This document shows positions 1-64,000 of a stretch of 64,000 nucleotides of DNA, piece by piece. Within the stretch, counting starts at the first letter, position 1. Each line of letters starts with the position of its first letter. The DNA is from Polyangiales bacterium (GTDB lineage: Bacteria; Myxococcota_A; Polyangia; Polyangiales; Ga0077539), in assembly GCA_044229975.1 (NCBI GenBank), contig JBGARZ010000020.1, positions 96,001 to 160,000 on the forward strand, read 5' to 3'. Made by a program: the position numbers and the translations under genes. A model generated the notes under the pieces. That model saw only the letters and a list, made by a program, of their open reading frames with translations, made no database searches and was not told the DNA's origin.

Positions 1-1
1 C

Positions 2-1324
2 TCGGGCGACTGCTGCAACGGCCTCTCGTGCACCGGCGGCATGTGTGCGTGCCGACCCGCGGGCCAGGCCTGCTCGGCGAGCTCGGACTGCTGCGGCAGC
101 GCCACCTGCGTGGGCGGGATGTGCCAGTGCCGCGCGCGCGGCCAGAGCTGCTCGGCCAGCAGCGACTGCTGCTCGGGCATGTCGTGCAGCGGCGGCGTGT
201 GCTCGATGTGCGCGGCGTCGGGCACCACCTGCACGCCCGGCATGGGGACGGCCTGCTGCTCCCCGGCGCAGTGCCGCTCGGAGATCACCACGACGTTCTG
301 CTGCGTGCAGCAGAACGAGGGCTGCACCCGCGACATCGACTGCTGCGGGTACATGCTCTGCGAGAGCGGCCGCTGCACCTGCCGCAGTGAGGGCCGCGGC
401 TGCCGCGAGAACAACGAGTGCTGCACGGGCCTCGCGTGCCAGAGCGGCGCGTGCCGACGCGTCGCCATGGACGGCGGGACGGGGGGCGGCGACGGCGGCC
501 TCAGCATCGACCTGCCGCGCACCGACGGCCCGCGCACCGACGGCACCACCGGCGACGGCGGGATGTGCATCGCGGGCGGCCAGGCGTGCGTGCAGGGGTC
601 GAGCACCTGCTGCGGCGACTACTCGTGCGCGCAGGAGCCTGCGGGCACGCTCTGCTGCCACCCGGCGATGGGCTCGTGCCGCAACTCCCTCGACTGCTGC
701 GGGCAGATGCTCTGCAACATCCCGTCGGGCCAGACCATGGGGAGCTGCGTGTGCCGGCGCCGCAACGAGGTGTGCCTCAACAACCTCGACTGCTGCGGCG
801 GCGCGACCTGCAACCGCCCCGACGGCGGCACCTCGGGCACCTGCGCGTGCAGCCGCGAGTTCGAGACCTGCACCTCCAGCGAGGGCTGCTGCGACGGCCT
901 CACCTGCCGCAACGGCCGCTGCCTCACCGAGGGCTGCTTCGCGCCGGGCGAGCGCTGCGACAACAGCGACGCCGGGAGCTGCTGCGGCGGCTACGCGTGC
1001 AACCTCCAGCCGAGCGGCCAGAGCACCTGCTCGCGCGGCCCGGCGCTGGTCGAGAGCGACCCGCCGACCACCTGCATGATGGGCTCGGAGTGCGCGGGTA
1101 GCGTGCTCTGCACCGGCGGCGTGTGCGTGTGTCGGCGCGGCGGCGAGTCGTGCTTCTACTCCAACGACTGCTGCGGCGCGATGCTCTGCATCCGCCCCGG
1201 CGGCGCGCTCATGGGCATGGGCACCTGCCAGTGCCAGGCGAGCGGCAACGGCTGCCGCATCGGCGGGAACGACTGCTGCTCGGGCGCCTGCCGCTCGACG
1301 CCGACCGGCGACCGCTGCCCCTGA
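2..1324 (+). CDS. Cysteine-rich repeat protein, 5' end outside the window
   Basis: The frame is open from base 2 (SGDCCNGLSCTGGM...). About 11 units of C-x6-C-x5/6-CC-x4-C-xn-C with DGG-rich linkers. Confidence 0.85.
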   Translation, partial: SGDCCNGLSCTGGMCACRPAGQACSASSDCCGSATCVGGMCQCRARGQSCSASSDCCSGMSCSGGVCSMCAASGTTCTPGMGTACCSPAQCRSEITTTFCCVQQNEGCTRDIDCCGYMLCESGRCTCRSEGRGCRENNECCTGLACQSGACRRVAMDGGTGGGDGGLSIDLPRTDGPRTDGTTGDGGMCIAGGQACVQGSSTCCGDYSCAQEPAGTLCCHPAMGSCRNSLDCCGQMLCNIPSGQTMGSCVCRRRNEVCLNNLDCCGGATCNRPDGGTSGTCACSREFETCTSSEGCCDGLTCRNGRCLTEGCFAPGERCDNSDAGSCCGGYACNLQPSGQSTCSRGPALVESDPPTTCMMGSECAGSVLCTGGVCVCRRGGESCFYSNDCCGAMLCIRPGGALMGMGTCQCQASGNGCRIGGNDCCSGACRSTPTGDRCP

Positions 1325-1395
1325 TCGCAGCGCGCTCCCACGCCTCGTCGCCGGTCCCTTGATGCGGCGGCGAGGTCGCTGGTAGCGTCCGCGCG

Positions 1396-2013
1396 ATGAA
1401 CGCCCCCACCCGTCACCTCGTCGCTCTCGTCATCGCCGGCAACCTGATGGGCTGTCAGCTCATCAAGAAGTTCACCGACCGCAACCGTGACTCCGGCACC
1501 GTCGCCCCGACGGGCACCACCGTGGTGACGCTCGACGGCGGCATGGTGGTCCCGGTGGTGGCGTACGACGCCGCGATGTGGGGCGACGCGGCCGGTGCCA
1601 TGGCCGCCGCGATGGCCAACGCCGCCGACGCGCAGGCGATGGCCGCGCAGGCGATGGCCAACGCGCAAAACGCTCTCGCCGACGCGGGCGTCCCCGCGGC
1701 TCCCGGCATGGCGCCGGGCGTCGCTCCCGCCGCCGATCCGACCGCTGCTCCCGCGGCTCCGCCTCCCGTGGCCGCCGCCGATCCCGCTGCTGCTCCCGCC
1801 GCACCGCCTCCCGTCGCCGCGGCTGACCCTGCGCCCGCCGCGCCCCCGCCCGCGGCCGACCCCGCGCCCGCTGCGCCCGTCGCTGCCCCGGCGGACGAGC
1901 GCCACCACCGCAGCAGCGGCAGCGACTTCTGCCGTCGTCACCCCGGCGAGTTCAACCAGCGCACGGGGCAGATCTGCCCCAACGCCCTCGGCTCCCACAA
2001 CCTCGGGCGCTGA
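1396..2013 (+). CDS. Putative lipoprotein with Pro/Ala-rich repeats
   Basis: Hydrophobic N-terminus with lipobox-like LMGC, repeated AAPAAPPPVAAADP and a small two-Cys C-terminal domain. Confidence 0.7.
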   Translation: MNAPTRHLVALVIAGNLMGCQLIKKFTDRNRDSGTVAPTGTTVVTLDGGMVVPVVAYDAAMWGDAAGAMAAAMANAADAQAMAAQAMANAQNALADAGVPAAPGMAPGVAPAADPTAAPAAPPPVAAADPAAAPAAPPPVAAADPAPAAPPPAADPAPAAPVAAPADERHHRSSGSDFCRRHPGEFNQRTGQICPNALGSHNLGR

Positions 2014-2016
2014 CCG

Positions 2017-2568
2017 TCAGTCCGCGGCGGCGAGGTCGACGCGGATGGCGTCGACCAGCGTCGCCAGCCGTTCAAAGCCGAGGCCCGCGTGACGCGCGAT
2101 GACCTCCAGGGTCTTGAGCTCCACCTGGCTCAGGCCCTCCGAGGCGCACGCCACGCCCGCCGCGAGATAGACGCCCGCCTCGGCGACGTCGTTGGCCCGC
2201 AGCACCTTGCCCACGGCCTCGCAGCGCGCGGCTGCTCCGTCGCGGGACAGCGACGCCGTAAACCCGCTCATCATGGCGTCGACGTCGTCGGCCAGGATGC
2301 CGTCGTCGGAGAGCGCGAGCAGCGCCCGGTGCAGGTGGGCCCGCTCGGCGCGGTCGAAGCGCCCGTCGGCCTTCGCGATGAGGTACGCCGCCTCGAACAC
2401 CGCGCAGAACAACTGCGCCGACGCGGGGTCGAGCCGCGACAGCCACGGCCGCGCGTCGAAGCCCGCCACGAACCCGCTCACACCCCCGACCGCGTCCATC
2501 TGCGGCGCGTGCGAACGGAGGTGCTGCGCCAGCGGTCGCAGTCTCTGGAGCAAGCGTTGAAAGCCCAT
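2017..2568 (-). CDS. TerB-family (tellurite resistance-like) protein
   Basis: AAYLIAKADGRFDRAE and VACASEGLSQVELKTL resemble the two TerB half-motifs. Confidence 0.7.
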   Translation of the reverse strand: MGFQRLLQRLRPLAQHLRSHAPQMDAVGGVSGFVAGFDARPWLSRLDPASAQLFCAVFEAAYLIAKADGRFDRAERAHLHRALLALSDDGILADDVDAMMSGFTASLSRDGAAARCEAVGKVLRANDVAEAGVYLAAGVACASEGLSQVELKTLEVIARHAGLGFERLATLVDAIRVDLAAAD

Positions 2569-2596
2569 GAGCGACCTCTCGGGACGCCCCGCGGCG

Positions 2597-4048
2597 TCAG
2601 TGCGGGAGCACCTTCACGTACAGCCCGACGCCCACGCCCACGAGCAGCAGCACGGCGACGACCGCGAGCAGCGCCGCGGGAAACTTCTTCGCGTCACCGC
2701 CGGTGGTGGGCGGCTGTTCGAGCTGCGTGTACGTCTGCACGCGCGGCGCGGCGGGCCGCACCTCGGGAGCCTTCGGGGCGACCTCCGGGGCGTCGCCTTC
2801 GAGCTCGTCGGCGAGGTTGCCCGCGGCCGACGTCGCTGCCCCGGAGTCGGAGTCTCGCGGCGCCTCCCAGGCCGCGCCCACGCGGCTCGGGCGGCCGTCG
2901 TCGTCGAGCATGTTGGCCCACTCGCCGACGTTCTCGAACTCGCCCGCGTCGAGCGGTCGCGCGCCGTCGTCGCTGGGGTTGACCCCGCTGGCGTTGCCCT
3001 TCGCGGCGGGCGACGGGCTGTGCGGATCGTCGAGCGACGTGAAGCGCAGCAGCTCTTCCTGGATGAGCTGGTCGATGACCGAGCCGTCCTTCTTGCTGCC
3101 GACCACCGTCGCGTTGCGCGAACGCTCGGCGACCACCTCGCCCACGGCCCGCGCGAGGTCGCCGGCGCCCACCCGCATCTTGTTGGAGAAGATGAAGTCG
3201 AGCAGCGCCTCGCTGAAGGCCGCCCCGTCGGCGAAGCGCGCCTTCTTGTCCTTGGCGAGCGCGACCCCGATGAGGTCTTCGAGCTCCTGCGGCACCGCGG
3301 GGTTGAGCGAGCGCAGCGACGGGATCACCGCCTGCTGCACCAGCTTCACGGTCTGGAAGTCGGTCTCGCCCTGGAAGAGCTTCCGCCCCGCGAGCATCTC
3401 CCAGAGCATGATGCCCACGGCGAAGATGTCGGCCTGCGGATCGGCCTCCTGCCCCATCGCCGTCTCGGGCGCGAGGTAGCTGAACTTCCCCTTCACCACG
3501 CCCGGCTCGGTCTTCTCGACGGAGTGCGCGGCCTTGGCGAGACCGAAGTCCACGATCTTCACCTCGCCCTGTCGCGAGATGAGGACGTTGGGCGGAGAGA
3601 TGTCGCGGTGGACGACGTGCAGGTGCTGCCCGTCGGAGTCGTGCAGGTTGTGGGCGTACTGCAATCCCTCGCAGACCTTGATGGCGATGTGACACGCCAG
3701 GGCCATCGGGAAGGGCTGCTTCTTGTGGCGGATGTTCTCGATGAGGTGCTTGAGGTTCACCCCGTCGATGAACTCCATCACGATGAAGTAGGTGTTTTCG
3801 ACGCGGCCGATGTCGAACACCTGCACGATGTTGGCGTGCGAGAGGCGCGCGCTCAGCCGCGCCTCATCCAGGAACATCCGGATGAACTTCTCGTTGGACG
3901 CCAGGTGCGGCAGCACGCGCTTGATGGCGACGAGCTTCTTGAAGCCCGCGACGCTGACGGCCTCCCCCCGGAAGACCTCCGCCATACCGCCGGATTCAAG
4001 GCGTTCGGTGACTCGATAGCTGCTCTGCGCCCGTGCTTCGGAGGCCAT
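2597..4048 (-). CDS. Hanks-type Ser/Thr protein kinase with C-terminal TM helix
   Basis: GGMAEVF, VAIKR, HRDISPPN, DFGLAK, APE and DIFAVG motifs. Confidence 0.95.
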   Translation of the reverse strand: MASEARAQSSYRVTERLESGGMAEVFRGEAVSVAGFKKLVAIKRVLPHLASNEKFIRMFLDEARLSARLSHANIVQVFDIGRVENTYFIVMEFIDGVNLKHLIENIRHKKQPFPMALACHIAIKVCEGLQYAHNLHDSDGQHLHVVHRDISPPNVLISRQGEVKIVDFGLAKAAHSVEKTEPGVVKGKFSYLAPETAMGQEADPQADIFAVGIMLWEMLAGRKLFQGETDFQTVKLVQQAVIPSLRSLNPAVPQELEDLIGVALAKDKKARFADGAAFSEALLDFIFSNKMRVGAGDLARAVGEVVAERSRNATVVGSKKDGSVIDQLIQEELLRFTSLDDPHSPSPAAKGNASGVNPSDDGARPLDAGEFENVGEWANMLDDDGRPSRVGAAWEAPRDSDSGAATSAAGNLADELEGDAPEVAPKAPEVRPAAPRVQTYTQLEQPPTTGGDAKKFPAALLAVVAVLLLVGVGVGLYVKVLPH

Positions 4049-4196
4049 GGGGAGGGATTACGATCCGATCGTGGAGAGAAGGGCAACTTCGGGGCTGAAA
4101 GGGACTAGCAACGACAGTGCCCCGACGCGGCGAGGGGTGTCAAGCCGCCGGGGCGTTGACCCGATCGCGGTGCGCGCGGTAGGTGCCTCGCCCGCA

Positions 4197-6770
4197 ATGA
4201 ACGGCCATCGCGCCTGCTCCCGGGGACATCGTTGTGGCGGGCGCGTCCCCGCTGATCCGTCGAGCGGCCCGCGGCCCTTCGCGTTGCCCGGCGACCCCGA
4301 GCACTACCGTCGTCCGCGACCCTTCGACGTCACGCACCTGCACCTCGCCGTGCACCTCCGCGTCGCCACCCGCTCCGTCGAGGCCGTCGCCTCGCTCACC
4401 ATCGCGCGACGCGACCCGACGGCCCGCGTGCTCCCGCTCGATGCCGTGGGCTTCACGGTGGAATCTGTCTCACTCGTGGCAACCGGCGACACGCTGCCCT
4501 TCGCCTACGACGGCGAGACACTCCAGGTGACCGTCGGCGAGCTCACCACTGGTGTCATCAAGGTTCGATACAGCGCCACCCCGCGGCGCGGTCTGTACTT
4601 CCTCGCGCCCGACGACGACGCGCCGAAGCGCCCCGCGCAGGTGTGGTCGCAGTGCCAGGACGAAGACGCGCGCCACTGGTTTCCCTGCCACGACGCGCCC
4701 GACATGCGGATGACCACCGAGCTGGAGGTGCACGCCCCGAAGGGATGGACGGTGCTCTCCAACGGCGCGCTCGTCTCGCGCTCGCCCGCCGGGTCCGACG
4801 AGCAGTGGCACTGGCGCCACGATGCTCCGCACCCGAGCTACCTCGTCACCCTCGTCGCCGGAACCTTCTCCGAGCTCGACGCCACCCGCGACCCGGCGCT
4901 GCCCGTTCGCTACTACGTCGACCCCGACCGCGAGGCCGACGGGTGGCGCTCGCTCGGCCGCACGCCCGACATGATCGAGCACTTCGCGGCGCTCACTGGC
5001 GTCGCGTATCCGTGGGCGAAGTACGACCAGGTGACGGTTCACGACTTCACCTTCGGCGGCATGGAGAACACCTCCATCAGCACGCTCACCGAGCGCTGCC
5101 TCGTCGACGAGCGCGCCGCCCTCGACGCGACCGCCGACGACCTCGTCGCGCACGAGCTCGCGCACCAGTGGTTCGGTGATCTCGTGACGTGCCGCGACTG
5201 GTCGCACGCGTGGTTGAACGAGGGCTTCGCGACCTTCTTCGAGCACCTCGACATGGAGCGGAAGGAGGGACGCGACGCGTACCTCTTCAACCTCAAGCAG
5301 CACGCCGACGCGTACTTCGGTGAGGACGACCGCTACCGTCGCCCCGTGGTGTGCGCGACCTGGGGCGCCCCCATCGACCTCTTCGACCGGCACCTCTACG
5401 AGAAGGGCGGTTGGGTGCTCCACATGCTGCGGAGCGAGCTCGGCGACGAGACCTTCTGGGCGGGAGTGAAGGAGTACCTCACGCGCCACCGCGGCCGCTC
5501 GGTGGAGACCCGCGACCTCGAACGCGCCTTCGAAGACGTCTCCGGTCGCTCGCTCGGCGGCTTCTTCCAGCAATGGATCTACCGCGCGGGTCACCCGGAG
5601 ATCGAGGCCGACGCGCGCTACGACGCCGAGACCTCGCTTCTGCACGTCACGCTGCGACAGACGCAGACCGTCGATGCCACCACTCCGTGCTTCCGCCTCG
5701 CGGTGCGGGTCGTGGTGGTTCCCTTCGCGGGCGAAGAGCGCACGTACACCCTCGACCTCGACGAGCGCACGCGCACCTTCGCGCTGCCCTGCCCGCTGGC
5801 GCCGCAGTGGGTGGCCGTCGACCCCGAAGGAACACTGCTGGCGAAGCTCACCCTCAAGCTCCCGGCGGTGATGCTGCGCGCGGCGCTCGCGGGCGATCCG
5901 CGCGCGGTGGTGCGCTGGCGCTCGGCGGCGGCGCTCACGCAGCACGACGACGAGGCGACCGTCGCGGCGCTGGAGAAGGCCGTGCGCGGCGACGCGTTCT
6001 GGGGCGTGTCGACGGAGGCGGCGCGGGCGCTGGGCGAGCTGCGGGGGCGGGCGGCGTGGGGCGCGCTGGCGCTCTCCATCGACCACGCGCACCCGAAGGT
6101 GCGGCGCGCGGTGGTGCGGGCGCTCGGCGAGTTTCGCACCGAAGCATCCGCGGCTTTGTTGCTGGCGCGGATGGCGCTCGGCGACGCGAGCTGGCTGGTG
6201 GAGTCGGAGCTGGCGCGCGCGGCGGGTCGCACCCGTCGGTCGTCCGCGTACGAGCCGCTCGTGGCGCAGCTCACGCGCGAGAGCTGGCGCGACGTGGTGC
6301 GCTGCGGCGCCATCGACGGGCTCGGTGCGCTGCGCGACGAGCGGGCGATTCCGGCGGTGCTGGCGCTGACGTCGCCGCGGTCGACGGCGGCGGCGCGGCG
6401 CTCGGCGGTGGGGGCGCTGGCCGAGCTCGGCGAAGACCGGCGCGACGTGCGCGAGGCGCTGGAGCAGATGCTCGACGAGCGCGACCCGTACCTGGTGCCC
6501 GAGGTGCTGCGAGCGCTCGGGCGGCTGCGCGACGCGGCGTCGACGGAGGCGGTCTCGCGGGCGCTGCGGGTGACCGACGACGGGCGCGTGCGGCGGGCGG
6601 CGCGAGAGACGCTGCGAGCGCTCCAGACGCGCGATGGCGGCGACGAGCTGCGGCGGCTGCGCGACGAGATCGAGGCGCTGCGCGACGAGCTGCGGGGCGT
6701 CCGCGATCAGGTCGCGGCGGCGGCGGCGACCCGGCAGACCGACCGACCGGGACCCAGGCGCAAGCGCTGA
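4197..6770 (+). CDS. M1-family aminopeptidase with HEAT repeats and C-terminal coiled coil
   Basis: GGMEN, HELAHQWFG...WLNEG and YEKGG motifs. Start codon uncertain. Confidence 0.92.
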   Translation: MNGHRACSRGHRCGGRVPADPSSGPRPFALPGDPEHYRRPRPFDVTHLHLAVHLRVATRSVEAVASLTIARRDPTARVLPLDAVGFTVESVSLVATGDTLPFAYDGETLQVTVGELTTGVIKVRYSATPRRGLYFLAPDDDAPKRPAQVWSQCQDEDARHWFPCHDAPDMRMTTELEVHAPKGWTVLSNGALVSRSPAGSDEQWHWRHDAPHPSYLVTLVAGTFSELDATRDPALPVRYYVDPDREADGWRSLGRTPDMIEHFAALTGVAYPWAKYDQVTVHDFTFGGMENTSISTLTERCLVDERAALDATADDLVAHELAHQWFGDLVTCRDWSHAWLNEGFATFFEHLDMERKEGRDAYLFNLKQHADAYFGEDDRYRRPVVCATWGAPIDLFDRHLYEKGGWVLHMLRSELGDETFWAGVKEYLTRHRGRSVETRDLERAFEDVSGRSLGGFFQQWIYRAGHPEIEADARYDAETSLLHVTLRQTQTVDATTPCFRLAVRVVVVPFAGEERTYTLDLDERTRTFALPCPLAPQWVAVDPEGTLLAKLTLKLPAVMLRAALAGDPRAVVRWRSAAALTQHDDEATVAALEKAVRGDAFWGVSTEAARALGELRGRAAWGALALSIDHAHPKVRRAVVRALGEFRTEASAALLLARMALGDASWLVESELARAAGRTRRSSAYEPLVAQLTRESWRDVVRCGAIDGLGALRDERAIPAVLALTSPRSTAAARRSAVGALAELGEDRRDVREALEQMLDERDPYLVPEVLRALGRLRDAASTEAVSRALRVTDDGRVRRAARETLRALQTRDGGDELRRLRDEIEALRDELRGVRDQVAAAAATRQTDRPGPRRKR

Positions 6771-6937
6771 GGCAACGGGAGGGGCTGTTGACGGCGGAGA
6801 CGCGGCGCGTATCCTCCGCCCCCGTTGCGCTCCGATGAGTCATCGGGCGGCGCACAATCCTTTCCATTCCCTCCCACCACGATCCGTTCGCGGACGAATA
6901 CAAGACCCCATAAAAGGCGATTCTGGAGAACCATCGG

Positions 6938-7879
6938 ATGTCGAACGAAGACGCGCGCAAGCTGTTTGTAGCCGGACTGCCGGACAGCGTGACGGAGGAG
7001 GATCTGCGCGGCCTCTTCCTCGAATCAGGAGCACAGTCGGCGGAGCTCACGCTTCCTCGTGATCGGATGTCGGGACGGCCGCGAGGGTTCGCCTTCGTTC
7101 GTCTGGGCAGCGAAGAGGAGGCCGACCGCGCCCGCTCGGTGCTCGATGGGCGAATCGTCGACGGGCGAACCATCTCGGTGCGACCGTTTCAGGCCGAGCC
7201 TCCGGCGCGGGGCGAGCGCCCGGCGGGCGGCTTCGGTGGTCCGCCCGGCGGGGGCGGTGGCTTCGGTGGTCCGTCCGGCGGTGGCATGGGTGGTGGTGGC
7301 TACGGTGCTCCGCGGGAAGATCGTCCGCGGCGCGACATGGGCGGCCCCGCGCCCGACCGCACGCTCTACGTGGGCAACCTCCCGTACGACGCGACGCAGG
7401 AGGAGATCGAGGTGCTGCTCAACGAGCTCGGCGCGGGCCCCGTGGCGCGCGTGCACCTGCCCCTCGATCAGGACGGCCGCAAGCGCGGCTTCGGGTTCGT
7501 GACGCTGGCGACGGCCGAGGCCGCCAACGCCGCCATCGACCAGCTCAAGAACGCCGAGCTCCGCAGCCGTCGGCTCATCATCAACCTGGCGCACCCGAAG
7601 GGCTCCCCCGGGGCCCCGATGGGCGCTGGCGGTCCGGGTGGTTTCACCGGCACGGGCGGCGATCGTCCGCCCCCGCGCACGTTCGGCGGTCCGCCGAGCA
7701 GCAACTTCGGTCCGCCGTCGCCTCCGGGTGGCCGCACCGCGCTCGGCAACCAGCGCAAGCGCAAGGAGGGCGAAGGCGACGGCCGCGGCCGTCCGGGCGC
7801 CACCGGCACCGCGCCGGGCGGCAGCGGTCGGCGCGACCGCGAAGAGCGCAACTGGCGCGGCGACGACGACGACGAGTAA
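6938..7879 (+). CDS. RNA-binding protein with two RRM domains and Gly/Pro-rich linkers
   Basis: RNP2/RNP1 pairs LFVAGL/RGFAFV and LYVGNL/RGFGFV. Confidence 0.92.
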   Translation: MSNEDARKLFVAGLPDSVTEEDLRGLFLESGAQSAELTLPRDRMSGRPRGFAFVRLGSEEEADRARSVLDGRIVDGRTISVRPFQAEPPARGERPAGGFGGPPGGGGGFGGPSGGGMGGGGYGAPREDRPRRDMGGPAPDRTLYVGNLPYDATQEEIEVLLNELGAGPVARVHLPLDQDGRKRGFGFVTLATAEAANAAIDQLKNAELRSRRLIINLAHPKGSPGAPMGAGGPGGFTGTGGDRPPPRTFGGPPSSNFGPPSPPGGRTALGNQRKRKEGEGDGRGRPGATGTAPGGSGRRDREERNWRGDDDDE

Positions 7880-7909
7880 GCCCTCGTCGGCTGTGCTAAG
7901 TCGCCAGGA

Positions 7910-8719
7910 ATGTCTTCCTGGCTCGATCGCCTCGATCGCCGCTTCGGGCGGCACATCCCGCAAAACCTCACCCTCGGACTCGTCGGAGCGCTGGGCCTCA
8001 ACTGGGGCCTGGAGCATCTCCATCCGGGGTACACGTCCTACCTGACGCTCGACGTCGCGAAGGTGCTGCGGGGCGAGGTCTGGCGGCTCGTCACCTTCGT
8101 CACGATGCCTCCCGAGACGTCGCCCATCTGGGTGTTCTTCGCGCTCCTGTGGACGCACTTCCTCGGCACCATCGTCGAGAGCGAGTGGGGCGGCGCGCGC
8201 TACCTCGCCTACTGGGTCATCGGCATGCTCGGGACGATCGCGTTGGCGTTCGTCTTCGGCGTGACGGGCACCAACACGTCGCTGATGCTGTCGCTGCTGC
8301 TCGCTGCTGCGACCATCGACCCTGATCGTCAGGTGACGATCTTCTTCATCATCCCGGTGCGCCTGAAGTGGCTCGCGTGGTTGGGCGTCGCGGGCCTCGC
8401 CATCCAGATGTGGCAGCTCGACGGGTTGAGGCGGTTGTTCCCGGTGGTGGCGCTGGTCAACTACCTGGTGTTCTTCGGTCCGACGGCCTGGGCGTGGTTG
8501 AGGGGTCGGCAACGCAAGGCGGCCTACGTCGTCGAGGCCCACCGCGCGGCGCAGGTGCCGAGCGTCGTGAGCGAGCGGCAGTGCGCGACCTGCGGCGTGA
8601 CCGACGCCGACCGCGCGGTGGAGTTTCGCGTCTGCACCTGCGACCGCTGCGGCAAGCCCACCAACTTCTGCCTCCCCCACGTGCGCGAGCACCTCGCCGC
8701 CGCACCCGAAGGCGCGTAG
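7910..8719 (+). CDS. Rhomboid/Derlin-like membrane protein with C-terminal Zn finger
   Basis: GEVWRLVTF motif, several TM segments and CATC...CTCDRC...FCLPH. Confidence 0.7.
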   Translation: MSSWLDRLDRRFGRHIPQNLTLGLVGALGLNWGLEHLHPGYTSYLTLDVAKVLRGEVWRLVTFVTMPPETSPIWVFFALLWTHFLGTIVESEWGGARYLAYWVIGMLGTIALAFVFGVTGTNTSLMLSLLLAAATIDPDRQVTIFFIIPVRLKWLAWLGVAGLAIQMWQLDGLRRLFPVVALVNYLVFFGPTAWAWLRGRQRKAAYVVEAHRAAQVPSVVSERQCATCGVTDADRAVEFRVCTCDRCGKPTNFCLPHVREHLAAAPEGA

Positions 8720-8723
8720 CGGA

Positions 8724-10298
8724 TCACTCCTCGTCGGTGGGCGGGTCTTCGTCTTCGGGGTGTCGAAAAGGCTGCGCCGCGCGGATGACCTGCACCTGCG
8801 TGGTGGGCGCCACGACCGGCGGTGCGGCGACGGGTCGTGACACCACGAGCTCGGGGATGTCGATCTCCTCGACCAGCGTGAGGGTGCGGTTGACCGTGAA
8901 TCGCAGGTGCAACTGCCGCAGCGCCGCGGGGAGCTGCACCCCGGCGGTGTAGCGCCCGCGCGGCTCGACCTCGCGCAGTGGTTCAACGGCGACGCCCGGG
9001 TCGGCGGCGACGTCGACGGCGGCGAGGGAGACCGGTCGCCCCTCGGCGTCGTGGAGGTCGATGGTGATGGTCGTGGTGGCGGCCGGGCTGCCCATGGTGG
9101 CGGTGGGCGCGCCCACGCGAACGGAGTGCTCCACGGGGCCGACCTGCTCGGCGGTGAGCGTGGTGGCGCGGGCGTCGTGGCCGTCGGCGGCGGTGCCGCA
9201 GCGGAGGGCGTAGGCGCGCGCCGGGTCGAGCGGTCGCGGGCGATCGGAGGTGCTGAACGGCGCGCCGTCGAGGCTGCAATAGAAGCCCGGCGGGATGACG
9301 AGCGAGGCGCGACGGCCCGGTCGGGTGGCGGTGGCGAGCTCGCCGGGGTCGACGCGGGGCGCGGCGATCTCGATGCGCGCGACGGACGACGGGAGGCTCT
9401 CGAAGCGGTCGCCGTCGACGGAGAAGAGGCGGATGTACCAGGTGCCCGGGTTGAGCGAGCGGAACCGCAGCAGCGTCTCGCGCGGGCCGAGGGTCTGCTC
9501 GCCGAGGCGCTGGCGGAAGCGCTCGTCGCGCGCGATGTCGACGCGGTAGCCCGTCACGGCGGAGCCCGCGGGGCCGCGGCGGCCGGGGCCGAAGGTTCCT
9601 TCGACGTCGACGGGTTCGCCGAAGGAGAGGGCGCGGGTGTTGGGCTGGCGGCGCCACTCGGGGGCGCGCGGGAGCACACGCATCACCGCGGGCGGACGGC
9701 CCTCCTCCTCGCGAACGGCGTGGAGCGGAGGGAGCAGGTACTCGTTGGTTCCGAAGCGCACGCGGAGGCGGCCGCGGGTGTTGGCGACGCGGGTGATGTG
9801 CCCGCCGAGCTCCGCGCTGACGACGGCGTCGGCGCGCCCGGTGAACACCGTGAGCGCCTGCGTGGCGATGGGGATGGACTCCGCGCGGGCGGCGGGCGGC
9901 GCGGTGACGCGAACGGTGCCGCGAGTGAGGGTAGTGGTGGTCGACGGCGGAACACCCGGCGGCGTGACGGCGGGGCTGCCGAAGAGGGTGAGCAACGACT
10001 GCGGATCGAGCGCGAGCGTGACGCCATCGGAGAGGGTGAGCTCGGCGCGGCCGTCTCCGGTGCGAACGCGCGTGCCGCGGGCGAGCACGGTGTCGGCGAG
10101 GGCGGGTGCGAAGGTGCGGGTGCCCGGGAGCATCACCTCGACGCGACCCGTGACGACGGTGAGTCGCACCTCGGGCGCCGGGGCGGCGACGGGCGCGGGC
10201 TGCGCGTGAACCTGCGCGGGCGCGAGGGCCGAGACGAATCCGAGGATCACGAGAGCGATCCAGGGAAGTCGGTTGGGTCGCGCGGGCGTTGGCAGCAC
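8724..10298 (-). CDS. Secreted FecR-domain protein
   Basis: Signal-like stretch followed by RVRTGDGRAELTLSDG (FecR-like) and an FN3-like GYRVDIARD...GTWYIR segment. Start approximate. Confidence 0.7.
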   Translation of the reverse strand: MLPTPARPNRLPWIALVILGFVSALAPAQVHAQPAPVAAPAPEVRLTVVTGRVEVMLPGTRTFAPALADTVLARGTRVRTGDGRAELTLSDGVTLALDPQSLLTLFGSPAVTPPGVPPSTTTTLTRGTVRVTAPPAARAESIPIATQALTVFTGRADAVVSAELGGHITRVANTRGRLRVRFGTNEYLLPPLHAVREEEGRPPAVMRVLPRAPEWRRQPNTRALSFGEPVDVEGTFGPGRRGPAGSAVTGYRVDIARDERFRQRLGEQTLGPRETLLRFRSLNPGTWYIRLFSVDGDRFESLPSSVARIEIAAPRVDPGELATATRPGRRASLVIPPGFYCSLDGAPFSTSDRPRPLDPARAYALRCGTAADGHDARATTLTAEQVGPVEHSVRVGAPTATMGSPAATTTITIDLHDAEGRPVSLAAVDVAADPGVAVEPLREVEPRGRYTAGVQLPAALRQLHLRFTVNRTLTLVEEIDIPELVVSRPVAAPPVVAPTTQVQVIRAAQPFRHPEDEDPPTDEE

Positions 10299-10561
10299 GG
10301 GGGGGACGTTGATGGATAGCACCCTCCCGGGGGCGCCGTGAACGCGCGTGGGTGTCAACGCGCGTTGGGACTGTCGGGTGTCGGCCGTGGGGCGCGATCG
10401 GGCGGTGACAGGTGTGAACGAAGACGGGGATTGCCCGCGAAAATCGCTATGAAACAAGGTGCGTAGGTCGGCGCTCGGGCGAGCGGGGGTGGGCATCGGG
10501 GGTGGTACGTCGGCTGCTCAGTGGACGATCTACCGACTGACGACTTCCAGGGAGGTTCTCC

Positions 10562-12088
10562 ATGACCCACCGCATGACGCTCCACACGATGGCCTTCGCG
10601 ACGGTTCTTTCGACGCTCGGGTTCTCGGTCACCGCCCACGCGCAGCACCGGCGTGAGCAGGTGGGGGCGCATGTTCCGGCGGGCGATGGTGCGGCGCGCA
10701 TCTCCATGGACGGCCGCCTCGGGCGGCGCGACCAGGCGGACGAGGAGGGGCGTCGGCAGCGTGGGCAGACCGTTCGGCTGCGCCGCGGTGATCGGGTGCG
10801 CTTCGCGGTGTCGTCCGAGGCGATGGACGTGATGGCGCGGGTCGAGGGCCCCAGCGGTCAGCACTGGGAGGACGACGACGGCGCAGGCGGAACCAACGCG
10901 CGCCTGGTGTTCACGGCCCCGGCGGACGGGACGTACCGCTTCATCGTGACGACCTACGAGGCGGGCGAGACCGGCGCGTACGAGGCCGAGGCGGTGATCG
11001 GCCACGGCGGCGCGGCGGTGGACGACGACGACGACGCGCAGGCGAACGACGGCGACGGCCGCGCCGACGCGCAGGACGACGACAGCGCGCAGGACGACGA
11101 CAGCGCGCAGGATGACGACGCGCAGGACGACGCCCCCGTTGCTCCGACCGCGGCTGCCGCGACGGGCGCTGGGACGACCTACGGCATCTTCGTGGGCATC
11201 TCGCACTACGGCGGCGACAACCACGACCTGCCGGGCGCGGCGTCGGACGCGGTGCAGCTCGCGCGGGCGTTTCAGCAGGCGGGCTGGATGCACCGCGGCA
11301 ACGCGGTGGTGCTGACCGACGCGGAGGCGACGGCGGGCGGCATCCGGCAGGCGTTCCAGACGCTGGCGCCGCGGGTGCGCCCCAACGACACGCTGGTGTT
11401 CTTCTTCGACGGCCACGGCAACCGCTCGGAGATCGACCTCGTCGGCCCTGACATCTCGCGCCGCGAGCTCGGTCAGATGATGGCGCAGGTTCACGGTCGC
11501 CAGCTTCTGGTGCTCGATAGCTGCGAGGCGGGCGGCTTCGCGCCGCTGGTGCAGGGCCATGGCGACCGCGCGGGTCTCTTCTCGTCGAGCGCGACGCAGA
11601 GCTCCTCGACGGCTCCTGAAGTCGGTGCGGGCGGCTGGCTGGCCTACGCGTTTCGCGAGGCGGTCGCGGGCGGTGTCCGTCGCCGCCCCGACGGAACCAT
11701 GGACTTCAACGACGTCACCTCGTACGTGCGTCGTCAGTACTCGCAGCACCACGTCACCGATCAGACGCTGGTGGCGGTCAACGATCGCTCGCAGGGCTTC
11801 GCGCTCGGCGGAAGCGGCGGCGCGGTGACCAACGTCCCGGCCGATACGGCGGTGGCGGCGCGCAACCCGACGCGGCGACCCGACGTGGCGATGGTGCCTT
11901 CCATCGCGCCGTGGACGGGGATGATCCCGGGGATGCCCTCCGCGGGCGCCGCGAGCGACGACGCCGATGACGACTCGGCCCAGGGAGCTGGCAACGAGGA
12001 GCTCTTCGGCAACCACGACGCCTTCGCGCAGATCCTCGGCGCGGGCGTCGGCGTGGCCGGCCAGGTGCTCAACTCGCTGGTGAAGTGA
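10562..12088 (+). CDS. Secreted caspase-like (C14) peptidase with N-terminal PPC-like domain
   Basis: Signal peptide (TAHA), DDDGAGGTNARL PPC-like motif, and FFFDGHG plus LDSC catalytic His-Cys dyad. Confidence 0.85.
   Translation: MTHRMTLHTMAFATVLSTLGFSVTAHAQHRREQVGAHVPAGDGAARISMDGRLGRRDQADEEGRRQRGQTVRLRRGDRVRFAVSSEAMDVMARVEGPSGQHWEDDDGAGGTNARLVFTAPADGTYRFIVTTYEAGETGAYEAEAVIGHGGAAVDDDDDAQANDGDGRADAQDDDSAQDDDSAQDDDAQDDAPVAPTAAAATGAGTTYGIFVGISHYGGDNHDLPGAASDAVQLARAFQQAGWMHRGNAVVLTDAEATAGGIRQAFQTLAPRVRPNDTLVFFFDGHGNRSEIDLVGPDISRRELGQMMAQVHGRQLLVLDSCEAGGFAPLVQGHGDRAGLFSSSATQSSSTAPEVGAGGWLAYAFREAVAGGVRRRPDGTMDFNDVTSYVRRQYSQHHVTDQTLVAVNDRSQGFALGGSGGAVTNVPADTAVAARNPTRRPDVAMVPSIAPWTGMIPGMPSAGAASDDADDDSAQGAGNEELFGNHDAFAQILGAGVGVAGQVLNSLVK
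11069..11131 (+). repeat. In-frame 18-bp tandem repeat encoding AQDDDS
   Basis: GCGCAGGACGACGACAGC twice plus two shorter variants. Confidence 0.85.
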
Positions 12089-12935
12089 CCCCGGCGCGCG
12101 GCACCACGATCGCGTGCGGGTACGGCTCCCGCTCGTGGAGCGCCACCTCGTAGCCCGTACCCTCCGCCAGCGCCTCGATCTCCCCCGCGCTGTACCGCTG
12201 ATAGAACCCCGCCCCCGCCACAAACCCCGCCCCATCCGCCGCGCTCGTCCGACCGAGCACCCTCGCGAGCGCCTGTCGCAGCGGCACCCGCAGCGCCTCG
12301 ACCCGACCGTTGGCGCGCCCGTCGTCGTCCGGCCCGAGGTAGCTCAACAACACCGGCGCGTGCGGCGCGATCGTCCGCAACGCCTCCAACAAAGCCACTC
12401 GCGCGCCTGCATCTGTCACGTGCGACAGGCTCGCCCAGCCCAGCACCACGCCGTCGAAGCCGCCGCCCACCGCGCCCGCGAGCGGTCCTCCGTCGCCGCG
12501 CGCCGCGCGCACCAGGTCGCCATACGAACCCTGGTAAGCCGTCGCTCTCGCGTGCCCCACTGCCACCTGTCCGAGCGCTTCGGCGAGCCCCGGCGCCGGC
12601 TCGAAGGCCACCACCTCGTAGCCCAGCGCGCAGAGCCCGGCGAGCTCGCGCCCACCGCCTGCACCACCGAGCAGCAATCGACCCGACGACGGAAACGGTG
12701 ACGTGGCGAGCGCGGTGCGTTCCCACCCGAAGAGACCTTGCGAGAAGGCCGGGCCGCCCGGTGAGTAGGTGTCCTCCGCGGAGAAGACCGCGGCGTTGAC
12801 GGCCTCGCGCTCGTCCTCCGAGAGCCCCGCGAGGAGCAGCTCGGTGCGAACGAGCGCGGCGAGGCGCACCGTCGAGTGCACGGCGCGATCGGCGAGGAGG
12901 AGGGCGCGCGCCCAGGCGGGGATGGTCTTGGACAT
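12069..12935 (-). CDS. Class I SAM-dependent methyltransferase-like protein
   Basis: LLLGGAGGGRE, VVAFEP and FDGVVLG motifs. Confidence 0.75.
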   Translation of the reverse strand: MSKTIPAWARALLLADRAVHSTVRLAALVRTELLLAGLSEDEREAVNAAVFSAEDTYSPGGPAFSQGLFGWERTALATSPFPSSGRLLLGGAGGGRELAGLCALGYEVVAFEPAPGLAEALGQVAVGHARATAYQGSYGDLVRAARGDGGPLAGAVGGGFDGVVLGWASLSHVTDAGARVALLEALRTIAPHAPVLLSYLGPDDDGRANGRVEALRVPLRQALARVLGRTSAADGAGFVAGAGFYQRYSAGEIEALAEGTGYEVALHEREPYPHAIVVPRAGVTSPAS

Positions 12936-12964
12936 CGGGTCGATGGATACCCGATGCGGAGGCG

Positions 12965-14257
12965 CTACGGGGAGAGGCCCGTGGTGATGAGCGAGCCGTT
13001 GATCACGCACTGACCCGCGCCCTGGTTCATCGGGAGGGTCACGGCGTTGAAGGTGACGTTCATGCGGCCCTCGGCGGGCGCGAACTCGGTCGCGGTGACC
13101 GTGCCCGACACGCTGCGCCCGGTGTTGATGAACACGCTCGGGCCGACGCCCACCTGGAGGTTCTGCTGACAGCGACGGCCGATGGCGCAGACGTCCACGG
13201 TCTGCCCCGGCGTCACGTCGCCGAGCTTCACGAAGAGGCGGTTGAGCGTCGTCCCGACGATGGCCACCACGTTGATGGCGCCCTCCGCGGGCATCACCCG
13301 GGTGACACCCTCGGGGAGCTGGAGCGCCGCGCAGTCACCCGTCAGCGTGAGCGTCGAGGTGACCAACGAACCACCACCGCCACCACCACCCGGGGCCGCC
13401 GGGACCATGCCCGGCGTCGGCGTGGCGCCCATCGGGGCGTTCATGGTCGTGGGAGGAGCGGTCGGCACGGGCGGCGGCTCGGGCGCCTTGGTGAGCTGAC
13501 CCACCACGGAGAGGATCACGCCGAGCGGAGCCGCGACGGCGCCGATGATGAACGCCTTCTTGGAGAGCCCGACGGAGCCCGCGAGCAGCTCGTCGCGCGA
13601 CTTGTCCATGATGAGCAGCGAGGCCCAGCTCGGTGACGAGATGGAGCCGTCGTCCTGGAGCTTGCCGTTGACGTAGAACGGCCCCTTTGGCTCAAGAAAC
13701 TGCTCGCTCACGAAGTAGTTCGCCGTGACGGGGACCTCGATCATGCGGCCGAGGGGGTTCTTCACCTGCACGCTCGCGGGGATGGAGAACCCGGGGGTGA
13801 CTTCGAGGGGCTTCGACCCGAGCGACGCGAGCAGTCCGCGGCTGAACTTCTTCCGCTCGAAGGGCTTCGTCACGCAGAACTCACCGCCGCGCTTGGCGTC
13901 GATGGAGACCACCGCGGGCCCGCTGCCGTCGTTGACTGCGAAGGGGACGGCCTGCGCGTCTTCCATCACGGTGTACTTGTTCTCGACGTTGTCTTCGCTC
14001 CACTCGACTTCGAGCTTCCACGAGAAGTAGACGCACGGCGCGCCGCTCACCGGCGACGTCAGGACGTGCTGCGTCTGCACCTGTCCCTGCGTCGACAGGG
14101 CGCCCTTCGCGTTGGCGATGGAGCGCCCCTGCGCGCCCACCTGTCCCGACGGCGCGAAGGGCGTCTCACCCAGGCGCCCCGCGCGCATTTTCTGAACGAC
14201 ACCACCCGCCAGCGCCATCACGCCGATGAGAAGAAGAATTGCTCCGATTGCGATCAT
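12965..14257 (-). CDS. GIDE-domain-like membrane protein with C-terminal extracellular domain
   Basis: Two TM helices flank LTSPVSGAPCVYF...VPFAVNDGSG, followed by a Pro-rich linker and a Cys-containing domain. Confidence 0.65.
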   Translation of the reverse strand: MIAIGAILLLIGVMALAGGVVQKMRAGRLGETPFAPSGQVGAQGRSIANAKGALSTQGQVQTQHVLTSPVSGAPCVYFSWKLEVEWSEDNVENKYTVMEDAQAVPFAVNDGSGPAVVSIDAKRGGEFCVTKPFERKKFSRGLLASLGSKPLEVTPGFSIPASVQVKNPLGRMIEVPVTANYFVSEQFLEPKGPFYVNGKLQDDGSISSPSWASLLIMDKSRDELLAGSVGLSKKAFIIGAVAAPLGVILSVVGQLTKAPEPPPVPTAPPTTMNAPMGATPTPGMVPAAPGGGGGGGSLVTSTLTLTGDCAALQLPEGVTRVMPAEGAINVVAIVGTTLNRLFVKLGDVTPGQTVDVCAIGRRCQQNLQVGVGPSVFINTGRSVSGTVTATEFAPAEGRMNVTFNAVTLPMNQGAGQCVINGSLITTGLSP

Positions 14258-14421
14258 CGACCGGTCCCTCCGTCACGTGTCCACCCCGAGTGGCCACCGC
14301 CGCTCGGATTAGGTGAAGCACTCTACGGGTGTCGAGCGATTTCACGCGATTTCGTGACGGACGGCCGACACCACGCGTGCACGCGCGCTGCGTGCGGTGT
14401 CGCGAGACATGTCAGACCGAG

Positions 14422-14841
14422 CTATTTCGAGCGCATCCGGTTGTTCTTCGCGAGGTGCTCCACCTCGGCGAGACCGAGCACCTCCAGCACCGGCGGTACA
14501 TACATCCCGAAGCGCCCGCGCAGCCCCTTCTTCAAGCCGTACCAGCCGCCCACCGGGTTGCTCTCGGCGCGACCCCACGCCTCGACGGTCCCCTCGGCCG
14601 CGGGCTTCTGCTCGTCCGCGCTGCCGAGCGCCATCCAGTCGCCGTGCTTCTTCAGCATCGCGTGCAGGTCGTCGATGCAGCGAAGGTGGTACCGCAGCTG
14701 CGTCGACCCGACCTGCACCACCAGCGCGGGCGGGTCGAGCGTCTCGTCGCGGTACGCCGTGTACTCGCTCGTGCCCGGCGGCGTCTTTAGCGCCCAGGGG
14801 TTGTCCTTCGTCCCGGCCTCGCCACTCTTCTTCGTCACCAT
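14422..14841 (-). CDS. Conserved hypothetical protein (DUF6855-like)
   Basis: PWxLKTPPGTSEY...NPVGGWYGLKKGLRGRFGMYVPP, recalled family with good codon usage. Confidence 0.7.
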   Translation of the reverse strand: MVTKKSGEAGTKDNPWALKTPPGTSEYTAYRDETLDPPALVVQVGSTQLRYHLRCIDDLHAMLKKHGDWMALGSADEQKPAAEGTVEAWGRAESNPVGGWYGLKKGLRGRFGMYVPPVLEVLGLAEVEHLAKNNRMRSK

Positions 14842-14843
14842 GA

Positions 14844-14940
14844 TCAGCTCTCCTCGGCGCGCTTCATGAGGCACGCCGCGAACCCGTCGAAGGCCGGCTG
14901 AAGATCAGGGATGGCCTTCGTGAATTTCTTCACGGTCGCG
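14844..14940 (-). pseudogene. 3' remnant of an SRPBCC-like gene
   Basis: Reads VKKFTKAIPDLQPAFDGFAACLMKRAEES*, like the terminal helix of SRPBCC proteins. There is no room for the rest of the gene. Confidence 0.45.
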
Positions 14941-14942
14941 TT

Positions 14943-14960
14943 GGTAACACTTCAGTTACC
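14943..14960. promoter_or_regulatory. Palindrome GGTAAC-N6-GTTACC, putative ArsR-family operator
   Basis: Perfect dyad. The same GTAAC-N6-GTTAC core occurs at 15697-15712. Confidence 0.55.
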
Positions 14961-15392
14961 ACCCGCCAAGGTTCCGGCGGCTCTCGCGAGCGCCGGCAGG
15001 ACGACGCCCCACGACGCCGCATAGCGCGGCGCACGCGCTTGAAACAGCGCCTCGCTGGCGGCGGTCGCCCGGTGCGTGACGGTCACGCGGGTGCCGTCGC
15101 CTTCAGCGCGGAAGGCCACCTCGACCTCCGTCGGGTGCTCGGGGTCGGTGCCCGGGTAGAAGTCGAGGAGCAGCCGCGAGGGTGGCTCCCACGCGCGCAC
15201 CCGGCCGAGCTCCACCTCGCGCCCGTCCGTCGCCCGCTCGTAGAAGCGCCCCGACTCCAGCAAGAACATCTCCGCTTCCGCGTCACCCGTATGGCGCCGC
15301 TCAGGTGGCCACCAGGCGCCAACCTCCCTGGTCAACAGGGCGAACGACCGCTCGACGGCACACGGCAGCCACACCGACTTCTCGATGGTCAC
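14952..15392 (-). CDS. SRPBCC/AHSA1-like protein
   Basis: GAWWP, GRVRAWEPPSRL and TEVEVAFRAEGDGTRVTVTH motifs. Overlaps the ArsR stop. Confidence 0.85.
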   Translation of the reverse strand: MTIEKSVWLPCAVERSFALLTREVGAWWPPERRHTGDAEAEMFLLESGRFYERATDGREVELGRVRAWEPPSRLLLDFYPGTDPEHPTEVEVAFRAEGDGTRVTVTHRATAASEALFQARAPRYAASWGVVLPALARAAGTLAGGN

Positions 15393-15691
15393 TTCGCCTC
15401 CTTCTCGCGCTGGGCGAGCTGTTCGAGGCGGGCGAGGGCCACGTCCCAGAAGCCGTCGAGGTAGGCCCGCACCGGCGCCAGACCTTCGAGGCGGATCGCA
15501 TAGAGCGTTCGCGCCCCGCTCGACCGCGCCGTGACGAGACCCGCCTCCTGCAACACGGCGATGTGCCGGGAGATGGCGGGGCGGCTCACCGGGAAGCGCG
15601 CGGCGATCTCGCCCACCGTCGCCGGACGGGCGCGGAGGCGGACCAGGATCTCACGTCGAACAGGGTTTCCGAGGGCGTCGAGCGCGTGCAT
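15389..15691 (-). CDS. ArsR/SmtB-family transcriptional regulator
   Basis: ALGNPVRREIL...VSRPAISRHIAVLQEAGLV. Confidence 0.9.
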   Translation of the reverse strand: MHALDALGNPVRREILVRLRARPATVGEIAARFPVSRPAISRHIAVLQEAGLVTARSSGARTLYAIRLEGLAPVRAYLDGFWDVALARLEQLAQREKEAK

Positions 15692-15696
15692 GGATG

Positions 15697-15712
15697 GTAA
15701 CCGAGACGTTAC
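15697..15712. promoter_or_regulatory. Palindrome GTAAC-N6-GTTAC just upstream of the ArsR start, putative auto-operator
   Basis: Dyad lies 5 nt upstream of the ATG and is duplicated at 14943-14960. Confidence 0.6.
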
Positions 15713-16983
15713 GCCTTCCGCGGCCGGTACAAAAGCATCCCCAGCGCCACCACGGCGAGCGAGAGCAGCGTCGGCCGCGGCGACCCCTTCGCGAAGCCCG
15801 CCAGCATCGCGATCGTCACCAGCAGGAAACCCCGCTCCGTCCACGGCGACCCCGGCACGCGGAACGGTCGCTCCAGCGCGGGTTCATTCCGGCGCAGCCG
15901 CAGCGTGGCCCACGCGCCCAGCGCATAGAACGGCCACGCCCCCACCACGAACACCTGCGCGAGCTGACCGAACACCGACACCCGCGCGTACGCGAGCGCC
16001 AGGCCCACCGTCACCAGTGTTGCGACGGCCGGGACTCCACGCGCATCGAGTCGTGAGAGCGCGCCGAGGCGAGGGGCGTCGTCGCCGAGCGCGGCGACCA
16101 CGCGCGTGCCGGAGACGAGCCCGATGAGGCAACCGCCGAAGGTCGATGAGGCCACCAGCGCCACCAGCAGACGGGCGCCGCGGACGCCGTCGAGGCGAGC
16201 TCCGAGCGCGGCGGCGGGAGCGGTGGCGTGGGCGAGGCCCTCGGTGGAGAGCGCCCGGTGGAAGGCCACGACCACGAGCAGGTAGAGCGCCGTGACTGCG
16301 ACGACGCCTGCGATGAGCGCGCGCGGAATGGTCCTCCCGGGAGCGCGAACCTCGGCGGCGAGGGAGGTGATGTCGATCCAGCCATCGAAGGCCCAGAGCA
16401 CGGGGACGAGCGCGGCGATGAGCGCCGCCCACGACACGGGTGCAGTGGGAACTGGCAATGAGGGAGCGGGTGGGAGCACGAGCGCGACGACGGCGACGGC
16501 GGCGAGGGCGAGGACGCGCGCGAGGGTGACGACGGACTGGAGGCGCGCGGCGGGCTTGAGGCCGAGGAGGTTGACCGCGCCGACGGCGACGATGACCAGC
16601 GAAGTGAGCGTGGGGACGCGCCAGGGGATGACGGCGGCGAGGTGTTCGGCGGTGACGCTCGCGAAGAACGCGACGGACGATGGGACCAGGACGAGGGTCA
16701 TGGTCCAGCCGAAGGCGAAGGCGGCGCGACCGCCGAAGGCCCGGCGGAGGATGGCCGTGAGGCCACCGCGCTCGGGCAGGGCGGCGCCGGGTTCGGCGAG
16801 GGCGAAGGCTCCGAGGAGCGAGAGGGCGGCGCCGGCGGTCCAGACGGCGAGGGCGAGGTCGAGGCGGTGGACGGCGCGGGCGACGAGGGCGGGGGTCGCG
16901 AAGATGCCGCTGCCGACCATGGCACCGACGGTGACCAGGGTGGCGTCGACGGTTCCGAGCACGCGGCGCTCGGTCGCGCTCAC
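15709..16983 (-). CDS. APC-family amino acid permease
   Basis: GAMVGSGIF, WAFDGW and RPFRVPG motifs with about 12 TM segments. Confidence 0.9.
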   Translation of the reverse strand: MSATERRVLGTVDATLVTVGAMVGSGIFATPALVARAVHRLDLALAVWTAGAALSLLGAFALAEPGAALPERGGLTAILRRAFGGRAAFAFGWTMTLVLVPSSVAFFASVTAEHLAAVIPWRVPTLTSLVIVAVGAVNLLGLKPAARLQSVVTLARVLALAAVAVVALVLPPAPSLPVPTAPVSWAALIAALVPVLWAFDGWIDITSLAAEVRAPGRTIPRALIAGVVAVTALYLLVVVAFHRALSTEGLAHATAPAAALGARLDGVRGARLLVALVASSTFGGCLIGLVSGTRVVAALGDDAPRLGALSRLDARGVPAVATLVTVGLALAYARVSVFGQLAQVFVVGAWPFYALGAWATLRLRRNEPALERPFRVPGSPWTERGFLLVTIAMLAGFAKGSPRPTLLSLAVVALGMLLYRPRKA

Positions 16984-16987
16984 GGCG

Positions 16988-17422
16988 TCAGGCGCGGACG
17001 CGGCGGACGGCGTCGCCGACGTCCTTGCCCTGCACCACGGAGCCGGTGGTCTTGAGGTGCTTCATCGCGACGCCGGTGGCCTGGCCATCGTTGGCCGCGG
17101 CGCGGATGGCGTCGCGCACGGGCTCGAGCAGCGCCACGATGCCGTCGACGTCGAGGGACTTCGGGAGAAGTGCTTCGAGGACGGCGATCTCCTTGCGGAG
17201 GGTCTCCTGCTGGGCCGCGTCGGTGGCGAGCGCGAGGGTGTCCTGGTTGGACTTCACCAGCTTGCGGAGAATGGCCTGCACGGGCTCGTCGCCGAGGGTC
17301 CCGCCCGCGCGCTCGACCGCCATGGAGAGCTCGCCGAGGGCCACGCGGAGGATCTCCTTGGTGACGGTGTCGTGGGCCTTCATCGCGGCCATCATCTGAC
17401 GCTTGATCTCGTCGAGCAGCAT
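16988..17422 (-). CDS. GatB/YqeY domain protein
   Basis: MLLDEIKRQMMAAMKAHD...EIAVLEALLPKSL...GVAMKHLK. Confidence 0.85.
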   Translation of the reverse strand: MLLDEIKRQMMAAMKAHDTVTKEILRVALGELSMAVERAGGTLGDEPVQAILRKLVKSNQDTLALATDAAQQETLRKEIAVLEALLPKSLDVDGIVALLEPVRDAIRAAANDGQATGVAMKHLKTTGSVVQGKDVGDAVRRVRA

Positions 17423-17725
17423 AGGGGTCCGTTGGGCTACGCCCCGGGGACGTGAGGCGTCAAGGCACTCATGGGCCGCCCGACGCGGCGCGGTGTCCGC
17501 TACGCCGCGCGTCACGATCGTTGACCCGTGACATTCCGCGTCACGCAATCTTGAAAGAAACGTTGCAAGCCCGAAAGGCTGTGATAACCCTCTCTCCCGT
17601 TGATCTGGCGGGCACCGGATCACTCTGCGCTTTGACCTCGGCGTCAAAGCGTCAGACCACACCGACCCGAACGCCCCGAAAACCAGCCAACACGCCACGT
17701 CACCGGGGGAGCTTCGACACTTCAC

Positions 17726-18163
17726 ATGATGATCCAACGCAACAAGAACCTCTTCGCCCAGCGCTTCCGCGTCGTGCTCATCGGCGACGATGACCGCTTC
17801 ACGCACGCCCTCGGCGAGCTCCTCCAGAGCGCCGGCTACGTCGTCGCCGTCACCACCACCGCCGACCAGTGCCTCGCCGAGCTCGACCGCCCCGGCCGCC
17901 GGGTGCTCATCGCCGACCTCGCCGCCACCCAGATGCAGGGCGTCGAGACCGTGCTCAACCTCCGCGATCGCCGCATGACGGTCCCCACCGTCGCCATCTC
18001 CTCGATGCCCAACATCGCGCAGCACTGCGCCGCCCTCGGGGTGCGCCATCACCTGGCGCAGCCGTTCCGCTTCGGGCAGCTCATCGACCTGCTCGAAGCC
18101 GTCGCGCGCCCGACGGTCTCCCCGGCCACCACCGGCGCCGTCAGCCTCGCGCTCGCCGAGTAG
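17726..18163 (+). CDS. Stand-alone atypical receiver-domain protein
   Basis: LIGDDD, LIADL, VAISS and LAQPF (conserved Lys replaced by Gln). Confidence 0.75.
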   Translation: MMIQRNKNLFAQRFRVVLIGDDDRFTHALGELLQSAGYVVAVTTTADQCLAELDRPGRRVLIADLAATQMQGVETVLNLRDRRMTVPTVAISSMPNIAQHCAALGVRHHLAQPFRFGQLIDLLEAVARPTVSPATTGAVSLALAE

Positions 18164-18256
18164 TCCCGCCCCTCCCCGTCTCCCTGCTGCACAAAATCAC
18201 TGTCCACCGTCACAACGGTGTAGCCTCCCGCTCACCAGGGAGGCTCCGTACCAGCC

Positions 18257-19297
18257 GTGGCGTCATTCCTTTCCATCCTCGGTCTGCTCGGGATGCCGGT
18301 CGGCATCTACCTCATCACCCTCTGTGCACGCGGGGCCACCACCCCGTGGGCCTGGGCCTGGATGGTGACCTACGTCCTGCTCGACCTCGGGTGCTTCTCC
18401 CTCGTCGGCAACCCCCGCCGGGGGCGCATCCTCCTCGGGCTCGGCACCGTCCTCCTCGCCGCCATCGTCGGCCTGCGTCACATGAAGAGCTACCCCACCG
18501 GGCTCGGCTCCAACGTGCGGCTGCCCGCCAACACCCCCGGCCGCTGGATCAACCGCCTCGCCGAAGAGGCCGACATCGGCCCGATGATGCTCACCGCCTT
18601 CGGTGACTTCGGCGCCTTCCCCGGCGACGACGTCAAGCGAGCCCGCCCGTACATCAAGCGCTCCTACCGAACGCTCCGCAATGACCCGGAGTTCGCCCCG
18701 GTGCCGTCCACCGTCGCCGCCAACATGCTCGGCATGACCTCGACGGCCGCGACCGAGACCCTGGTGTTCAACCCGCCGCCCGAGGGCCGCGCCGACCGCG
18801 CCATCATCTTCCTCCACGGTGCGGGTCCGCTCTTCAAGCTGCCGTGCTGGATGCTCGCGCGGCGCATGCCCGACGCCATGATCGTCTGTCCCACCGTCGG
18901 CCTCCGCGGCGAGTGGACCCACCCCAACGCCGCGGCGACGTTCCAGAGCGTTCTCTCGTGGACGCGGCAGCGCGCCTCGGCCGTGTACGCCATCGGCTGG
19001 GGCACCGGCGGCCACGCGCTCTTGCGTCAGCTCAACAGCAACGCCCTCGGGCACGTCTCAGGGATGGTGCTGGTCTCGGGCTACGACGAAAACTACTTCG
19101 ACGACGTGCGCCGCTCGGGCCTGCCCATCCTCATCCTGCGGGGCGACGCCGATCAGCGGACGCCGGCCTTCCGCGTCGAGGGGCTCGCGGGCCTCGACCG
19201 GGTTCGCAACCTGGAGATGCCCGGCGACCACTTCGTGTTCTATGAACAGGAAGAGCTCGTGCTGGAGGAGCTGGACTCCTTCTGCGGCGCACACTGA
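18257..19297 (+). CDS. Membrane-anchored alpha/beta-hydrolase-fold protein
   Basis: Three N-terminal TM helices, IIFLHG, ILRGDAD and GDH. The nucleophile elbow reads GWGTGG. Confidence 0.65.
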   Translation: MASFLSILGLLGMPVGIYLITLCARGATTPWAWAWMVTYVLLDLGCFSLVGNPRRGRILLGLGTVLLAAIVGLRHMKSYPTGLGSNVRLPANTPGRWINRLAEEADIGPMMLTAFGDFGAFPGDDVKRARPYIKRSYRTLRNDPEFAPVPSTVAANMLGMTSTAATETLVFNPPPEGRADRAIIFLHGAGPLFKLPCWMLARRMPDAMIVCPTVGLRGEWTHPNAAATFQSVLSWTRQRASAVYAIGWGTGGHALLRQLNSNALGHVSGMVLVSGYDENYFDDVRRSGLPILILRGDADQRTPAFRVEGLAGLDRVRNLEMPGDHFVFYEQEELVLEELDSFCGAH

Positions 19298-19315
19298 TCC
19301 CGGAGAACGTCGACG

Positions 19316-20008
19316 ATGGCCGCGCGCAGCGAGAACGGGTTGAATCCAGAGGCTGACGCCACGTCGAAGGCCCAGGATGCTGCCCGCGCCCGACAACGAG
19401 ACCGTGACCTCATCGACCGCGCGGCGGCGGGAGACCTCCGCGCCTTCGAAGAGCTGGTCCGCCACCACCAGCGCCGCGCCCACGCCGTGGCCTACGGCAT
19501 CGTGCGCAACCCCGAAGACGCCCGCGAGGTCGCGCAGGACGCCTTTCTTCGGGTGCACCGACATCTCAAGGATTTCGAGGGCGGCGCGAGCTTCAGCACC
19601 TGGCTCTACCGCATCGTCTACAACCTCTCCATCGACCTCCTGCGCCGCCGGTCGCCCGGCCGCGCCATCGAGCTCGAAGACCACACCGACCTCGACGGCG
19701 CGCCCGACGAGTGGCTCCCGTCGCGCGGCGAGTCCAACCCCTTCGCGGCGCTCGACCGCACCCGCCTCGTCGAGGCCATGCAGCGCTGCCTCGACGAGCT
19801 CCCCCCGCACCACCGCACGGCCATCCTGCTGCGCGAGGTCGAGGGGATGTCCTACGAGGAGATTGCGGAAGCCATGGAGGTGCCCAAGGGCACCGTCATG
19901 TCGCGCCTCTTCCACGCGCGTCGCAAGATGCAACGCATGCTGCGCGAGCACTTCGGCGAAGAGGTTCCCAAGACCGCGGACGAGCGAGACGCCGAGGAGG
20001 CACCGTGA
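19316..20008 (+). CDS. ECF sigma-70 factor
   Basis: AREVAQDAF, FSTWLYRI and SYEEIAEAMEVPKGTVMSRLFHAR. Confidence 0.95.
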   Translation: MAARSENGLNPEADATSKAQDAARARQRDRDLIDRAAAGDLRAFEELVRHHQRRAHAVAYGIVRNPEDAREVAQDAFLRVHRHLKDFEGGASFSTWLYRIVYNLSIDLLRRRSPGRAIELEDHTDLDGAPDEWLPSRGESNPFAALDRTRLVEAMQRCLDELPPHHRTAILLREVEGMSYEEIAEAMEVPKGTVMSRLFHARRKMQRMLREHFGEEVPKTADERDAEEAP

Positions 20009-20673
20009 CCGCGCGCGATGACCACGACCCGCGGCTCACCGAGGCGATGGCGCTCTGGGCGGAGACGGCCGTGCCGGCGCTGCCCGACGACTTCACCGCA
20101 CGGGTGATGGCCGACGTGGCCGCGGCGCAGGCCGTGACGGCGTGGGCGGACGAGGCCGTGCCCGAGTTGTCCGACGACTTCACCGCGCGGGTGATGGCCG
20201 ACGTGGCGGTGGGGCGCGCGGTGGGCGCGTGGGAGGAGAGCGTCCCCGAACTGCCCGATGACTTCGCGGCGACGGTGGCGGCCAGGGCGGCGCGGCCGAA
20301 GCTCCAGGTGGTCGACGGCGGAGGCGGGAAGCCGGCCACGAAGACCGTCGAGGCGGCGCCGCGGTCGGGGCGGGGATGGCTGTGGCCGGTGGTGGCGGTG
20401 GCGGCCGCGGGGCTGCTGGCGCTGTGGACGTCGCGAACGCCCGCGCCCGGTGAGCACCACGACGTGGTGGCGCAACACATCAACGCCGATGTGCCGACGG
20501 TGACGCCGGTGGTGGAGCCGGTGCTGGTGGCGATGGCCGAGGTGACGCGGGTCGACGTGGTGGGGGTGCAGAGCGTCGCGGTGATGTCCGTCGCGGGGGA
20601 GGGCGGGGGCGTGGCCTCGCCGGTGGTGTGGATCACCGACAAGGACGAAGACGACGGGACGAGGATGCAATGA
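20005..20673 (+). CDS. Putative membrane anti-sigma factor with triplicated cytoplasmic motif
   Basis: GTGA overlap with the sigma gene, one TM helix and three copies of W-x3/4-VPxLxDDFxAxV. Confidence 0.7.
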   Translation: MTARDDHDPRLTEAMALWAETAVPALPDDFTARVMADVAAAQAVTAWADEAVPELSDDFTARVMADVAVGRAVGAWEESVPELPDDFAATVAARAARPKLQVVDGGGGKPATKTVEAAPRSGRGWLWPVVAVAAAGLLALWTSRTPAPGEHHDVVAQHINADVPTVTPVVEPVLVAMAEVTRVDVVGVQSVAVMSVAGEGGGVASPVVWITDKDEDDGTRMQ

Positions 20674-21158
20674 GGGCGCGGGCTTGGTGGGGCGTAGCGT
20701 TGGCGGTGGCGATGGTTCCGGCGGTGGGCGCGGCGGTGCCGCGGAGGCATCCATCGACGGTCGCGGGTGATCAGCGCGCGGCGCAGCAGCCCGCGGTGGG
20801 CACGCAGGTCGAGGTGCTGGTCATCGACGCGGGCCCAGGGACGGGGGGCATCGATCCGGGTCTCGCGCGGCTGTCGCAGCTGCGGCGGGCGCCGTTCAAC
20901 ATGTTCACGGCGATGCGGCTGGTGAGCCGGTCGACGCTCGCGCTCGGGACGACCCCGGCGCGGGCCGAGCTGCCCGACGGGTCAGCGACGGTGTCGCTCG
21001 TGTCGCGCGAAGGCGGGCGGTACACCTTCCAGGTGGCGCTGTCGCAGGGCTCGCGCGGCGGCAACATGACCTTCGTCGCCAGCGCCGGGGAGCCGGTGTT
21101 CACCGTGCGTTCCAATCGCGAAGGCCGGGCGATGATCCTCGGGTTCATCGTCCGCTGA
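20670..21158 (+). CDS. Secreted hypothetical protein of the ECF operon
   Basis: ATGA overlap and a signal peptide. Confidence 0.65.
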   Translation: MRARAWWGVALAVAMVPAVGAAVPRRHPSTVAGDQRAAQQPAVGTQVEVLVIDAGPGTGGIDPGLARLSQLRRAPFNMFTAMRLVSRSTLALGTTPARAELPDGSATVSLVSREGGRYTFQVALSQGSRGGNMTFVASAGEPVFTVRSNREGRAMILGFIVR

Positions 21159-21170
21159 GGGAGCGGCGCG

Positions 21171-22835
21171 CTACCCGTTCATCGAGAAGCCCGCCCGTCG
21201 CGCCAGCATCAACATCCGCGCGTGCTCCGGCACCTTCCCGAAGAACTCCTCCCGCGCCGCCGACCGCAGCCGCGCCGCCCGCGCCAAAAGCCGCGCCCAC
21301 GCCCACGCCAGCGCCGCGTCGGCCCGCGCGTCGTCGCCGCCCGCCCGCAGCGCCTCGGTGTACGCCACGCCCAGCAGCGCCTCGCCCTCCTCCACCGCAC
21401 CCACCGCACCCAGCACCCGAACGCCCTCCTCCGCGGCCTCCAGCGCCTCCATCCGGTGACCGCCGCGCAGCATCGCCGTCGCCCGTATCGCCAGCCCCAG
21501 CACCCGCGCTCCCGGCTGTCCCTCCAGCGCCGGTAGCGCCTGCGCCACCGCGGTCAGCGAGCCCGGTCCGTCGCCCGCCGCCAGCAGCACCCGACCGAGG
21601 TACAGCCGCGCCATCGCCGCGAGCTGCGCGTCGCCCTGCGCCTCCGCCTCGTGGATCACCGCCCGCTCCGTCGCGATCGCCTCCGCGTGCCGACCGAGGA
21701 GCATCAGCGCCAGTCCGCGGTTGTGACGCGCCGCCGTCGCGATGCGCCCGAGGTCGCGCGTCGCAGCCTCATCAATCACCCCTTGCAGGGCACGCAGCGC
21801 CGACTCGCCGTCGCCCAGGGAGATGTGGGCGAAGCCGACGTTGTTCCAGTGGAGCAGGGCGAAGCGGGGCTCGCTCAGGGACTCGTACGAGCGCGCCGCG
21901 CGGCTGCTCTCCTCCAGGTAGCCCACCGGGTCGTTGCCGTAGAGCGCCCGTAGCGCACGCGCCGCGTACACCCGCGACGGGTATGTCGGCTCCGGGTGCT
22001 CACCCGACGCCAGGATCTCCTCCAGCCGCGCGATCACCACCTCCGCCAGCGCGTGCTGACCCGTCTGCAACAGCGGAAACACCGCCAGGGCCAACGCCCC
22101 CGCCGCGATGCCCGGGTCGCGACGTTCGAGCGCGCGGCGGATGGCCGGGCCCAGCTCGCGAAACGGATCAGGCAAGAGCCGCCGCACTGCCAGCACCGCC
22201 AGCGACGAGGCCGCGCGGTACCACTCCATTCCCCCTTCGGGGGCGATGCGCCACGCTTCGCGGGCGCTGCGTTCGGCCTCCTCGATGGCGCCGCGCGCGT
22301 CGTGAACGCCCGTCTCGATCATCCGCATCGACGCCTCGGTGGTGGCGTCGACCCCGAGCGTCACCGCATGCGCCGCCCACGTGAGCGCCGCGTCGTAGCG
22401 ACCCTCTCGCAGCGAGCGGCGAGCGGCATCCGCGCACCACGGTCCGGCGGGTGCGGGTTCGTCGGTGGCCAATGGTGGTGGCGGTGTGATGGAGGCGCCG
22501 CGCTCGCGCTCCTCCTGAAACCACGCGGCGGCCTGGCCGTGCGCTCGCGCCCGCTCGGTGGGCGGCAGCACGGCCTCGATGGACGCAGCGGTGTCCGGGT
22601 CGGTGAAGGACCAGGTGTCTCGGCCCGCCGTCGAGCGCATCAGAACGCCATCGGTCGCAAGGCGTTGCAGGGCGGCGTCGACCGACGGCGCGTCGACGTC
22701 ACGAACGGCGGCGCGCAGGCCCTCGGCGGGGAAGGTGGTTCCGAAGACGCTCGCGGCGCAGAGCACGCGCGCGGCGTCGGGGCCGAGGGAGTTGAGCCAG
22801 GCGGTGATGTCGCCGGGGGTGATGGAAGGGCGCAT
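21171..22835 (-). CDS. TPR-like repeat protein resembling the C-terminal half of myxobacterial kinase-ATPases
   Basis: VLCAASVFG, NNVGFAH/HNRGLAL repeats and FFGKVPEHAR tail. Confidence 0.7.
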   Translation of the reverse strand: MRPSITPGDITAWLNSLGPDAARVLCAASVFGTTFPAEGLRAAVRDVDAPSVDAALQRLATDGVLMRSTAGRDTWSFTDPDTAASIEAVLPPTERARAHGQAAAWFQEERERGASITPPPPLATDEPAPAGPWCADAARRSLREGRYDAALTWAAHAVTLGVDATTEASMRMIETGVHDARGAIEEAERSAREAWRIAPEGGMEWYRAASSLAVLAVRRLLPDPFRELGPAIRRALERRDPGIAAGALALAVFPLLQTGQHALAEVVIARLEEILASGEHPEPTYPSRVYAARALRALYGNDPVGYLEESSRAARSYESLSEPRFALLHWNNVGFAHISLGDGESALRALQGVIDEAATRDLGRIATAARHNRGLALMLLGRHAEAIATERAVIHEAEAQGDAQLAAMARLYLGRVLLAAGDGPGSLTAVAQALPALEGQPGARVLGLAIRATAMLRGGHRMEALEAAEEGVRVLGAVGAVEEGEALLGVAYTEALRAGGDDARADAALAWAWARLLARAARLRSAAREEFFGKVPEHARMLMLARRAGFSMNG

Positions 22836-22960
22836 GGAGGAAGAGCCGCGGCAGTCTACGCGGCTCGCGCGCCGGAGCGACGGTTCGTTGTTGGGCGCGC
22901 GTTGACGAAGGCGCCCGGCGCCTTCACACAGTGGACCCGCACAGGAGTAGACGAACCCCC

Positions 22961-23413
22961 ATGAGCAACGACCGATCGGCTTCCGGCTACGACGTGGCGC
23001 GCCTCCCCCCGGCGACCATCGAGACACTGGCCCAGACGCTCACGCCCGAAGAGCGCCGCATCGTGCTGGCGCAAGGCACCGAGCGGGCCTTCTGCGGCAC
23101 GCTGCTCGATAACAAGAAGAACGGCACTTACGTCTGCCGCCTGTGCGCGCTGCCGCTGTTCAAGTCGACGGCGAAGTTCAACTCGGGCACCGGGTGGCCG
23201 AGCTTCTTCGAGCCGTACGACCCGAAGCACATCGAGGAGATCACCGACGAGAGCCACGGCATGGTGCGCGTCGAGATCCGCTGCCAGCGCTGCGGCGGCC
23301 ACCTCGGGCACGTCTTCCCGGATGGGCCGCGGCCGACGGGGCTGCGCTACTGCCTCAACTCGGCGTCGCTGGAGTTCGCCGAGGACGGTTATCCCCTCCC
23401 GCAGAAGGTGTGA
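22961..23413 (+). CDS. msrB: Peptide-methionine (R)-S-oxide reductase
   Basis: GTERAF, KFNSGTGWPSF, HLGHVFPDGP and RYCLNS. Confidence 0.97.
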   Translation: MSNDRSASGYDVARLPPATIETLAQTLTPEERRIVLAQGTERAFCGTLLDNKKNGTYVCRLCALPLFKSTAKFNSGTGWPSFFEPYDPKHIEEITDESHGMVRVEIRCQRCGGHLGHVFPDGPRPTGLRYCLNSASLEFAEDGYPLPQKV

Positions 23414-23660
23414 GCTTGCGGGTCGGAGTTCGCGGGACCCCATCGCAGGTGCGTGCAGTCGCTCACTCCGGGCTATTTCACGCGGTCACCTCGCTGCGCG
23501 AGGTTGCAGGGGCTCGCGACTGACGATGAGCGAGTCGATGGCTTGTTCGTTGAGACCAGTGCTGCAACCTCGCGCAGCGAGGTGACCGCGTGAAATAGCC
23601 CGGAGTGAGCGACTGCACGCACCTGCGATGGGGTCCCGCGAACTCCGGCCCGCAAGCTTA
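23411..23660. repeat. Long inverted repeat (99-bp arms, 52-bp spacer), MITE/REP-like
   Basis: 23411-23509 is the reverse complement of 23562-23660 with 2 mismatches. Confidence 0.92.
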
Positions 23661-24500
23661 CCCCGCCGTCCACGCCTCGCTCTTCTCCCACAGGGTCTTC
23701 GCCAGCGCGGCGTCGTCGCCCAGCTTCGCGGGCGTCTTCTCGCGGCACTTGTCGTAGTAGCGCCCGTCGTGGTCGGCGACCTCCGGCGACGTGGCGCACC
23801 AGAGCTGCGTCCGCGCCCCCTCCTCGTTCGTCAACATGAACAACTTCATCAGGTGCCGAACCCCCCACGGCACCTCGCGCCACACGTCCGTCGCGACCCC
23901 GCCCGGGTGCAGCGAGTACGAGCGCACGCCATCGCCCGCCTTCCCCCGCGCGAGCTCCTTGGTGAAGAGCACGTTGCACAGCTTGCTCACGCAGTACTCG
24001 GGGAAGCCCGTGGTCGTCGCGGTGGGCTTGCGCTGCGCGTCCCAGTCGATGCCCGGCGCGCGGTAGTGCCCCTGGCTCGACACGTTGACGATGCGCGCGG
24101 GCTTCGACTCCCGCAGCCGCGGCAACAGCAGCGTCGTGAACAGAAACGGCCCCAGGTGGTTGGTGCCAAACGTGATCTCGAAGCCCTGCTTCGTGAGCCC
24201 GTGCGCGCCCGCGAGGCCGGCGTTGTTCATGAGCACGTGCAGGGGTTCGCTCGTCGCCAGAAACCTCTCGGCCGCCGCGCGCACCGAGTCGAGGTCGGCC
24301 AGGTCGAGGTGCAGAAACTCCGCGTCGCCGCCCGTCGCGCGGATGGCCTCGATCACCGGCCGCGTCTTCTCCTCCGAGCGACACGCGAGGTGCACCCGCG
24401 CGCCGCGGCGGGCGAGCTCTTCGGCGCTCACCCGGCCGATGCCCGTGTTGGCGCCTGTCACGATCATGGTCTTGCCCGCGAGGTCCCTCGTGCTGCTCAT
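23658..24500 (-). CDS. SDR oxidoreductase (retinol dehydrogenase-like)
   Basis: TGANTGIG, NNAG, NHLGPF and YCVSK. Confidence 0.95.
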   Translation of the reverse strand: MSSTRDLAGKTMIVTGANTGIGRVSAEELARRGARVHLACRSEEKTRPVIEAIRATGGDAEFLHLDLADLDSVRAAAERFLATSEPLHVLMNNAGLAGAHGLTKQGFEITFGTNHLGPFLFTTLLLPRLRESKPARIVNVSSQGHYRAPGIDWDAQRKPTATTTGFPEYCVSKLCNVLFTKELARGKAGDGVRSYSLHPGGVATDVWREVPWGVRHLMKLFMLTNEEGARTQLWCATSPEVADHDGRYYDKCREKTPAKLGDDAALAKTLWEKSEAWTAG

Positions 24501-24593
24501 GGCAGGCGCGACGCTACCACGGCCGTAGCAGCGCAACGCCCGATGGGCGGAGCGTCCCTTGTGCGTCGCGACGCACGCGGTATCGATTGATCC

Positions 24594-25743
24594 ATGAACC
24601 GATGGGTGTGGTTGGGGCTCCCGGCGGTCTGCGGGCTCGCGTGTACCGGTGATGGCGGCGGCAGCGGGCGTTGCCGGTTTCAGAGCATCGTCCAGTAGCG
24701 GGGGGCTGTGCACCCTTACGCTCAACTGCGGCGGCGGGTCCGTCGGCCTCTCGTGCGATGACACCGACTGCGTGTGCGTCGACGACGGCCGCGGGGGGAC
24801 GCGCTTCGACATCGCCGGTGCCTGCGGCATGTCCACCGAGACGTTGACGTCGGTCTACGAGGCCCGCTGCGCGCCGGCGGTCGTGGACGCGGGGGCAGGG
24901 GCCGACGCGGGACCGCACGATGGTGGAGCCCCGGATGTTCCGCCCGTCGTGACGCCGTGCGTGAGCTCCGGGGCGGTCGACCTCCTCTTCGTGATCGACA
25001 ACTCCAGCTCCATGGCGGCCAACCAGGCCACCCTGGCGCGCAGCATCTCGGGCCTCTTCAACGGGCTCGTGAACCCGATCTCCGCCCGTCACCAGCCTGC
25101 ACGTCGGCATCATCTCGACCGACCTCGGAACACCCGGCGCCACCATTCCGTCGTGCGCCAACAGCGACGTCGGCGACGACGGGTTTCTCAACCCCATCCG
25201 CAACGGCGCCGCGATTCGCGCCCATCAGCCGTGGGCCACGGCTCCTTCGGGGACGCGCCCCTCCCGCTGCCAGTCCGACCCGACGCAGTACCCGAAGCTT
25301 CCTTCACGTCGGTCAAGCCGGGGCGGCCGGGCAACGTGGTGTTCGCGGCGCTCGCAGGCGTGCCCATCCAGTTTCCGCAGACGGGGAGCGGCGACGTCGA
25401 CTGGGAAGCGCTGCTCGGGAGCAACCCCGACGGCTCGGACGGCTACACCGGGATGTCGCCCGAAGGCCCCGTCTCCATGCGGCAGCGCAACATGGACCCG
25501 AGCTGCTCGACGCGGGTGGTTCCCGCCTGCCGCCACGAGGGGAGCTCGTACGACCCGATGCGCCCGCCGTGCAGCACCGACCAGCAGTACTTCGCGCTGC
25601 CGTCGCGGCGCGTCGCCGAGGTCGCCCGCCGCTTCGCGGCCACCTACCAGACCGGAACGGTGAGCTCCATCTGCCGCAACGACTACGGTCAGGCCCTGGA
25701 CGGGGTCGAGCGCCTCATCGGGTCGCGCCTCTGCGCGCGGTAA
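24594..25743 (+). pseudogene. Frameshifted/deleted myxobacterial vWA-like lipoprotein gene
   Basis: The signal/lipobox (MNRW...GLAC), DLLFVIDNSSSM, PPVTSLHVGIISTDLG (from 25082) and the C-terminal SSIC motif lie in different reading frames. Confidence 0.7.
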
Positions 25744-25821
25744 CTGAGCCGCGGTCGCCGTCGTCGCTCTCCCGATAGTTTCCATCCCCCTCGCTGAACC
25801 CCGTCGGTATCGTCACCGTCC

Positions 25822-27801
25822 ATGGCGCCACCGCTCGACCTCCTGGCCAAGAGCCCGATCTTCTCCGTCTTCACGGGCCCCCAGCTCGAACGCTTCGTCA
25901 ACCACTTCACCCGCGTCGACGTCGCGCCCAACACCGAGATCATCCGCCAGGGCGACCCCTCCGACGCCCTCTACCTCATCGAGTCCGGCGCCGTCGGCGT
26001 GCACCTCCGCAACCCCGCGCACTCCGTCCCCACCATGGTCACGGTGCTCGAAGCCCCTGAGGTCTTCGGCGAGGCCGGGGTGCTCACCAAGCAGCCGCGC
26101 AGCGCCACCTGCATCGCCCTCGAATCCACCGTCGTGCACCGCCTCTCGTCCGAGGTCGCGCGCTCCATCGCCGAGCAGATGACCCTCTTCTCCTTCGCGC
26201 TCGCGCGCCTCGTCGCCGACCGCATGCAGCGCAGCAGCGTCGAGCGCGACGTTGCCTGGGTCAGCCTCGCGGGCCGTCGCTTCGACGCGCGGCTGTGGTC
26301 CATCGCGCCCGACACCACGCTGCGCCGCGGCCGCATGATCCCGCTCGACCTGTCGGGCAACACGCTCACCGTCGGCATGGTCGACCCGCACGACGCCGTC
26401 GCCCGCGACTCGCTCGTCCGCGCCGTCCCCGACCTCCGCCTCAAGGTCGTCGCCGTCAACCTCGACGACTGGCAGCGCCTCGTCGAGCCCACCGCCGCCA
26501 CCTCGCGCTCGGGCCGCTCGTCGCTCCCGCCCGAACCGCCCGCCACCATCTCGTACCTCGAAGACGACGAGACCCGCGCGTCGCGCATCCCGCCCGCCAA
26601 CGCCACCAACTCCACCGGGCCGCAGATCGTCTCGCTCGTCGACGAGATCATCGCCAAGGGCCTCACCCTCAACGCCTCGGACATCCACGTCGAACACGAC
26701 CGCCGCGGCCTGCTCGTGCGCTACCGCGTCGACGGCGCGCTCCAGAGCAGTGGCGGCTTTCTCCCCGGCGAGTACGGCAAGGCCGTGGTGAGCCGCATGA
26801 AGCTCCTCGCGCGCCTCGACATCACCGAGACCCGCAAGCCCCAGGACGGACGCATCTCGCTGCGCGTCGGCGCCCGCATGGTCGACCTGCGCCTCTCCAC
26901 CATGCCCGCCAAGCTCGGCGAGAAGATCGTGCTCCGCATCCTCGACGCCGAGGCCAACATCACCGACCTGAAGACGTTGTTTCCCGTCGAGCGGATGCTC
27001 CAGGTCTTCACGCAGGTCATCGGTCGCCCGCAGGGTCTCGTGCTGGTGTCGGGGCCCACCGGGTCGGGCAAGACCACGACGCTGTACAGCGCGCTGCACG
27101 CCCGCCGCCGCCCCGAGCTCAACGTCGTCACGGTCGAAGACCCCATCGAGTACCACCTCGACGGCGTCACGCAGGTGCAGGTGCAGCACGACATCGGCGT
27201 CACCTTCGCCACCGTGCTCCGAACCCTGCTGCGGCAGGACCCCAACGTCATCATGGTGGGGGAGACCCGCGACACCGAGACGGCGCGCATGGCCGTCGAG
27301 GCGTCCATGACGGGTCACCTCGTGCTGACGTCGGTGCACACCAACGGCGCGCTCGAAGCCGTCGGGCGCCTCGTCGACCTCGGCATCGAGCCCTACGCCA
27401 TCGCCAACGGGCTCATCGGCGTGCTGCACCAGCGGCTCGTGCGACGCATCTGCGCGGCCTGCGCGGAGCCCTTCGAGTACCCGCCGCAGACCGTCGAGGC
27501 GCTGCACCGCGTCGGCGCGCTGCTGCCCAACGAAAACCCCGTGCTGCGCCGCGGCCGCGGCTGCACCACCTGCGCGAGCACCGGCTTCAAGGGCCGCATC
27601 GCCCTCTACGAGATGGTCGTCGTCAACGAGGCCATGCGCGAGGCCATCACCAACACCAGCGACACCGCGACCCTGCGCGCCGCGGCGCGTGCGAGCGGCG
27701 CCATCATCGAGATGCCGCGCTACGCGGGTGTGCTCGTAGCCGCCGGGCTGACGGCACCCGGCGAGGTGCTGCACCTGCTCCAGCGAGCGACCGGAGCGTA
27801 G
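25822..27801 (+). CDS. GspE/PilB-family secretion ATPase with N-terminal cyclic-nucleotide-binding domain
   Basis: IIRQGD...FGEAG...PRSATC (cNMP domain), ASDIHVE, GPTGSGKTT, LRQDPNVIMVGE and two CxxC motifs. Confidence 0.92.
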   Translation: MAPPLDLLAKSPIFSVFTGPQLERFVNHFTRVDVAPNTEIIRQGDPSDALYLIESGAVGVHLRNPAHSVPTMVTVLEAPEVFGEAGVLTKQPRSATCIALESTVVHRLSSEVARSIAEQMTLFSFALARLVADRMQRSSVERDVAWVSLAGRRFDARLWSIAPDTTLRRGRMIPLDLSGNTLTVGMVDPHDAVARDSLVRAVPDLRLKVVAVNLDDWQRLVEPTAATSRSGRSSLPPEPPATISYLEDDETRASRIPPANATNSTGPQIVSLVDEIIAKGLTLNASDIHVEHDRRGLLVRYRVDGALQSSGGFLPGEYGKAVVSRMKLLARLDITETRKPQDGRISLRVGARMVDLRLSTMPAKLGEKIVLRILDAEANITDLKTLFPVERMLQVFTQVIGRPQGLVLVSGPTGSGKTTTLYSALHARRRPELNVVTVEDPIEYHLDGVTQVQVQHDIGVTFATVLRTLLRQDPNVIMVGETRDTETARMAVEASMTGHLVLTSVHTNGALEAVGRLVDLGIEPYAIANGLIGVLHQRLVRRICAACAEPFEYPPQTVEALHRVGALLPNENPVLRRGRGCTTCASTGFKGRIALYEMVVVNEAMREAITNTSDTATLRAAARASGAIIEMPRYAGVLVAAGLTAPGEVLHLLQRATGA

Positions 27802-27836
27802 GCAGGCTTCTCCCGCGGGCTCAACGCGTCCGACCT

Positions 27837-27910
27837 GCTGGCCCAACGGGTTTCTCCCGCTGGCCCAACGGGTTTCTCCCGCTGGCCCAACGGGTTTCTC
27901 CCGCTGGCCC
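27837..27910 (+). repeat. Intergenic 22-bp tandem repeat, about 3.4 copies
   Basis: GCTGGCCCAACGGGTTTCTCCC three times plus GCTGGCCC, with a degenerate copy at about 27805-27829. Confidence 0.9.
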
Positions 27911-28122
27911 TCCGGGATCGATCCACGAGGTCGCTGGACTCGACGCGCTGACCTCCCGCGACCCACCTGTCGGGGCGCCGAAGAAAAATCGCGACGACGC
28001 GAAACAACCCCCTGACCCGCTCCCGACAAGAGCGCGCCAGTCACGAACGTCTCCATCACCGCCCCGACGTTTCGGAGCGGAGAGACGTCCGTCGACCCAC
28101 TGGCGCCAGACGGGGTTTCGCC

Positions 28123-28641
28123 ATGAAGAAGTCCATTGTTCCTATGTATTTCGCCGACCTCTCGGACGCGTCGTTCGAGGAGGCCACCGCGCGCATCGCC
28201 AGCGCGCTCACCCTCGCCGAGGGGTCCCTCACGGGCCTCCAGGTGCTCTTGACCAGCGAGCGCGGCAGCATCGACACCGTCGTCCGCGACGGCGAGCGCG
28301 AGGCCATCCTCGCGGTGCTCGGTGCTGCCGAGGCCGCCCCCACGGTCGTCGTCCCGCTGGGCGACCGCTTCTCCCCCGCGCGCCTCCGCACCCTCCTCGA
28401 TCGCCGCGAGGCCCTGCTCGCGCTCGCCGCCCGCGCCGAGGCCGTCGCCCTGCGCTTCGCCGACTCCGCCCGCGTCACCGCGCGCACCGTGAAGTCGGCG
28501 ACCTCCGACGCCTACGAGCTGCTCAAGCCCGTCACCCAGTACGACCCCGAGGTCGCCAGCCGCCTCGCCCCCGCCATCGACTTCTACGCCAGCGTCTCGC
28601 GGCGCTCGAAGCCCGTGACGCCGGTCGATCCGGTCGGCTGA
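28123..28641 (+). CDS. Hypothetical helical protein
   Basis: ATG ORF with strong GC3 bias and no recognised motif. Confidence 0.7.
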   Translation: MKKSIVPMYFADLSDASFEEATARIASALTLAEGSLTGLQVLLTSERGSIDTVVRDGEREAILAVLGAAEAAPTVVVPLGDRFSPARLRTLLDRREALLALAARAEAVALRFADSARVTARTVKSATSDAYELLKPVTQYDPEVASRLAPAIDFYASVSRRSKPVTPVDPVG

Positions 28642-28672
28642 CGCTCCGCCCCCTCCCTCCGCCTCCCTTGAC

Positions 28673-30184
28673 GTGACGGCCCGGCTGCCCAAGCCAGCGA
28701 CGACGTCAGGACGCACTCCGGAGACCCCTTTGATCGGCCCGCCCCGCTCCATCCGTCGCCGACTCATCCTCGGGAGCCTGGTCATCCTCGGCCTCCCGCT
28801 GCTGATCTTCTTGAGCGCGACCAGCTCGCTGCTCTGGCGCTTCTACCTGCAACAGATGGAGACCAACCTCGCGTCGCAGGCGCAGCTCCTGGCCGACACC
28901 GTCGCCCCCTCGCTCGCCGATCCGTCGTCCGAGGCCGTGCGCCCGGAGACCGTCGCCCAGCGGTGGCGTCACCAGTCCATCTCGCGGGTCACCATCGCCG
29001 ACGCGCGCGGCGTCGTGCGGGCCTCCTCCTCAAACGAGGGCGTCGGCGCGCCCATCAACGACACGCGTCGCCCGGGGATGAAGGCCGCGCTCGCGGGGCG
29101 CAGCAACGCGACGGTCTGGCGCTCGCCCAACTTCGCCTACGAAGACACCATGTACGTCAACGTGCCGGTCTGGCACGACGGGCAGATCGCCGGGGTGGTG
29201 CGCGTCGCCCACACGCTCACGATGATCCAGCACAGCGCGGCGCGCGTGCGCTCGGCGCTGCTGGTGGCCGTGCTGCTCTACGCGCTCGTCATCGGGGTGC
29301 TCACCGTCGCCTTCTCCGCGACCATCGTGCGCCCCGTAGAACAGCTCCAGCGCGACGCCCGGCGCATCGCCGCGGGCGACCTCGCCCACCGGCTCGCGCT
29401 CGCCGGGCCCGACGAGATCTCGCAGCTCTCCGCGATGCTCAACCACATGACCTCGCGGCTGGAGGTGCTCGAAGGGCTGCGCCGCCGCTACGTGTCCGAC
29501 GTCTCGCACGAGCTCCGCACGCCCCTCACGGCGATTCGCAGCATGGCCGAGACCATCCTCCAGTACGGCGACAGCGACCCCGAGCTGCGGCGGCGCTACC
29601 TCCCGCGCATCCTCACGCAGACCGACCGCCTCGCCCGCATGGTCACGCAGGTGCTCGACCTCGCGCAGATCGAGCGCGGCAGCTACGCCCCGGCGCTCAC
29701 CCCGCTGCCGCTCGTCGAGGTGCTGGAGGAGGTGTCGCTCACCAACGCGGCGCGCGCCCGCGAGCTCGGCGTCGCGCTGGAGGTGAGCGTGTCCGACCGC
29801 GCGCTCTCCGTCCGCGGCGACCGCGACCGGTTGATCCAGGTGTTCATGAACCTCGTCGACAACGCCCTGCGCCACACGCCGAAGGACGGCGCGGTGACGC
29901 TCGCAGCAATCGCGACGCGGGGTAGGGTGGAGGTGACGGTGACGGACACGGGGCAGGGCGTCTCGGCCGAGCACCTGCCGCACCTCTTCGAGCGCTTCTA
30001 CCGGGTGGAGACGGCGCGCTCGCCGCTCGCCGGTGGGACGGGGCTCGGCCTCGCGATCGTGCGGCAGATCGTGGAGGCGCACGGCGGGCACATCCGCGTG
30101 ACGAGCACGCCGGGCAAGGGCACGCGCTTTCTCATCGAGCTGCCGGCGGCCGACCCGCCGCGCGCGACCGGAGACGAACCATGA
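28673..30184 (+). CDS. Sensor histidine kinase (HAMP, HisKA, HATPase)
   Basis: Two TM helices, SHELRTPL, NLVDNA, DTGQG and GTGLGL. Confidence 0.95.
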   Translation: MTARLPKPATTSGRTPETPLIGPPRSIRRRLILGSLVILGLPLLIFLSATSSLLWRFYLQQMETNLASQAQLLADTVAPSLADPSSEAVRPETVAQRWRHQSISRVTIADARGVVRASSSNEGVGAPINDTRRPGMKAALAGRSNATVWRSPNFAYEDTMYVNVPVWHDGQIAGVVRVAHTLTMIQHSAARVRSALLVAVLLYALVIGVLTVAFSATIVRPVEQLQRDARRIAAGDLAHRLALAGPDEISQLSAMLNHMTSRLEVLEGLRRRYVSDVSHELRTPLTAIRSMAETILQYGDSDPELRRRYLPRILTQTDRLARMVTQVLDLAQIERGSYAPALTPLPLVEVLEEVSLTNAARARELGVALEVSVSDRALSVRGDRDRLIQVFMNLVDNALRHTPKDGAVTLAAIATRGRVEVTVTDTGQGVSAEHLPHLFERFYRVETARSPLAGGTGLGLAIVRQIVEAHGGHIRVTSTPGKGTRFLIELPAADPPRATGDEP

Positions 30185-30567
30185 CGCAAGAATCACCGAC
30201 GATCCTCGTGGTGGAAGACCAGGAGGAGGTCAACGAGCTGCTCCAGTACAACCTCCAGCGGGCTGGCTACCGGACGCTCGCGGCCTACGACGGCCGCGTG
30301 GGCCTCGCGACGGCGCGAGGAGAGCGACCGGACGTGGTGCTGCTCGACGTGATGCTACCGGGCATCGACGGGTGGGAGATCTGTCGCGCGCTGGCGGACG
30401 ACCCCGCGCTGCGGGACATCCCGGTGATCATCTTCACCGCCAAGGGGTCGCGCGAGGACTTCGACCACGGCCACCGCTTCGCCAACGTGGTCGGCTACTT
30501 CGTGAAGCCGTACGCCACGTCGGACGTCATCGAGCACCTGCGCCGCGTGCTCGCGACGCACTCATAG
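30181..30567 (+). CDS. Single-domain response regulator
   Basis: ILVVED, LLDVMLPGIDG, FTAK and KP. ATGA overlap with the kinase. Confidence 0.93.
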   Translation: MTQESPTILVVEDQEEVNELLQYNLQRAGYRTLAAYDGRVGLATARGERPDVVLLDVMLPGIDGWEICRALADDPALRDIPVIIFTAKGSREDFDHGHRFANVVGYFVKPYATSDVIEHLRRVLATHS

Positions 30568-30618
30568 CCCCGTCCCTTTCAAGGTCGTCGCATCCGCTCG
30601 CGACCAACCCCGGTCTGC

Positions 30619-31353
30619 CTACCCGCGCGGCTGCTTGTCGAGCTCCCGACCGACGACCACGAAGGCGGCGGCGAAGCAGAACGCCACCCACAGACTGGCC
30701 ACCGTCGGCCAGTACGCGCCGAGGTCGGGGATGCGCAGCGCCATCAGCACGATGGGGAAGTTGCACGCCCAGTGGGCCGCCATCGCCGCGAGCACGCCGA
30801 CCGCGAAGCCGTTGTCCCAACGCCGCAGCGCGAAGGACGTGAACGCGCCGTGGAGGAAGCCCACCAGCACCCGCTCGCCGATGAAGCCGCCGAACATCCA
30901 GAACGGGAGCGAGCGGTACGGCGGGTGTTGATGGATGAGCGCGGCGAGGCCCCACACCTCGCTGAGCCCGAAGCCGAGCCCGAGCGCCAGTCCCACACGC
31001 ACCAGATTGGTGTCCTTCAAGCGCGCGCGAAACATCGGGAGCAGCAGCGGCCAGAGCTTGGCGGGCTCCTCCACGAGCGGCGCTTCGAGGGACTTGGGGA
31101 GCAGGTACGCCGCCGTCGCGCGGAGCTGCGCGAGCGGAAGGTCGGGGTGGAAGAGGCGCGCGAGGCGGACGATGAGCGCGTCGGTGAAGGGCAGCCGCAC
31201 GCCCCACAGCGCCACGGCGAACATCGGCAGCGTGAGGGCGCCCGCGACGAGCAGGAAGCGGCGCTGCGCGGGCGGGGTCGCGTTGCGGATGAGCCCGCCC
31301 CAGAGCAGGAGCACGAGCGCGCTGGTGATGGCGGCGGCGATGTAGATGCCCAT
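30619..31353 (-). CDS. PrsW/YhfC-like glutamic-type intramembrane protease
   Basis: APLVEEPAK, GLGFGLSE, LH and AHWACN motifs. Confidence 0.75.
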   Translation of the reverse strand: MGIYIAAAITSALVLLLWGGLIRNATPPAQRRFLLVAGALTLPMFAVALWGVRLPFTDALIVRLARLFHPDLPLAQLRATAAYLLPKSLEAPLVEEPAKLWPLLLPMFRARLKDTNLVRVGLALGLGFGLSEVWGLAALIHQHPPYRSLPFWMFGGFIGERVLVGFLHGAFTSFALRRWDNGFAVGVLAAMAAHWACNFPIVLMALRIPDLGAYWPTVASLWVAFCFAAAFVVVGRELDKQPRG

Positions 31354-31357
31354 CGGG

Positions 31358-32032
31358 TTACTCCGTTCGGTAGACGCCGAGCGCGGCCATGGAGCGGTCG
31401 TGCGCGCGGCCCAGCAGCGGCAGCGCGACGGCGGCGCCCACCAGCGCCAGGAACATGTCCCACTGCGCGTCCCACACATCGCCCTGCGAGCCGAGGAAGG
31501 CGGTGCCCGTGTCGCCCGCCACGACGAGCGTGGTCCACCACTCGACGAGCTCCCAGAAGGCCCCGATGGCGAGCACCACCGACAGCACGAGGAAGGTGAG
31601 CCAGCCGCCGCGCTGGAGCGGCGTCTTGCGCAGCAGCACCTCGCGGATGGTCAGCGCCGGGAAGAACCCGAGCGCGAAGTGACCGATACGGTCGTAGTGG
31701 TTGCGGTGGAGGTGAAACGCTTCCTTGGCCCAGTTGCCGAGCGGCGTGAGGGCGTACGTGTAGATGCCGCCGTAGATGAGGATGAGCACGTGGACGAAGA
31801 TGCCGACGGCCACGAGGCGCGAGATGGGGAAGCGCCTCCAGCCGGCCGCGAGCACGGCGATGTACGCGAGGCCGGGGACGACTTCGAGGCACCAGCTGGT
31901 GCGACCGGCGGGCGGGTTCCAGACGGTGGCGATGCAGATGAGGGTGAGCGCGGCGATGAGCGCGAGGTGCGTGCGACCGAGCGCGGCGGTGCCCTGGACG
32001 GGCTGCGGGTGGGTCCAGTCGACGGCGTTCAT
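31358..32032 (-). CDS. DUF2238 (YjdF-like) membrane protein
   Basis: RNHYDRIGHF, ELVEWW and FLGSQGDVWDAQWDM. Confidence 0.88.
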   Translation of the reverse strand: MNAVDWTHPQPVQGTAALGRTHLALIAALTLICIATVWNPPAGRTSWCLEVVPGLAYIAVLAAGWRRFPISRLVAVGIFVHVLILIYGGIYTYALTPLGNWAKEAFHLHRNHYDRIGHFALGFFPALTIREVLLRKTPLQRGGWLTFLVLSVVLAIGAFWELVEWWTTLVVAGDTGTAFLGSQGDVWDAQWDMFLALVGAAVALPLLGRAHDRSMAALGVYRTE

Positions 32033-32051
32033 CGGCCGCGACGAGAACACA

Positions 32052-32897
32052 TCACAGTGCGGTGCGCACGTCCCACAGCTCGGGGAAGAGCCTGGTCTGG
32101 AGCATCGACTGGAGGTAGCCGACCCCTTGGGTTCCGCCGGTGCCGCGCTTGAAGCCGATGATGCGCTCGACGGTAGTGACGTGGCGGAAGCGCCAGACAC
32201 GGAAGCTGTCCTCCATGTCGACGAGCTTCTCCGCGAGCTCGTAGAGGTCCCAGTAGGACTTGGGGTCGCGGTAGACGGCCATCCACGCGCGCTCGACGGC
32301 CTCGCTCTTCGCGTAGGGGAGGCTCCAGTCGCGCGTGACGTGATCGGTCGGGAGATCGAAGCCGCGCCGCGCGAGCAGGCGGAGCGCCTCGTCGTAGAGG
32401 GACGGAGCGACGAGCTCGGCCTGCACGGCGGGCCCGCGCACGGGGTGGTGGGCGTGCGGGCGCACCATCACGGGGTTCTTGTTGCCGAGGATGAACTCGA
32501 TCATCCGGTACTGGTGGCTCTGGAAGCCCGACGACTTCCCGAGCTTGTCGCGGAAGGTCAGGTACTCCGACGGGGTGAGCGTCGCGAGCACGTCCCACGC
32601 GTGCACCTGGAGCCCGAAGATGCGCGACACCCGCGCGAGCATCTTGAAGGCCGGGGACAGCTCGTCGCGCGCGATGGAGGCCCGCGCGGCGCGCAGCTCA
32701 TGGAGCATGAGCTTCATCCACAGCTCCGTCGTCTGGTGCTGGATCACGAAGAGCATCTCGTCGTGCTCGTCGGAGATCGGGTGCTGCGCGGAGAGCAGCT
32801 CGTCGAGCCGGAGGTACTCGCCGTAGGACATCTCGCCGGCGAGGTCGAGGTGCGCGCCCTCCGGGGCCCGCGGCGCTGGCTGCTTGGGGTCGGTCAC
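32052..32897 (-). CDS. kynA: Tryptophan 2,3-dioxygenase
   Basis: [28 protein letters not shown] and [13 protein letters not shown]. Confidence 0.96.
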
Positions 32898-32907
32898 GGC
32901 GGCGATG

Positions 32908-34194
32908 CTACTTCACCGCGAGCAGCAGGTCGGCCGCCACCGCGAGGAAGAACACCACCCACAGCCCGATGGCGATGCGCCAGCGCGTGGTGTGCTTGCG
33001 CTTGAGCTCCTCCATCTCCTGCGAGCGCTTGTGGTCCTGCGAGCGCCACATCTGCTCCTGCTGGGCCATCATCCCGCGGGTCTGCTCCTGCTGGCCCCAC
33101 GCCTCCTGCTGCATGCGCTCGACGTCCGCCGCGTGCGCCCGCCGCGCGTCGTCCACCGCCTGCTGCATCGCCTGCTGGCTCTGCGTCGCGCGCGACTGCG
33201 TGTCGGCGAGCGTGCGCTGCGTCTGTTCGAGCTGCGCCTGCGTGTCCTTGAGCTGCTGCGCGGTCTCCTTCGCGGTGCGCTCCAGCCGCTCGCGGTCGGC
33301 CTTCTCCCGTGCGGCCTTCTCCTGCTTGCTGCGGTCGGCCGCCTCGCGCTCGGCCTGCGCCTGCTGAAGCCTCGCCTCACGCTCCAGGCGCTCGCGCTCC
33401 TGGAGGTTCCACGCCTCCCAGGCGGCGCGCTCGGCGGCGTCTTTATCGGCCTGCTCCTTCTGCGACTGAACGAGCGCCCGCAGCGTCGACGGACCCTCCA
33501 TCAGCAGCCACCACGGCTCGATGCGACCCTGCGCCGCGGCCGTGTCGGGCGCGAACCCGATGAGCGCTCGCACCGCCGGCACGCGCCCCACCAACGACAT
33601 CGGAACCGCGAAGGCCTCGCGGTCGCCGCACTGCGGGCACTCGGTGGTCTGCCGCCCCTGGGTGAGCACCCGCACGATGACGGGTGTCCCGCAGCGCAGG
33701 CACGGCGGCGCGCCGGGGCCGACGCGCAGGCGCAGCGGCGATTGCAGCGGGACGCGCTCGTCGGGCAGGTTGGCGAAGGGCTGCGAGAGGCCCACGTCGG
33801 CGAAGGGGTTGAACGCACCGAGGTGGGCGTTTTGATGGTGGAAGTCGGGGTGCGCGAGGTCGACGACGGCGTGCGCCATGTGGACGGCCTCGTCCCACCA
33901 TGCGGGGTCGACGGCGGTGTGCTGCTGGCAGCTCGGGCACTGCGCGGAGGACTCCAGCGCGTCGGTGCGCGGAGGAAACTCGACGCCGCAGTGGGGGCAC
34001 GGGAGCACGAGCTCCAAGCGGGCCCACGGACGCCCCGGGAGGAGGCACTGCACGTTGTGCCCGCGCACCCCCATGGGCTCGTTGCAGATGACGCAGCGGG
34101 CCTGTCCGTTGAGCGCCATGATGCCGCAGCGCACGCAGACGCGGAGCTCGTTGCCCGACGCCTGAGCGCCGCCCTGGACCGCTGATTGGACCAT
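32908..34194 (-). CDS. Multi-Zn-ribbon protein with coiled coil and C-terminal TM helix
   Basis: Six CxxC motifs, a Q/E/R-rich coiled coil and a hydrophobic tail. Confidence 0.75.
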
Positions 34195-34301
34195 CGACGG
34201 CGCGACGCTAGCCCCCCACGGGCGCGGACGGCAACCTCCTGCACCTTCCGCGGCCGCGACCCGATATAGTCCGCCGCCCCGCTCCGCTCGCACGGCCCAC
34301 G

Positions 34302-37300
34302 ATGAAGTACGGCGTCCGCCTCCACGACGATCCTCGCGACCTCGCCACGCTGCGCACGCTCGCGGACACCCTCCCCGCGCTCCGCAGCACCTCGTGGACC
34401 GAGCTGCGCCCCGGCGACCCCACCACGCGCGGAACCGTCCTCCACGCGCCCCTCGACGTCCACCAGGCGCAGCAGCTCCGCGCCCGCGGCCTCGACGTCG
34501 TTCGCATCACCGAGGACGACGACGGCACCCTCGTCCTGCACCCCTACCGACCCGCGCGCATCGAGGCGCCCGCCCGCTGGAGCGCACCGCGCACCCGCGT
34601 CGCGCCCACGCTCTGGGAGGCCGTTCGGCCGCGCGCGATCGGGGGCGATCCGCCCGCCGACGAGGTCTGTTTCTGGGCGCCCCGCGAAGGTGACGGCGCC
34701 CACCGAACCGTCGAACGACTGCTCGCCCTGGGGCGCGACGACGTCACCGTCACCGAGCTCCGCGAGCCCGACGGCGACGCGCTGCTCTTCCAGCTCCCCA
34801 ACGCCCCGCGCTACCTCCTCATGCGCGCCCACGAGGAGCCCGCCGAAGGAGTCCGCGCCTATGTCCGCGCGGGCGATGGCGACCTCTGGGTGGCGTTCGG
34901 ATACGCGCACCCGCTCGCTACGCTGGCCGCTCGCGCGCTGCGCGAGCACCGCCGCCGGGTCTTCGTCGACGCCGACGGAACGTGGCGCTTCGTCGACCCC
35001 GACGCCCCCGCGCGCAGCATCTACGACGTGCTGGAGACCCGCTTCGAGGCGCGCGCCGCGGAGTGGTCGGCCTCACCCGGCGGGGAGCGCTTCCGCATCA
35101 CGCTGCGCCTCGCCCCGGCGCCCACCGTCGACCCCGAGCTGTGGCTGCTCGACCCCGATCAGCTCCTCGCGATGGAGCCCCTCGTCGAGTCCATGACCGA
35201 CGCCGAGCTCGCGCGCTTTACCATCTCGCGTAACCGCTCCCCTGGCGGCGCCCGCTACGTGCTCCAGGAGCTGGTTCGGCCCAACGCCTCGCGCCTCGGC
35301 GTGCGGGTCTCCGACCTCCTCGGCCTGGCGGGGTACGCGCGCGCGCCGGGCGTCGACAACCTCTACCTGCCGGTGGGTCGTCGGCTCGCGCCCGCGATGC
35401 GCCGCGACGAGCTGCGCGCGCTGCTCCTGACCGAGTCCGCGCGGGCGGTGGTGGTCACCGAGGACGGCGACGGGCCGTGTCTCGTGTCGCTCACCAACCC
35501 CGAGGAGTCCACGCTGCGGAGCTGGGTGGAGTACGTCGCGACCGACCGCCGCGTGGAGCTCGACCGCTTCGTGGACGCCAGCGTGTTCGACTGGCCCGAG
35601 CTCGCCGTCGAGCGCGCGCCCGTCGCGGCCGAGACCCGCCGCCGCGCCGAGGAGCCCGACGACCAGGAGGCCCAGCGTCCGCCCACGGCGCGTCGCCGCG
35701 CGGAGCCGAAGCAACCCGTGGCGGAAGCGCAGACGACGTCCGGCGACGAGGCCGAGCGGCTCGCGGCGCTGCGGGAGGCGATGCGCCCCTTCGAGGCGAC
35801 GCTCGCGGAGGGCGGCTGCGAAGACCCGGCGCCGTGGCGAAGCCTCGCCGCGCTGAAGCAGCAGGCGGGGGACACCGACGACGCGTGCGCCTGCCTGGAG
35901 GCTGCGCTCTTCCATGGCGTGATGGACGTCGACCTGTCGGCGCAGCTCGCGTCGCAGCGGGCGCGCATCAGCGGGCGCAGCGGAAGCGCCGAGGAGCTGC
36001 TCACGCTGGCGACGGCGCCAGTGCTGGCGCCCGGCGAGGCGGCGTACCTCGGGGCGCGGGTGTTGGAGCACCTCGCGCGCGGCGATGCGCTGGAGATGAA
36101 GCTGACCGAGGGGTTCTTCCAGGAGGTGGCGCGGTGCTTCGCGTCGCCGTCGACGCCGTCGTCGCGGCGGCTCGCGTGGACGGTGCTGCGCGCGGTGCAC
36201 GGCCGGGCGGGCGACGCGCTGGAGCTCACCCGCGCGAAGGAGCGCGTGCTGGGCGGCATCAACGATCGCGGGCTGTCGGAGTCGGTCGACCTGCCGCGCT
36301 TCGTTCGATACGCGCTGGCGCTGACGGTGGAGGGCCCGGAGGGGCAGCAGGCGCGCTCGCGGGCTGAGCAGCTCCGCGCGATGGAGGACCTCTGGCGCGA
36401 CGCTTCGGCCACGCTGAAGGAGCTCGATCCGCGCAGCGCGTACGTGCGGTCGGCGTTTGGGGTGGGGTTCATGCGGCTGGGGGCGGCGGCGATGGCGCGC
36501 GACGTGGTGGCGCCCGTCGAGGCCGAGCTGCCCGTGCACGAGGCGCCCAACCGGGTGCTGTTGCAGCTCTACCAGGCGCGCATGACCCACGAGGCGACGG
36601 GCGGCGACGCGCCGGCGTGGGCGCGCGAGGTGGACACTGCCCTCGGCGCCATCAAAGACCCCCGCGTGAAGGACCGCGTGGAGTTTCTCCGCAAGCGCAG
36701 CGAGTGGCTGCGCTCGAAGGATCCGACCAGCGCCGACTCGCAGCTCCGCCCGGTGCTGGAGCGCGGCGTGGCCGAGGCCGAGACGTACACCGACGGCCCG
36801 CTCATCGCGGTGCGCCTCTCCGAGCTGCTCGACCAGCGGGTCGATCAGCGCGACCTCTTCGACTACGAGATCGCACGGGTGATCGAGCGCCTCCTGCGGG
36901 CCGCGCTGCGGGGTGGGAGCGACGAAGGGATCGCGGCGGTGCTGGCGGTGGCGATGCCGAAGGCGACGACGCGGGTGCGCGCGGCGGGCCGACGCGTGGC
37001 GGTGCTGGGCGAGTGCATCACGGTGGCGGCGGCGATCGGGGACATGGACGCGGTCGACCGGCTGCTCGACGAGGTGGCCGCGCTCACCAACGCGGTGCAG
37101 TCGCCGCGCGAGCTGCTGGTGGCGCTTCAGCCGGCGCTCGCGGCGCTGCGGCGACTCGGGGCATCGGGGTCGGGGCGGAGGTTTCTGGAGGCGCTGGAGC
37201 CCGTGTCGGAGCGGAAGGTTCCGGGGAGCCTCGAAGTGCGCGCGTCGCTGGCGGAGGGGTACCTGTTGTTGAAGGACGAGTCGCGGGCGGCGGCGCTCAT

Positions 37301-37643
37301 GGAGTCGACGGTGGACGACGCGCTGGGCGAGTCGCTGGCGCACGCCGAGCGCTACGACGCTGGGGCGGCGGCGCTGGTGGCGCTCAAGCACTGGCCGATG
37401 GAGATGCGGGCCCGGCAGGCGAACCTGATGTTGCAGCGGCTCGACCGCTTCACGGACGCGTTCACGGCGAGCGCGCAGAAGCTCTACGAGACCTTCAAGG
37501 TGTTGCTGTTGGAGCGGGTGATCGACGCGGTGGCCGACGACGTGACCTTCGAGAACGACAAGGTGCGCGGGTACCTGGACGAGGACGAGCAGGCGATCCG
37601 TCGCAGGATCATCGCGGACTGGAGGACGGCATGTGGACGTTGA
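34302..37643 (+). CDS. Large hypothetical protein, possibly a MoxR ternary-system component
   Basis: 1113-aa ORF overlapping the MoxR gene. NLYLPVGRRLAPAMRR recalls the FtsH-ternary X7 domain (unverified). Helical repeat C-terminus. Confidence 0.7.
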   Translation: MKYGVRLHDDPRDLATLRTLADTLPALRSTSWTELRPGDPTTRGTVLHAPLDVHQAQQLRARGLDVVRITEDDDGTLVLHPYRPARIEAPARWSAPRTRVAPTLWEAVRPRAIGGDPPADEVCFWAPREGDGAHRTVERLLALGRDDVTVTELREPDGDALLFQLPNAPRYLLMRAHEEPAEGVRAYVRAGDGDLWVAFGYAHPLATLAARALREHRRRVFVDADGTWRFVDPDAPARSIYDVLETRFEARAAEWSASPGGERFRITLRLAPAPTVDPELWLLDPDQLLAMEPLVESMTDAELARFTISRNRSPGGARYVLQELVRPNASRLGVRVSDLLGLAGYARAPGVDNLYLPVGRRLAPAMRRDELRALLLTESARAVVVTEDGDGPCLVSLTNPEESTLRSWVEYVATDRRVELDRFVDASVFDWPELAVERAPVAAETRRRAEEPDDQEAQRPPTARRRAEPKQPVAEAQTTSGDEAERLAALREAMRPFEATLAEGGCEDPAPWRSLAALKQQAGDTDDACACLEAALFHGVMDVDLSAQLASQRARISGRSGSAEELLTLATAPVLAPGEAAYLGARVLEHLARGDALEMKLTEGFFQEVARCFASPSTPSSRRLAWTVLRAVHGRAGDALELTRAKERVLGGINDRGLSESVDLPRFVRYALALTVEGPEGQQARSRAEQLRAMEDLWRDASATLKELDPRSAYVRSAFGVGFMRLGAAAMARDVVAPVEAELPVHEAPNRVLLQLYQARMTHEATGGDAPAWAREVDTALGAIKDPRVKDRVEFLRKRSEWLRSKDPTSADSQLRPVLERGVAEAETYTDGPLIAVRLSELLDQRVDQRDLFDYEIARVIERLLRAALRGGSDEGIAAVLAVAMPKATTRVRAAGRRVAVLGECITVAAAIGDMDAVDRLLDEVAALTNAVQSPRELLVALQPALAALRRLGASGSGRRFLEALEPVSERKVPGSLEVRASLAEGYLLLKDESRAAALMESTVDDALGESLAHAERYDAGAAALVALKHWPMEMRARQANLMLQRLDRFTDAFTASAQKLYETFKVLLLERVIDAVADDVTFENDKVRGYLDEDEQAIRRRIIADWRTACGR

Positions 37644-38614
37644 GGGAGCTGGAGCCGGAGATCGACGCGATCCGCGAGCGCATCAACCGGCACCGGCGCG
37701 CGCTGGGCGAGTATTTCGTGAAGCGCACCGAGGAGATCGACCTCGCGACGGTGTGCGCGTGCGCGCAGGAGCCGCTGCTCTTCGTGGGCCCGCCGGGCAC
37801 GGCGAAGAGCGACCTGGTGGTGAAGTTCGTCGAGAGCCTCGGGCTCGGTGAGGCCGACTACTTCGAGTACATGCTCACGAAGTTCACGGAGCCGAGCGAG
37901 ATCCTCGGTCCCATCGACATCGACCTGCTGAAGCAGGGGCGCTTCATGCGGCGCACCAAGGGGAAGCTCCCGGAGGCGAAGGTCGCGTTCCTCGACGAGA
38001 TCTTCAAGAGCAACAGCGCGATCCTCAACACGCTGCTCACCATCGTCAACGAGCGGAAGTTCTACCAGGATGGTGAGGCGCTGCCGGTGGCGCTGCGGAT
38101 GCTCTTCGCGGCGACCAACGACATCCCCGAGCAGAGCGAGCTCGACGCGCTGGCCGATCGCTTCATCGTGAAGGTGGAGACGAAGCCGGTGAAGGACGAC
38201 GCGTTCACCGAGCTCATCGACGCGGGCGTGATGAACGAGGTCTACAAGGCCACCGAGCAGAAGCCGTGGGCGAGGGGGAGCGCGAGCTTCGAGGACTTCT
38301 TGAAGTTCAAGCGCTTCATGGACCTCACCTTCGGCGAAGGCGGCAGCGGCAGCGCCGACCGCGAGCGGTGGTTTCCGCGGGAGACCTTCGCGGAGTTTCG
38401 GCGGGTGGTTCGCACGCTGGAGACGGAGGACAAGGTCTTCGTCAGCGACCGCAAGCTGGTGAAGCTGTACCGGGTGATCCGCACACGGGCGTTTCTCTTC
38501 CACGGCGGCGCGGTGCGGACGGACGACCTGTCGCTGCTGGGCTACTCGGGCAACCGTCGGCAGGAGCTCGGCGTCGTACAGGAGAAGGTGAAGGCGCTGC
38601 TGGGCCTGGGGTGA
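37631..38614 (+). CDS. MoxR/RavA-family AAA+ ATPase
   Basis: GPPGTAKS, FEYMLTKFTEPSE, FLDEIFKSNSAILN, ALADRF and VSDRK. Confidence 0.92.
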   Translation: MWTLRELEPEIDAIRERINRHRRALGEYFVKRTEEIDLATVCACAQEPLLFVGPPGTAKSDLVVKFVESLGLGEADYFEYMLTKFTEPSEILGPIDIDLLKQGRFMRRTKGKLPEAKVAFLDEIFKSNSAILNTLLTIVNERKFYQDGEALPVALRMLFAATNDIPEQSELDALADRFIVKVETKPVKDDAFTELIDAGVMNEVYKATEQKPWARGSASFEDFLKFKRFMDLTFGEGGSGSADRERWFPRETFAEFRRVVRTLETEDKVFVSDRKLVKLYRVIRTRAFLFHGGAVRTDDLSLLGYSGNRRQELGVVQEKVKALLGLG

Positions 38615-38687
38615 CGGCGCCCGGGTCGGCGAGAAGACCCACCGCCCGATCGGGCGTATAGGTGCAGTCCCAGCACAGGAGGACCCA

Positions 38688-39233
38688 ATGCCCGCTCGCT
38701 CCTACGCCCCGTGGATCGCAGGTGCCTCGCTCGTCGCCCTCTCGTTGGCGCTGGCGGGTGGTTGGGCGCTGTCGTCGCGCGCCATCGACCCGTCCGCGCT
38801 GCTCGGCTCCATCTCCGGCCTCAACGGATCACGCCCGACCGTCGCGGTCGGCGCGGTGGCCAATGGCGCGGGCGTCGGTGGCGACGCCGTCGTAGCCGCA
38901 GCGCGTGCGGGCCTCGACGATGGGCTCGCAGGCCGGACGACCGCCACCTCGCAGGCGCCCGCGGCGGCGCGGGGTGCGCGGGTGTTGCGAACGCGCGGCG
39001 GTCACGTCATCGACGCCAACGTGGTGCGTGTGGCGCGCGCTCCGGGGCGGGTGACGGTCGAGGCCTCGGTGGTGGTCTCGTCGATGCCGGCGCGGGCGTA
39101 CGAGTTCTCGTCGTCGTCGACCATCACGCTGGCGGGCGACGTGGCCGACACCGACGATGGGCTCCGCGACGCCGTTCGTCGTGCGACGCGCTCCGCGGCC
39201 GCCCACGCTGTCGACCAGATGGGCGGGCGGTAG
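38688..39233 (+). CDS. Hypothetical membrane/secreted protein
   Basis: AGGAGG RBS and N-terminal hydrophobic helix. Confidence 0.65.
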   Translation: MPARSYAPWIAGASLVALSLALAGGWALSSRAIDPSALLGSISGLNGSRPTVAVGAVANGAGVGGDAVVAAARAGLDDGLAGRTTATSQAPAAARGARVLRTRGGHVIDANVVRVARAPGRVTVEASVVVSSMPARAYEFSSSSTITLAGDVADTDDGLRDAVRRATRSAAAHAVDQMGGR

Positions 39234-39240
39234 ACGCCTC

Positions 39241-40248
39241 TCAGACCTTCTCGCGGGTGACCTTCCCGAGCAGGCCCTGCGGTCGCACCAGCAGCACCAC
39301 GACCAGGATCGAGAACACGATCGCGGGCGCGAACGAGCTCGACAGGTAGGCGCCCGCGAGCTGTTCAACCAACCCGATGAGCAGCCCGCCGAGCATGGCG
39401 CCCGGGATGTTGCCGATGCCGCCGAGCACGGCCGCGACGAAGGCCTTGAGCCCCAGCTGAACGCCCGTCAGCGGCGTGATGCTCGGCTCGTCGATGCCGA
39501 AGAGAACGCCGCCCGCGCCCGCGAGCGCCGAGCCCAGCCCGAAGGTGACGGCGATGATGCGGTTGGTGTTGACGCCCATGAGCCGCGCGGCGTCGATGTT
39601 GACGCTGAGCGCGCGCATCGCCCGGCCCACGCGCGTGCGCTGCACCAGCAGCGTGAGGCCGATCATCAGGACCACCGCGACGGCGAGGTTGATGAGCTTC
39701 ACGTTGGCGACCGTCACGGGACCGAGCGCGACAGAGACCTTCCGCACCACCGGCGGAAAGCCCCGCGGCGTGGCCTTGAACACCAGGATCGCGACGTTCT
39801 GGAGGAGCATCGACACGCCGATGGCGGTGACGAGCGGCGTGAGCTTCGGCGCGTGGCGTACGGGGCGGTACGCGAGGCGCTCGATGACCATGCCGAGCGC
39901 CGCGCAGGCGACCATGGCGGCGACGAACACCGCGGCGGCGACGCCGGGCGAGGCGCCGTGGCTGGAGGTCGCCACGAGCCCGAAGAACGCCGCCGTGAAG
40001 ATGCCGACGTACGCGCCGATCATGAACACGTCGCTGTGGGCGAAGTTGATGAGCCCCAGCACGCCATACACCATGGTGTAACCGAGGGCGATGAGCGCGT
40101 AGATGCCGCCGTGGGAGACGCCCTCCACGACGTTGGTGAGGAAGGCCGTCGGGCGCTCGACCGCGCCCTTGAGGATGAGAAGCGTCGGGTACGCCGCGAC
40201 GGCCGCGACCCCCGCCTGGAGCGCGCGCTTCGAGGAGTCGGCGCTCAC
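39241..40248 (-). CDS. livH: Branched-chain amino acid ABC permease (LivH-like)
   Basis: YALIALGYTMVYG, INFAH and KAFVAAVLGGIGN. GTG start overlaps the upstream stop. Confidence 0.88.
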   Translation of the reverse strand: MSADSSKRALQAGVAAVAAYPTLLILKGAVERPTAFLTNVVEGVSHGGIYALIALGYTMVYGVLGLINFAHSDVFMIGAYVGIFTAAFFGLVATSSHGASPGVAAAVFVAAMVACAALGMVIERLAYRPVRHAPKLTPLVTAIGVSMLLQNVAILVFKATPRGFPPVVRKVSVALGPVTVANVKLINLAVAVVLMIGLTLLVQRTRVGRAMRALSVNIDAARLMGVNTNRIIAVTFGLGSALAGAGGVLFGIDEPSITPLTGVQLGLKAFVAAVLGGIGNIPGAMLGGLLIGLVEQLAGAYLSSSFAPAIVFSILVVVLLVRPQGLLGKVTREKV

Positions 40249-41405
40249 GGGTTCACCGTGCTGCGGTAGTCGGCGGAGTTTTCGTGGACCTCGAGGATGA
40301 CGGCGCTCTTCACGGCGTCGCGGTGATCGTTGAGGGAGATGAGCCCGGTGGCGCCGTCGAGGTTGCGGGTGCGCGCGAGCTCGGCGCGGATGCGCTCGGG
40401 CACGGCGGAGCCTGCGCGGGTGATGGCGGCGGTCATGGCGAGCACCGAGTCGTAGGCGAGGGCCGCGAGGTCGTTGGGGGCGAAGCCGTAGCGCCGCTGG
40501 AAGTTGCGCGAGAAGTTGCGCGCGACGTCGCTGGTGGCGCCGTCGGGGGCGAAGCCGACGGAGTAGAAGTCGCCCACGAGCTGGTTGTCGTCGTTTTGCA
40601 CGAGCGAGGGTGAGCTCCAGCCGTCGCCGCCCATGAAGCGCCCGCGGAAGCCCTGCGCCCGCGCCTCGCGCGCGATGAGGGCGGCCTCGGTGTAGTAGCC
40701 GGGCGAGAAGATGCCTTCGGGGTTTTGCGCGAGGATGGTGCCGAGCTGCGCGGAGAAGTGGGTGTCGCCGGAGCGGTAGGACTGCTCGGTGGGGATGGTT
40801 CCGCCGATGCGGGTGAAGGCGGTGCGGAACGCGTCGGCGAGCCCCACGGCGTACGCGGAGCCCTGCTCCTTGAAGATGGCGACGCGGGTGAAGCCGAGGG
40901 TGTTGCGCGCGAAGCGGGCCATCACGTCGCCCTGGAAGGGGTCGATGAAGCACACCCGGAAGATGCAGTCGCCGAGCGAGGTGACGGCGGGGTTGGTGCT
41001 GGCCGACGACACCATCGGGATGCGGTAGCGCTGGCAGACGCGGCCGCCGGCGAGGGAGAGGGAGCTGGCGATCTCGCCGAGGATGCCGACGGCGCCTTCG
41101 AGGTGGATGAGTCGCAGCACCGCGGTGGCTGCTTCGGCGGAGTCACCGCGGGTGTCTTCGATGGCGATGTAGAGCTGCTTGCCGAGAACGCCCCCGCGGG
41201 CGTTGATCTCCTCGGTGGCGAGCATGACGCCGTTGCGCGCGGCGGCGCCGAAGTCGGCCATGGAGCCGGTGAGGGCGGCGTAGAGGCCGAGGGTGATGGC
41301 GTCGCGGTGCTTGCGGCAGCCGGTGCCGGTGAGCGCCGTGGTGGCGAGTGCGCCGGCGGAGCCGACGAGCAGGTTGCGTCGTGAGAGGGGTGCCCCGTTC
41401 GCCAT
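40245..41405 (-). CDS. Branched-chain amino acid ABC substrate-binding protein
   Basis: Tat-like SRRNLL signal, INARGGVLG, FRVCFID and GGDGW. Confidence 0.9.
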   Translation of the reverse strand: MANGAPLSRRNLLVGSAGALATTALTGTGCRKHRDAITLGLYAALTGSMADFGAAARNGVMLATEEINARGGVLGKQLYIAIEDTRGDSAEAATAVLRLIHLEGAVGILGEIASSLSLAGGRVCQRYRIPMVSSASTNPAVTSLGDCIFRVCFIDPFQGDVMARFARNTLGFTRVAIFKEQGSAYAVGLADAFRTAFTRIGGTIPTEQSYRSGDTHFSAQLGTILAQNPEGIFSPGYYTEAALIAREARAQGFRGRFMGGDGWSSPSLVQNDDNQLVGDFYSVGFAPDGATSDVARNFSRNFQRRYGFAPNDLAALAYDSVLAMTAAITRAGSAVPERIRAELARTRNLDGATGLISLNDHRDAVKSAVILEVHENSADYRSTVNP

Positions 41406-41434
41406 GGCGATGGCCACGGGTTGTATCAGGGAAC

Positions 41435-42214
41435 TCAGCGCGAGGGCAGCGCGCTGAAGTGGTACCCGAGGCCTTCGAGGCGGGTGAGGATCGCGTCGAG
41501 GTTGTTGGCGGTGACGCTCTGGATGTCGTGGAAGAGCAGCACGCCGCCGCCGGTGCGCGTGGTCTCGGAGACGACCCAGCCGACGAAGTCGCGGCGGTAG
41601 GCCGTGGGGACGCGGTCGCAGTAGGCGTCGGGGCCGTAGCACCAGTCGAGGGTGTCGACGTTCCAGCCGATGCCGCCGTCGGGGTAGCCGGCGGCGCGGA
41701 CGGTGGCCTCCTTGGCGGTGGTTCCGTTGCCGTAGGGGTAGCGGAAGAGGCGCGGGTGGGGGGCGCCGAGCGCGCGGTCGAGGGCGTCGCGCTCGCGGGT
41801 CAGAAACCCACCAAACTGCGCGCTGGTGGCGACGACGTGGCTCCACTGGTGGTTGGCGACGAGGTAGCCGTTGGCGCGCTCTTCGCGAAGGAGGGCTTCG
41901 TTGCCGGCGATGTTGGCGCCGGTGACGAAGAAGGTGGCGGGCGCCGAGTGCCGCGCGAGCACGGCCATGATGGGGCGCGTGTAGCGGGCGGAGGGGCCGT
42001 CGTCGAAGGTGAGGTAGACGTCGCGGCTGCGCGCGAGGTTGAGCGAAGCGGGGACGCGCACGCCGGGGCCGGCGGCGGCTTCGTCGATGCCAAACTGGCT
42101 GTCGCCCTCTTCGGCGTCGTCTTCGTGAACGACGTCCTCCTCGACATCGGCGGAGCAGCCGAGGCCGGTGACGAGGGCGAGCGCGAGGAGGCGGAGGGAG
42201 GTGTTGGGGCGCAT
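41435..42214 (-). CDS. Polysaccharide deacetylase (CE4) lipoprotein
   Basis: Lipobox LGC, LTFDDGP, NHQWSH, FRYPYG and LLFHD. Confidence 0.92.
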   Translation of the reverse strand: MRPNTSLRLLALALVTGLGCSADVEEDVVHEDDAEEGDSQFGIDEAAAGPGVRVPASLNLARSRDVYLTFDDGPSARYTRPIMAVLARHSAPATFFVTGANIAGNEALLREERANGYLVANHQWSHVVATSAQFGGFLTRERDALDRALGAPHPRLFRYPYGNGTTAKEATVRAAGYPDGGIGWNVDTLDWCYGPDAYCDRVPTAYRRDFVGWVVSETTRTGGGVLLFHDIQSVTANNLDAILTRLEGLGYHFSALPSR

Positions 42215-42223
42215 GGTGTGCCT

Positions 42224-42976
42224 TCAGCCGTTGGAGAGGCGGGCGAGGTCTTCGTCGGAGAGGTCGAAGTTGGACCAGATGTTCTGCACGTCGTCGTGGT
42301 CGTCGAGGTTCTCCATGAGCCGGGTGACGACGTCGACGTCGCGGCCGGTGATGGTGACGACGTTCTTGGCGACCATGGCGAGCTGCGCGCTCTTGACGGT
42401 GATCTTGGCGGCTTCGAGGGCCTTGCGAACGACGTCGACGTCGACGTCCGGCGTGATGACGAGCCACTCCTCGCCTTCGTCGGAGATGTCGTCTGCGCCG
42501 GCGCCGAGAGCGACGTCGAAGAGCTGCTCTTCGGACGCGGCGGTCTTGGCGAGCTTGATGTGTCCCTTGCGCTCGTAGGCCCACGCGGCGGTGCCGCTGG
42601 CGCCCATGGTGGCGCCGGCCTTCTCGAAGATCTTGCGCAGCTCGGCGACGGAGCGGTTGCGGTTGTCGGTGAGGGCATCGACGAGGAAGAGGGTTCCGCC
42701 GGGGCCGGTGCCTTCGTAGGTGATCTCCTCGTAGGAGACGCCTTCGATCTCGCCGGTGCCGCGCTTGATGGCCTTGGTGATGTTGTCACCGGGCATGTTT
42801 TCGGCGCGTGCGGCGTCGACGGCGGTGCGAAGCCGGGGGTTGGCGTTGGGGTCACCGCCACCCATGCGGGCGGCGACGGTGACCTCCTTGATGAGCTTGG
42901 TCCAGACCTTCCCGCGGCGCGCGTCGGCCGCGCCCTTCTTGTGCTTGATGGTTGCCCACCGCGAATGCCCGCTCAT
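42224..42976 (-). CDS. yebC: YebC/PmpR-family protein
   Basis: MSGHSRWATIKHKK, YEGTGPGG, TDNRNRS and DDVQNIWSN. Confidence 0.96.
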   Translation of the reverse strand: MSGHSRWATIKHKKGAADARRGKVWTKLIKEVTVAARMGGGDPNANPRLRTAVDAARAENMPGDNITKAIKRGTGEIEGVSYEEITYEGTGPGGTLFLVDALTDNRNRSVAELRKIFEKAGATMGASGTAAWAYERKGHIKLAKTAASEEQLFDVALGAGADDISDEGEEWLVITPDVDVDVVRKALEAAKITVKSAQLAMVAKNVVTITGRDVDVVTRLMENLDDHDDVQNIWSNFDLSDEDLARLSNG

Positions 42977-43126
42977 GTCGATCGTCTCCCAGCGTCGCCC
43001 GTCGGTGTTGTGAGGGCGCGAATTGTCGTCGGTCGGGCCCACGCGAGCCCGCGCGAAGGCGACGGAAACTACCCGAGCCGGGCGTCGGCTGACAAGCGAC
43101 GGGCGGAAGAGGGCGCGAGAAAGTCG

Positions 43127-43155
43127 TTGACAGGTTGAGACAAGGCGGGCATACA
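43127..43155 (+). promoter_or_regulatory. Putative sigma-70 promoter of the tRNA
   Basis: TTGACA-N17-CATACA ending 13 nt before the tRNA. The -10 match is weak. Confidence 0.5.
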
Positions 43156-43168
43156 CCGCGTCCCCGTC

Positions 43169-43250
43169 GCGAGGATGGCGGAATTGGCAGACGCACTAGC
43201 TTGAGGTGCTAGCGAGTAACATCGTGGGGGTTCAAGTCCCCCTCCTCGCA
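43169..43250 (+). tRNA. tRNA-Leu(GAG)
   Basis: Acceptor stem GCGAGGA/TCCTCGC, D-loop GGAATTGGCAGAC, anticodon arm CTAGC-TTGAGGT-GCTAG, long variable arm and GGTTCAAGTCC. CCA is not encoded. Confidence 0.96.
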
Positions 43251-43255
43251 CTCTA

Positions 43256-43298
43256 GAAGGCCTCGAAACTCCAAAGGTTTCGGGGCCTTCGTCATTTT
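43256..43298 (+). terminator. Intrinsic terminator-like hairpin between tRNA and integrase
   Basis: GAAGGCCTCGAAAC/GTTTCGGGGCCTTC stem followed by GTCATTTT. Confidence 0.75.
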
Positions 43299-43323
43299 GT
43301 TCACCCAAACGGTTCACCCAAAC
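43299..43323 (+). repeat. 12-bp direct repeat GTTCACCCAAAC, putative integrase arm sites
   Basis: Copies at 43299-43310 and 43312-43323, about 50 bp from the tRNA end. Confidence 0.6.
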
Positions 43324-44626
43324 CTCTGGGCAGGGGCAGCCGGAACCGCCTCGGGATGAGCTTGAGCTTCCGCATCTCGGCGCACTGCCGCTCCCAGCTC
43401 GGGACCGCGTACAGGTGCCGGGCGGTCTGGCTCGACGGGGCGTGCGTCCACCGGGCGGCGACGTTCTCCTCCATGCCGGCGTCCGCGCAGAGCGACGCGA
43501 GGGTGTGACGGAGGTCATGGATGCGGTGACCCTTGATCCCGCACGCCTCCAGGTCGCGCTGGAGGGCGTCCCACACCGCCTGCTGCCAGAGGGGGCCGCC
43601 AGCGCCCACGCGCGTCCCGCGCCGTCGCCCTGTTCCCGCGCGCACGGGCACGAGGAAGTCGGTGGGCGTCGGCGCGGCCCCGTACTCGGCCAGCCACCCC
43701 TCGCCCGCCCACCAGTCGAGCACCACGCGCAGGAGCGGGTGCTCGGGGACCTCGCGGCAGTTCTCCGTCTTCAACGGCGTGACCTCCCGCGTCCGGTGGT
43801 GGATCTGGCGGGCGATGGACACGCGCCGGAGCAGCGGCGTCTCTTCGTCGAGCAGGTCACACCATCGGAGCGCGACGGACTCGGACACACGCGCGCCGGT
43901 GAGCAGCAACAAGAACCACATCACCATCCAGCGCGGTTCGATCGACGGCTCGCCGAGCAACACCTCCACATCGCAGCGCGGCATCCGATAGTCGCGGCGA
44001 GCGATGGGGTCCGCGTCGATTGCCTGCGGGCGGATGTCGCTCGGGAGCACGGCCGTCGGGTCCTGCACGAGCAGCTTGTGGAACACAGCGCCACGGAGGG
44101 CGCGCGCCACGGGGTCGAGGGTGTTGCGGACGGTGCGCGGCGCGGGTGCGCTCTTGGCGCGTGCCGTCTTGCGCCCGCGCACCAGTTCGAGCCACCGCGC
44201 GATGTGCTGCGGGTCCACCTTCGCCACGGACAACGTTCCGAGGCTCCACCCGTCGGGCGCGGCCAGGGCGAGCGCCGCAACGGTGCGACGACGGTCCTTC
44301 GCGGCCTCGGGGTAGGTCTGCTTCGAGAGCCAGTCGTCGCACCAGCTCGCGACGGTCATCTCTGCCGAAGGCGGCGGAGCAACGGGTTCGCGTGCATCGG
44401 GTGCCCAGCTCCCTTCGTCGTACCGCTCCTGGAGGCGGTGGGCGTACCGCTTCGCGTAGCCCTCGTCGGCGCGCGTGGTGCCGGTGACCGGCTCACCCTC
44501 GCGGGTGACCGGATGCTCCAGGCGGGGCGACCGACGATCAAGCCCCTTGGGCTCGCGGGAGAGAGTGATGCGCGCGTACCACCGGCCCTTACGGTGGACG
44601 GCGCTGCCAGTGCGTGGGCGGGCCAT
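43301..44626 (-). CDS. Tyrosine recombinase/integrase
   Basis: TGARVSE (R), PLKT (K), HDLRHT (HxxR), WTH and HLY catalytic residues. Confidence 0.93.
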   Translation of the reverse strand: MARPRTGSAVHRKGRWYARITLSREPKGLDRRSPRLEHPVTREGEPVTGTTRADEGYAKRYAHRLQERYDEGSWAPDAREPVAPPPSAEMTVASWCDDWLSKQTYPEAAKDRRRTVAALALAAPDGWSLGTLSVAKVDPQHIARWLELVRGRKTARAKSAPAPRTVRNTLDPVARALRGAVFHKLLVQDPTAVLPSDIRPQAIDADPIARRDYRMPRCDVEVLLGEPSIEPRWMVMWFLLLLTGARVSESVALRWCDLLDEETPLLRRVSIARQIHHRTREVTPLKTENCREVPEHPLLRVVLDWWAGEGWLAEYGAAPTPTDFLVPVRAGTGRRRGTRVGAGGPLWQQAVWDALQRDLEACGIKGHRIHDLRHTLASLCADAGMEENVAARWTHAPSSQTARHLYAVPSWERQCAEMRKLKLIPRRFRLPLPRGLGEPFG

Positions 44627-44637
44627 CGGGCGGCACC

Positions 44638-44973
44638 TTAGCGGACGGAACGGCCAGACGCCGGTCGGTTGTCGATCTCTTCGTCGAGGTCCAGTTGATT
44701 GGCGGCACGCGCGCGGCGGACTCCGACGGTGGGCATGCGCTCGACCGCAGCGTCAACCGCAGCGGGCTCGACCCAAGTGTCACGGTGGTTGTCCTCGCGA
44801 AGGGAGACCGCTCGGGCAAGACACCACGCGCGAAAGGCACGGGTCGAACTGAAGCCACGACGGCTCGCCTCCGCCTCGATCCGTCGCCAGCGCGGAGCCT
44901 CCTGTAGCGGTGCCAGATCCCTGATGATGATGGCCACCGCGTCGCGTAGCGGGTCAGCCACGGTCGCCTTCAA
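44638..44973 (-). CDS. Small protein, possibly excisionase-like
   Basis: Directly upstream of the integrase. EAEASRRGFSSTRAFRAWC looks like a winged HTH. Start uncertain. Confidence 0.5.
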   Translation of the reverse strand: MKATVADPLRDAVAIIIRDLAPLQEAPRWRRIEAEASRRGFSSTRAFRAWCLARAVSLREDNHRDTWVEPAAVDAAVERMPTVGVRRARAANQLDLDEEIDNRPASGRSVR

Positions 44974-45135
44974 CGGGTGATCGGTCGCGGATCACAGAAG
45001 CCGCTGCGTCACTCGCGAACATGGAGGGCAGAGCACCACGAGGCCCTCCTTGGATGGCTCGCGGTTCCTTGGCGCGGCTTGCTTGAAATGGGGTCACGAG
45101 ACCTTTACGCCCTCAGCGCGGGTGGGCCAGACGAT

Positions 45136-48100
45136 TTACGACGCGAGGGTGACCGCGACGGGAGAGGTGGCGTCGAGGACCGCTTCCAATTGCGCCATGG
45201 CCTCATCGGTCAGGTCAGAGAATGCCTTCGGTCGTCCCTCACGATCGGGGTGAAGAATGTGTTGTGTCCGATGTTCCGACCACCGGAGGGCATGGTCGGC
45301 CTGGGCTCCAGCCACGTAGAACCGTCGTTGCCCACCGACCTTCGACTCCCGAAGCTCGACTCCGAAATGCTCCAGTGTGACCCGCACCAACCGGATCTGA
45401 TCCCGATCGATGTCTGCCCGGACGACGATTCCCAAGGTCTCCAAGATCCGACGGTGGCGCTTGGCGTATGCGGCCACGCGGCCATCCGTGTGAACTTCCG
45501 TCGCGGCCCCCCATATTGTCGGGTCACGCGGGAGACCTGCCGCATTGAGGATGTCCCCCCATGCGACGCAGTGAAGGTAGGAGAAGCTCGCGTGCGACGC
45601 GGGCACCCCTTGGCTCCGTTCTCGCCGGTCCATAGCCTTGACCGCGTCGGGATCGGTCACGAAGGCCCGGTACTTTGCGAACGCCCGCACCCGCGACGCG
45701 AGCTTGGTGTCTGCCACCTCGTTGACGGTCACACCAGGACCCAACAACTCCCGTGCTCGGTATTTCCGAATGGCGTCGGCGTCCTCCGGCGAGAGGTCGG
45801 TGCCGTCCAGCGCGTCGGCCTCGGTGTGCATCAGATCACGGGCGGACCAGATCCGACGGGCCTCGGCCTCGCGTACCCGTGCCGCGGTGTCCTTGTGGAA
45901 CTTCGTGACCTCTCGGCGTTGGCTCTGATCCAGGACGCCCGAGGCCTCCAGCGTGGCGGCGTCCTCGGTCTCGGTAACGCCCGCTCCCTGACCTCGCAGA
46001 TACGCCAGCAGCGCCCATCGACGGTCGCCGCCCGGGCCGCCGGTGCGACGCTCATAGGACAACACTTCCGCGTAGAGCCGGTTGTGGTCCGTACGCCAAG
46101 GATCACGGACGGCTGCCCCGTCGTGATAGACGATCTCGTCCACCACATGCTGTTGCACCGTGACCACCCCATCGGGGGAAAGCACGCGAACCGTCGTGTC
46201 CCCGGCGGCCAACAGCCCGTCGTAGATCCGCTGGGGGTCCGTCTCACGGGTCCCGCGTTGGCCTGGGGGGCAGTGAATCCGCACTTCGGTCGAACGAGGA
46301 TGACGGACGCGGTGAGCTGCCTGGAGAAGGTCGTGGACGGTGCCGACGCCCTCGGCGGAGTAGACGTAGATCTGGTCGTAGTGGTCACGAACCGTGATGC
46401 TGAATCCCGAGCCCAACGTGGCCGTGTAGATGAGGGCGTCGTACGGGATCAACGGGTCGTTGAGGAACGCCTTGACCCTCGGGTCGGCGCGGACGGTCGT
46501 CGAGTTGATGAGCAACACGGAGGCTTCGGGGCGAACCCGGAGGAGTTCATCCCGGAGCCACCCGACATCCATCGGCGGATCTTTCAGTTGCGTGCCCTTC
46601 ACCGTGCTCTGGCGTTTCGACTGGCAATGAACGACGAGGCGCTTCCCCGCGGCCCAATCGAGAAGAAGATCCCGGTCGGTCAAGGCCCGTACGGAGTCCA
46701 CCCGATACGTGAACATCGGGATCGCAGGCAAGCATCGCAATTCTTGATCGCGAGCGTCGTCGGGGTCGATTCCGAGAAGCTCCCGTGCAAGGCGGAAGGA
46801 CCACGGATCGAGGTCGGCGTCCGCGATCACCACCTGTTCTGCGTTCTCGCAGAGACCTCGCAGTTGCCGGTGAACAGCCTCCGACTGAGGTCCTGAGAGC
46901 GTGGCACTGAAAAGGTGTCTGAGCGCCTGGGTGAACTCGTCCAACACCACGAGGGCCGGGCGGATCGGCACCACGGTCCCGTCGGGTGTGGTGGTGCATG
47001 AGACGATCCGAAGCACCGAGTCCAGGCAGACGGCGAGGTCGCCCTCGACCCGGCGGGGTACACCGGGGTCCAGATAGCAGATCACCTGAAACCTCTGTGC
47101 CGCCTGCTGGGCGATGGTCTGGCGGTGGCTGATCACCAGCACCGAGCCGGTGGCTCCCGAGGCACGGACCGCGTCGATGGCCCTTCGAATGACCTCGGTC
47201 TTCCCGGTGCCCTTGTCCGCGTGGAACCCGGTGAGGCGTGCCCGCAGTGGCTCGTACGGCAGATACCGACCCTCCACGAGCTCGTCGGCCCGATACACCC
47301 GCAGTCCCCCGACGGCTTCGAGGTCCCGCATGAGGGAGTTCCGAGAGGTGTTTTCGACGCCCGAGGGGGGGGTCGCACAATGGTCTCTTCTATTATTGTT
47401 GACACCATTTGTGCGACCCCCCCTAACTCCTTTGAGTGACACAGCATTTTCGGCTTCCGCCGCTTCTGTGCGCCCCCCCTTGGTCGCCGCCGCCGAGGGG
47501 CACCTCGAAGATCCCGGTGGCCGTCTCTCGAATCCCTCTGGGAACCCGTCGCGGTGCCAGAAACTCGTGTTGAGCTTCCACGACCGAAGCCACACGCGGC
47601 CATCGGCGTCGTGCCGAAGGACGCACGAACTCCCATCGAGGTAGGTTTCGCCAGCCCGGCGCGGTTCCACTTGCCACGGGTTGCCGATGGGGCTGAACTC
47701 CGACCCCACAGGCACGTTCCCACGGGTCCACGTCAGGAGGTCAACGCCCGCCGTCGGGTGGAGCACCTGCGAGAAGTCCACGGTCACGTTCGCCCAAGAA
47801 GCAGCGCCGCTCCCCTTGCCCGTCGTGGTGTCCCGGACCTTCGACGCCCGTCGCATCTTCGCAGCGATGTCGCCGGGCACGGGCAGCGACGGCCATCGGG
47901 CCCGGTGAGACGGCTTGTCCACGGCCATGACCGTCTCTGCTTCGGACAGAATCGGCGCGAGGTCGAGGAGGGTGTCCGCAGCCTCGCCGCACCCACGAGC
48001 AGGCGGAACCCCGCCCCAATCACCTTCGCCCGCGATTCGGGATGCGGGGTGCGACGGCAGGTAGAAGAGCCGCCCGTCCATCGCACGGGAGTCACAGGAG

Positions 48101-48717
48101 GGTTCCCCTGGTTTCACGGAGTCGAGGGGCAGACCCGCATCGATCAACTTCCGCCGCCCCCACCACCACGCCCGACAGGCGTCCTCGAAGGTAGTCGGTG
48201 CGGCGAGCAAGAGCACCACTCGAACGGATGCGTACCCGTCTTTGCACGACCACGTCGTCCAAACCAGACGGCGGAGGCCGATGAAGGCCCTGTTGATGAT
48301 ATCCGACACGTCCTGGACAGAGAGCCCAACTGCGTCGAGATCGAAGGGGAGCATCACCCAGAGAGCCTGCTGGCATGAGACACCCCGTTTGGCACCGTTC
48401 GGGAGGCGATATGGTAGAACGCCCCGGGCGCACTCCTTCATCTTCAGGGGGTTCTTCTTCGTATGGGCTTTGTCTGCCCATGTGAACCTGTCCTTCTTGT
48501 TCGCGATAGCCTGTGGGAACAGAAGGGCTCGTACCGAGAGCCCCCAACCCTGCGGGGAAACGTCGATCACGACGTGATCCACTCGCCGCGGACACTCCAT
48601 TCTTGGTGCGATATCGAGGACGACTTCGACGGCTTCGTTCGCATTGGAAGGACTATCGTTTGTGGTATTGTGAGTTGTCACGTCGTTGGTCCTTGCGAGC
48701 CCCGCCCTTGTCGCCAA
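45136..48717 (-). CDS. Replication protein: primase-like N-terminus fused to SF2 origin-binding helicase (CyRepA1/UL9-like)
   Basis: FDLD, TTWS, RVVL and FYLPS (primase-like). ADKGTGKT, ISHR, LDEF, ADADL, TATLGSGFSI and QAAHRVR (helicase). Start uncertain. Confidence 0.8.
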   Translation of the reverse strand: MATRAGLARTNDVTTHNTTNDSPSNANEAVEVVLDIAPRMECPRRVDHVVIDVSPQGWGLSVRALLFPQAIANKKDRFTWADKAHTKKNPLKMKECARGVLPYRLPNGAKRGVSCQQALWVMLPFDLDAVGLSVQDVSDIINRAFIGLRRLVWTTWSCKDGYASVRVVLLLAAPTTFEDACRAWWWGRRKLIDAGLPLDSVKPGEPSCDSRAMDGRLFYLPSHPASRIAGEGDWGGVPPARGCGEAADTLLDLAPILSEAETVMAVDKPSHRARWPSLPVPGDIAAKMRRASKVRDTTTGKGSGAASWANVTVDFSQVLHPTAGVDLLTWTRGNVPVGSEFSPIGNPWQVEPRRAGETYLDGSSCVLRHDADGRVWLRSWKLNTSFWHRDGFPEGFERRPPGSSRCPSAAATKGGRTEAAEAENAVSLKGVRGGRTNGVNNNRRDHCATPPSGVENTSRNSLMRDLEAVGGLRVYRADELVEGRYLPYEPLRARLTGFHADKGTGKTEVIRRAIDAVRASGATGSVLVISHRQTIAQQAAQRFQVICYLDPGVPRRVEGDLAVCLDSVLRIVSCTTTPDGTVVPIRPALVVLDEFTQALRHLFSATLSGPQSEAVHRQLRGLCENAEQVVIADADLDPWSFRLARELLGIDPDDARDQELRCLPAIPMFTYRVDSVRALTDRDLLLDWAAGKRLVVHCQSKRQSTVKGTQLKDPPMDVGWLRDELLRVRPEASVLLINSTTVRADPRVKAFLNDPLIPYDALIYTATLGSGFSITVRDHYDQIYVYSAEGVGTVHDLLQAAHRVRHPRSTEVRIHCPPGQRGTRETDPQRIYDGLLAAGDTTVRVLSPDGVVTVQQHVVDEIVYHDGAAVRDPWRTDHNRLYAEVLSYERRTGGPGGDRRWALLAYLRGQGAGVTETEDAATLEASGVLDQSQRREVTKFHKDTAARVREAEARRIWSARDLMHTEADALDGTDLSPEDADAIRKYRARELLGPGVTVNEVADTKLASRVRAFAKYRAFVTDPDAVKAMDRRERSQGVPASHASFSYLHCVAWGDILNAAGLPRDPTIWGAATEVHTDGRVAAYAKRHRRILETLGIVVRADIDRDQIRLVRVTLEHFGVELRESKVGGQRRFYVAGAQADHALRWSEHRTQHILHPDREGRPKAFSDLTDEAMAQLEAVLDATSPVAVTLAS
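47364..47424. repeat. Intragenic inverted repeat with AT-rich spacer, candidate origin
   Basis: AGGGGGGGGTCGCACAATGGT-(CTCTTCTATTATTGTTGAC)-ACCATTTGTGCGACCCCCCCT. Confidence 0.8.
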
Positions 48718-48812
48718 ACAAGGGGGCGGGGCATCGCCTTTTGGGGGTTATGGGTTCATCTGGATGAGCGTTCGGTTGTCCGCGAGAGGGCACCGCCACC
48801 GCGCCACACGCC

Positions 48813-49031
48813 TCATGGCGTCCCCTCGATGAGCCTCTCGACCGCGAGCACATCCACCCTCACGGCCCGACCCAGACGGAGCGGGGCGATGCCCAGCCGA
48901 CGAAGGGTTCTCTCGACCGTTCGCGGGCTGCACTTCCACCTCGCGGATGCCTGCTCGACCGTCATCCACAGGCGGTCGGTGTTCGGGGCCTGGGAGGGGG
49001 ACGAGGGGGGTGTCGGGACGGGTGTGGTCAT
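48813..49031 (-). CDS. Excisionase-type HTH protein
   Basis: WMTVEQASARWKCSPRTVER...LRLGRAVRV and a GGAGGAG RBS. Confidence 0.8.
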   Translation of the reverse strand: MTTPVPTPPSSPSQAPNTDRLWMTVEQASARWKCSPRTVERTLRRLGIAPLRLGRAVRVDVLAVERLIEGTP

Positions 49032-49528
49032 CGGCTTGCTCCTCCAAGGGCGCGCCGATAGGCCAAGTACCGAGGGGACGGCCCCGGACGGCGCGCGGTG
49101 CCGTGCGTTCGTCGCGGGTGCGTCGGGTGAAGGGGAGTCGGTGCGGGTCATGAACCCTTTACGCACTCGACGTGGGGGGACGGTCGAATTCGTCCTCCAT
49201 CTGAACCGACATCGACTCGGTGGTCTTGAAACGTGATTTCGTCCCGCCGGGACTACTCGGGGGACGTCGGGGGGACGACAGACGCCCTGGGGGCATCAGG
49301 CAAAAGGGGGGTTTGCAGGGGTTTAGTGACCTTTTCGAGGTGGCTCCCCCCGGTTCATAAGAACCGCAAAGATAAGTTCCGACCCCCCCGGTCCTACCCC
49401 CAAAAGGCTCTATCGATCCGGCAAGGATTTTCTGAGGGCCTTGGCTTCAATGGGGTTCGGCCTGCCTTCACCGCAGCCTGCCCCGCGCCCGGCCTCGGGG
49501 AGGTTCCGTGGGAATCGGCAGGGCGGCA

Positions 49529-49595
49529 GTCGATCTCGCTAAACACCGCCCCGCGAGAGTTGTGAGGAGGTGGGAGGGGAACGGCTCGCTGACCC
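49529..49595 (+). promoter_or_regulatory. Conserved upstream motif, copy 1
   Basis: GTCGATCTCGCTAAACACC-N8-AGAGTTG, purine-rich tract, ACGG, GCTGACC. Lies 50 nt before the MoxR ATG. Confidence 0.75.
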
Positions 49596-49644
49596 ATTGT
49601 GGGCAGGAGTGTCGTCGCCTCATCCCCACCGAAAACAACGACCT

Positions 49645-50787
49645 ATGACCACGACCCTCACATCCAACGGCACGCTCGGCCCCACCCTCGACGCGACCAA
49701 CCTCGCCACCGTGCTGGGCCACGTCCTTGAGGCGAACGCCCTGGCGACCGCCTACTGTGAGCTCCCGACGCCCGTGTGCATCTGGGGCCCGCACGGCATC
49801 GGCAAGACCGCCCTCGTGAGGGAGCTCGCTCGCACCCGGGGTTGGGGCTTCGTCGTCGTAGCACCGGCACAGATCGAGGAGCTCGGGGACCTCCATGGTC
49901 TGCCCACGCGCATCGACGGCGGGACCGGCGAAGCCAAGGACGGGCGCACGGGCTTCCTGCCGCCCACCTGGGTCCCGACCCAGAAGGGCCCCGGCATCCT
50001 CCTGTTGGACGATTTGAACCGCGGGGACGTTCGCGTGTTGTCCGCCCTCATGCAGCTCCTCCAGACGCACCGCCTGTACTCCTGGTCGTTGCCTCCCGGA
50101 TGGCAGATCGTCTGCACCGCGAACCCGGACAGCGGGTCGTACGCCGTGACGCCGATGGACGACGCGATGCTCACCCGGATGGTGCACTTCACGATGACCT
50201 TCGACGCGAGGGTCTGGGCGCGGTGGGCCCACGACGCCGGGATCGACCCCCGCTGCATCGAGTTCGTGACGACGTACCCCGAGGCTGTTCTTGGTCGGCG
50301 TACGACGCCCCGCACGCTGGTGCAGTTGTTCCGCCTCGTCGCCCCGATCCGCGACTTCAACAGCGCCCGCGAGCTCGTCTCCAGGCTCGCGCATTCGACC
50401 CTCGACGTTGGTACCGCGGCGTCGTTCGTGAGCTTTGTCTGTGTCGAACAACACCAGCTCGCCACCGCCAAGGACATCCTCGACGCCGCCACCCCTGCGG
50501 ACGCGCGCAAGCACATCATCAACGCCGCGACCGACCACACTCAGGGAGGGCGGCTTCGCATCGACCGTGTGGGGCTGGTGATCGCTCGCATCGAAGAGGT
50601 GATCGAGGCCGACGACTACACCCCCGGCCCCCGGCACCCGGCCAATCTCTCGGCCCTACTCGCGAGCGCGGAGGTGCCGCGGGACATGGCGATGCGCCTG
50701 CACCGCGCCCTCGCACGACGGGGCCTCGGGCATCTCGTGCGAGACCGCGCCGTTGCGAAGCGCCTCCTCAACGAGGGGGCGTCGTGA
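49645..50787 (+). CDS. MoxR-like AAA+ ATPase
   Basis: WGPHGIGKT, DLHGLP, LLLDDLNR, VCTANP, AMLTRM and TTPRT. Confidence 0.88.
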   Translation: MTTTLTSNGTLGPTLDATNLATVLGHVLEANALATAYCELPTPVCIWGPHGIGKTALVRELARTRGWGFVVVAPAQIEELGDLHGLPTRIDGGTGEAKDGRTGFLPPTWVPTQKGPGILLLDDLNRGDVRVLSALMQLLQTHRLYSWSLPPGWQIVCTANPDSGSYAVTPMDDAMLTRMVHFTMTFDARVWARWAHDAGIDPRCIEFVTTYPEAVLGRRTTPRTLVQLFRLVAPIRDFNSARELVSRLAHSTLDVGTAASFVSFVCVEQHQLATAKDILDAATPADARKHIINAATDHTQGGRLRIDRVGLVIARIEEVIEADDYTPGPRHPANLSALLASAEVPRDMAMRLHRALARRGLGHLVRDRAVAKRLLNEGAS

Positions 50788-51998
50788 TGGTGGCCCGTGA
50801 GCCCGTCACCATCACCGACGATGAGTGCTGCGAGCTCCTCGCGACCGCGTCGTGGGACCTCGGCCGCAAGCTCCCCTTCTACGGGCACGTCCTCGCCGCG
50901 TTCGACCGCGTCGTTGGTGTCTCCGTTCCCACCGCCGCCGTGGGTGCGGGTCACGAAGGGCAGCCCACGCTCTTCCTCAACCCAACGTTCTTCGGGGCCA
51001 CGCTGCGACGCGACGAGCACCGCATCGCGGTCCTCGAACACGAGGTCCTTCACGTGGTCTGCGGCCACTTGCGGTTGAACACCGCCGAGATGCCCGACGC
51101 CCGGCGAAGGGCCATCTCGATGGACATCGTGGTCAACCAGTACGTTTCGCACCCGCTCCCACGCGGCGCGGTCACCCTCGCGGCGTTCAAGGACTTCCCC
51201 GCCGGGCTCACCGTCGAGAGCTACTACCGCCTGTTGTCCAAGATCCCCGACGAGGAGCTCGCGAGGTTCGGGCGGGACCTTTCCCGCGGGCACAACCGCT
51301 GGAGCGACCCTCAAACAGACGAGAGCGGGCAACGGCTCGTGGACACGCTCGACGAGATCGTCACCGAGGCCCTGCGTCGGGCTGAACGCGATGGGAGCTT
51401 CGACTCCCTCGCCAAGCCGCTGCGGCTGTCGCTCTTGCGGGGTCGTCTCTCTCCCGTGGGTGCCACCGACTGGCGGCGTGCCCTGCGGCTCTTCAGTGCC
51501 CGCGCCCTCCGTGCTGGTGTGCGCGCCACCAACCAACGGGAGTCCCGCCGCTACGGAGCCTCCACGGGCGACTGGCGGGGTCCAATCGTGCCGGGCCTCC
51601 GTCGCGGTCGCAGACCCTCCTTGGCGGTGGCCATCGACACGTCGGGTTCGATCCCGATCGACACTGTCGGGAGGTTCTACGAGGAGGTCGGGCGCATCGT
51701 CGCCGCCGGAGCCACCGTCCACATCATCGAGTGCGACCTCGCGGTGCAGCGCACCTACCCGTGGACAGGGGTGCCGCCCACGCACTCCACGGGCGGCGGT
51801 GGGACGAACTTCGACCCCGTCTTCCGGTGGCTCATCAACGAGGGCCGCCGGTTGAACCTCTCGGGCTGCGTGTACCTCACCGACGGTCACGCCCCGCGCC
51901 CTCTTGTACGCCCGCCGGTCCCGGTGCTCTGGGCGGTCACCGCCAACGGGACGAACGCCAACACGGCCTTCGGGCCGAGCATCTCCCTGCCCGCGTAG
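50787..51998 (+). CDS. DUF2201-type metallopeptidase + vWA-like protein
   Basis: HEVLH, DIVVNQ, AIDTSGS (MIDAS), GGGGTNFDPVF and YLTDG. TGATG coupling to the ATPase. Confidence 0.88.
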   Translation: MVAREPVTITDDECCELLATASWDLGRKLPFYGHVLAAFDRVVGVSVPTAAVGAGHEGQPTLFLNPTFFGATLRRDEHRIAVLEHEVLHVVCGHLRLNTAEMPDARRRAISMDIVVNQYVSHPLPRGAVTLAAFKDFPAGLTVESYYRLLSKIPDEELARFGRDLSRGHNRWSDPQTDESGQRLVDTLDEIVTEALRRAERDGSFDSLAKPLRLSLLRGRLSPVGATDWRRALRLFSARALRAGVRATNQRESRRYGASTGDWRGPIVPGLRRGRRPSLAVAIDTSGSIPIDTVGRFYEEVGRIVAAGATVHIIECDLAVQRTYPWTGVPPTHSTGGGGTNFDPVFRWLINEGRRLNLSGCVYLTDGHAPRPLVRPPVPVLWAVTANGTNANTAFGPSISLPA

Positions 51999-52001
51999 TT
52001 T

Positions 52002-52059
52002 TCGCTAAACACCCCCCTCGCAGAGTTGTTAGGGGTTGGAAGGGGAACGGTTCAGACCG
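52002..52059 (+). promoter_or_regulatory. Conserved upstream motif, copy 2
   Basis: TCGCTAAACACC-N8-AGAGTTG...AGGGGAACGG...GACCG, starting 3 nt after the vWA stop. Confidence 0.75.
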
Positions 52060-52128
52060 ACGCGGGCACCGGGTGGTGCTCGTCGTCGCGACGACCATCC
52101 CGCGCCCGCCATGGTCGAACGCTCGCGT

Positions 52129-52194
52129 GTCGATCTCGCTAAACACCCACATCCCAGAGTTGATAGGGGGGAAGGGGGACGGAACGCTGACCGA
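52129..52194 (+). promoter_or_regulatory. Conserved upstream motif, copy 3
   Basis: GTCGATCTCGCTAAACACC-N8-AGAGTTG...AGGGGGACGG...GCTGACCG. Confidence 0.75.
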
Positions 52195-52321
52195 TACGAC
52201 GCACGGGCGGTCGTCACGGAGAGCCCCGCAACACCCGCTTCGAGAACCCCCGACCATTCACCGAGAGCACGCGCCCTTGCGCTCTCTCACCCCTCTCTAT
52301 TCACCGAAAGGAACCGTCTCC

Positions 52322-53401
52322 ATGAACCACGCCGTCGTCCCCGCCAACATCACCACGCTCGCCCGAACGTCCATCGCCGCCAACACCTCCTCGCCGCCGC
52401 CTACCCGGATGCTCAAGGGCCGCTCGTTCGCCAACGTGTTCGAGTCCGTGATGACTCGCGCTGGCGAGATGGTCCCCGACCGTGTCGTCCACGTCGCCGA
52501 CCTGCGTATGACGCCCGAGGGCCACGTCGAGCTCCCCGGCGGCACGCGCTACCGCCTCAACGACTGGGCTCGCAAGGGCCTCGCCTCGATGCTCGGTCTC
52601 CGCTGGGAGACGTGGTTCAAGTCGGCCTCGGGTGAGGAGCGCGCCGAGGAGGTCAACCGCCGCTTCAGCAGGATTCCGGGCGAGAAGAAGATCCGTGCGT
52701 GGCGCGACGACGACGGTGTGGCCGATGGCATCGCCAGGGCCTTCCTCGCCCCGGGCTTCACGCCCATCGACGACGCCCGGATCTTCGAGCGCATGAACAC
52801 CATGCTCAAGGGGCTCGTCAGCGAGTACGTGTGGACCGCCACGGAGTTCACCGACTCGACGAGCAACTTCACGGCGGTCCACACCGAGGCGTTCGACCTG
52901 GACGGCGACCGGCTGCACCCCGGGTTCCATCTCAGGAACTCAGAGGTGGGTGGGGCGGCGCTGTCCCTCGATGACTACGCCATGAGGCTCGTCTGCATGA
53001 ACGGGCTCATGGTGCGGGTCGGCGGCAAGCGCTCCCTCTACCGCACGCACCGCAGCATCGAGGACGACCAGCTCGCGGCTGCCCTCGTGATTGCCGTGGG
53101 TCGCCTTCCCCAGCGGTGGCAGGTCTCCTTGGAGTGGATGCGCGCTGCCAAGGGCCTCGCCGTCGCCCACCCCGACGACGCGGTGGCCGCGATCCTCGGT
53201 GATTCCACCGAGGTGCCGAAGGCCCTCATCGAAGAGGCGCAGCGCGTGGTGCTCCGCGACGGGGATGCGACGCGCTTCGGCGTCGTGCAGGCCATCACAC
53301 TCACGGCGCATCAGTCGAACCGTAACCCCGACGTGCGGTTCGCCATGGAGCGCCTCGCGGGCGACTACCTCGCGGCCACGCCCGTCCTCACGGCAGCGTG
53401 A
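52322..53401 (+). CDS. DUF932-like protein
   Basis: GFHLRNSEVG...RLVCMNG...RTH and TRFGVVQAIT motifs. GAAAGGA RBS. Confidence 0.7.
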   Translation: MNHAVVPANITTLARTSIAANTSSPPPTRMLKGRSFANVFESVMTRAGEMVPDRVVHVADLRMTPEGHVELPGGTRYRLNDWARKGLASMLGLRWETWFKSASGEERAEEVNRRFSRIPGEKKIRAWRDDDGVADGIARAFLAPGFTPIDDARIFERMNTMLKGLVSEYVWTATEFTDSTSNFTAVHTEAFDLDGDRLHPGFHLRNSEVGGAALSLDDYAMRLVCMNGLMVRVGGKRSLYRTHRSIEDDQLAAALVIAVGRLPQRWQVSLEWMRAAKGLAVAHPDDAVAAILGDSTEVPKALIEEAQRVVLRDGDATRFGVVQAITLTAHQSNRNPDVRFAMERLAGDYLAATPVLTAA

Positions 53402-54270
53402 CCACGCACCCGGTCGGGCCCCTCATGGACATCATCCATGAGGGGCTCGCGGGACCCCCATCGAGGACCGCCGTGATCCTCCCCGACAACTACTCCGTCC
53501 GCGGCGCTCGTGGGCGCTTCGATCCGCAGGCGTGGATCCGCCATCTCGCGGACCATCCCGCCGACGTTGCTCACCAGATCGAGCTCCTATCCCTCCTCGA
53601 CGACGAGGTGGTTGAGACCCTGCTGGCCGGCGTGGATGTCGGCCCGAGGTACCCGGTGAGGGCGTCGGGCTCGTCCCTGCGTTGGGTGCTTCCGCGGGTG
53701 TTCCGTCGGCCCCGTCCGGTGACTGTGCTCGACGTGAGGTTCTCGACGCACCTCGCGGCCGTACTTGGTCTCGCGGCGTGGGGCGAAGGGCCCGCTGCAC
53801 GGCGAGTCCGGTCGGGACTCCGCGAGTTGCACCTCCCGCAGCGGGCTCAGTGGTGGCTGAACGACAGCCTGGAGAGCTTGAACAACCTCGTGCAGTTCAC
53901 CGCGCCCGGTACCCTTTGGCACCCGGCCGCGACGTTGCCGCGACGGTTCTTCGTGATGCCGAAGATGAACGAGCTCGACCTCAACGGGGCGGGGCTTGGT
54001 GACTTCCGAGTCGCAACCACCGAGTGGAACCTCCCCGTCGTGACGCGCCTCTCCCTCTCGGGCAACAGCCTCACGAGGGTGCCTGACGCGGTGCTGCGGC
54101 TCGACACCCTGGAGGTCCTGAACCTCATGTGCAACCCCATGAGGGAGGTGCCCGAGGCCCTCGCGGCCCTCCCGAGGCTGCGCTACCTCGACCTGCGGCA
54201 AACCGGCGTCATGTCGCTCCCGGCAGCCTTCGCCGCCCGCCCCGGACTCCATGTCCAGCGCGGGGACTGA
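53398..54270 (+). CDS. Leucine-rich repeat protein
   Basis: LSLSGNSLTRVP, LEVLNLMCNPMREVP and LRYLDLRQTGVMSLP. GTGA overlap. Confidence 0.8.
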   Translation: MTTHPVGPLMDIIHEGLAGPPSRTAVILPDNYSVRGARGRFDPQAWIRHLADHPADVAHQIELLSLLDDEVVETLLAGVDVGPRYPVRASGSSLRWVLPRVFRRPRPVTVLDVRFSTHLAAVLGLAAWGEGPAARRVRSGLRELHLPQRAQWWLNDSLESLNNLVQFTAPGTLWHPAATLPRRFFVMPKMNELDLNGAGLGDFRVATTEWNLPVVTRLSLSGNSLTRVPDAVLRLDTLEVLNLMCNPMREVPEALAALPRLRYLDLRQTGVMSLPAAFAARPGLHVQRGD

Positions 54271-54414
54271 CGCCCCCAGACACACGCTCCGACTCGGGTG
54301 CCCCGCCACCACGAGTCCGTCCCGATCACGAACGCCAACCACCTGGGCGGGTCGCCGTCCTTCACGACGGCGCAGCCGCCGCTCCATGTCCGAACGAAAT
54401 GAGACACGTCCGTC

Positions 54415-54972
54415 ATGAACAACAAGCCACTCTCATCTGTTCCGTTCCCGAACTCCACCCCGGAAGGGAGGTTCTCCCTCGACGACTCCGACGTGCTGCC
54501 CATCAAGTACGCCGGGCACGCGGTGGTGGGCGTCCTGGTGGGGTGCCGTCCTCAGTGGGTCTCTGTCGCCGTGCGAGACGGGACGTGTGGCGGGTACCAC
54601 CTCGCACCCCGGCAACCGCGCGACCGCCGCGGCATGATGGTCGCCCTCGCGGGCCACGTCGCCCTGTCGATCTACGCCGAGAGGGCAGTCATGGCTGCGG
54701 ACCTCGCCACATGGGCCGAGGTCACCGACCTCGCCAGCTTCGCAGACCTGTTCACCCCGGAGGTGCGTGACGACGATCGACAGTTTCGCGACCTCTACGA
54801 GCGCCTCTGCGCCGAAGTCCGGGAATTGCTCCTGGCGCACTGGGCGAGCGTCCTCGTCCTCGCCACCGAGCTCGCAGACTGCGGGCGACTCGAAGGCCCC
54901 GAGCTCACCCGGATCGTGCGGGGGGTCACGTCCGCCCGCCGTCGTCCCGAACTGACGACGCCCGCCGGATGA
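54415..54972 (+). CDS. Degenerate FtsH/M41 peptidase-like domain protein, paralog 1
   Basis: IKYAGHAVVG (cf. HEAGHAVV), MVALAG and LLAHWASVLVLATEL...LEGPEL. Confidence 0.65.
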   Translation: MNNKPLSSVPFPNSTPEGRFSLDDSDVLPIKYAGHAVVGVLVGCRPQWVSVAVRDGTCGGYHLAPRQPRDRRGMMVALAGHVALSIYAERAVMAADLATWAEVTDLASFADLFTPEVRDDDRQFRDLYERLCAEVRELLLAHWASVLVLATELADCGRLEGPELTRIVRGVTSARRRPELTTPAG

Positions 54973-55113
54973 AGCGTCTCCAGTGCCCTTCCCACCCACA
55001 CCAACGAGTCGCCCTCAACCACCCATGACCATCAACACTCCCGTTCGATCCCTCTGTTGCGCCTTCGAAACGGCCCTGAAGCCACTCTCTTCAGGAATCC
55101 AGGAGCCCCGATC

Positions 55114-56352
55114 ATGACCACCCATCAAGCCTCCCCCGTCCCGTCGTCCATCCCGACTGAGATCGACGTGAAGATCGACGACCTCAAGTTCGACCCCAAG
55201 CTCCAGACGCGGGCGAAGCCCCACGACCGGCAGTACGTCATGGGCCTCTGCGAGGTGATCCGGGAGCGAGGGTTCCAGGATTCCATCGTGGTCTTCCGTG
55301 ATCCCACCGACGGGAGCCAATGGGTGGCGGACGGCCACGCCCGGGCGGATGCCGCGAGGTCGGCCGGATGCGCCACGATCCGGGCCCGCGTCCACGAAGG
55401 TGGACTTCGAGAGGCCTTCGAGTTCGCCCTGGGAGCCAACGCCACGCACGGTGTCCGCCGGACCAACGCGGACCTTCGCCACACGGTACTGACGGCTCTC
55501 GCAGACCCCGGTACGAAGACGTACACGAACGAGAAGATCGCTGATCTGTGTCACTGCTCCGACCACTACGTCGGCGTTCTCCGCAACAAGCTGGCGGCGA
55601 CGAGTGGCAACCCGGCGGAAGCTCGCCGCACGGGCAAGGATGGGAAGTCCTACCCGGCGAGGCGTCCCCGCAAGGCGGCAGTGCCGACCAGATCGAAACC
55701 GGCCAGAAGTTCCTCGGTCGCGGTGTCCCCTCCGCAGACCAGGACCGACTCGCTCGCATCGACGGACGGGGCAGCGGGGTCCAGCATCGCCATCACCAAG
55801 GGAGTGCCCACGGAGGCGAGCCACGATGGTCTGAGCGCCGAGGTGACGACGCCGACCAACTCGACGCACGTCATCCACGAGGTCGTCGGGGTCATCCCGG
55901 TTGAGCCGCCCGCGGCCCTCCTGGGAGAAGGCCCCCACGTGGTCGCCACCCCGAGTGAGGGTGAGCCCACGGCGATGCCGACCGACGCCACGGTGGTCTC
56001 CACCCCGGAGGACGTGATCCCGTCCATCACGATTCCCTCGGCGCTGGGCGAGGACGAGGAAGCTCTGTTGGGACAGCTCCTCAGCATCTGCGCGAAGATT
56101 CACGCCCGTCGCCAGCGCCAACCGGAGGTGACCGTCCGGGAGGACCTCGTTCGGGCGGCCCGCGAGAAGGTCGCGCGATGCCTGGACGAGTGCTACCCGG
56201 ATACGCGGGACACCGTTCACGGGAAGCTCACCAACGCCCCGGCCCGGTTCTACGAGATGATGGGTTACAACCCCCGTCCCGGTCACGGGAGTGACGAGGC
56301 AATTCTGGGCGTGCTCTCGGCGGAGATCGACCAGGAGCGCCTGACCACCTGA
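55114..56352 (+). CDS. ParB N-terminal-like domain protein with HTH and low-complexity linker
   Basis: IVVF...WVADGHAR, ANATHGVRRTNAD and TNEKIADLCHCS. AGGAG RBS. Confidence 0.78.
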   Translation: MTTHQASPVPSSIPTEIDVKIDDLKFDPKLQTRAKPHDRQYVMGLCEVIRERGFQDSIVVFRDPTDGSQWVADGHARADAARSAGCATIRARVHEGGLREAFEFALGANATHGVRRTNADLRHTVLTALADPGTKTYTNEKIADLCHCSDHYVGVLRNKLAATSGNPAEARRTGKDGKSYPARRPRKAAVPTRSKPARSSSVAVSPPQTRTDSLASTDGAAGSSIAITKGVPTEASHDGLSAEVTTPTNSTHVIHEVVGVIPVEPPAALLGEGPHVVATPSEGEPTAMPTDATVVSTPEDVIPSITIPSALGEDEEALLGQLLSICAKIHARRQRQPEVTVREDLVRAAREKVARCLDECYPDTRDTVHGKLTNAPARFYEMMGYNPRPGHGSDEAILGVLSAEIDQERLTT

Positions 56353-56381
56353 CCGCAGGTAGATGCGCGCCTGACCCACTA

Positions 56382-56413
56382 CGGGGCTCCTCGGTGTTGA
56401 CCGAGGAGCCCCG
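56382..56413. terminator. 14-bp perfect hairpin after the ParB-like gene
   Basis: CGGGGCTCCTCGGT-GTTG-ACCGAGGAGCCCCG with no U tract. Confidence 0.6.
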
Positions 56414-56629
56414 GCCCGTCGTCCTCGCTGCGAGGGCGGGGCCGGGGAGCGCCGTGGTCGTCCGCGACCGTCCAGTACCTCAACGAGGACGGGGACACGG
56501 GTGAGCGCCGAGGGGCCAACGACGCGGAGAACCGGAGGGTGATGGTCGCGAGAAAAAATCTCGGGAGGGGGCTCATGCGGGCGTAACGCGCAGTGCAGGA
56601 CACCAGACCCCCTGCAGAAGGTAAAGCAA

Positions 56630-57490
56630 ATGACGACCAACGACGCTATCTCGAATCCGGTCTCGGCCACGCTCCCTGTGCCGGAGGTACCCTCGCTCCT
56701 TCTCTTCCGTTCCACACTGGCAATCAAGATGGCCGGACACGCGGTGGTCGGAGAGGCCATGGGCCGTCGCCCGAGGTCGGTGTGGTTGAATCCCCGTGAC
56801 GGGATGTACGGAATTTACCGCATCGATAGGCCCAAAGCGGACGCTGAACTCAGCGCGATGGTCGCCCTCGGTGGGTACGCCGCCCTGAGCATCGCGGATC
56901 TGATGGACGAGCCCACGTCCAAGGGCTTCAGGGAGTCTGCTCTGTGCACCGACGCACACCACGCCTCCATGTACTTTCCCACGGAGGAGAACAACCGCCC
57001 TGCACTGGCGCTGCGGCTCCTCCCCTTCGTTCACGACTTGCTGCTTCGGCGATGGAACAGGGTGAAGATCGTCGCCGCGTACCTCGATGAACACGGAATG
57101 ATCGACGGTCCGACCCTGGGACGTCTCGTCTCTGCGGCCGACAACATCGAAGTGCCGGGCCCTCAGATCGAGGATGCTCAAGTGTTTCCGATCGCCAGTC
57201 CCGCGGTCCCCATGAAGGCCGTCGATGCGCATGAGAGTGCCGTGGTCCGAGACGCAGAGAGCACGCAGGTCAACCCCGCCAAGCCCCAACGGATCGCAAG
57301 CGAGTACGATGTGGATCTCCTCCGTGAGGTTCTCGAAGGCATCGCATCCAAGGAGGTGTCCGTCGAGGAAGCGGTGGCCTTCCTGAAGCCCACGCCGATG
57401 CAAGAGATCGCCCTTCGTTCTTTCGCCCGTGAGGGTTCCACCCTCGCCAAGGCCCTCGACGCCTTCACCTACACCCCGTCGCAGAAGTAG
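56630..57490 (+). CDS. Degenerate FtsH/M41 peptidase-like domain protein, paralog 2
   Basis: IKMAGHAVVG, MVALGG and LLRRWNRVKIVAAYLDEHGMIDGPTL, plus an extra C-terminal tail. Confidence 0.65.
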   Translation: MTTNDAISNPVSATLPVPEVPSLLLFRSTLAIKMAGHAVVGEAMGRRPRSVWLNPRDGMYGIYRIDRPKADAELSAMVALGGYAALSIADLMDEPTSKGFRESALCTDAHHASMYFPTEENNRPALALRLLPFVHDLLLRRWNRVKIVAAYLDEHGMIDGPTLGRLVSAADNIEVPGPQIEDAQVFPIASPAVPMKAVDAHESAVVRDAESTQVNPAKPQRIASEYDVDLLREVLEGIASKEVSVEEAVAFLKPTPMQEIALRSFAREGSTLAKALDAFTYTPSQK

Positions 57491-57933
57491 GCCCGAGCCT
57501 CCTCCGTCGTTCCCACGAACACGGAGAGATCGAGCGACGGCCCTCCACTCGACTCCACCTATTCGACTGTCTCGTTCCGGGGCCGGTGTGGCCGTACTCA
57601 CCGCGGCTCTGGACCGCCCCGGACCGCTATCCGGTGCTCCTCCTCGACGGCCCCAACCAGGCCAAGCGGTCTACCCACCCGGTGCTCTACGACGCCATGA
57701 AGTTGTTGCGACGCTGGCGCTGGAAGGTGGTGGGGCAGTGGCTCGTCGGGACTCGTACGGGAACGTGATCATGACAGCCAGCGCGGCGTCGGACTGCCGT
57801 TCCCCGCCGACGTGGCCCGCATTCTGGACACCTGTTCGCTCAGCACATCGTGACCGGCTGAGGTCTCGGGTCCCTCGTTGGCTGGATGCAGCCCGGAGCG
57901 GACCGCGACCACCCCAGGTCGGGGAGGGTGTCG

Positions 57934-58488
57934 CTACAGCCCCTTCAGAAACGATCTGAAGGTCAGGGCAACGCCCGTTGGGAGCGCCGAGACAGTTCCA
58001 ATCCCAGGAGCCGAGGAAGTTCCAGTCCCAGGGATCTGCCCTGTCGGAACCAGTTGGCGCTCTGGAACGGCTTGCCCCTCTCGGATAAGCGCTTCGACGA
58101 ACCCCTCCAATTCAGGGTCCACGTCCAAGGCGAACCGTAGTTCATGCTCAGCAACGTGCGGGAACCAGGACACCCCGAACTTCTTCCGAAGACTTCCCCC
58201 GACTTGGGCAGCACGCTCGATCTGCCCACCATGTTGAAGGTAGAGCGCCGCGACAAACGCAACAACTCGCCGCTGTTCCTCCTCACTCTTCCGGATGCAC
58301 AACTGACAGGCCTTTTCGATAGCCTTCTGCTGTGAGTCGAGATTGACTCGGCCTTTTAGCACTTGCTGGCGATCGCTCCAGGCTTGCCAGCCGCTCTGAA
58401 TCCTATTCGCTGCCCCTTGAACCATATTGGGGTGCTTGAGGGCGTAGTCCATTACCTTCACGGCGATAGAAACGAGGTCGGCCACCAT
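57934..58488 (-). CDS. Hypothetical protein of lower GC content
   Basis: Protein-like composition on the strand opposite the other cargo. Confidence 0.55.
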   Translation of the reverse strand: MVADLVSIAVKVMDYALKHPNMVQGAANRIQSGWQAWSDRQQVLKGRVNLDSQQKAIEKACQLCIRKSEEEQRRVVAFVAALYLQHGGQIERAAQVGGSLRKKFGVSWFPHVAEHELRFALDVDPELEGFVEALIREGQAVPERQLVPTGQIPGTGTSSAPGIGTVSALPTGVALTFRSFLKGL

Positions 58489-59154
58489 GGTCCTTCGTAC
58501 CAACCTCTTCTCCGCGCCGCAAGAGCCCGTCCGCAGGTCGGAGAAGCCACGAGGTCGTCCGCTGACGGGTGGGGAGTCGCACTGGGATGGGACCATGCTC
58601 GCCTCGGGTTGAACCACGGCGACCTCGCGCGAGGTTCGATCGGATCGGACCTGCCACGACAGGGCCTTCTGGCCCGACCCTCAGCAGCCTCGTGACCAGC
58701 AAGGGCGTTCGCCTCCCGGATCACCCGCTGGTCGCCCCCCACACGCCGACCCTGACCGCGCCGCCGAGCTCCTCGACCGGGTCCTGGTCGTGCGCGTCGG
58801 GCGGGTCGCCGCTCAGGGTCGAACCGTTTGAGCCTGCCGCCCTACGAGTTGCCCCTCGCGCCGTCCTCACCGACACGCGAGCCTACACCGCCGACGACGC
58901 CTACACCGACGGCCTCGGTGCTCGACCTCGAAGGGCTCCCGCGGGCCTCACCGCGGCGTCCCGCGGGGCGTGTAGGGGCGGCGACGGCCTCACGGCCGAG
59001 AGGTCTCGGGGAACGCCCTGGCGGGGCCAGGGAGGCCCGCCTGGGGCGGTAGGAATCCTCGGACTCCACTTGGGGCCCTCCGTTCGTTGGGCGTCGGTTG
59101 CCGTGGCCACCAGTTGTTCCCTACGATCAGGCACGGAACGAAGGAGAGGTCGAG

Positions 59155-59343
59155 ATGAACGGAACCGAGTACGGGCACTGCGCCAAGGGCGGCCACACGA
59201 AGGACCCCGACCAGAACTACGTGTGCGGCAAACACCTCAGCCCCGAGGTCCCCAGTCTCTACACCCACTGCGCCAAGTGCGGCATCAGCTTGGATGAGGA
59301 GTCACGCCGTTACGTGTGCGATGCGTGCCTCGTCCCACGATAG
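59155..59343 (+). CDS. 62-aa Cys/His-rich Zn-finger miniprotein
   Basis: GAAGGAG RBS and internal duplication HCAKGGH..YVCGKH / HCAKCG..YVCDAC. Confidence 0.7.
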   Translation: MNGTEYGHCAKGGHTKDPDQNYVCGKHLSPEVPSLYTHCAKCGISLDEESRRYVCDACLVPR

Positions 59344-59374
59344 TAGCCGCCCGTCCCTCCAGGAACGCCCCGGC

Positions 59375-60139
59375 ATGATCCAGCCCTTCGCCCAAAACAC
59401 GCTCGACCGGCTCTGGGCGACCTACACTCCCGCGGACACCACGAAGGGCTCGCTCCTCCAACCCGAGTACCTCCTCGCGGCCGAGGGGCCGTACAAGGTG
59501 TACTTCGCCCCGCTCGGTGTCGTCCCGGAGGCGACCGCCCGCGTAGTCCTCCTGGGCCTGACCCCAGGCCTCGCCCAGACCCAACTCGCAGCCAAGACCT
59601 TCCTCAACGCCTCCCCTGAGGTGCGGGCCGACACGATCGAGTTCGGACGACGGCTCCGTCGGGAGGTGGCGTTCGGGGGGTCGATGCGTGACCTCCTGTG
59701 CAGGATGCTGGACGAGATTGACCTCCCCAGGTTGCTTGGCCTCTCGCGGAGCCAAGAGATCTTCGCGGCTGACGGGGACGACGTCGCCACGACTTCCGCG
59801 TTGGTCTACCCAGTATTCACCGGCCCGACGCTGAAGAATTTCGGCGGCTCTGCCGACCTCGCCCGCGTGGAGCTGTTCCGCGAGATGCTGACGACACTCC
59901 TGGCCCCGCGGCTGGCCGCCGCCCCGCGGGCGCTGATCATCCCGTTCGGGAAGGCCGCAAGCACCGGGGTGCGCTTCCTGGTTGAGCAGAACGCCGTGGA
60001 CGAAGCGCAGGTGCTCTGGGAGTTCCCGCACCCCTCGGGGGCCAACGGCCACCGTGTCCGGCAGTTCGCCCAGGCCAAGGCGGGGCTCCGCAGCCGCGCC
60101 GTTGCGTGGGCGATGGCATCGTGGCCGAAGGGCCGGTAG
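59375..60139 (+). CDS. Uracil-DNA glycosylase superfamily protein
   Basis: VVLLGLTPG (motif A-like), AFGG, IIPFGK and FPHPSGAN (motif B-like). Confidence 0.75.
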   Translation: MIQPFAQNTLDRLWATYTPADTTKGSLLQPEYLLAAEGPYKVYFAPLGVVPEATARVVLLGLTPGLAQTQLAAKTFLNASPEVRADTIEFGRRLRREVAFGGSMRDLLCRMLDEIDLPRLLGLSRSQEIFAADGDDVATTSALVYPVFTGPTLKNFGGSADLARVELFREMLTTLLAPRLAAAPRALIIPFGKAASTGVRFLVEQNAVDEAQVLWEFPHPSGANGHRVRQFAQAKAGLRSRAVAWAMASWPKGR

Positions 60140-60562
60140 GTCGGCGCGGTGAGAACGAGACGCTCGTCCGCGCCCTGGACGACCTCCAGAGGGAGGGGCG
60201 GATCGCGAAGGTCAGCCGGGGCTGGAACCTCGTGGCGGGTGAGGCCGACGACGAGGAGACCGCCAGCACGGTGTCGGACTGACCTCTCCCCGTTCCGTTC
60301 CCTGCGACACCATGCGCGCCCAGAACCGGAACAGAGTGCGGCCCGTCCCTCGGGAGAGACCGACGGTCGAGGGCTCTGTTCCGCGTACTCGGCTGCACCC
60401 TCGCCGGGTGCGGCCGCAGCCGGTGCACGGGAGGACGGGCAGAGGCTTTCATCGGGCGGAAACACTCCCGCTGCGTGCCGCACCTGAGGTAGCTTCGCGC
60501 CCGGGGAAGCGTCGGAACCTTCGCCACCAGCACCAACGACGCGCCGTGGAGATGATCGCCGC

Positions 60563-63500
60563 ATGATCCAGCTCGAACAGCTCCAACCCCGCGCCGCGAT
60601 CCGGGGCATCGTCCCGGACGCGCTGGTCGTCGTGGTCAGCGTCCAGTGGTTCGGCTCCGAGGCGCTCGAACTCACGTACAAGACCTCCACCGGGAAGGTC
60701 GCCAACGAGCTGCTGTACCGCGACGACGAGGCCCGCCTGGACGTCGTCGAACAGGGCCGCCCCTGGAGCTTCGACGGCGACGGTGCCCTCTTCCGCCTCG
60801 TCTCCGAGGCGCAGCGCATCCGCCTCGCGCACCTCTTCGACCCCGTGCTCGCCGTGCATACCTCCGTGGTCGATCCGCTCCCGCACCAGATCACGGCGGT
60901 CTACGAGGCCATGCTGCCCCGGCAGCCGCTGCGCTTCCTGCTGGCCGACGACCCGGGTGCGGGCAAGACCATCATGGCGGGCCTGCTCATCAAGGAGCTC
61001 ATCGCCCGCGGCGACCTGCAACGCTGCCTCATCGTGTGCCCCGGCAGCCTCGCCGAGCAGTGGCAGGACGAGCTCTACCGGCGCTTCCACCTGCCGTTCG
61101 AGATCCTCACCAACGACAAGGTCGAGGCCGCCCGCACCGGCAACTGGTTCCTTGAGACCAACTTGGTGATCGCCCGCCTCGACAAGCTCTCACGCAACGA
61201 GGACATCCAGCAGAAGCTCCAGGCCCCCGACTGCCGGTGGGATCTCGTGGTCTGCGACGAGGCCCACAAGATGTCCGCCACGGTCTTCGGCGGCGAGACC
61301 AAGTACACCAAGCGCTACCGCCTCGGGCAGCTCCTCTCGACGCTCACGCGGCACTTCCTCCTGATGACGGCGACGCCGCACAACGGCAAGGAGGAGGACT
61401 TCCAGCTCTTCATGGCGCTCCTCGACGGGGACCGCTTCGAGGGCCGCTTCCGCGACGGCGTGCACGTCGCCGACGCCTCCGACCTCATGCGCCGGATGGT
61501 GAAGGAGAACCTGCTCAAGTTCGACGGCACGCCCCTGTTCCCCGAGCGCATCGCGTACACGGTCCCCTACAAGCTCTCGGACGCCGAGGCGCACCTGTAC
61601 AAGGCCGTCACGACCTACGTCCGCGAGGAGTTCAACCGCGCCGACGCCCTGGAGAACGACAAGCGCGCGGGCACCGTCGGCTTCGCCCTCACCGTGCTCC
61701 AACGCCGTCTGGCCTCGTCGCCCGAGGCGATCTACCAGTCGCTCCACCGACGACGCGAACGCCTGGAGAGCCGCCTCCGTGAGCTGGAGGTGCTCCAGCG
61801 CAGCGGTCAGACCGCCCCCGTCCTGGCGGCGTCGGTGCCCGCCCTCGACGCGGACGCGGTGGAGGACCTCGACGAGGCCCCGGACACCGAGGTCGAGGCG
61901 ATCGAAGAGGAGGTCCTCGACCAAGCCACCGCGGCGCGGTCGATGGCGGAGTTGAAGATCGAGATCGAGACGCTGAAGGCGCTGGAGTCGCTCGCCCTCA
62001 CGGTCCGCCGCAGCGGCAACGACACCAAGTGGCGCGAGCTCGCCAGCCTCCTCGGCGAGATCTTCACGGACTCGTCCATCACGAACCGTCTCGCGGAACC
62101 GAAGGTTCAGTACGGCCACGCGATCCCGCCCCCCAAGGCGTCGCCCCACCAGAAGCTGGTGATCTTCACCGAGCACCGCGACACGCTGAACTACCTCCAG
62201 AACCGCATCACGACGCTCCTCGGGCGCAAGGACGCGGTGGTGATGATCCACGGCGGGGTGGGACGTGAGGACCGGCTGAAGGTCCAGGAGGCGTTCCGGC
62301 ACGACCCCGAGGTGCAGGTTCTCCTGGCCACCGACGCCGCGGGGGAGGGCATCAACCTCCAGCGCGCCCACCTGATGGTGAACTACGACCTCCCGTGGAA
62401 CCCCAACCGCCTGGAGCAACGCTTCGGGCGCATCCACCGCATCGGCCAGACCGAGGTGTGCCACCTCTGGAACCTCGTGGCCGAGGAGACCCGCGAGGGC
62501 GATGTCTACCGGAAGCTCCTCGACAAGCTCGAACAGGCCCGCAAGGCGCTCGGCGGGCAGGTGTTCGACGTACTGGGCAAGCTCCAGTTCGAGGGGGAGT
62601 CGCTGCGGGAGCTGCTCATCAAGGCCATCCGCTACGGGGACCAGCCCGATGTCCGGGCACGCCTCACGGTGGCGGTGGAGAACGCGCTCGACCGCACCCA
62701 GATCCAGAACCTTCTGGAAGACCACGCGCTCGCCCACGACGTGATGGATGTCGGACGGGTCCAACGAATCCGCGAAGACATGGAGCGCGCGGAGGCCCGT
62801 CGTCTCCAGCCCCATTACATCGAGTCGTTCTTCGCGCAGGCGTTCAAGGGCCTCGGGGGCACGGTCAAGCAGCGTGAGCCTCGCCGCTACGAGATCACCC
62901 ACGTCCCCGCCCCGGTTCGCAACCGAGACCGCCTCATCGGCATTCGCGAGCCCGTGCTCCCACGGTACGAGCGCATCGCGTTCGAGAAGGCCCTCATCGC
63001 TCCCCCAGGGCAGCCCCTGGCGGCCTTCGTGTGCCCTGGGCACCCGCTCCTCGACGCGGTGCTCGACCTCACGCTCGAACGCCACCGCGACCTCCTCAAG
63101 CGCGGCGCGGTGCTCGTGGACGAGCGCGACCCTGGCACGCAGCCCCGGGTGCTCTTCTACCTCGAACACGCGATCCAGGACGCAAGCCTCACCCGCACCG
63201 GGGAGCGCCGCGTCGTCTCGAAGAAGATGCTCTACGTCGAACTCGACGGAGAGGGCCACGCCCGCCATGTCCACTACGCGCCGTACCTCGACTACCGGCC
63301 CCTCGCCGCGGGCGAGCCCGGCGTGGACGCCCTCCTCGACCGGCCCGAGTGTGCCTGGATCGAGCGCGAGATCGAGTCGAAGGCCATGGGCCACGCCATC
63401 GCCCACGTCGTCCCCGAGCACTTGAAGGAGGTGCGGGACGCGAAGCTCGCGCTCCTCGCCAAGACCGAGGCGGCGGTGAAGGACCGGCTGACCAAGGAGA

Positions 63501-64000
63501 TCACCTACTGGGACCACCGGGCCGAACAGCTCAAGATGCAGGAGCAGGCGGGCAAGCCCAACGCCAAGCTGAACTCGGACGAGGCCCGCAAGCGCGCCGA
63601 CGGCCTCCAGGGAAGGCTCCAGAAGCGCCTGGAAGACCTCAAGCTCGAAGGGAAGATCTCCCCGCTCCCCCCCGTAGCACTCGGGGGCCTCCTGGTGATC
63701 CCGGCGGGCCTCCTCGCCGCGATGAGCGGACGGGCACCGCTGACGACGGGCAAACCCGTGGACACCCAGGTGAGCGCGGCCCGAGCTCGCGCCGTGATCA
63801 TGGACATCGAGCGTCGTCTCGGGTTCGAGCCCACGGACCGGGAGTTCGAGAAGCTCGGCTACGACATCGAGAGTCGTGTGCCGGGTACCGGCAAGCTGCG
63901 CTTCGTCGAGGTCAAGGGGCGGGTCGCGGGCGCGGACACCATCACGGTGACCCGCAACGAGATCCTCTACTCTCTCAACAAGCCCGGCGACTTCATCCTT
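60563..64000 (+). CDS. SNF2-family helicase with C-terminal DUF3883/NOV nuclease-like domain, 3' end outside the window
   Basis: Translated by hand: PLPHQ, LLADDPGAGKT, DEAH, TATPH, ATDAAGEGINLQ, WNPNRLEQRFGRIHRIGQ and GYDIES...FVEVKGR...TRNE. Confidence 0.92.
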   Translation, partial: MIQLEQLQPRAAIRGIVPDALVVVVSVQWFGSEALELTYKTSTGKVANELLYRDDEARLDVVEQGRPWSFDGDGALFRLVSEAQRIRLAHLFDPVLAVHTSVVDPLPHQITAVYEAMLPRQPLRFLLADDPGAGKTIMAGLLIKELIARGDLQRCLIVCPGSLAEQWQDELYRRFHLPFEILTNDKVEAARTGNWFLETNLVIARLDKLSRNEDIQQKLQAPDCRWDLVVCDEAHKMSATVFGGETKYTKRYRLGQLLSTLTRHFLLMTATPHNGKEEDFQLFMALLDGDRFEGRFRDGVHVADASDLMRRMVKENLLKFDGTPLFPERIAYTVPYKLSDAEAHLYKAVTTYVREEFNRADALENDKRAGTVGFALTVLQRRLASSPEAIYQSLHRRRERLESRLRELEVLQRSGQTAPVLAASVPALDADAVEDLDEAPDTEVEAIEEEVLDQATAARSMAELKIEIETLKALESLALTVRRSGNDTKWRELASLLGEIFTDSSITNRLAEPKVQYGHAIPPPKASPHQKLVIFTEHRDTLNYLQNRITTLLGRKDAVVMIHGGVGREDRLKVQEAFRHDPEVQVLLATDAAGEGINLQRAHLMVNYDLPWNPNRLEQRFGRIHRIGQTEVCHLWNLVAEETREGDVYRKLLDKLEQARKALGGQVFDVLGKLQFEGESLRELLIKAIRYGDQPDVRARLTVAVENALDRTQIQNLLEDHALAHDVMDVGRVQRIREDMERAEARRLQPHYIESFFAQAFKGLGGTVKQREPRRYEITHVPAPVRNRDRLIGIREPVLPRYERIAFEKALIAPPGQPLAAFVCPGHPLLDAVLDLTLERHRDLLKRGAVLVDERDPGTQPRVLFYLEHAIQDASLTRTGERRVVSKKMLYVELDGEGHARHVHYAPYLDYRPLAAGEPGVDALLDRPECAWIEREIESKAMGHAIAHVVPEHLKEVRDAKLALLAKTEAAVKDRLTKEITYWDHRAEQLKMQEQAGKPNAKLNSDEARKRADGLQGRLQKRLEDLKLEGKISPLPPVALGGLLVIPAGLLAAMSGRAPLTTGKPVDTQVSAARARAVIMDIERRLGFEPTDREFEKLGYDIESRVPGTGKLRFVEVKGRVAGADTITVTRNEILYSLNKPGDFIL

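Follow-up and report, generated by a model that had tools for sequence, protein, structure and literature searches.

Within the 64,000-nucleotide stretch of Polyangiales DNA analysed here (the window) begins an integrated, bounded and complete mobile element, an island of ~36 kb in a myxobacterial tRNA-Leu gene, and three copies of a 48-bp promoter-like box stand ahead of two gene pairs of its rightward arm, MoxR-vWA and DUF932-LRR. Observed directly are the borders and gene content of the island, the box itself, its lack of further copies in the host genome and its occurrence in sister islands and in contigs of jumbo phages. Outside this island the box has been seen in sister islands and the genomes of giant phages alone, so the arm genes would likely be switched on by an infecting giant phage, and the island would then be a defence island or a parasite with a phage as its trigger. 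The reading we prefer, about evenly poised between right and wrong, is that the island is phage-triggered, its rightward arm being transcribed by the machinery of an invading jumbo phage via the box. The box, which was absent from the initial annotation, would be the strongest sign of a helper.

The integration target is tRNA-Leu(GAG) at 43169..43251 (+), the sole match of an Rfam search. A 33-bp attL core (43228..43260, +) equals the 3' end of this tRNA, and attR (G000:C37:1798-1830; 33-bp exact core, 70 bp at 90%) is on a second contig, which connects to the first through a single insertion sequence (IS); beyond the window end the island extends for ~14 kb plus one IS. The initial annotation had proposed looking for such a repeat of the tRNA 3' end, and its discovery, together with downstream DNA that holds no phage or conjugation module, bears out an integrated, bounded tRNA element. 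Two direct GTTCACCCAAAC repeats (43299..43323, +), predicted integrase arm sites, are matched by an inverted GTTCACCCAAAC pair just inside attR (C37:1695-1719); the arm sites have only three exact copies in 10 Mb, and the same pair adjoins the sister integrase in G002. A direct attL/attR repeat of a tRNA 3' end with an integrase at one end is the arrangement of site-specific integration. Sister elements were found at the same tRNA, and the yebC-tRNA locus, present also in relatives and there often holding other islands, is a hotspot at which unrelated defence islands are found.

Adjoining attL is a leftward block that opens with a 441-aa tyrosine integrase (43301..44626, −; PF00589, phrog_1), which has intact motifs; G006 and G008 have 47%–48% homologues of it at this tRNA. 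Next to it, ORF111 (44638..44973, −), a small protein of 111 aa with no family match, has homologues beside integrases in relatives (upstream of them in G002, G004, G006, G016 and G033) and is likely the directionality factor. Rep (45136..48717, −; probable start 48597) joins an N-terminal AEP primase-polymerase to a CyRepA1/UL9-like SF2 helicase. Its SF2 part resembles the CyRepA1 family in spanning positions 3–593 of the 595 in model NF042913; it differs in scoring 187.1 bits (aa 494–1123), under the cut-off of 200, and in its N terminus, which belongs to an AEP family of only 34 clusters, fused elsewhere to VapE-like or Cys-rich domains. The AEP catalytic motifs (DxD, S..R/H, D) are present: D126, D128, S157, R166 and D209 are each conserved in 86% or more of 28 rows. 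Atlas assigned this N terminus as RepB_primase/BT4734-like (0.94), and its single-sequence fold was uninformative (pLDDT 36). A word search with the whole of Rep recovered only Rep itself, Rep and AEP scans of viral contigs gave no match, and a first metagenome scan was likewise empty. An excisionase-like HTH_17 protein (48813..49166, −; HTH_17, TIGR01764) ends the block.

The PF00589, CyRepA1-model, AEP-motif and HTH_17 evidence, together with the ORF111 homologues, upholds the leftward integrase, small ORF, primase-helicase and HTH block of the initial annotation; the divergent region that it put at ~600 bp measures ~490–615 bp, depending on the start of the HTH gene. Rep proved not to define the family: among sister elements it is exchanged or missing, and the integrase, ORF111 and the MoxR arm are retained.

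For transfer and virion genes we scanned 17–27 selected island and flanking ORFs per library, with some short ORFs left out, and found no capsid/head, terminase/packaging, relaxase or T4SS match among them, as had been claimed from the sequence. No head/packaging PHROG was seen among 17 ORFs, nor any such match in Pfam or NCBIfam. The scanned island ORFs likewise yielded no terS, cpm, sid/psu or capsid genes (satellite packaging or capsid redirection), no head, tail or lysis modules of prophage type, and no relaxase, coupling protein or VirB4. The host genome (93% complete) has no VirB4 match (control positive in 7/14), and a Replic_Relax search elsewhere in it gave none either, with its control silent as well. 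A decayed prophage remnant is hence largely refuted and very improbable: across 36 kb neither a structural gene nor a remnant turned up, the integrase motifs are intact, as are the arm sites and the two att sites, and sister elements with the same layout occur in runs of four other studies, against which can be set the occurrence of the same AEP family in L034, a phage-like contig where terminase genes adjoin it, and the assignment of several arm genes to PHROG families.

The rightward arm starts with a MoxR AAA+ ATPase (49645..50787, +; AAA_5, phrog_1297) and its DUF2201 metallopeptidase-vWA partner (50787..51998, +; DUF2201_N+DUF2201), in which an HEVLH motif is present. There follow a DUF932-family protein (52322..53401, +; weak Pfam match, phrog_1362 at E 1.6e-19) and an LRR protein (53398..54270, +) whose N terminus matches the gene after vWA in other MoxR operons; the MoxR-vWA-LRR module is also found in other genomes of the order. 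The earlier calls of integrase, primase-helicase Rep, excisionase-like HTH, MoxR, DUF2201, DUF932 and LRR all hold. Two ORFs that had been described as dead M41 domains (54415..54972, +, with KYAGH; 56630..57490, +, with KMAGH and a 53% homologue in G041, on a tRNA-Gly island) have no Pfam match and thus no such support for the M41 label, but "degenerate zincin-like" fits them, because their motifs stand at the position where HEAGH is intact in a weakly similar ORF of G004 (28% over 50 aa). Between the two lie a ParB-like N-terminal domain protein (55114..56352, +; ParB_N, weak) and a conserved 271-nt intergenic stretch (56350–56620), a candidate oriT usable in trans. Farther along are a 62-aa ORF, Cys-rich in sequence and with no family match (59155..59343, +), and a UDG-superfamily protein (59375..60139, +; UDG fold).

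The last gene of the window, an SNF2 helicase with a NOV_C/DUF3883 nuclease (60563..64000, ending at 64141, +), is HmaA of a complete, already known Hma defence system. PADLOC scored HmaA, HmaB (a methylase) and HmaC (an ATPase) at 1712, 1488 and 1157 bits; the three genes are adjacent and in order, with HmaB, HmaC and then a GmrSD_N protein beyond the window. The island copy shares with the known system all three genes in order and a GmrSD/HEC-05-like gene nearby, shows no difference of note, and has the C-terminal HmaA nuclease that is reported as essential in an excerpt of PMC11232893. Defence cargo is thereby confirmed; the host-manipulation cargo also proposed is without support.

Known cargo in a hotspot of unrelated defence islands would also suit an ordinary defence island, or an integrative mobilisable element (IME) moved in trans by conjugative elements, with the arm incidental. 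Of 30 family genomes, 10 have close DUF932 homologues (44%–78%); several of these homologues are carried by elements that also encode Replic_Relax and a coupling protein, and these same-family IMEs share with the island a tyrosine integrase, an HTH excisionase, DUF932 and defence cargo. In the island, however, a primase-helicase replaces the relaxase/coupling pair, and a phage-type box replaces a sigma54-type activator gene. We consider this reading improbable, as neither a relaxase or coupling gene on the island nor VirB4 in the genome was found and the box shared with jumbo phages is left unexplained.

The box (TCGCTAAACACC-N9-GAGTTG) lies before MoxR (copy 1, 49529..49576, +), over the vWA stop codon (copy 2, 51995..52042, +) and before DUF932 (copy 3, 52129..52176, +). 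By a matrix built from five phage sites alone, the island sites score 44–55 bits (50.6, 54.5 and 44.3, respectively), and the next best site in 10 Mb scores 17.3; copy 2 is identical to the G301 phage site at 39 of 48 bases. The bare core CTAAA-N15-RTTG is confined to these three places in 10 Mb (reversed control 8), so the host lacks such a regulon. Exact matches occur in 2 of 31 family genomes and, among the matches listed for 401 genomes of the order, only in the island's own genome (G000, three) and in G006 (one); hits with one or two mismatches, in 123 of the 401, are at about the control rate and were not counted as sites. The box is retained before MoxR in G006 and also in a Logan contig whose Rep is another one, and joints between box copies are observed in other samples. 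Most DUF932 and MoxR homologues are without it: it was seen in 1 of 17 regions upstream of DUF932, a weak case, and at 1 of 19 MoxR loci.

Promoters of sigma28 (FliA/SigD) have the consensus TAAA-N15-GCCGATAA. The box has the −35 TAAA, as CTAAA, and the 15-nt spacing, but not the GCCGATAA of the −10: the island sites and those of G301 and G303–G305 carry GTTG(T/A)TAG there (GTTGTGAG in copy 1), together with an upstream GTCGATTTC element. We read it as a putative sigma28-type promoter, its −10 apparently altered from GCCGATAG to GTTG(T/A)TAG. Leaders are ~80–170 nt in the island versus 10–35 nt in the phage. Other readings were tried and rejected: sigmaA because the −10 is not TAnnnT, ECF on spacing when measured against the ECF consensus, and RNA structure on account of short-hairpin folding that was inconsistent across six sites.

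On the viral side, the box was found in four IMG/VR contigs (three independent) of ~450-kb myophage type, 4%–12% complete by CheckV, which encode baseplate, RNR, UvsX and clamp genes. Proteins P0011, P0012 and P0015 of the box-bearing phage lineage lie on contigs of 67–413 kb. One viral hit (L067) is marginal at 15–16 bits, three AT-rich ones (L068–L070) were set aside as likely chance, and blastn against cultured phages returned one chance hit. In LR745208.1, a relative with a complete genome of 485 kb, there are 48 homologous sites of the form CTAAA-N15-RCCGATA (control 0), which match the canonical sigma28 consensus fully and lie ahead of small genes, mostly 11–27 nt before ATG; no FliA-like gene was detected in it, and use of a host sigma factor therefore fits. 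In G303, G304 and G305 the boxes cluster within ~0.3–0.8 kb upstream of a sigma-like gene. The protein that it encodes reaches HMM E-values of 0.002–0.009 and has no PF04542 match; its model (pLDDT 82) gives RNA-polymerase or sigma entries in 47 of 50 Foldseek rows, none at E ≤ 0.001. Its region-2.4 stretch is nearly unchanged in five box-less phage contigs, so that the protein may not read the box, and in further phage lineages this gene is preceded by yet different promoter types. Searches for a CRISPR link between phage and host gave no convincing match among 60 spacer segments (best 20/21 nt), no close phage homologue of the island proteins was found, and a MoxR scan of viral contigs gave no match.

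The canonical consensus of LR745208.1 in a phage with no FliA-like gene detected, and the differing promoter types before one and the same sigma-like gene, would also suit a captured phage promoter that senses no phage but is read by a host FliA-like sigma factor, in a developmental or stress state, or persists as a relic. Two FliA-like sigma factors do occur in the host (165 and 104 bits; cut-off 189.6), with their genes at C20:156 kb and C38:842 kb. We hold this possible but doubtful: no host gene has the core motif, and canonical sigma28 sites are not enriched in the host (0 exact; 3 versus a control of 4 at one mismatch). Conservation of both boxes and of their spacing, next to a variable spacer, disfavours a relic.

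Under phage triggering, an infecting jumbo phage would supply the sigma factor that reads the box. Read only during such an infection, the box would likely activate MoxR-vWA and DUF932-LRR in response to the phage, and the products of these genes may interfere with the phage or serve the spread of the island; Hma would be a separate, standing defence. The integrase with ORF111/HTH may excise a circle that Rep would copy, and the repeated boxes are likely also recombination points at which gene cassettes are added or dropped. Since the boxes face away from int/xis/rep, they give no indication that a phage controls excision or replication.

An extension of this explanation makes the island a true, PLE-like satellite of a jumbo phage, with the arm induced and the island excised, replicated by the AEP-helicase and packaged. 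Known phage satellites are usually about half the size of the island. At 36 kb it is large against them, no terminase, capsid-size or packaging gene was found, Rep and MoxR are unmatched in viral contigs, the boxes do not face the replication arm and in the sister element of G006 Rep is missing from between ORF111 and MoxR; we regard this reading as unlikely. It does share with PICI, P4-like and PLE satellites integration at a tRNA end, an integrase, xis-like gene and primase/helicase in one block, the lack of virion genes and defence cargo, to which are added intact att and arm sites, the lack of transfer genes and VirB4, and phage-type boxes. For group 2.2 jumbo phages, a part of PMC7824862 moreover proposes that a MoxR and peptidase-vWA pair acts as a chaperone of virion assembly. 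PLE responds to lytic phage, according to a portion of 10.1101/2021.07.12.452122. Helper-embedded PICIs, as outlined in an extract of PMC10111431, have expression tied to the helper transcription programme, as proposed here for the island; they sit in cis inside a helper late gene, whereas the island sits in a host tRNA with its own copies of the phage signal. From PICI, P4-like and PLE elements the island differs in that no terS, capsid-size or AlpA/Stl gene was found, in being apparently under a copied phage promoter, not derepression, and in its putative partner, a ~450-kb myophage.

Detection of phage by defence islands and satellites is mostly explained via protein sensors or repressor inactivation. 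If phage triggering is true, the copying of a phage promoter would provide a simple trigger at the level of DNA; if a host sigma factor reads the box, the island would be an ordinary defence island that bears Hma and has an unusual Rep. More tentatively, and with real doubt, a family of myxobacterial islands may parasitise or fight ~450-kb jumbo myophages by copying a lineage-specific sigma28-type promoter, with the repeats as cassette-exchange sites and the primase-helicase swappable; the island would in that case be a jumbo-phage satellite and its sensor would consist of DNA alone. The finding suggests which hosts an uncultured clade of jumbo phages may have, offers a search rule, namely to scan islands for jumbo-phage promoter motifs, and proposes for MoxR-DUF2201-LRR and DUF932 a role, open to test, against phages or in a satellite.

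The island has defined ends, its recombination signals are intact, and it carries a replication protein and, ahead of its rightward arm, a phage-shared, 48-bp promoter-like motif (the box). In the 10-Mb host genome (93% complete), the 3' end of tRNA-Leu(GAG) (43169-43251) is duplicated on another contig, C37 (1798-1867; 33 bp exact, 70 bp at 90%), providing the attR that the initial annotation had suggested seeking beyond the window. One 1.55-kb insertion sequence, which we take to be IS66, holds both the end of C26, the contig on which the window covers 96001-160000, and the start of C37, with further copies on C11, C23, C31 and C37. Because an 8-mer common to C26 and C37 borders it (an 8-bp duplication) and a single pentapeptide-repeat gene is interrupted by it (L001:15594-15895 / L002:139-490), the two contigs very probably join there. 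Distances computed by hand are 32,668 bp from attL to the insertion sequence and 1,651 bp from there to attR; the island totals ~35.9 kb with the insertion sequence included. GTTCACCCAAAC has three exact copies genome-wide, two directly inside attL and one, paired with an inverted near-copy, directly inside attR, an arrangement typical of integrase arm sites, which we predict them to be. GC drops from 0.715 in the flank to 0.61-0.70 on the island. Between the interrupted gene and attR lie an XRE HTH gene and a 217-aa lipoprotein-like ORF; past attR, C37:1870-25458 is likewise low in GC and rich in IS elements, and may be an older island that used this site.

The yebC-tRNA locus is kept in 8/8 same-genus genomes (NCBI places one same-genus record in Myxococcaceae) and is frequently occupied by unrelated islands. 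Several of these carry defence genes, BREX-like or other. At this tRNA one relative has a composite island of 62 kb (G004:C132:243940-305608; L020-L023) with BREX-like genes, a 962-aa ORF of no family close to attL and, at its attR end, an AEP Rep with a Cys-rich tail, an intact HEAGH peptidase-like ORF, an ORF111 homologue and an integrase. Elsewhere in the host, a tRNA-Leu cluster (CAA, GAG, CAG; C19:132218-132612) resembles a phage-type tRNA array.

The gene calls of the initial annotation are borne out along the island. Transfer and virion genes, which it had not recognised in its 20 kb, were likewise not found among the 17-27 selected island and flanking ORFs scanned per library. The C-terminal 630 aa of Rep match CyRepA1 (187 bits, against a cut-off of 200) and phrog_4913. 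The N-terminal 350 aa are an AEP primase-polymerase; among named Atlas clusters, RepB_primase and BT4734-like come closest (0.94), and the DxD, S..R and D motifs are kept. Members of this AEP family are few (34 clusters in 1.84 billion representatives; 2/301 genomes of the order), and its build is modular: of 34 homologues tested, 11 have a related SF2 domain, while a VapE-like helicase is present in one and a Cys-rich tail in seven. One member lies downstream of int-xis (L035) and another adjoins terminase genes (L034). Two intergenic stretches, 45059-45137 (80% over 79 nt) and 56350-56620 (74% over 271 nt, with a perfect hairpin), are conserved on a tRNA-Gly island of another relative, G041, and are candidates for an origin, oriT or terminator. 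Two similar 35-nt stretches, 45091-45125 and 49145-49179 (GCGTAAAGG, minus strand), sit ahead of ORF111 and the HTH gene, and GCGGGCGTAA is likewise found ahead of the ORF111 of a further relative, G006, and of the zincin-like ORF b (56630..57490, + strand). They possibly form a second, leftward promoter class.

A repeat search of the island yielded one outstanding family, the box, with copies at 49529, 51995 and 52129, upstream of MoxR and DUF932. Pattern and core-motif scans found no further copy in the rest of the host genome, and a matrix built from phage sites only scores the island sites at 44-55 bits versus 17.3 for the next host site. On the G006 sister island, at the same tRNA, the box precedes an 84%-identical MoxR; int and ORF111 are present, and Rep is absent between them and the box. 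The G041 island has a weaker copy (20.8 bits) upstream of DUF932. A survey of assembled contigs (4 of 17 matching runs, 4 studies) gave matches of 80% likeness from related strains, which reveal neither excision nor expression. One 9.8-kb contig, from run X6, matches int-ORF111 at ~95%, continues with 3.9 kb unlike Rep, and resumes the match over HTH, box 1, MoxR, vWA, one box and DUF932. Junctions of 49594 with 52200, of 52053 with 52200 and of 52039 with 52173 occur in other contigs, which thereby jump between box regions, and the arm is much better covered than Rep. The Rep replacement, the box-to-box joints and the coverage together argue that int-ORF111 and a box-led arm define the family, Rep and the cassettes being exchangeable.

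Pattern scans of IMG/VR found the box in the jumbo-phage contigs G301 (one site), G303 (three in tandem), and G304 and G305 (two each, near-identical at the locus). CheckV rates the box-bearing contigs 4-12% complete, implying full genomes of ~420-520 kb; G301 and G303 encode baseplate, RNR, UvsX, clamp and RuvC. The island copies share 38/48, 39/48 and 33/48 bases with the G301 site. Among complete genomes the nearest relative is LR745208.1 (485 kb; UvsX 68%, DNA alignments with G301 and G303). It has 48 sites of the form CGATTTCnCTAAA-N15-GCCGATAGGG (control 0), which is the sigma28 consensus; 23/48 lie within the first 50 kb and most stand 11-27 nt upstream of an ATG. The variant -10, GTTG(T/A)TAG, is absent from LR745208.1 and the canonical -10 from the G301 and G303-G305 stretches read, which argues that the island box copies one phage lineage's version of the motif. 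No FliA-like gene was detected in LR745208.1, so its early genes may run on a host flagellar-type sigma. That genome (L169-L178) is unannotated; its sites precede small genes, and it has 36 tRNA calls, one with an anticodon reading TAA. In further lineages of this jumbo clade (L190:9650-10000, L192:9650-10000, L191, L193, L194), the sigma-like gene described below is preceded by different promoter types, GTTACA-N16-CGTG (ECF-like in look) or sigmaA-like, behind a shared GTCGATT(T)C element. Sixty spacer segments gave no CRISPR link between the host and box phages.

One candidate reader of the box is a 275-aa phage protein; the boxes of G303-G305 lie clustered ahead of its gene, which has its own sigmaA-like promoter. 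The protein (58 homologues) matches a host-sigma-factor profile at E 0.002-0.009, and its fold (pLDDT 82) retrieves RNA-polymerase or sigma entries in 47/50 Foldseek rows, none significant. Five further phage contigs (13-59% complete) speak against this protein being the reader: they carry the gene and keep its VWAYQSA..ELRRW stretch, but have neither form of the box. The host has two FliA-like genes, and genome-wide motif scans found no host regulon for either -10; a phage-supplied factor, not necessarily the 275-aa protein, is therefore the likelier reader, and a promoter that is read by the host, or is a relic, seems rather unlikely. Group 2 jumbo phages are reported to encode sigma factors, and group 2.2 phages to carry MoxR with a peptidase-vWA (PMC7824862). 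Sigma-like genes also form a tandem pair in G303 (L117:14005-14826 and the next gene, ~34-35.5 kb); in several phages the first follows a conserved leader, AACCCAAGGGTCT(G/T)(A)GACC..GGGAC, a possible RNA or operator element.

The defence cargo proposed initially is borne out at the distal end, where the SNF2 gene encodes HmaA and the genes for HmaB, HmaC and a GmrSD_N/HEC-05-like protein come next; HmaA is reported to be anti-phage (PMC11232893). That the whole is an ordinary mobilisable defence island is improbable, given the phage-shared box ahead of the arm. In a second Hma system of the host (C36:238-258 kb; 36-51% identity), an insertion of ~5.6 kb separates hmaB from hmaC. MoxR-vWA homologues (E<=1e-60) occur in 16/200 relatives, mostly adjoining LRR-type genes. 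Since the gene 3' of vWA resembles the N-terminus of the island LRR gene in 3/3 loci tested, DUF932 and two boxes appear to have entered a MoxR-vWA-LRR module at precisely the position of the vWA stop. Operons of the form LRR-MoxR-DUF2201-(LRR) occur widely across the order (L120-L138); the island's copies have no PADLOC match, and the operon is a candidate undescribed conflict system. DUF932 homologues (10/30 family genomes) lie, in the regions read, on integrase-bearing elements, usually adjoining defence genes. These elements are of two kinds, with Replic_Relax and a coupling protein or with another primase-helicase, each tested on one or two examples. Among L071-L090, the first recurs with a TraD-like coupling protein, a sigma54-type activator and DUF932, and the other with Prim-Pol/D5 or DUF3854 replicases and a DnaN beta-clamp homologue; both adjoin defence genes.

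In the literature searched (mostly without subscription papers, and without supplements) we found no island copying a jumbo-phage promoter, no jumbo-phage satellites in Myxococcota, nothing on DUF932 in a leading region, DUF2201 with MoxR, or LR745208, and DUF932 in passing mentions only; this lends weak support to novelty. The distal cargo is already known; the regulatory link appears new and, at the level of sequence, well supported; its function is a proposal. An infecting box-bearing jumbo phage would supply a factor that transcribes the arm, whose products would interfere with the phage or aid island spread, with Hma defending independently. Full satellite behaviour, within this phage-triggered reading, is unlikely overall: the boxes point away from int/rep and no packaging gene was found on the island. 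That arm expression is triggered by the phage we regard as an even chance.

Follow-up and report, generated by a model that had tools for sequence, protein, structure and literature searches.

The window, a stretch of 64,000 nucleotides from a Polyangiales bacterium (GCA_044229975.1, JBGARZ010000020.1:96001-160000), contains a genomic island next to a tRNA-Leu(GAG) gene. This gene (43169-43251) and the left attachment site together occupy 43169-43260 on the plus strand, and 33 bp from the tRNA 3' end (43228-43260) are repeated exactly at positions 1798-1830 of another contig, C37, which we take as the putative attR. Because these 33 bp recur there, the island appears to span an assembly gap and to be at least 34.6 kb long. 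Its leftward arm, on the minus strand, encodes a tyrosine integrase (43301-44626), a small protein that is excisionase-like by position and matches no family (44638-44973), a replication protein of 1193 aa with an SF2 helicase or origin-binding-like part (45136-48717; PHROG 4913 ‘replication’, weak Herpes_ori_bp match) and, as the first gene of the leftward operon, a putative small HTH-like protein, likewise without a family match (48748-49047). The integrase and the att repeats correspond to the site-specific integration of phage satellites, with attR on another contig.

The rightward arm, on the plus strand, starts with a MoxR-type AAA+ ATPase of 380 aa (49645-50787; Pfam AAA_5, PHROG 1297) and a vWA protein of 403 aa with an N-terminal putative metallopeptidase part (50787-51998; DUF2201_N and DUF2201), followed by a DUF932-like protein of 359 aa (52322-53401; PHROG 1362) and a leucine-rich-repeat (LRR) protein of 290 aa coupled to it (53398-54270). 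Further downstream lie two paralogues (36% identity), a protein without a Pfam match that bears the tentative label peptidase M41-like (54415-54972) and a second one with a homologue in the element of genome G020 (56630-57490); between them lies a ParB-like protein (55057-56352; PHROG 1033). The MoxR, DUF2201-vWA and DUF932-like labels of the preliminary description were upheld by Pfam, with the DUF932 match just below the cut-off (E 0.0012); homologues of this protein carry a precomputed PF06067 assignment, and the source names of the close ones are Polyangiales or Myxococcales, so that the host is probably a myxobacterium. As to a phage origin of the DUF932-like gene, a single weak viral match was found and nothing more. 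The HmaA SNF2 helicase of an Hma defence system (60563-64000, plus strand; PADLOC, Pfam) is also part of the island, and HmaC and a GmrSD-type gene past the window end add to its defence cargo. No structural PHROG was found among the scanned subset of ORFs of this island, which spans an assembly gap.

Three exact copies of the pattern CGCTAAACACC-N8-AGAGTTG are present in the window and constitute the top-ranking direct-repeat family between 43 and 64 kb. All three reported copies were borne out: TCGCTAAACACC occurs exactly at 49536, 52002 and 52136, the N8 segment keeps its length while its letters vary (GCCCCGCG, CCCCTCGC and CACATCCC, each followed by AGAGTTG), and GTCGATCTCGCTAAACACC is common to copies 1 and 3, starting at 49529 and 52129. 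The motif had been described as about 60 bp long; the repeat is real, but its core comprises only about 37 bp, from a GATT box to GTTAG, and the ACGG-x-GACC tail, common to the element copies, is absent from most phage copies described below. Copy 1 (49531-49567, plus strand) lies 78 nt upstream of the MoxR ATG and comprises the GAT box, a predicted -35 element CTAAAC at 49539-49544, a 17-bp spacer and a predicted -10 element GTGAG(G) at 49562-49567. Copy 2 (51997-52033, plus strand; predicted -35 CTAAAC at 52005-52010 and -10 GTTAG(G) at 52028-52033) lies directly 3' of the vWA gene, its exact word beginning, as had been noted, 3 nt past the stop codon (TAG, 51996-51998). Copy 3 (52131-52167, plus strand; predicted -35 CTAAAC at 52139-52144 and -10 GATAG(G) at 52162-52167) stands in tandem with copy 2 at a distance of 134 bp, and the DUF932-like ATG follows 155 nt downstream. 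The -10 word thus departs from consensus in copies 1 (GTGAG) and 3 (GATAG). Across the 10.03-Mb genome the bipartite word occurs three times, always here, at an expected count of 2e-6 (order-3 Markov model, 19 specified bases), so that the genome-wide scatter named beforehand as a refutation was not seen. The leftward replication and integration arm contains no full motif copy.

Outside the host, the motif leads to huge phages. Five of six metagenome matches were phage-like contigs with two to five copies each, mostly arranged in tandem and followed by short genes that have ribosome-binding sites, and 20 sites were collected over six distinct phage loci (L014, L015/16, L017, L018, G101 and G102/103), where tandem sites are mostly 73-174 bp apart. 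The IMG/VR records G101-G103 contain the same arrays and show synteny with L014 and L017; several proteins of L015/L016 and L018 recur in another phage contig of the clade, G405. In a loose scan, which returned 110 loci (80 with full flanks), only the G101-G103 loci scored highly under a filter for GC above 55%. CheckV estimated the completeness of G101 (52.8 kb) at 12% and that of G405 (266 kb) at 59%, and therefore we place these genomes near 440-450 kb; homologues were found on contigs of up to 413 kb, and the sole GenBank phage match was LR745208.1 with 485 kb. A matrix built from 16 phage sites only, applied to the host genome, placed window copies 1, 2 and 3 at ranks 1, 2 and 3 (scores 38.2, 37.7 and 26.4), compared with 15.9 for the next-best host site and 14.5 for a reversed-genome control. 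Since the window repeats match the motif standing in tandem before huge-phage genes, they are likely phage-type promoters. Phage and island also share coding sequence at one point, as an HTH-like segment of the ParB-like protein is 50% identical over 70 aa to the product of a phage gene directly behind a motif copy. However, a motif-like site was found upstream in just one of 29 other DUF932 loci, and the MoxR proteins of the element and of G405 are only 26% identical; for these reasons, and despite the shared HTH-like segment, the island genes are not simply lifted from the phage along with the promoter. No spacer of the host CRISPR array (59 repeats) matches the phage fragments examined.

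Not every member of the phage clade carries this form of the motif: the first allele is absent from G404, G406, G407 and the 485-kb relative. G405, a more distant phage, lacks it as well, but a second allele, GATT..RCTAA-N15-TCCGGTTAG, is present there at ten sites, which are grouped towards the contig ends (0.3-12.2 kb and 265.6 kb). Both alleles share the frame CTAA-N19-GTTAG and differ in the middle; when spacers of 12-26 were compared in G405, a spacer of 19 accounted for 10 of 12 matches and all others together for two. Divergent motif pairs precede the MoxR and CobT-type vWA genes of G405 itself. In G007 and G008, from the genus of the host, the second allele lies upstream of an LRR-MoxR-vWA-LRR cluster whose MoxR is 67% identical to that of the window (in G008 a contig overlap may have made two sites out of one), and in G023 a comparable cluster has a version with a G-rich spacer some 4 kb upstream. 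WYL, UvrD, NERD and phosphoesterase genes neighbour these three clusters, and no integrase was present in the stretches retrieved around them. Each allele thus occurs both in phages and in bacterial loci. The second allele is also absent from G404, G407 and a 16.7-kb stretch of L157, and a loose pattern for it remained at control level in 151 genomes except for G008.

Among bacterial elements, the expected conservation in relatives was confirmed in G006 and L019. In G006, a member of the host's genus, an element occupies the corresponding tRNA-Leu and bears the motif between the excisionase-like gene and MoxR; beyond the 60-bp motif and the gene start it does not align with the window, the flanks having diverged. 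The metagenome contig L019, a close relative, has a single copy each in front of MoxR and DUF932, and an element at a tRNA-Gly in G020 has a diverged copy before DUF932. The sites in G020 and G023 and a hybrid site in G008, with scores of 14.8, 18.5 and 17.1, are near the control maximum of 17.6 and are all identified mainly by position. No motif was found within 1.5 kb of six more distant MoxR-vWA loci. Several further matches were set aside: the AT-rich contigs L008, L009, L020-L023 and L025 together with L255 were considered chance or unrelated (single copies, dissimilar flanks), and a match in G091 contained two mismatches and lay inside coding sequence. As a separate observation, RNA libraries of one biofilm study contain contigs of relatives that cover the rightward arm, which fits infection, basal expression or DNA carry-over.

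The motif has the layout of a promoter of the sigma70 family: two conserved elements at a fixed spacing of about 17 bp, directional and upstream of genes, which can be read in hexamers as CTAAAC-17-GTTAGG. With site lists whose patterns were written after the sites had been seen, 38 of 42 sites were intergenic in sequence that is 73% coding according to a crude gene caller, an ORF started within 351 nt at 34 of the 38 sites with a co-oriented ORF in view, and a GAT box preceded CTAA by 7-8 nt in 33 of 40 sites. The same offset of the GAT box is found before the TTG of sigmaA-like promoters of the phages, one of which, with a GATT box, lies upstream of the phage gene A1 (regular-expression match, 5/8 loci). 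Because the two offsets are equal, CTAAAC is placed at the -35 position, and we infer that GTTAG forms the -10 element. The motif itself does not conform to the host sigmaA consensus (TTGACA / TAnnnT); sites of the TTGACA type were found upstream of three of 85 host tRNA genes (shuffle mean 0.7, maximum 3) and the motif upstream of none. The preliminary description had proposed an element-specific promoter. The promoter reading is supported, but the motif is not specific to the element and represents a promoter-like class found in a clade of huge phages. A further word, CGGTAG-N4-6-TAT, stands before many genes with a repeated helical tag (12 upstream regions compared by eye), which suggests that it marks a late gene class. 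Resemblances to attC, dif, loxP-like sites and the Myxococcus LexA box were dropped for misfits in spacing or symmetry.

Candidate readers of the motif are encoded by the phages. The clade encodes three sigma-like proteins, A1, A2 and A3, and the A1 and A2 genes flank the motif array in L014, L017, G101 and G102. The model of A1 (pLDDT 76.7) resembles domains 2 and 4 of ECF sigma factors (best Z 8.2, rmsd 2.9, 77 aligned), and for A2 (pLDDT 62) all Foldseek matches down to rank 38 are sigma factors, group 1 sigmas being weakly matched; both proteins match these folds weakly, with best Foldseek E values of 0.63 for A1 and 0.07 for A2 and Z values in a range common for helical proteins. Neither has a Pfam sigma match, and a profile comparison did not match them to each other. 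A3 passes Pfam Sigma70_r2 and r4, and in G405 its gene follows two motif sites at a distance of 4.4 kb. The HTH of A1 has a 3-residue deletion in G405, yet CTAA is conserved there, and A2 bears the helical tag and the late-type upstream word. An A1 homologue was found in none of 31 genomes of the host family in a search run without a positive control. The RNA polymerase beta domain PF00562 was absent from all five phage records searched, one of them 485 kb long.

Taken together, we consider it fairly probable that the repeats are promoters read by a phage sigma factor and that the island is thereby phage-inducible, as a satellite or for defence. The MoxR-vWA-DUF932-LRR-ParB arm would be silent until a huge phage infects and would then be switched on by the phage sigma, which presumably works with the host core RNA polymerase. 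The most economical reader would be the ECF-like A1, itself behind a sigmaA-like promoter, in a cascade of the SPO1 type in which host sigmaA would lead to A1, A1 to the genes of the motif class including the further sigma A3, and these to the late class. Alternatively, A2 might be delivered with the virion and read the motif as an immediate-early promoter. The least secure step is the last one, in which the induced arm might interfere with the phage or exploit it. A pair of MoxR and vWA-metallopeptidase has been proposed, in the accessible part of the source, to aid virion assembly in group 2.2 jumbo phages (PMC7824862), and the island pair, if induced simultaneously, might upset or divert that process. 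The lack of a CRISPR link and the several clade fragments devoid of the motif speak against the reading as a whole, and since the replication arm has no full copy, defence and a true satellite cycle are equally plausible roles. More tentatively, and with somewhat less confidence than in the promoters as such, we suggest that myxobacterial islands eavesdrop on an uncultured clade of phages of about 450 kb via copied sigma-specific promoters, so that the satellite and the LRR-MoxR-vWA clusters would fire only with the phage sigma and the allele would name the phage subclade.

Other explanations would account for parts of these data. The motif could be the promoter for an alternative sigma factor of the host that is activated by infection or stress, used by the islands for defence and exploited by the phage. 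Its sigma70-family geometry, the defence-like surroundings of the G007, G008 and G023 clusters, the RNA libraries with contigs covering the arm in relatives and the control of a CBASS-CRISPR island by an ECF sigma of Myxococcus, as stated in the accessible part of PMC11506125, would all fit. However, a host regulon is not apparent: neither matrix detected another host site above background, a spacer of 19 was not in excess, and the motif is missing upstream of the 85 tRNA genes. Moreover, the pattern matched only four of 401 genomes of the order (G000, G006 and two AT-rich, chance-like sites) and none of 301 genomes of the class, the latter with a strict joint pattern that misses the window's own sites too, and the two alleles are divided according to phage subclade even though a single host genus has both. 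We therefore regard a host sigma as unlikely. It is still less probable that a dimeric DNA-binding protein, encoded by the phage or the element, uses the motif as its operator. CTAA-N20-TTAG is indeed an inverted repeat, with half-sites 20 bp apart, and the ParB-like protein and the motif-adjacent phage protein have an HTH-like segment in common. On the other hand, the motif is strongly directional, TTAG is changed to TTCA, TTGG or TTCG in many copies that keep AGAGTTG, no sigmaA-like promoter overlaps the motif, and one G405 site is immediately followed by a ribosome-binding site with the ATG 13-19 nt on.

The repeats had also been considered as recombination sites that shuffle cargo. In this explanation, phage promoters were captured once and now serve mainly as points of homologous recombination, comparable to PeSL cassettes and without regulatory benefit to the island. 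The copy number between vWA and DUF932 does vary, with one copy in L019 and, in the contigs of relatives from one study, a joint 52039-52173 and a back-jump 52133-52005; therefore, the copies recombine or slip. In addition, the two sigma-like genes that enclose the phage array and its short genes are adjacent in more distant relatives. The same study, however, lists no joint between copy 1 and copy 2 or 3, and excision of a MoxR-vWA cassette was not seen in its contigs. The motif has no recombinase-site symmetry and was kept where the G006 flanks diverged, different alleles stand before different first genes in separate loci, and the adjacent genes are closer to homologues in bacterial elements than to those of the phage, as the MoxR comparison with G405 illustrates. 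Recombination as the main function is thus improbable, about as much so as the operator. The idea of a folded RNA or ssDNA hairpin (GAGA loop; antitermination site or hairpin promoter) fared worst and is very improbable. Many phage copies can form a stem capped by C(GAGA)G, with G-U/A-U exchange at two pairs, and at 5 of 40 sites the folding z score is below -2. Yet the mean over the 40 sites is -0.2 and the window copies give -0.3, 0.45 and 0.91; there is no consensus structure, pairing is at shuffle level (77.8% compared with 77.5%) and covariation was equalled by 130 of 500 shuffles. The second allele furthermore shifts the register, the G023 spacer is G-rich, and Rfam returned no relevant match, only a tmRNA-like one in L018 and one by chance.

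Several known systems resemble the island in part. The preliminary description had drawn an analogy to the CUP repeats of IncN plasmids, where plasmid-encoded regulators act on repeats before antirestriction genes. T7 islands, reportedly described by Chen and Schneider in 2006, bear T7-like promoters, which are read by a single-subunit phage polymerase. Ogr activates P4 promoters. Among the satellites induced by a helper (PLE/ICP1, P4/P2, PICIs), PLE transcription is switched on once the cell is infected (PMC7567579) and Delta of P4 mimics the P2 late activator Ogr (PMC8096241), in each case going by the accessible part of the source. The island shares with them integration at a specific site, an integrase and defence cargo, and it has a replication-like gene and no structural gene among the ORFs scanned, but here a phage sigma is predicted to be the trigger, through phage promoters that the island has copied, the putative helper is a phage of about 450 kb, and no packaging or capsid-remodelling gene was identified in it. 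T7 islands are likewise genomic islands with tandem phage-type promoters (PMC2189734, accessible part); here, however, the motif architecture differs from that of T7-like polymerase promoters and has sigma70-family geometry, and the phages lack a polymerase beta subunit in the searched records. PeSL cassettes of T4-like phages offer repeated intergenic promoter modules, variable regions and recombination between copies, and consist, as far as described in the available parts of PMC2839356 and PMC4122927, of host sigma70-like promoters joined to terminator stem-loops inside phages. By contrast, the present motif does not resemble TTGACA/TATAAT, lacks a conserved stem-loop and also occurs in bacterial islands.

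For the regulatory side, SPO1 uses host sigmaA for early genes and phage sigmas for later classes (PMC13401047, accessible part), and group 2 jumbo phages are described, in the same partial source as above (PMC7824862), as encoding sigmas and no polymerase. In distinction to SPO1, three divergent sigma-like proteins occur here in an uncultured phage clade, and the classes are assigned by sequence only. I55 of Pseudomonas, transduced by a jumbo phage, also combines an integrase with defence genes and lacks transfer genes, but phage-type promoters are not mentioned for it in the accessible part of PMC12595487, and the present island additionally has a replication gene. The accessible part of 10.64898/2026.09.14.751636 describes six groups without this motif, and a literature search by terms other than the motif letters, covering main texts, found no account of the motif or the island. 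Altogether, the island would function in the manner of helper-activated satellites and T7 islands and has a PeSL-like layout, but the features tested assign it to none of these.

Most huge phages have not been cultured, and little is known about their hosts, promoters and parasites. A shared promoter would be a pointer, independent of CRISPR, from a clade of 450-kb phages to a host family, and would define a promoter class with candidate sigma factors. Sensing of the phage is predicted to take place at the level of transcription, through a promoter that would be hard for the phage to change without rewiring its own genes. Finally, the bacterial LRR-MoxR-vWA/peptidase module would gain a testable role in phage conflict.

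In the metagenomic contig L019, a close relative of the window island, two genes (L019:7880-10321) occupy the position that the 1193-aa replication gene has in the island's leftward arm: one codes for a reverse transcriptase of 813 aa (PF00078), the other for an unknown protein of 422 aa. They are flanked by excisionase-like and HTH genes near-identical to those of the window island. A half-site, TCACTAAACC, which lacks the GTTAG part of the promoter-like motif, is oriented into this leftward replication arm (window 49318-49329 (-)) and is identical in L019. Elsewhere in the window, a uracil-DNA-glycosylase-superfamily gene (59294-60139) is located immediately 5' of the gene for HmaA, the SNF2 helicase of the Hma defence system. 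Away from the island, the host genome carries a second integrase, 29% identical (G000:C31:120595-121791), at which no motif copy was found.

Several features were observed in phage-like contigs. The palindrome TGGCACA-AAG-TGTGCCA at L015:3000-3020 lies upstream of a motif copy, and one half of it was found again upstream of copies in L018 and in the huge-phage fragment G101. The divergent motif cluster of L018 adjoins a tmRNA-like Rfam match (L018:5023-5127 (-); 31 bits, below the gathering score). Repeats of ~150-175 bp that belong to one family are scattered through G405, another huge-phage fragment, at 36.9 kb, 41.8 kb, 71.2-71.6 kb and 252-264 kb (loci L160-L172); some of them are arranged in tandem. 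They resemble the 3'-terminal part of a homologue of L018:4151-5071 (PHROG 18508) and are reminiscent of variable-region cassettes in diversity-generating systems.

Upstream of the gene for the sigma-like protein A1, a ~45-nt leader starting TAACCCAAGGGTCT is conserved in seven of eight phage loci, where it is placed between the predicted sigmaA-like promoter and the A1 start codon (e.g. L017:6811-6857). Many proteins of the huge-phage clade, including the sigma-like A2, share a short helical tag of the R-L-A-x-x-x-P-x-L-R type (L017:4289-5938 and ~30 ORFs of the fragments G404, G405 and G407), and many of the genes encoding it have the upstream word CGGTAG-N4-6-TAT in common. This recurrent tag may represent a virion-loading signal.

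Follow-up and report, generated by a model that had tools for sequence, protein, structure and literature searches.

Two predicted M41-fold pseudo-proteases with a conserved lysine in place of the first zinc histidine, carried by a satellite-like element of a Polyangiales bacterium

The window analyzed here is a stretch of 64,000 nucleotides from a Polyangiales bacterium (contig JBGARZ010000020.1, positions 96,001 to 160,000), whose relevant features are listed in Table 1. Rereading of the sequence located two genes, ORF A and ORF B, that carry LPIKYAGHAVVG (IKYAGHAVVG, Lys31 at 54505-54507) and LAIKMAGHAVVG (IKMAGHAVVG, Lys33 at 56726-56728), respectively, in place of HEAGHAVV, as an earlier note on this DNA had described. 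Also in agreement with this note, both proteins retain the MVAL[AG]G helix and the C-terminal LLxxWxxVxxxAxxL...GxxL helix, and neither shows an ATPase or transmembrane part: no Walker A motif, no Pfam AAA match and no clear hydrophobic helix was found in them (top 19-residue hydropathy of 1.49 for ORF A and 1.55 for ORF B). Longer fused forms (449-2000 aa) were absent from 7991 scored candidates, which is weak evidence. ORF A is acidic (pI 5.1) and ORF B has a pI of 8.1. The earlier note mentioned neither the ParB-like gene between the two ORFs, nor the replacement of the Glu of GGxxAE by Leu, nor the invariant second His and downstream Asp described below.

Table 1. Features of the element in the window (positions are those of the window)
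Feature	Positions	Strand	Details
Left end of the element: integration site in tRNA-Leu(GAG), tyrosine integrase	43169..44626	.	
CyRepA1-like replication protein and excisionase-like HTH	45136..49166	-	NF042913 E 6.7e-55, just under cut-off; PF12728
MoxR-type AAA, vWA/DUF2201 metallopeptidase (intact HEVLH), DUF932, LRR protein	49645..54270	+	
ORF A, predicted stand-alone M41-fold pseudo-protease, 185 aa	54415..54972	+	K31-Y-A-G-H35, L84, D105
KYAGH codons of ORF A, aligned to HEAGH	54505..54519	+	
ParB-N-like gene between ORF A and ORF B	55114..56352	+	PF02195 E 0.012, TIGR00180 E 3.5e-4, under curated cut-offs
Conserved DNA rich in hairpins, from the 3' end of the ParB-like gene up to the ORF B start	56297..56629	+	
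ORF B, 286 aa, predicted M41-fold pseudo-protease domain at about residues 21-170	56630..57490	+	K33-M-A-G-H37, R47, L86, D108
KMAGH codons of ORF B, aligned to HEAGH	56726..56740	+	
Codon of the invariant Asp108 of ORF B, which aligns with the Asp in 'GASND' of FtsH	56951..56953	+	

Based on the att repeat, the integrase, the excisionase-like HTH and the Rep, both ORFs are judged to sit in a satellite-like element integrated in a tRNA-Leu gene. The 3' end of this tRNA gene is duplicated at positions 1798-1867 of another contig of the source genome (C37) and, because the right end of the element lies on that separate contig, its length can only be given as at least 33 kb. The DNA preceding ORF B includes a perfect 14-bp hairpin (56382-56413) and a block (56546-56592) conserved in 3/3 loci, and the leader as a whole has no match in Rfam. 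A conserved non-coding leader precedes the clade gene (the ORF A/ORF B clade is defined below) in all three loci with context, two of which are short or at a contig end. In two of them, L009 and L010, this gene directly precedes an HTH gene, L010 having in addition a long putative Rep ORF downstream and a ParB-like homologue upstream; no HTH gene follows ORF B in this window. One further contig links the 3' flank of ORF B to the xis/Rep junction. The ParB-like gene was rejected as an obligate partner: the locus of a related genome (G016) retains just its tail, and 0/4 viral ParB-like loci carry an M41 gene. Contigs of other runs join across ORF A, showing that it is skipped in related elements.

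The fold of ORF B was assigned from an AF2 model of residues 1-179 (pLDDT 81.9). Its top Foldseek matches in the PDB are all FtsH, FtsHi, YME1 or AFG3L2 (best E 4.2e-5), which upholds the earlier proposal of an M41 fold. The strongest structural matches are the chloroplast pseudo-proteases FtsHi/Ycf2 (8xks_B, 8xkv_F and 8xqw_B); VIA gave Z 15.0 (rmsd 3.9, 148 aligned) with 8xks_B and Z 13.1 (rmsd 3.4, 135 aligned) with the FtsH protease domain 2di4_B. ORF A was assigned by homology, to ORF B and in the ESM Atlas, where a search (179-aa cluster) also supports the M41 assignment. Direct searches did not reveal it: neither ORF had a Pfam match at E<=1 or an informative match in PADLOC, NCBIfam or PHROGs (best E 0.04 in the latter), and the clade profile, when run against PDB sequences, retrieved just LRP6-type chance matches (E>=0.5). 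PF01434 matched neither ORF A, ORF B nor any of 18 clade members, whereas its curated cut-off was passed by 5/6 tested stand-alone M41 proteins of the outgroup. Taken together, both proteins are predicted to have the fold of the FtsH/M41 protease domain, devoid of any ATPase or membrane part.

These proteins derive from the stand-alone M41 peptidases, a large family that has kept HExxH, and not from FtsH itself. The clade profile aligns with intact stand-alone M41 proteins at 99.7% probability in hhalign (E 4.9e-27, 142 columns, KMAGH on HEAGH), and an outgroup HMM matches clade members at about 2e-30, whereas the probability against the three host FtsH domains is 22.6% over 36 columns. The distance from the Asp to the Trp of the C-terminal helix is 34 residues in the clade, 38 in the outgroup and 69-77 in host FtsH (P0090 and P0147, with <75% occupancy, being left out of the spacing and identity comparisons); a segment of about 35-40 residues that follows the Asp helix in FtsH is missing from both the clade and the stand-alone family. 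The stand-alone peptidases, found in phages, satellites and islands, resemble the clade in their size (median 174 aa), their lack of ATPase and their association with mobile DNA, but they keep HExxH (138/145 rows among the matches listed), and the clade differs by about five residues added before the Asp and by an identity of at most 33%. These kin are uncharacterised (ESM Atlas 179-aa cluster, BFVD A0A6J5RJ76), PDB 5IQJ being a remoter member of this fold. One outgroup row, P0046, looks rearranged when folded and added little.

The domains of FtsH, YME1 and AFG3L2 (MEROPS M41, PF01434; 2di4, 4ww0, 7tdo) match the fold with Z 13.1-13.5, their AGH, GG, Asp and C-terminal helices all aligning with ORF A and ORF B. 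Unlike them, the two ORFs have K-x-AGH for HExxH, a Leu for the Glu of GGxxAE and no AAA+ or transmembrane part, are about 35-40 residues shorter after the Asp and fall under Pfam detection. In the FtsHi/Ycf2 proteins, too, the zinc motif of the M41 domain is degenerate, and in FtsHi such a domain is maintained under selection (PMC8197885). However, FtsHi have retained both an AAA+ motor and membrane anchors and work as hetero-hexamers, whereas ORF A and ORF B have neither part and arose separately, out of stand-alone bacterial proteins.

All 23 members of the clade have the first zinc His replaced by Lys (K33, numbering of ORF B), the catalytic Glu by a hydrophobic residue (M, V or Y at position 34) and the Glu of GGxxAE by Leu (L86), while the second His (H37) and the downstream Asp (D108) are invariant. 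None has HExxH. In the outgroup (143 aligned rows), the matching columns read H in 140 rows, E in 140, H in 141 and D in 136, the long and unrelated-looking P0038 and P0049 being left out of this alignment; the Glu of GGxxAE is kept in 3/3 host FtsH and in 76/143 outgroup rows. We take the Asp of GASND to be the third zinc ligand in FtsH crystal structures. Passages of PMC8197885 and PMC6629908 name a Glu instead. It should be emphasized that 18/23 clade rows come from, or seeded, a word-seeded search favouring the motif, and that many of the 23 are close kin. A HMMER search of 1.84 billion representatives, run without a word index and with a profile built from K-x-AGH rows, retrieved five clusters at E<=1e-30, all with K-x-AGH, the next match being at 1.6e-9; among the matches listed (150/252), K-x-AGH was found in none of the 145 other rows.

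The clade is monophyletic with a support of 79.6/97 (the second figure being UFBoot), and of 78.6/98 when the three motif columns are removed, in trees built without four near-duplicate clade rows, P0046 and P0136, the outgroup (139 rows) being limited to its 30 closest rows. ORF A and ORF B share 37% identity over 150 aa (BLASTP, E 5e-16) and represent the two deepest lineages of the clade, ORF A being the deepest branch. The view that they are paralogs stands, but the pair does not result from a local or recent duplication. Despite a tree length of 7.2 and pairwise identities down to 33%, 16 columns are invariant, including four of the 37 charged or His columns: K33, H37, R47 and D108. The chance that all three ligand positions fall among these four is about 5e-4, and simulated Lys columns remain invariant 5% of the time. 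Cys106 was ruled out as a new ligand, since it is missing from the three deepest branches, and H37 and D108 might be conserved for purely structural reasons.

Every one of the 23 members is full-length (173-286 aa), although as database proteins they are open frames by selection; the tail of about 105 aa of ORF B is present in three of them. The dN/dS ratio ranges from 0.55 to 0.84 over all pairs and is 0.55-0.63 in five of six pairs, with confidence intervals below 1; for the ORF A-ORF B pair the interval (0.58-1.17) includes 1, and DUF932 from the same element has a ratio of 0.42. These values point to moderate purifying selection on the clade. Judged from these comparisons, the loss of HExxH characterizes a conserved family and not random decay, as had been suspected from the shared Lys.

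The clade is small (five clusters at 50% identity) and the hosts found are uncultured. Besides the source genome, 1/400 genomes of the order sample carries a clade gene; in the phylum sample, 3/400 genomes have distant stand-alone M41 genes, none being of the K type where the motif is visible. Scans of genome contigs gave none in one case and one locus in another (counted once with contig C29 of G016), and a metagenome scan gave at least one clade locus. No clade member was found in viral contigs, phage records or plasmid records, and a single-sequence search with ORF A retrieved only itself. None of the sequencing runs listed as holders was of RNA, which says nothing about expression.

The first zinc His being replaced by Lys and the catalytic Glu by Met or Tyr, ORF A and ORF B are likely unable to cut proteins. 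Since the key cutting residues are missing in them and in all the close relatives found, target binding instead of cutting is their likely role. Our best explanation, held at slightly under even confidence, is that they are ATPase-less M41-fold proteins, likely non-cutting, that would grip a target protein on behalf of the element and regulate the latter. After a probable loss of zinc and proteolysis, the amine of the invariant Lys would occupy the vacated zinc position and pair with the retained Asp and His, thereby keeping the substrate cleft shaped. Regulators derived from degenerate metallopeptidases, such as the LytM domain of EnvC, likewise bind proteins through a dead peptidase domain, but this is an analogy of function only, the fold (M23) being unrelated. 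In FtsH, changing the first His alone yields a zinc-deficient and protease-dead enzyme (PMC8943139), and His-to-Tyr variants serve as substrate traps (PMC6629908). However, substrate trapping by FtsH also depends on the ATPase ring, which ORF A and ORF B do not have. The weakest step concerns the putative target, which might be the kind of protein once cleaved by the active stand-alone ancestors, most likely a protein that regulates how the element excises or replicates, or one that serves in host defence; it would be held and not cut. The ORF B-type gene would be the core copy and ORF A an optional second copy of greater age, which probably has another target. A more specific version is doubtful as a whole: that these are the first bacterial family of Lys-for-zinc stand-alone M41 pseudo-proteases, soluble traps by which myxobacterial satellite-like elements would capture defence proteins, substrates of a host protease or FtsH itself, a new anti-host or counter-defence class built on a dead FtsH-type domain, in which ORF A and ORF B have different targets.

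Other readings have to be weighed against target gripping. The old active site may have been rebuilt for a new chemistry, or to bind something other than protein (phosphate, nucleotide or nucleic acid), around Lys33, His37, Asp108 and Arg47, which we consider unlikely although it survives better than the others. These four are the sole invariant charged or His columns, R49, R56, R64, R123 and R165 are retained in 19-22 of the 23 members, the core of the clade has a basic pI (median 9.2 versus 6.4 for the outgroup), and the His-to-Lys and Glu-to-Met replacements each take two base changes. However, the pI of ORF A, and to a lesser extent of ORF B, departs from this basic trend, no conserved partner enzyme gene lies nearby, and we know of no precedent for a rebuilt ligand site in the M41 fold.

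The earlier note had proposed that the two proteins act on host FtsH, either as decoys or as dominant-negative modulators. They would then enter the protease ring or cap it, and FtsH substrates would become more stable. The M41 fold and the presence in the host of three FtsH genes above the Pfam cut-off are in line with this proposal; furthermore, a full-length island-borne FtsH2 hetero-oligomerises with core FtsH1 (PMC6629908) and FtsHi pseudo-proteases join FtsH12 complexes (PMC8197885). Nevertheless, we regard it as improbable, the mechanism being weak because the FtsH segment after the Asp helix is missing. In addition, the nearest kin are stand-alone HEAGH proteins, FtsH assembly is tied to the AAA+ and membrane parts that both ORFs lack (PMC7949044 and PMC6629908), and soluble Thermotoga catalytic domains are reported as monomeric (PMC8943139).

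A role as adaptors for the MoxR/vWA machine of the island, also proposed earlier, fared worse and is very improbable. MoxR-vWA lies 2.4 kb upstream of ORF A on the same strand, and runs with B-like DNA also contain MoxR-vWA-like pieces (4/4 and 3/4 runs among the matches listed), but no contig among these matches bridges the two. The mechanism is weak because MoxR and the clade gene were never found together in 30 related genomes: nine of these family relatives have close MoxR homologues and 0/9 the clade gene, several MoxR-bearing genomes being fragmented (64-96% complete), whereas G016 (96% complete), the one relative with the clade gene, has no close MoxR. Moreover, no MoxR/vWA was found in L009, L010 or near nine intact stand-alone M41 loci, the recurrent neighbours within about 1.5 kb of ten MoxR loci are vWA (9/10) and an LRR gene (4/10), and a three-copy repeat upstream of MoxR and DUF932 is absent before ORF A and ORF B. 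The joint at 49588-52229 was rejected as a loss of MoxR, a repeat explaining it instead.

Two further readings have equally little chance of being right. In other enzymes, zinc is in rare cases bound by Lys, and the residues at the three ligand positions are all invariant and could in principle coordinate a metal, but a still-active metalloprotease with an unusual Lys/His/Asp ligand set would be without the general-base Glu, which is Met, Val or Tyr in 23/23 members with no compensating conserved acid nearby. Neutral decay, in which a single ancestral inactivation was carried along on a mobile element, fits dN/dS ratios no lower than those above, the skipping of ORF A and the rarity of the clade gene, but not the full-length members, the invariant columns (which include the new Lys and Leu) or the ratios below 1 in most pairs.

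Dead FtsH domains were already known from chloroplast import motors, where the ATPase is retained. In the literature searched, most subscription journals being outside its scope, no soluble, ATPase-less and conserved dead M41 protein of bacterial mobile DNA was found. The clade shows cleanly how a pseudo-enzyme evolves, possibly with Lys taking the place of zinc, and ORF A and ORF B may act in nature as a trap for the substrates of stand-alone M41 peptidases, a large and unstudied family.

Two ORFs of the mobile element in the window, A and B, carry IK[Y/M]AGHAVVG in place of the HEAGHAVV of M41 peptidases, exactly as the earlier note had read them, and its statement that an ATPase or membrane part is missing also stands, since both lack a Walker A motif and show no clear membrane helix. 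They are the sole two matches in a search of the 10-Mb genome, and Pfam gives no match for either at E ≤ 1. The tail of B is found in three of the 23 known K-x-AGH proteins (B, P0007 and P0022) and relatives that share 89% identity with B lack it; in P0007 it has a weak SHOCT-like match (E 0.09).

Features of the element and of related loci (window coordinates unless a contig or locus is named)
Feature	Position	Strand	Remarks
tRNA-Leu(GAG)	43169-43251		integration site of the element
Element genes			integrase, CyRepA1-like Rep, excisionase-like HTH, MoxR, vWA/DUF2201, DUF932, LRR protein
Promoter/operator-like repeat, ~60 bases	49536; 52002; 52136		TCGCTAAACAC-N10-AGAGTTG...
MoxR-vWA pair	49645-54270; L069-L078		vWA: DUF2201, intact HEVLH
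ORF A	54415-54972	+	185 aa, IKYAGHAVVG
ParB-N-like gene	between A and B
Hairpin-rich DNA before B	56297-56629
Same, locus L007	1206-1580	-
Same, locus L010	~740-840
22-base loop between short inverted arms	~56297-56345		inverted orientation in G016
Perfect 14-bp hairpin	56382-56413		core identical in G016
Non-coding block	56546-56592		upstream of B start codon, common to 3/3 loci
ORF B	56630-57490	+	286 aa, IKMAGHAVVG
Tail of B	57170-57487		~105 aa, low-complexity linker and short helical domain
ORF in cargo region	57934-58440	-	168 aa, no Pfam or PADLOC match
Uracil-DNA-glycosylase-superfamily gene, cargo region	59294-60139	+	PF03167, E 4.9e-5, just below cut-off
Cargo	60563-64000; L019 564-13291		HmaA/HmaB/HmaC defence system and GmrSD-N-domain gene
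Element right end	C37:1-1900		pentapeptide-repeat-like and HTH-like ORFs ahead of att copy (by eye)
Second, related integrase (host genome)	C31:120595-121791		29% identity
Tandem stand-alone M41 genes beside integrase (L016, G438:C200)	5516-6618		one with intact HEAGH, other cut by contig end

The M41 relation claimed from the motif was borne out, because fold searches and ESM Atlas neighbours agree: the fold holds for the model of B, and A is assigned to it by homology. With an AlphaFold2 model of B(1-179) built from an 18-sequence alignment (pLDDT 81.9, pTM 0.79), the best PDB matches in Foldseek were all FtsHi, YME1, FtsH or AFG3L2 (lowest E 4.2e-5) and the best viral match was a stand-alone M41 protein of 214 aa from a phage. 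A wide VIA search matched the model with 8xks_B (Z 15.0, rmsd 3.9, 148 aligned) and with the FtsH protease domain 2di4_B (Z 13.1, rmsd 3.4, 135 aligned), unrelated folds beginning at Z 5.3. In the ESM Atlas, A and B both adjoin one 179-aa stand-alone cluster (scores 0.97 and 0.96), 14% of whose members carry PF01434. A stand-alone M41 fold is also seen in PDB 5IQJ, an uncharacterised Vibrio cholerae protein of 131-134 aa (Z 10.8; profile E 0.006); the literature searched yielded no relevant mention of this entry. Two other stand-alone M41 proteins, P0046 and P0136, have a GG-x-x-AE helix N-terminal to HEAGH and appear circularly permuted (AF2 model of P0046: pLDDT 87.5, long N-terminal helix 3-36).

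Judged from its sequences, the K-x-AGH pseudo-protease clade is real, rare and conserved. A HMMER search without word index of 1.84 billion representatives gave 252 matches at E ≤ 1e-3: five clusters at E ≤ 1e-30, all K-x-AGH, are followed by a gap to 1.6e-9, and among the 145 other matches listed of this total, 138 have HExxH and none K-x-AGH (the remaining seven are two unrelated-looking, two truncated and three single odd variants). Only one relative (G016) among 30 family genomes has a clade gene; 16 more proteins, at least one metagenome locus (L010) and cluster members complete the set. In a joint alignment of the 23 clade members, 143 stand-alone M41 relatives (outgroup) and three host FtsH domains, the clade differs from or agrees with the outgroup at (i) position 33 of B (Lys 23/23; His 140/143), (ii) position 34 (Met, Val or Tyr; Glu 140/143), (iii) position 37 (His 23/23), (iv) position 86 (Leu 23/23; Glu 76 and Gln 24 of 143) and (v) position 108 (Asp 23/23 and 136/143). 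The clade profile matches that of 40 intact outgroup proteins (99.7%, E 4.9e-27), with KMAGH aligned on HEAGH, and the outgroup profile matches FtsH structures at 2.5e-22. A stretch of ~35-40 residues that follows the Asp helix in FtsH is missing from clade and outgroup alike (spacing of 34 and 38, respectively, against 69-77 in FtsH); HExxH is kept in the outgroup only. This match and this shared gap argue that the parent family is that of the stand-alone peptidases, not FtsH.

The clade is monophyletic with FastTree (0.948) and with IQ-TREE (79.6/97; 19 clade, 30 closest outgroup and three FtsH rows), and remains so once the three motif columns are removed (78.6/98). The two ORFs, described earlier as paralogous, are indeed homologous (BLASTP, 37% identity over 150 aa, E 5e-16), but A is sister to all remaining members and the pair is thus not a local duplication. 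Members can be as little as 33% identical to each other, and 16 of the 149 alignment columns do not vary across a tree of length 7.2; K33, H37, R47 and D108 are the only invariant ones among 37 charged or His columns (P ~5e-4 for the three ligand positions), in a sample with many closely related rows, the first 18 of which were hits or seeds of a word-seeded search. Among four genes compared by NG86, five pairs have dN/dS ratios of 0.55-0.63 with intervals below 1 (up to 0.995 in one of them); the A-B pair has 0.84 (0.58-1.17), compared to 0.42 for DUF932. Purifying selection on the clade is real but moderate.

The 3′ end of the tRNA gene is copied on contig C37 of the host genome. The clade gene of G016 has an integrase and DUF932 in its vicinity and a HTH gene next downstream, and L010 has the order ParB-like gene, clade gene, HTH_17 gene and long putative Rep ORF (no Pfam match). 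In contigs of two other runs, 329 other letters stand between the end of the LRR gene (54270) and the ParB-like gene (55159), and a third run shows a similar jump past A; B-like DNA is present in such elements, which argues that A is optional and B the regular copy. The hairpin-rich DNA ahead of B is more conserved than coding DNA, has folding z-scores of -2.4 and -4.2 and no match in Rfam; it might be an origin or operator, or encode a leader RNA. Copies of the ~60-base repeat precede MoxR and DUF932, and no other site of the 10-Mb genome carries its motif at ≤2 mismatches.

We take the Asp of the FtsH GASND motif to be the third zinc ligand in crystal structures. Excerpts of two papers give a Glu instead (PMC8197885, PMC6629908), and an excerpt of another reports that swapping the first His alone made Thermotoga FtsH zinc-deficient and protease-dead (PMC8943139). 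A and B have also lost the general-base Glu; whichever the third ligand, their site is short of at least one ligand and of the base, which argues strongly that they are proteolytically inactive. The new Lys, invariant alongside the old His and Asp, suggests that its amine occupies the vacated zinc position. Literature searches judged by titles and abstract openings, in a coverage that leaves out most subscription journals, turned up nothing on mobile-element M41 domains that are dead or stand alone.

A new ligand or new chemistry at Lys/His/Asp/Arg would fit the basic core of the clade (median pI 9.2 versus 6.4 in the outgroup), but A is acidic and we consider this unlikely. More doubtful still is the proposal that A and B are decoys or dominant-negative modulators of host FtsH. 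It is conceivable because full-length FtsH xenologues (PMC6629908) and FtsHi subunits (PMC8197885) hetero-oligomerise, according to excerpts of these papers; however, these proteins, including the degenerate M41 FtsHi, retain the AAA+ and membrane parts that A and B lack and that are linked to FtsH assembly (excerpts of PMC6629908 and PMC7949044), and soluble Thermotoga FtsH catalytic domains are described as monomers (PMC8943139). An adaptor role for the island MoxR/vWA machine, also put forward in the earlier note, found little favour and is very improbable: the closest related elements hold both MoxR and a B-like gene, a pairing explained by shared descent, but none of the nine relatives (of 30) with close MoxR homologues has a clade gene, G016 has a clade gene and no close MoxR, and neither the surroundings of nine intact stand-alone M41 loci nor the clade-gene loci L009 and L010 contain MoxR or vWA. 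The recurrent MoxR neighbours are instead vWA (9/10 loci) and LRR (4/10 short loci, adjoining), possibly a three-gene module. An unusual but active protease is just as hard to credit with the general-base Glu gone, and neutral decay, against which a conserved family had been proposed, is equally remote given the fixed Lys33, the monophyly and the dN/dS intervals.

Our preferred reading, advanced tentatively, sees A and B as stand-alone M41 peptidases that have lost activity but kept the shape of the cleft. They would hold on to, but not cleave, the sort of protein that ancestral peptidases cleaved, and their target would most likely be a host defence protein or a factor regulating excision or replication of the element.
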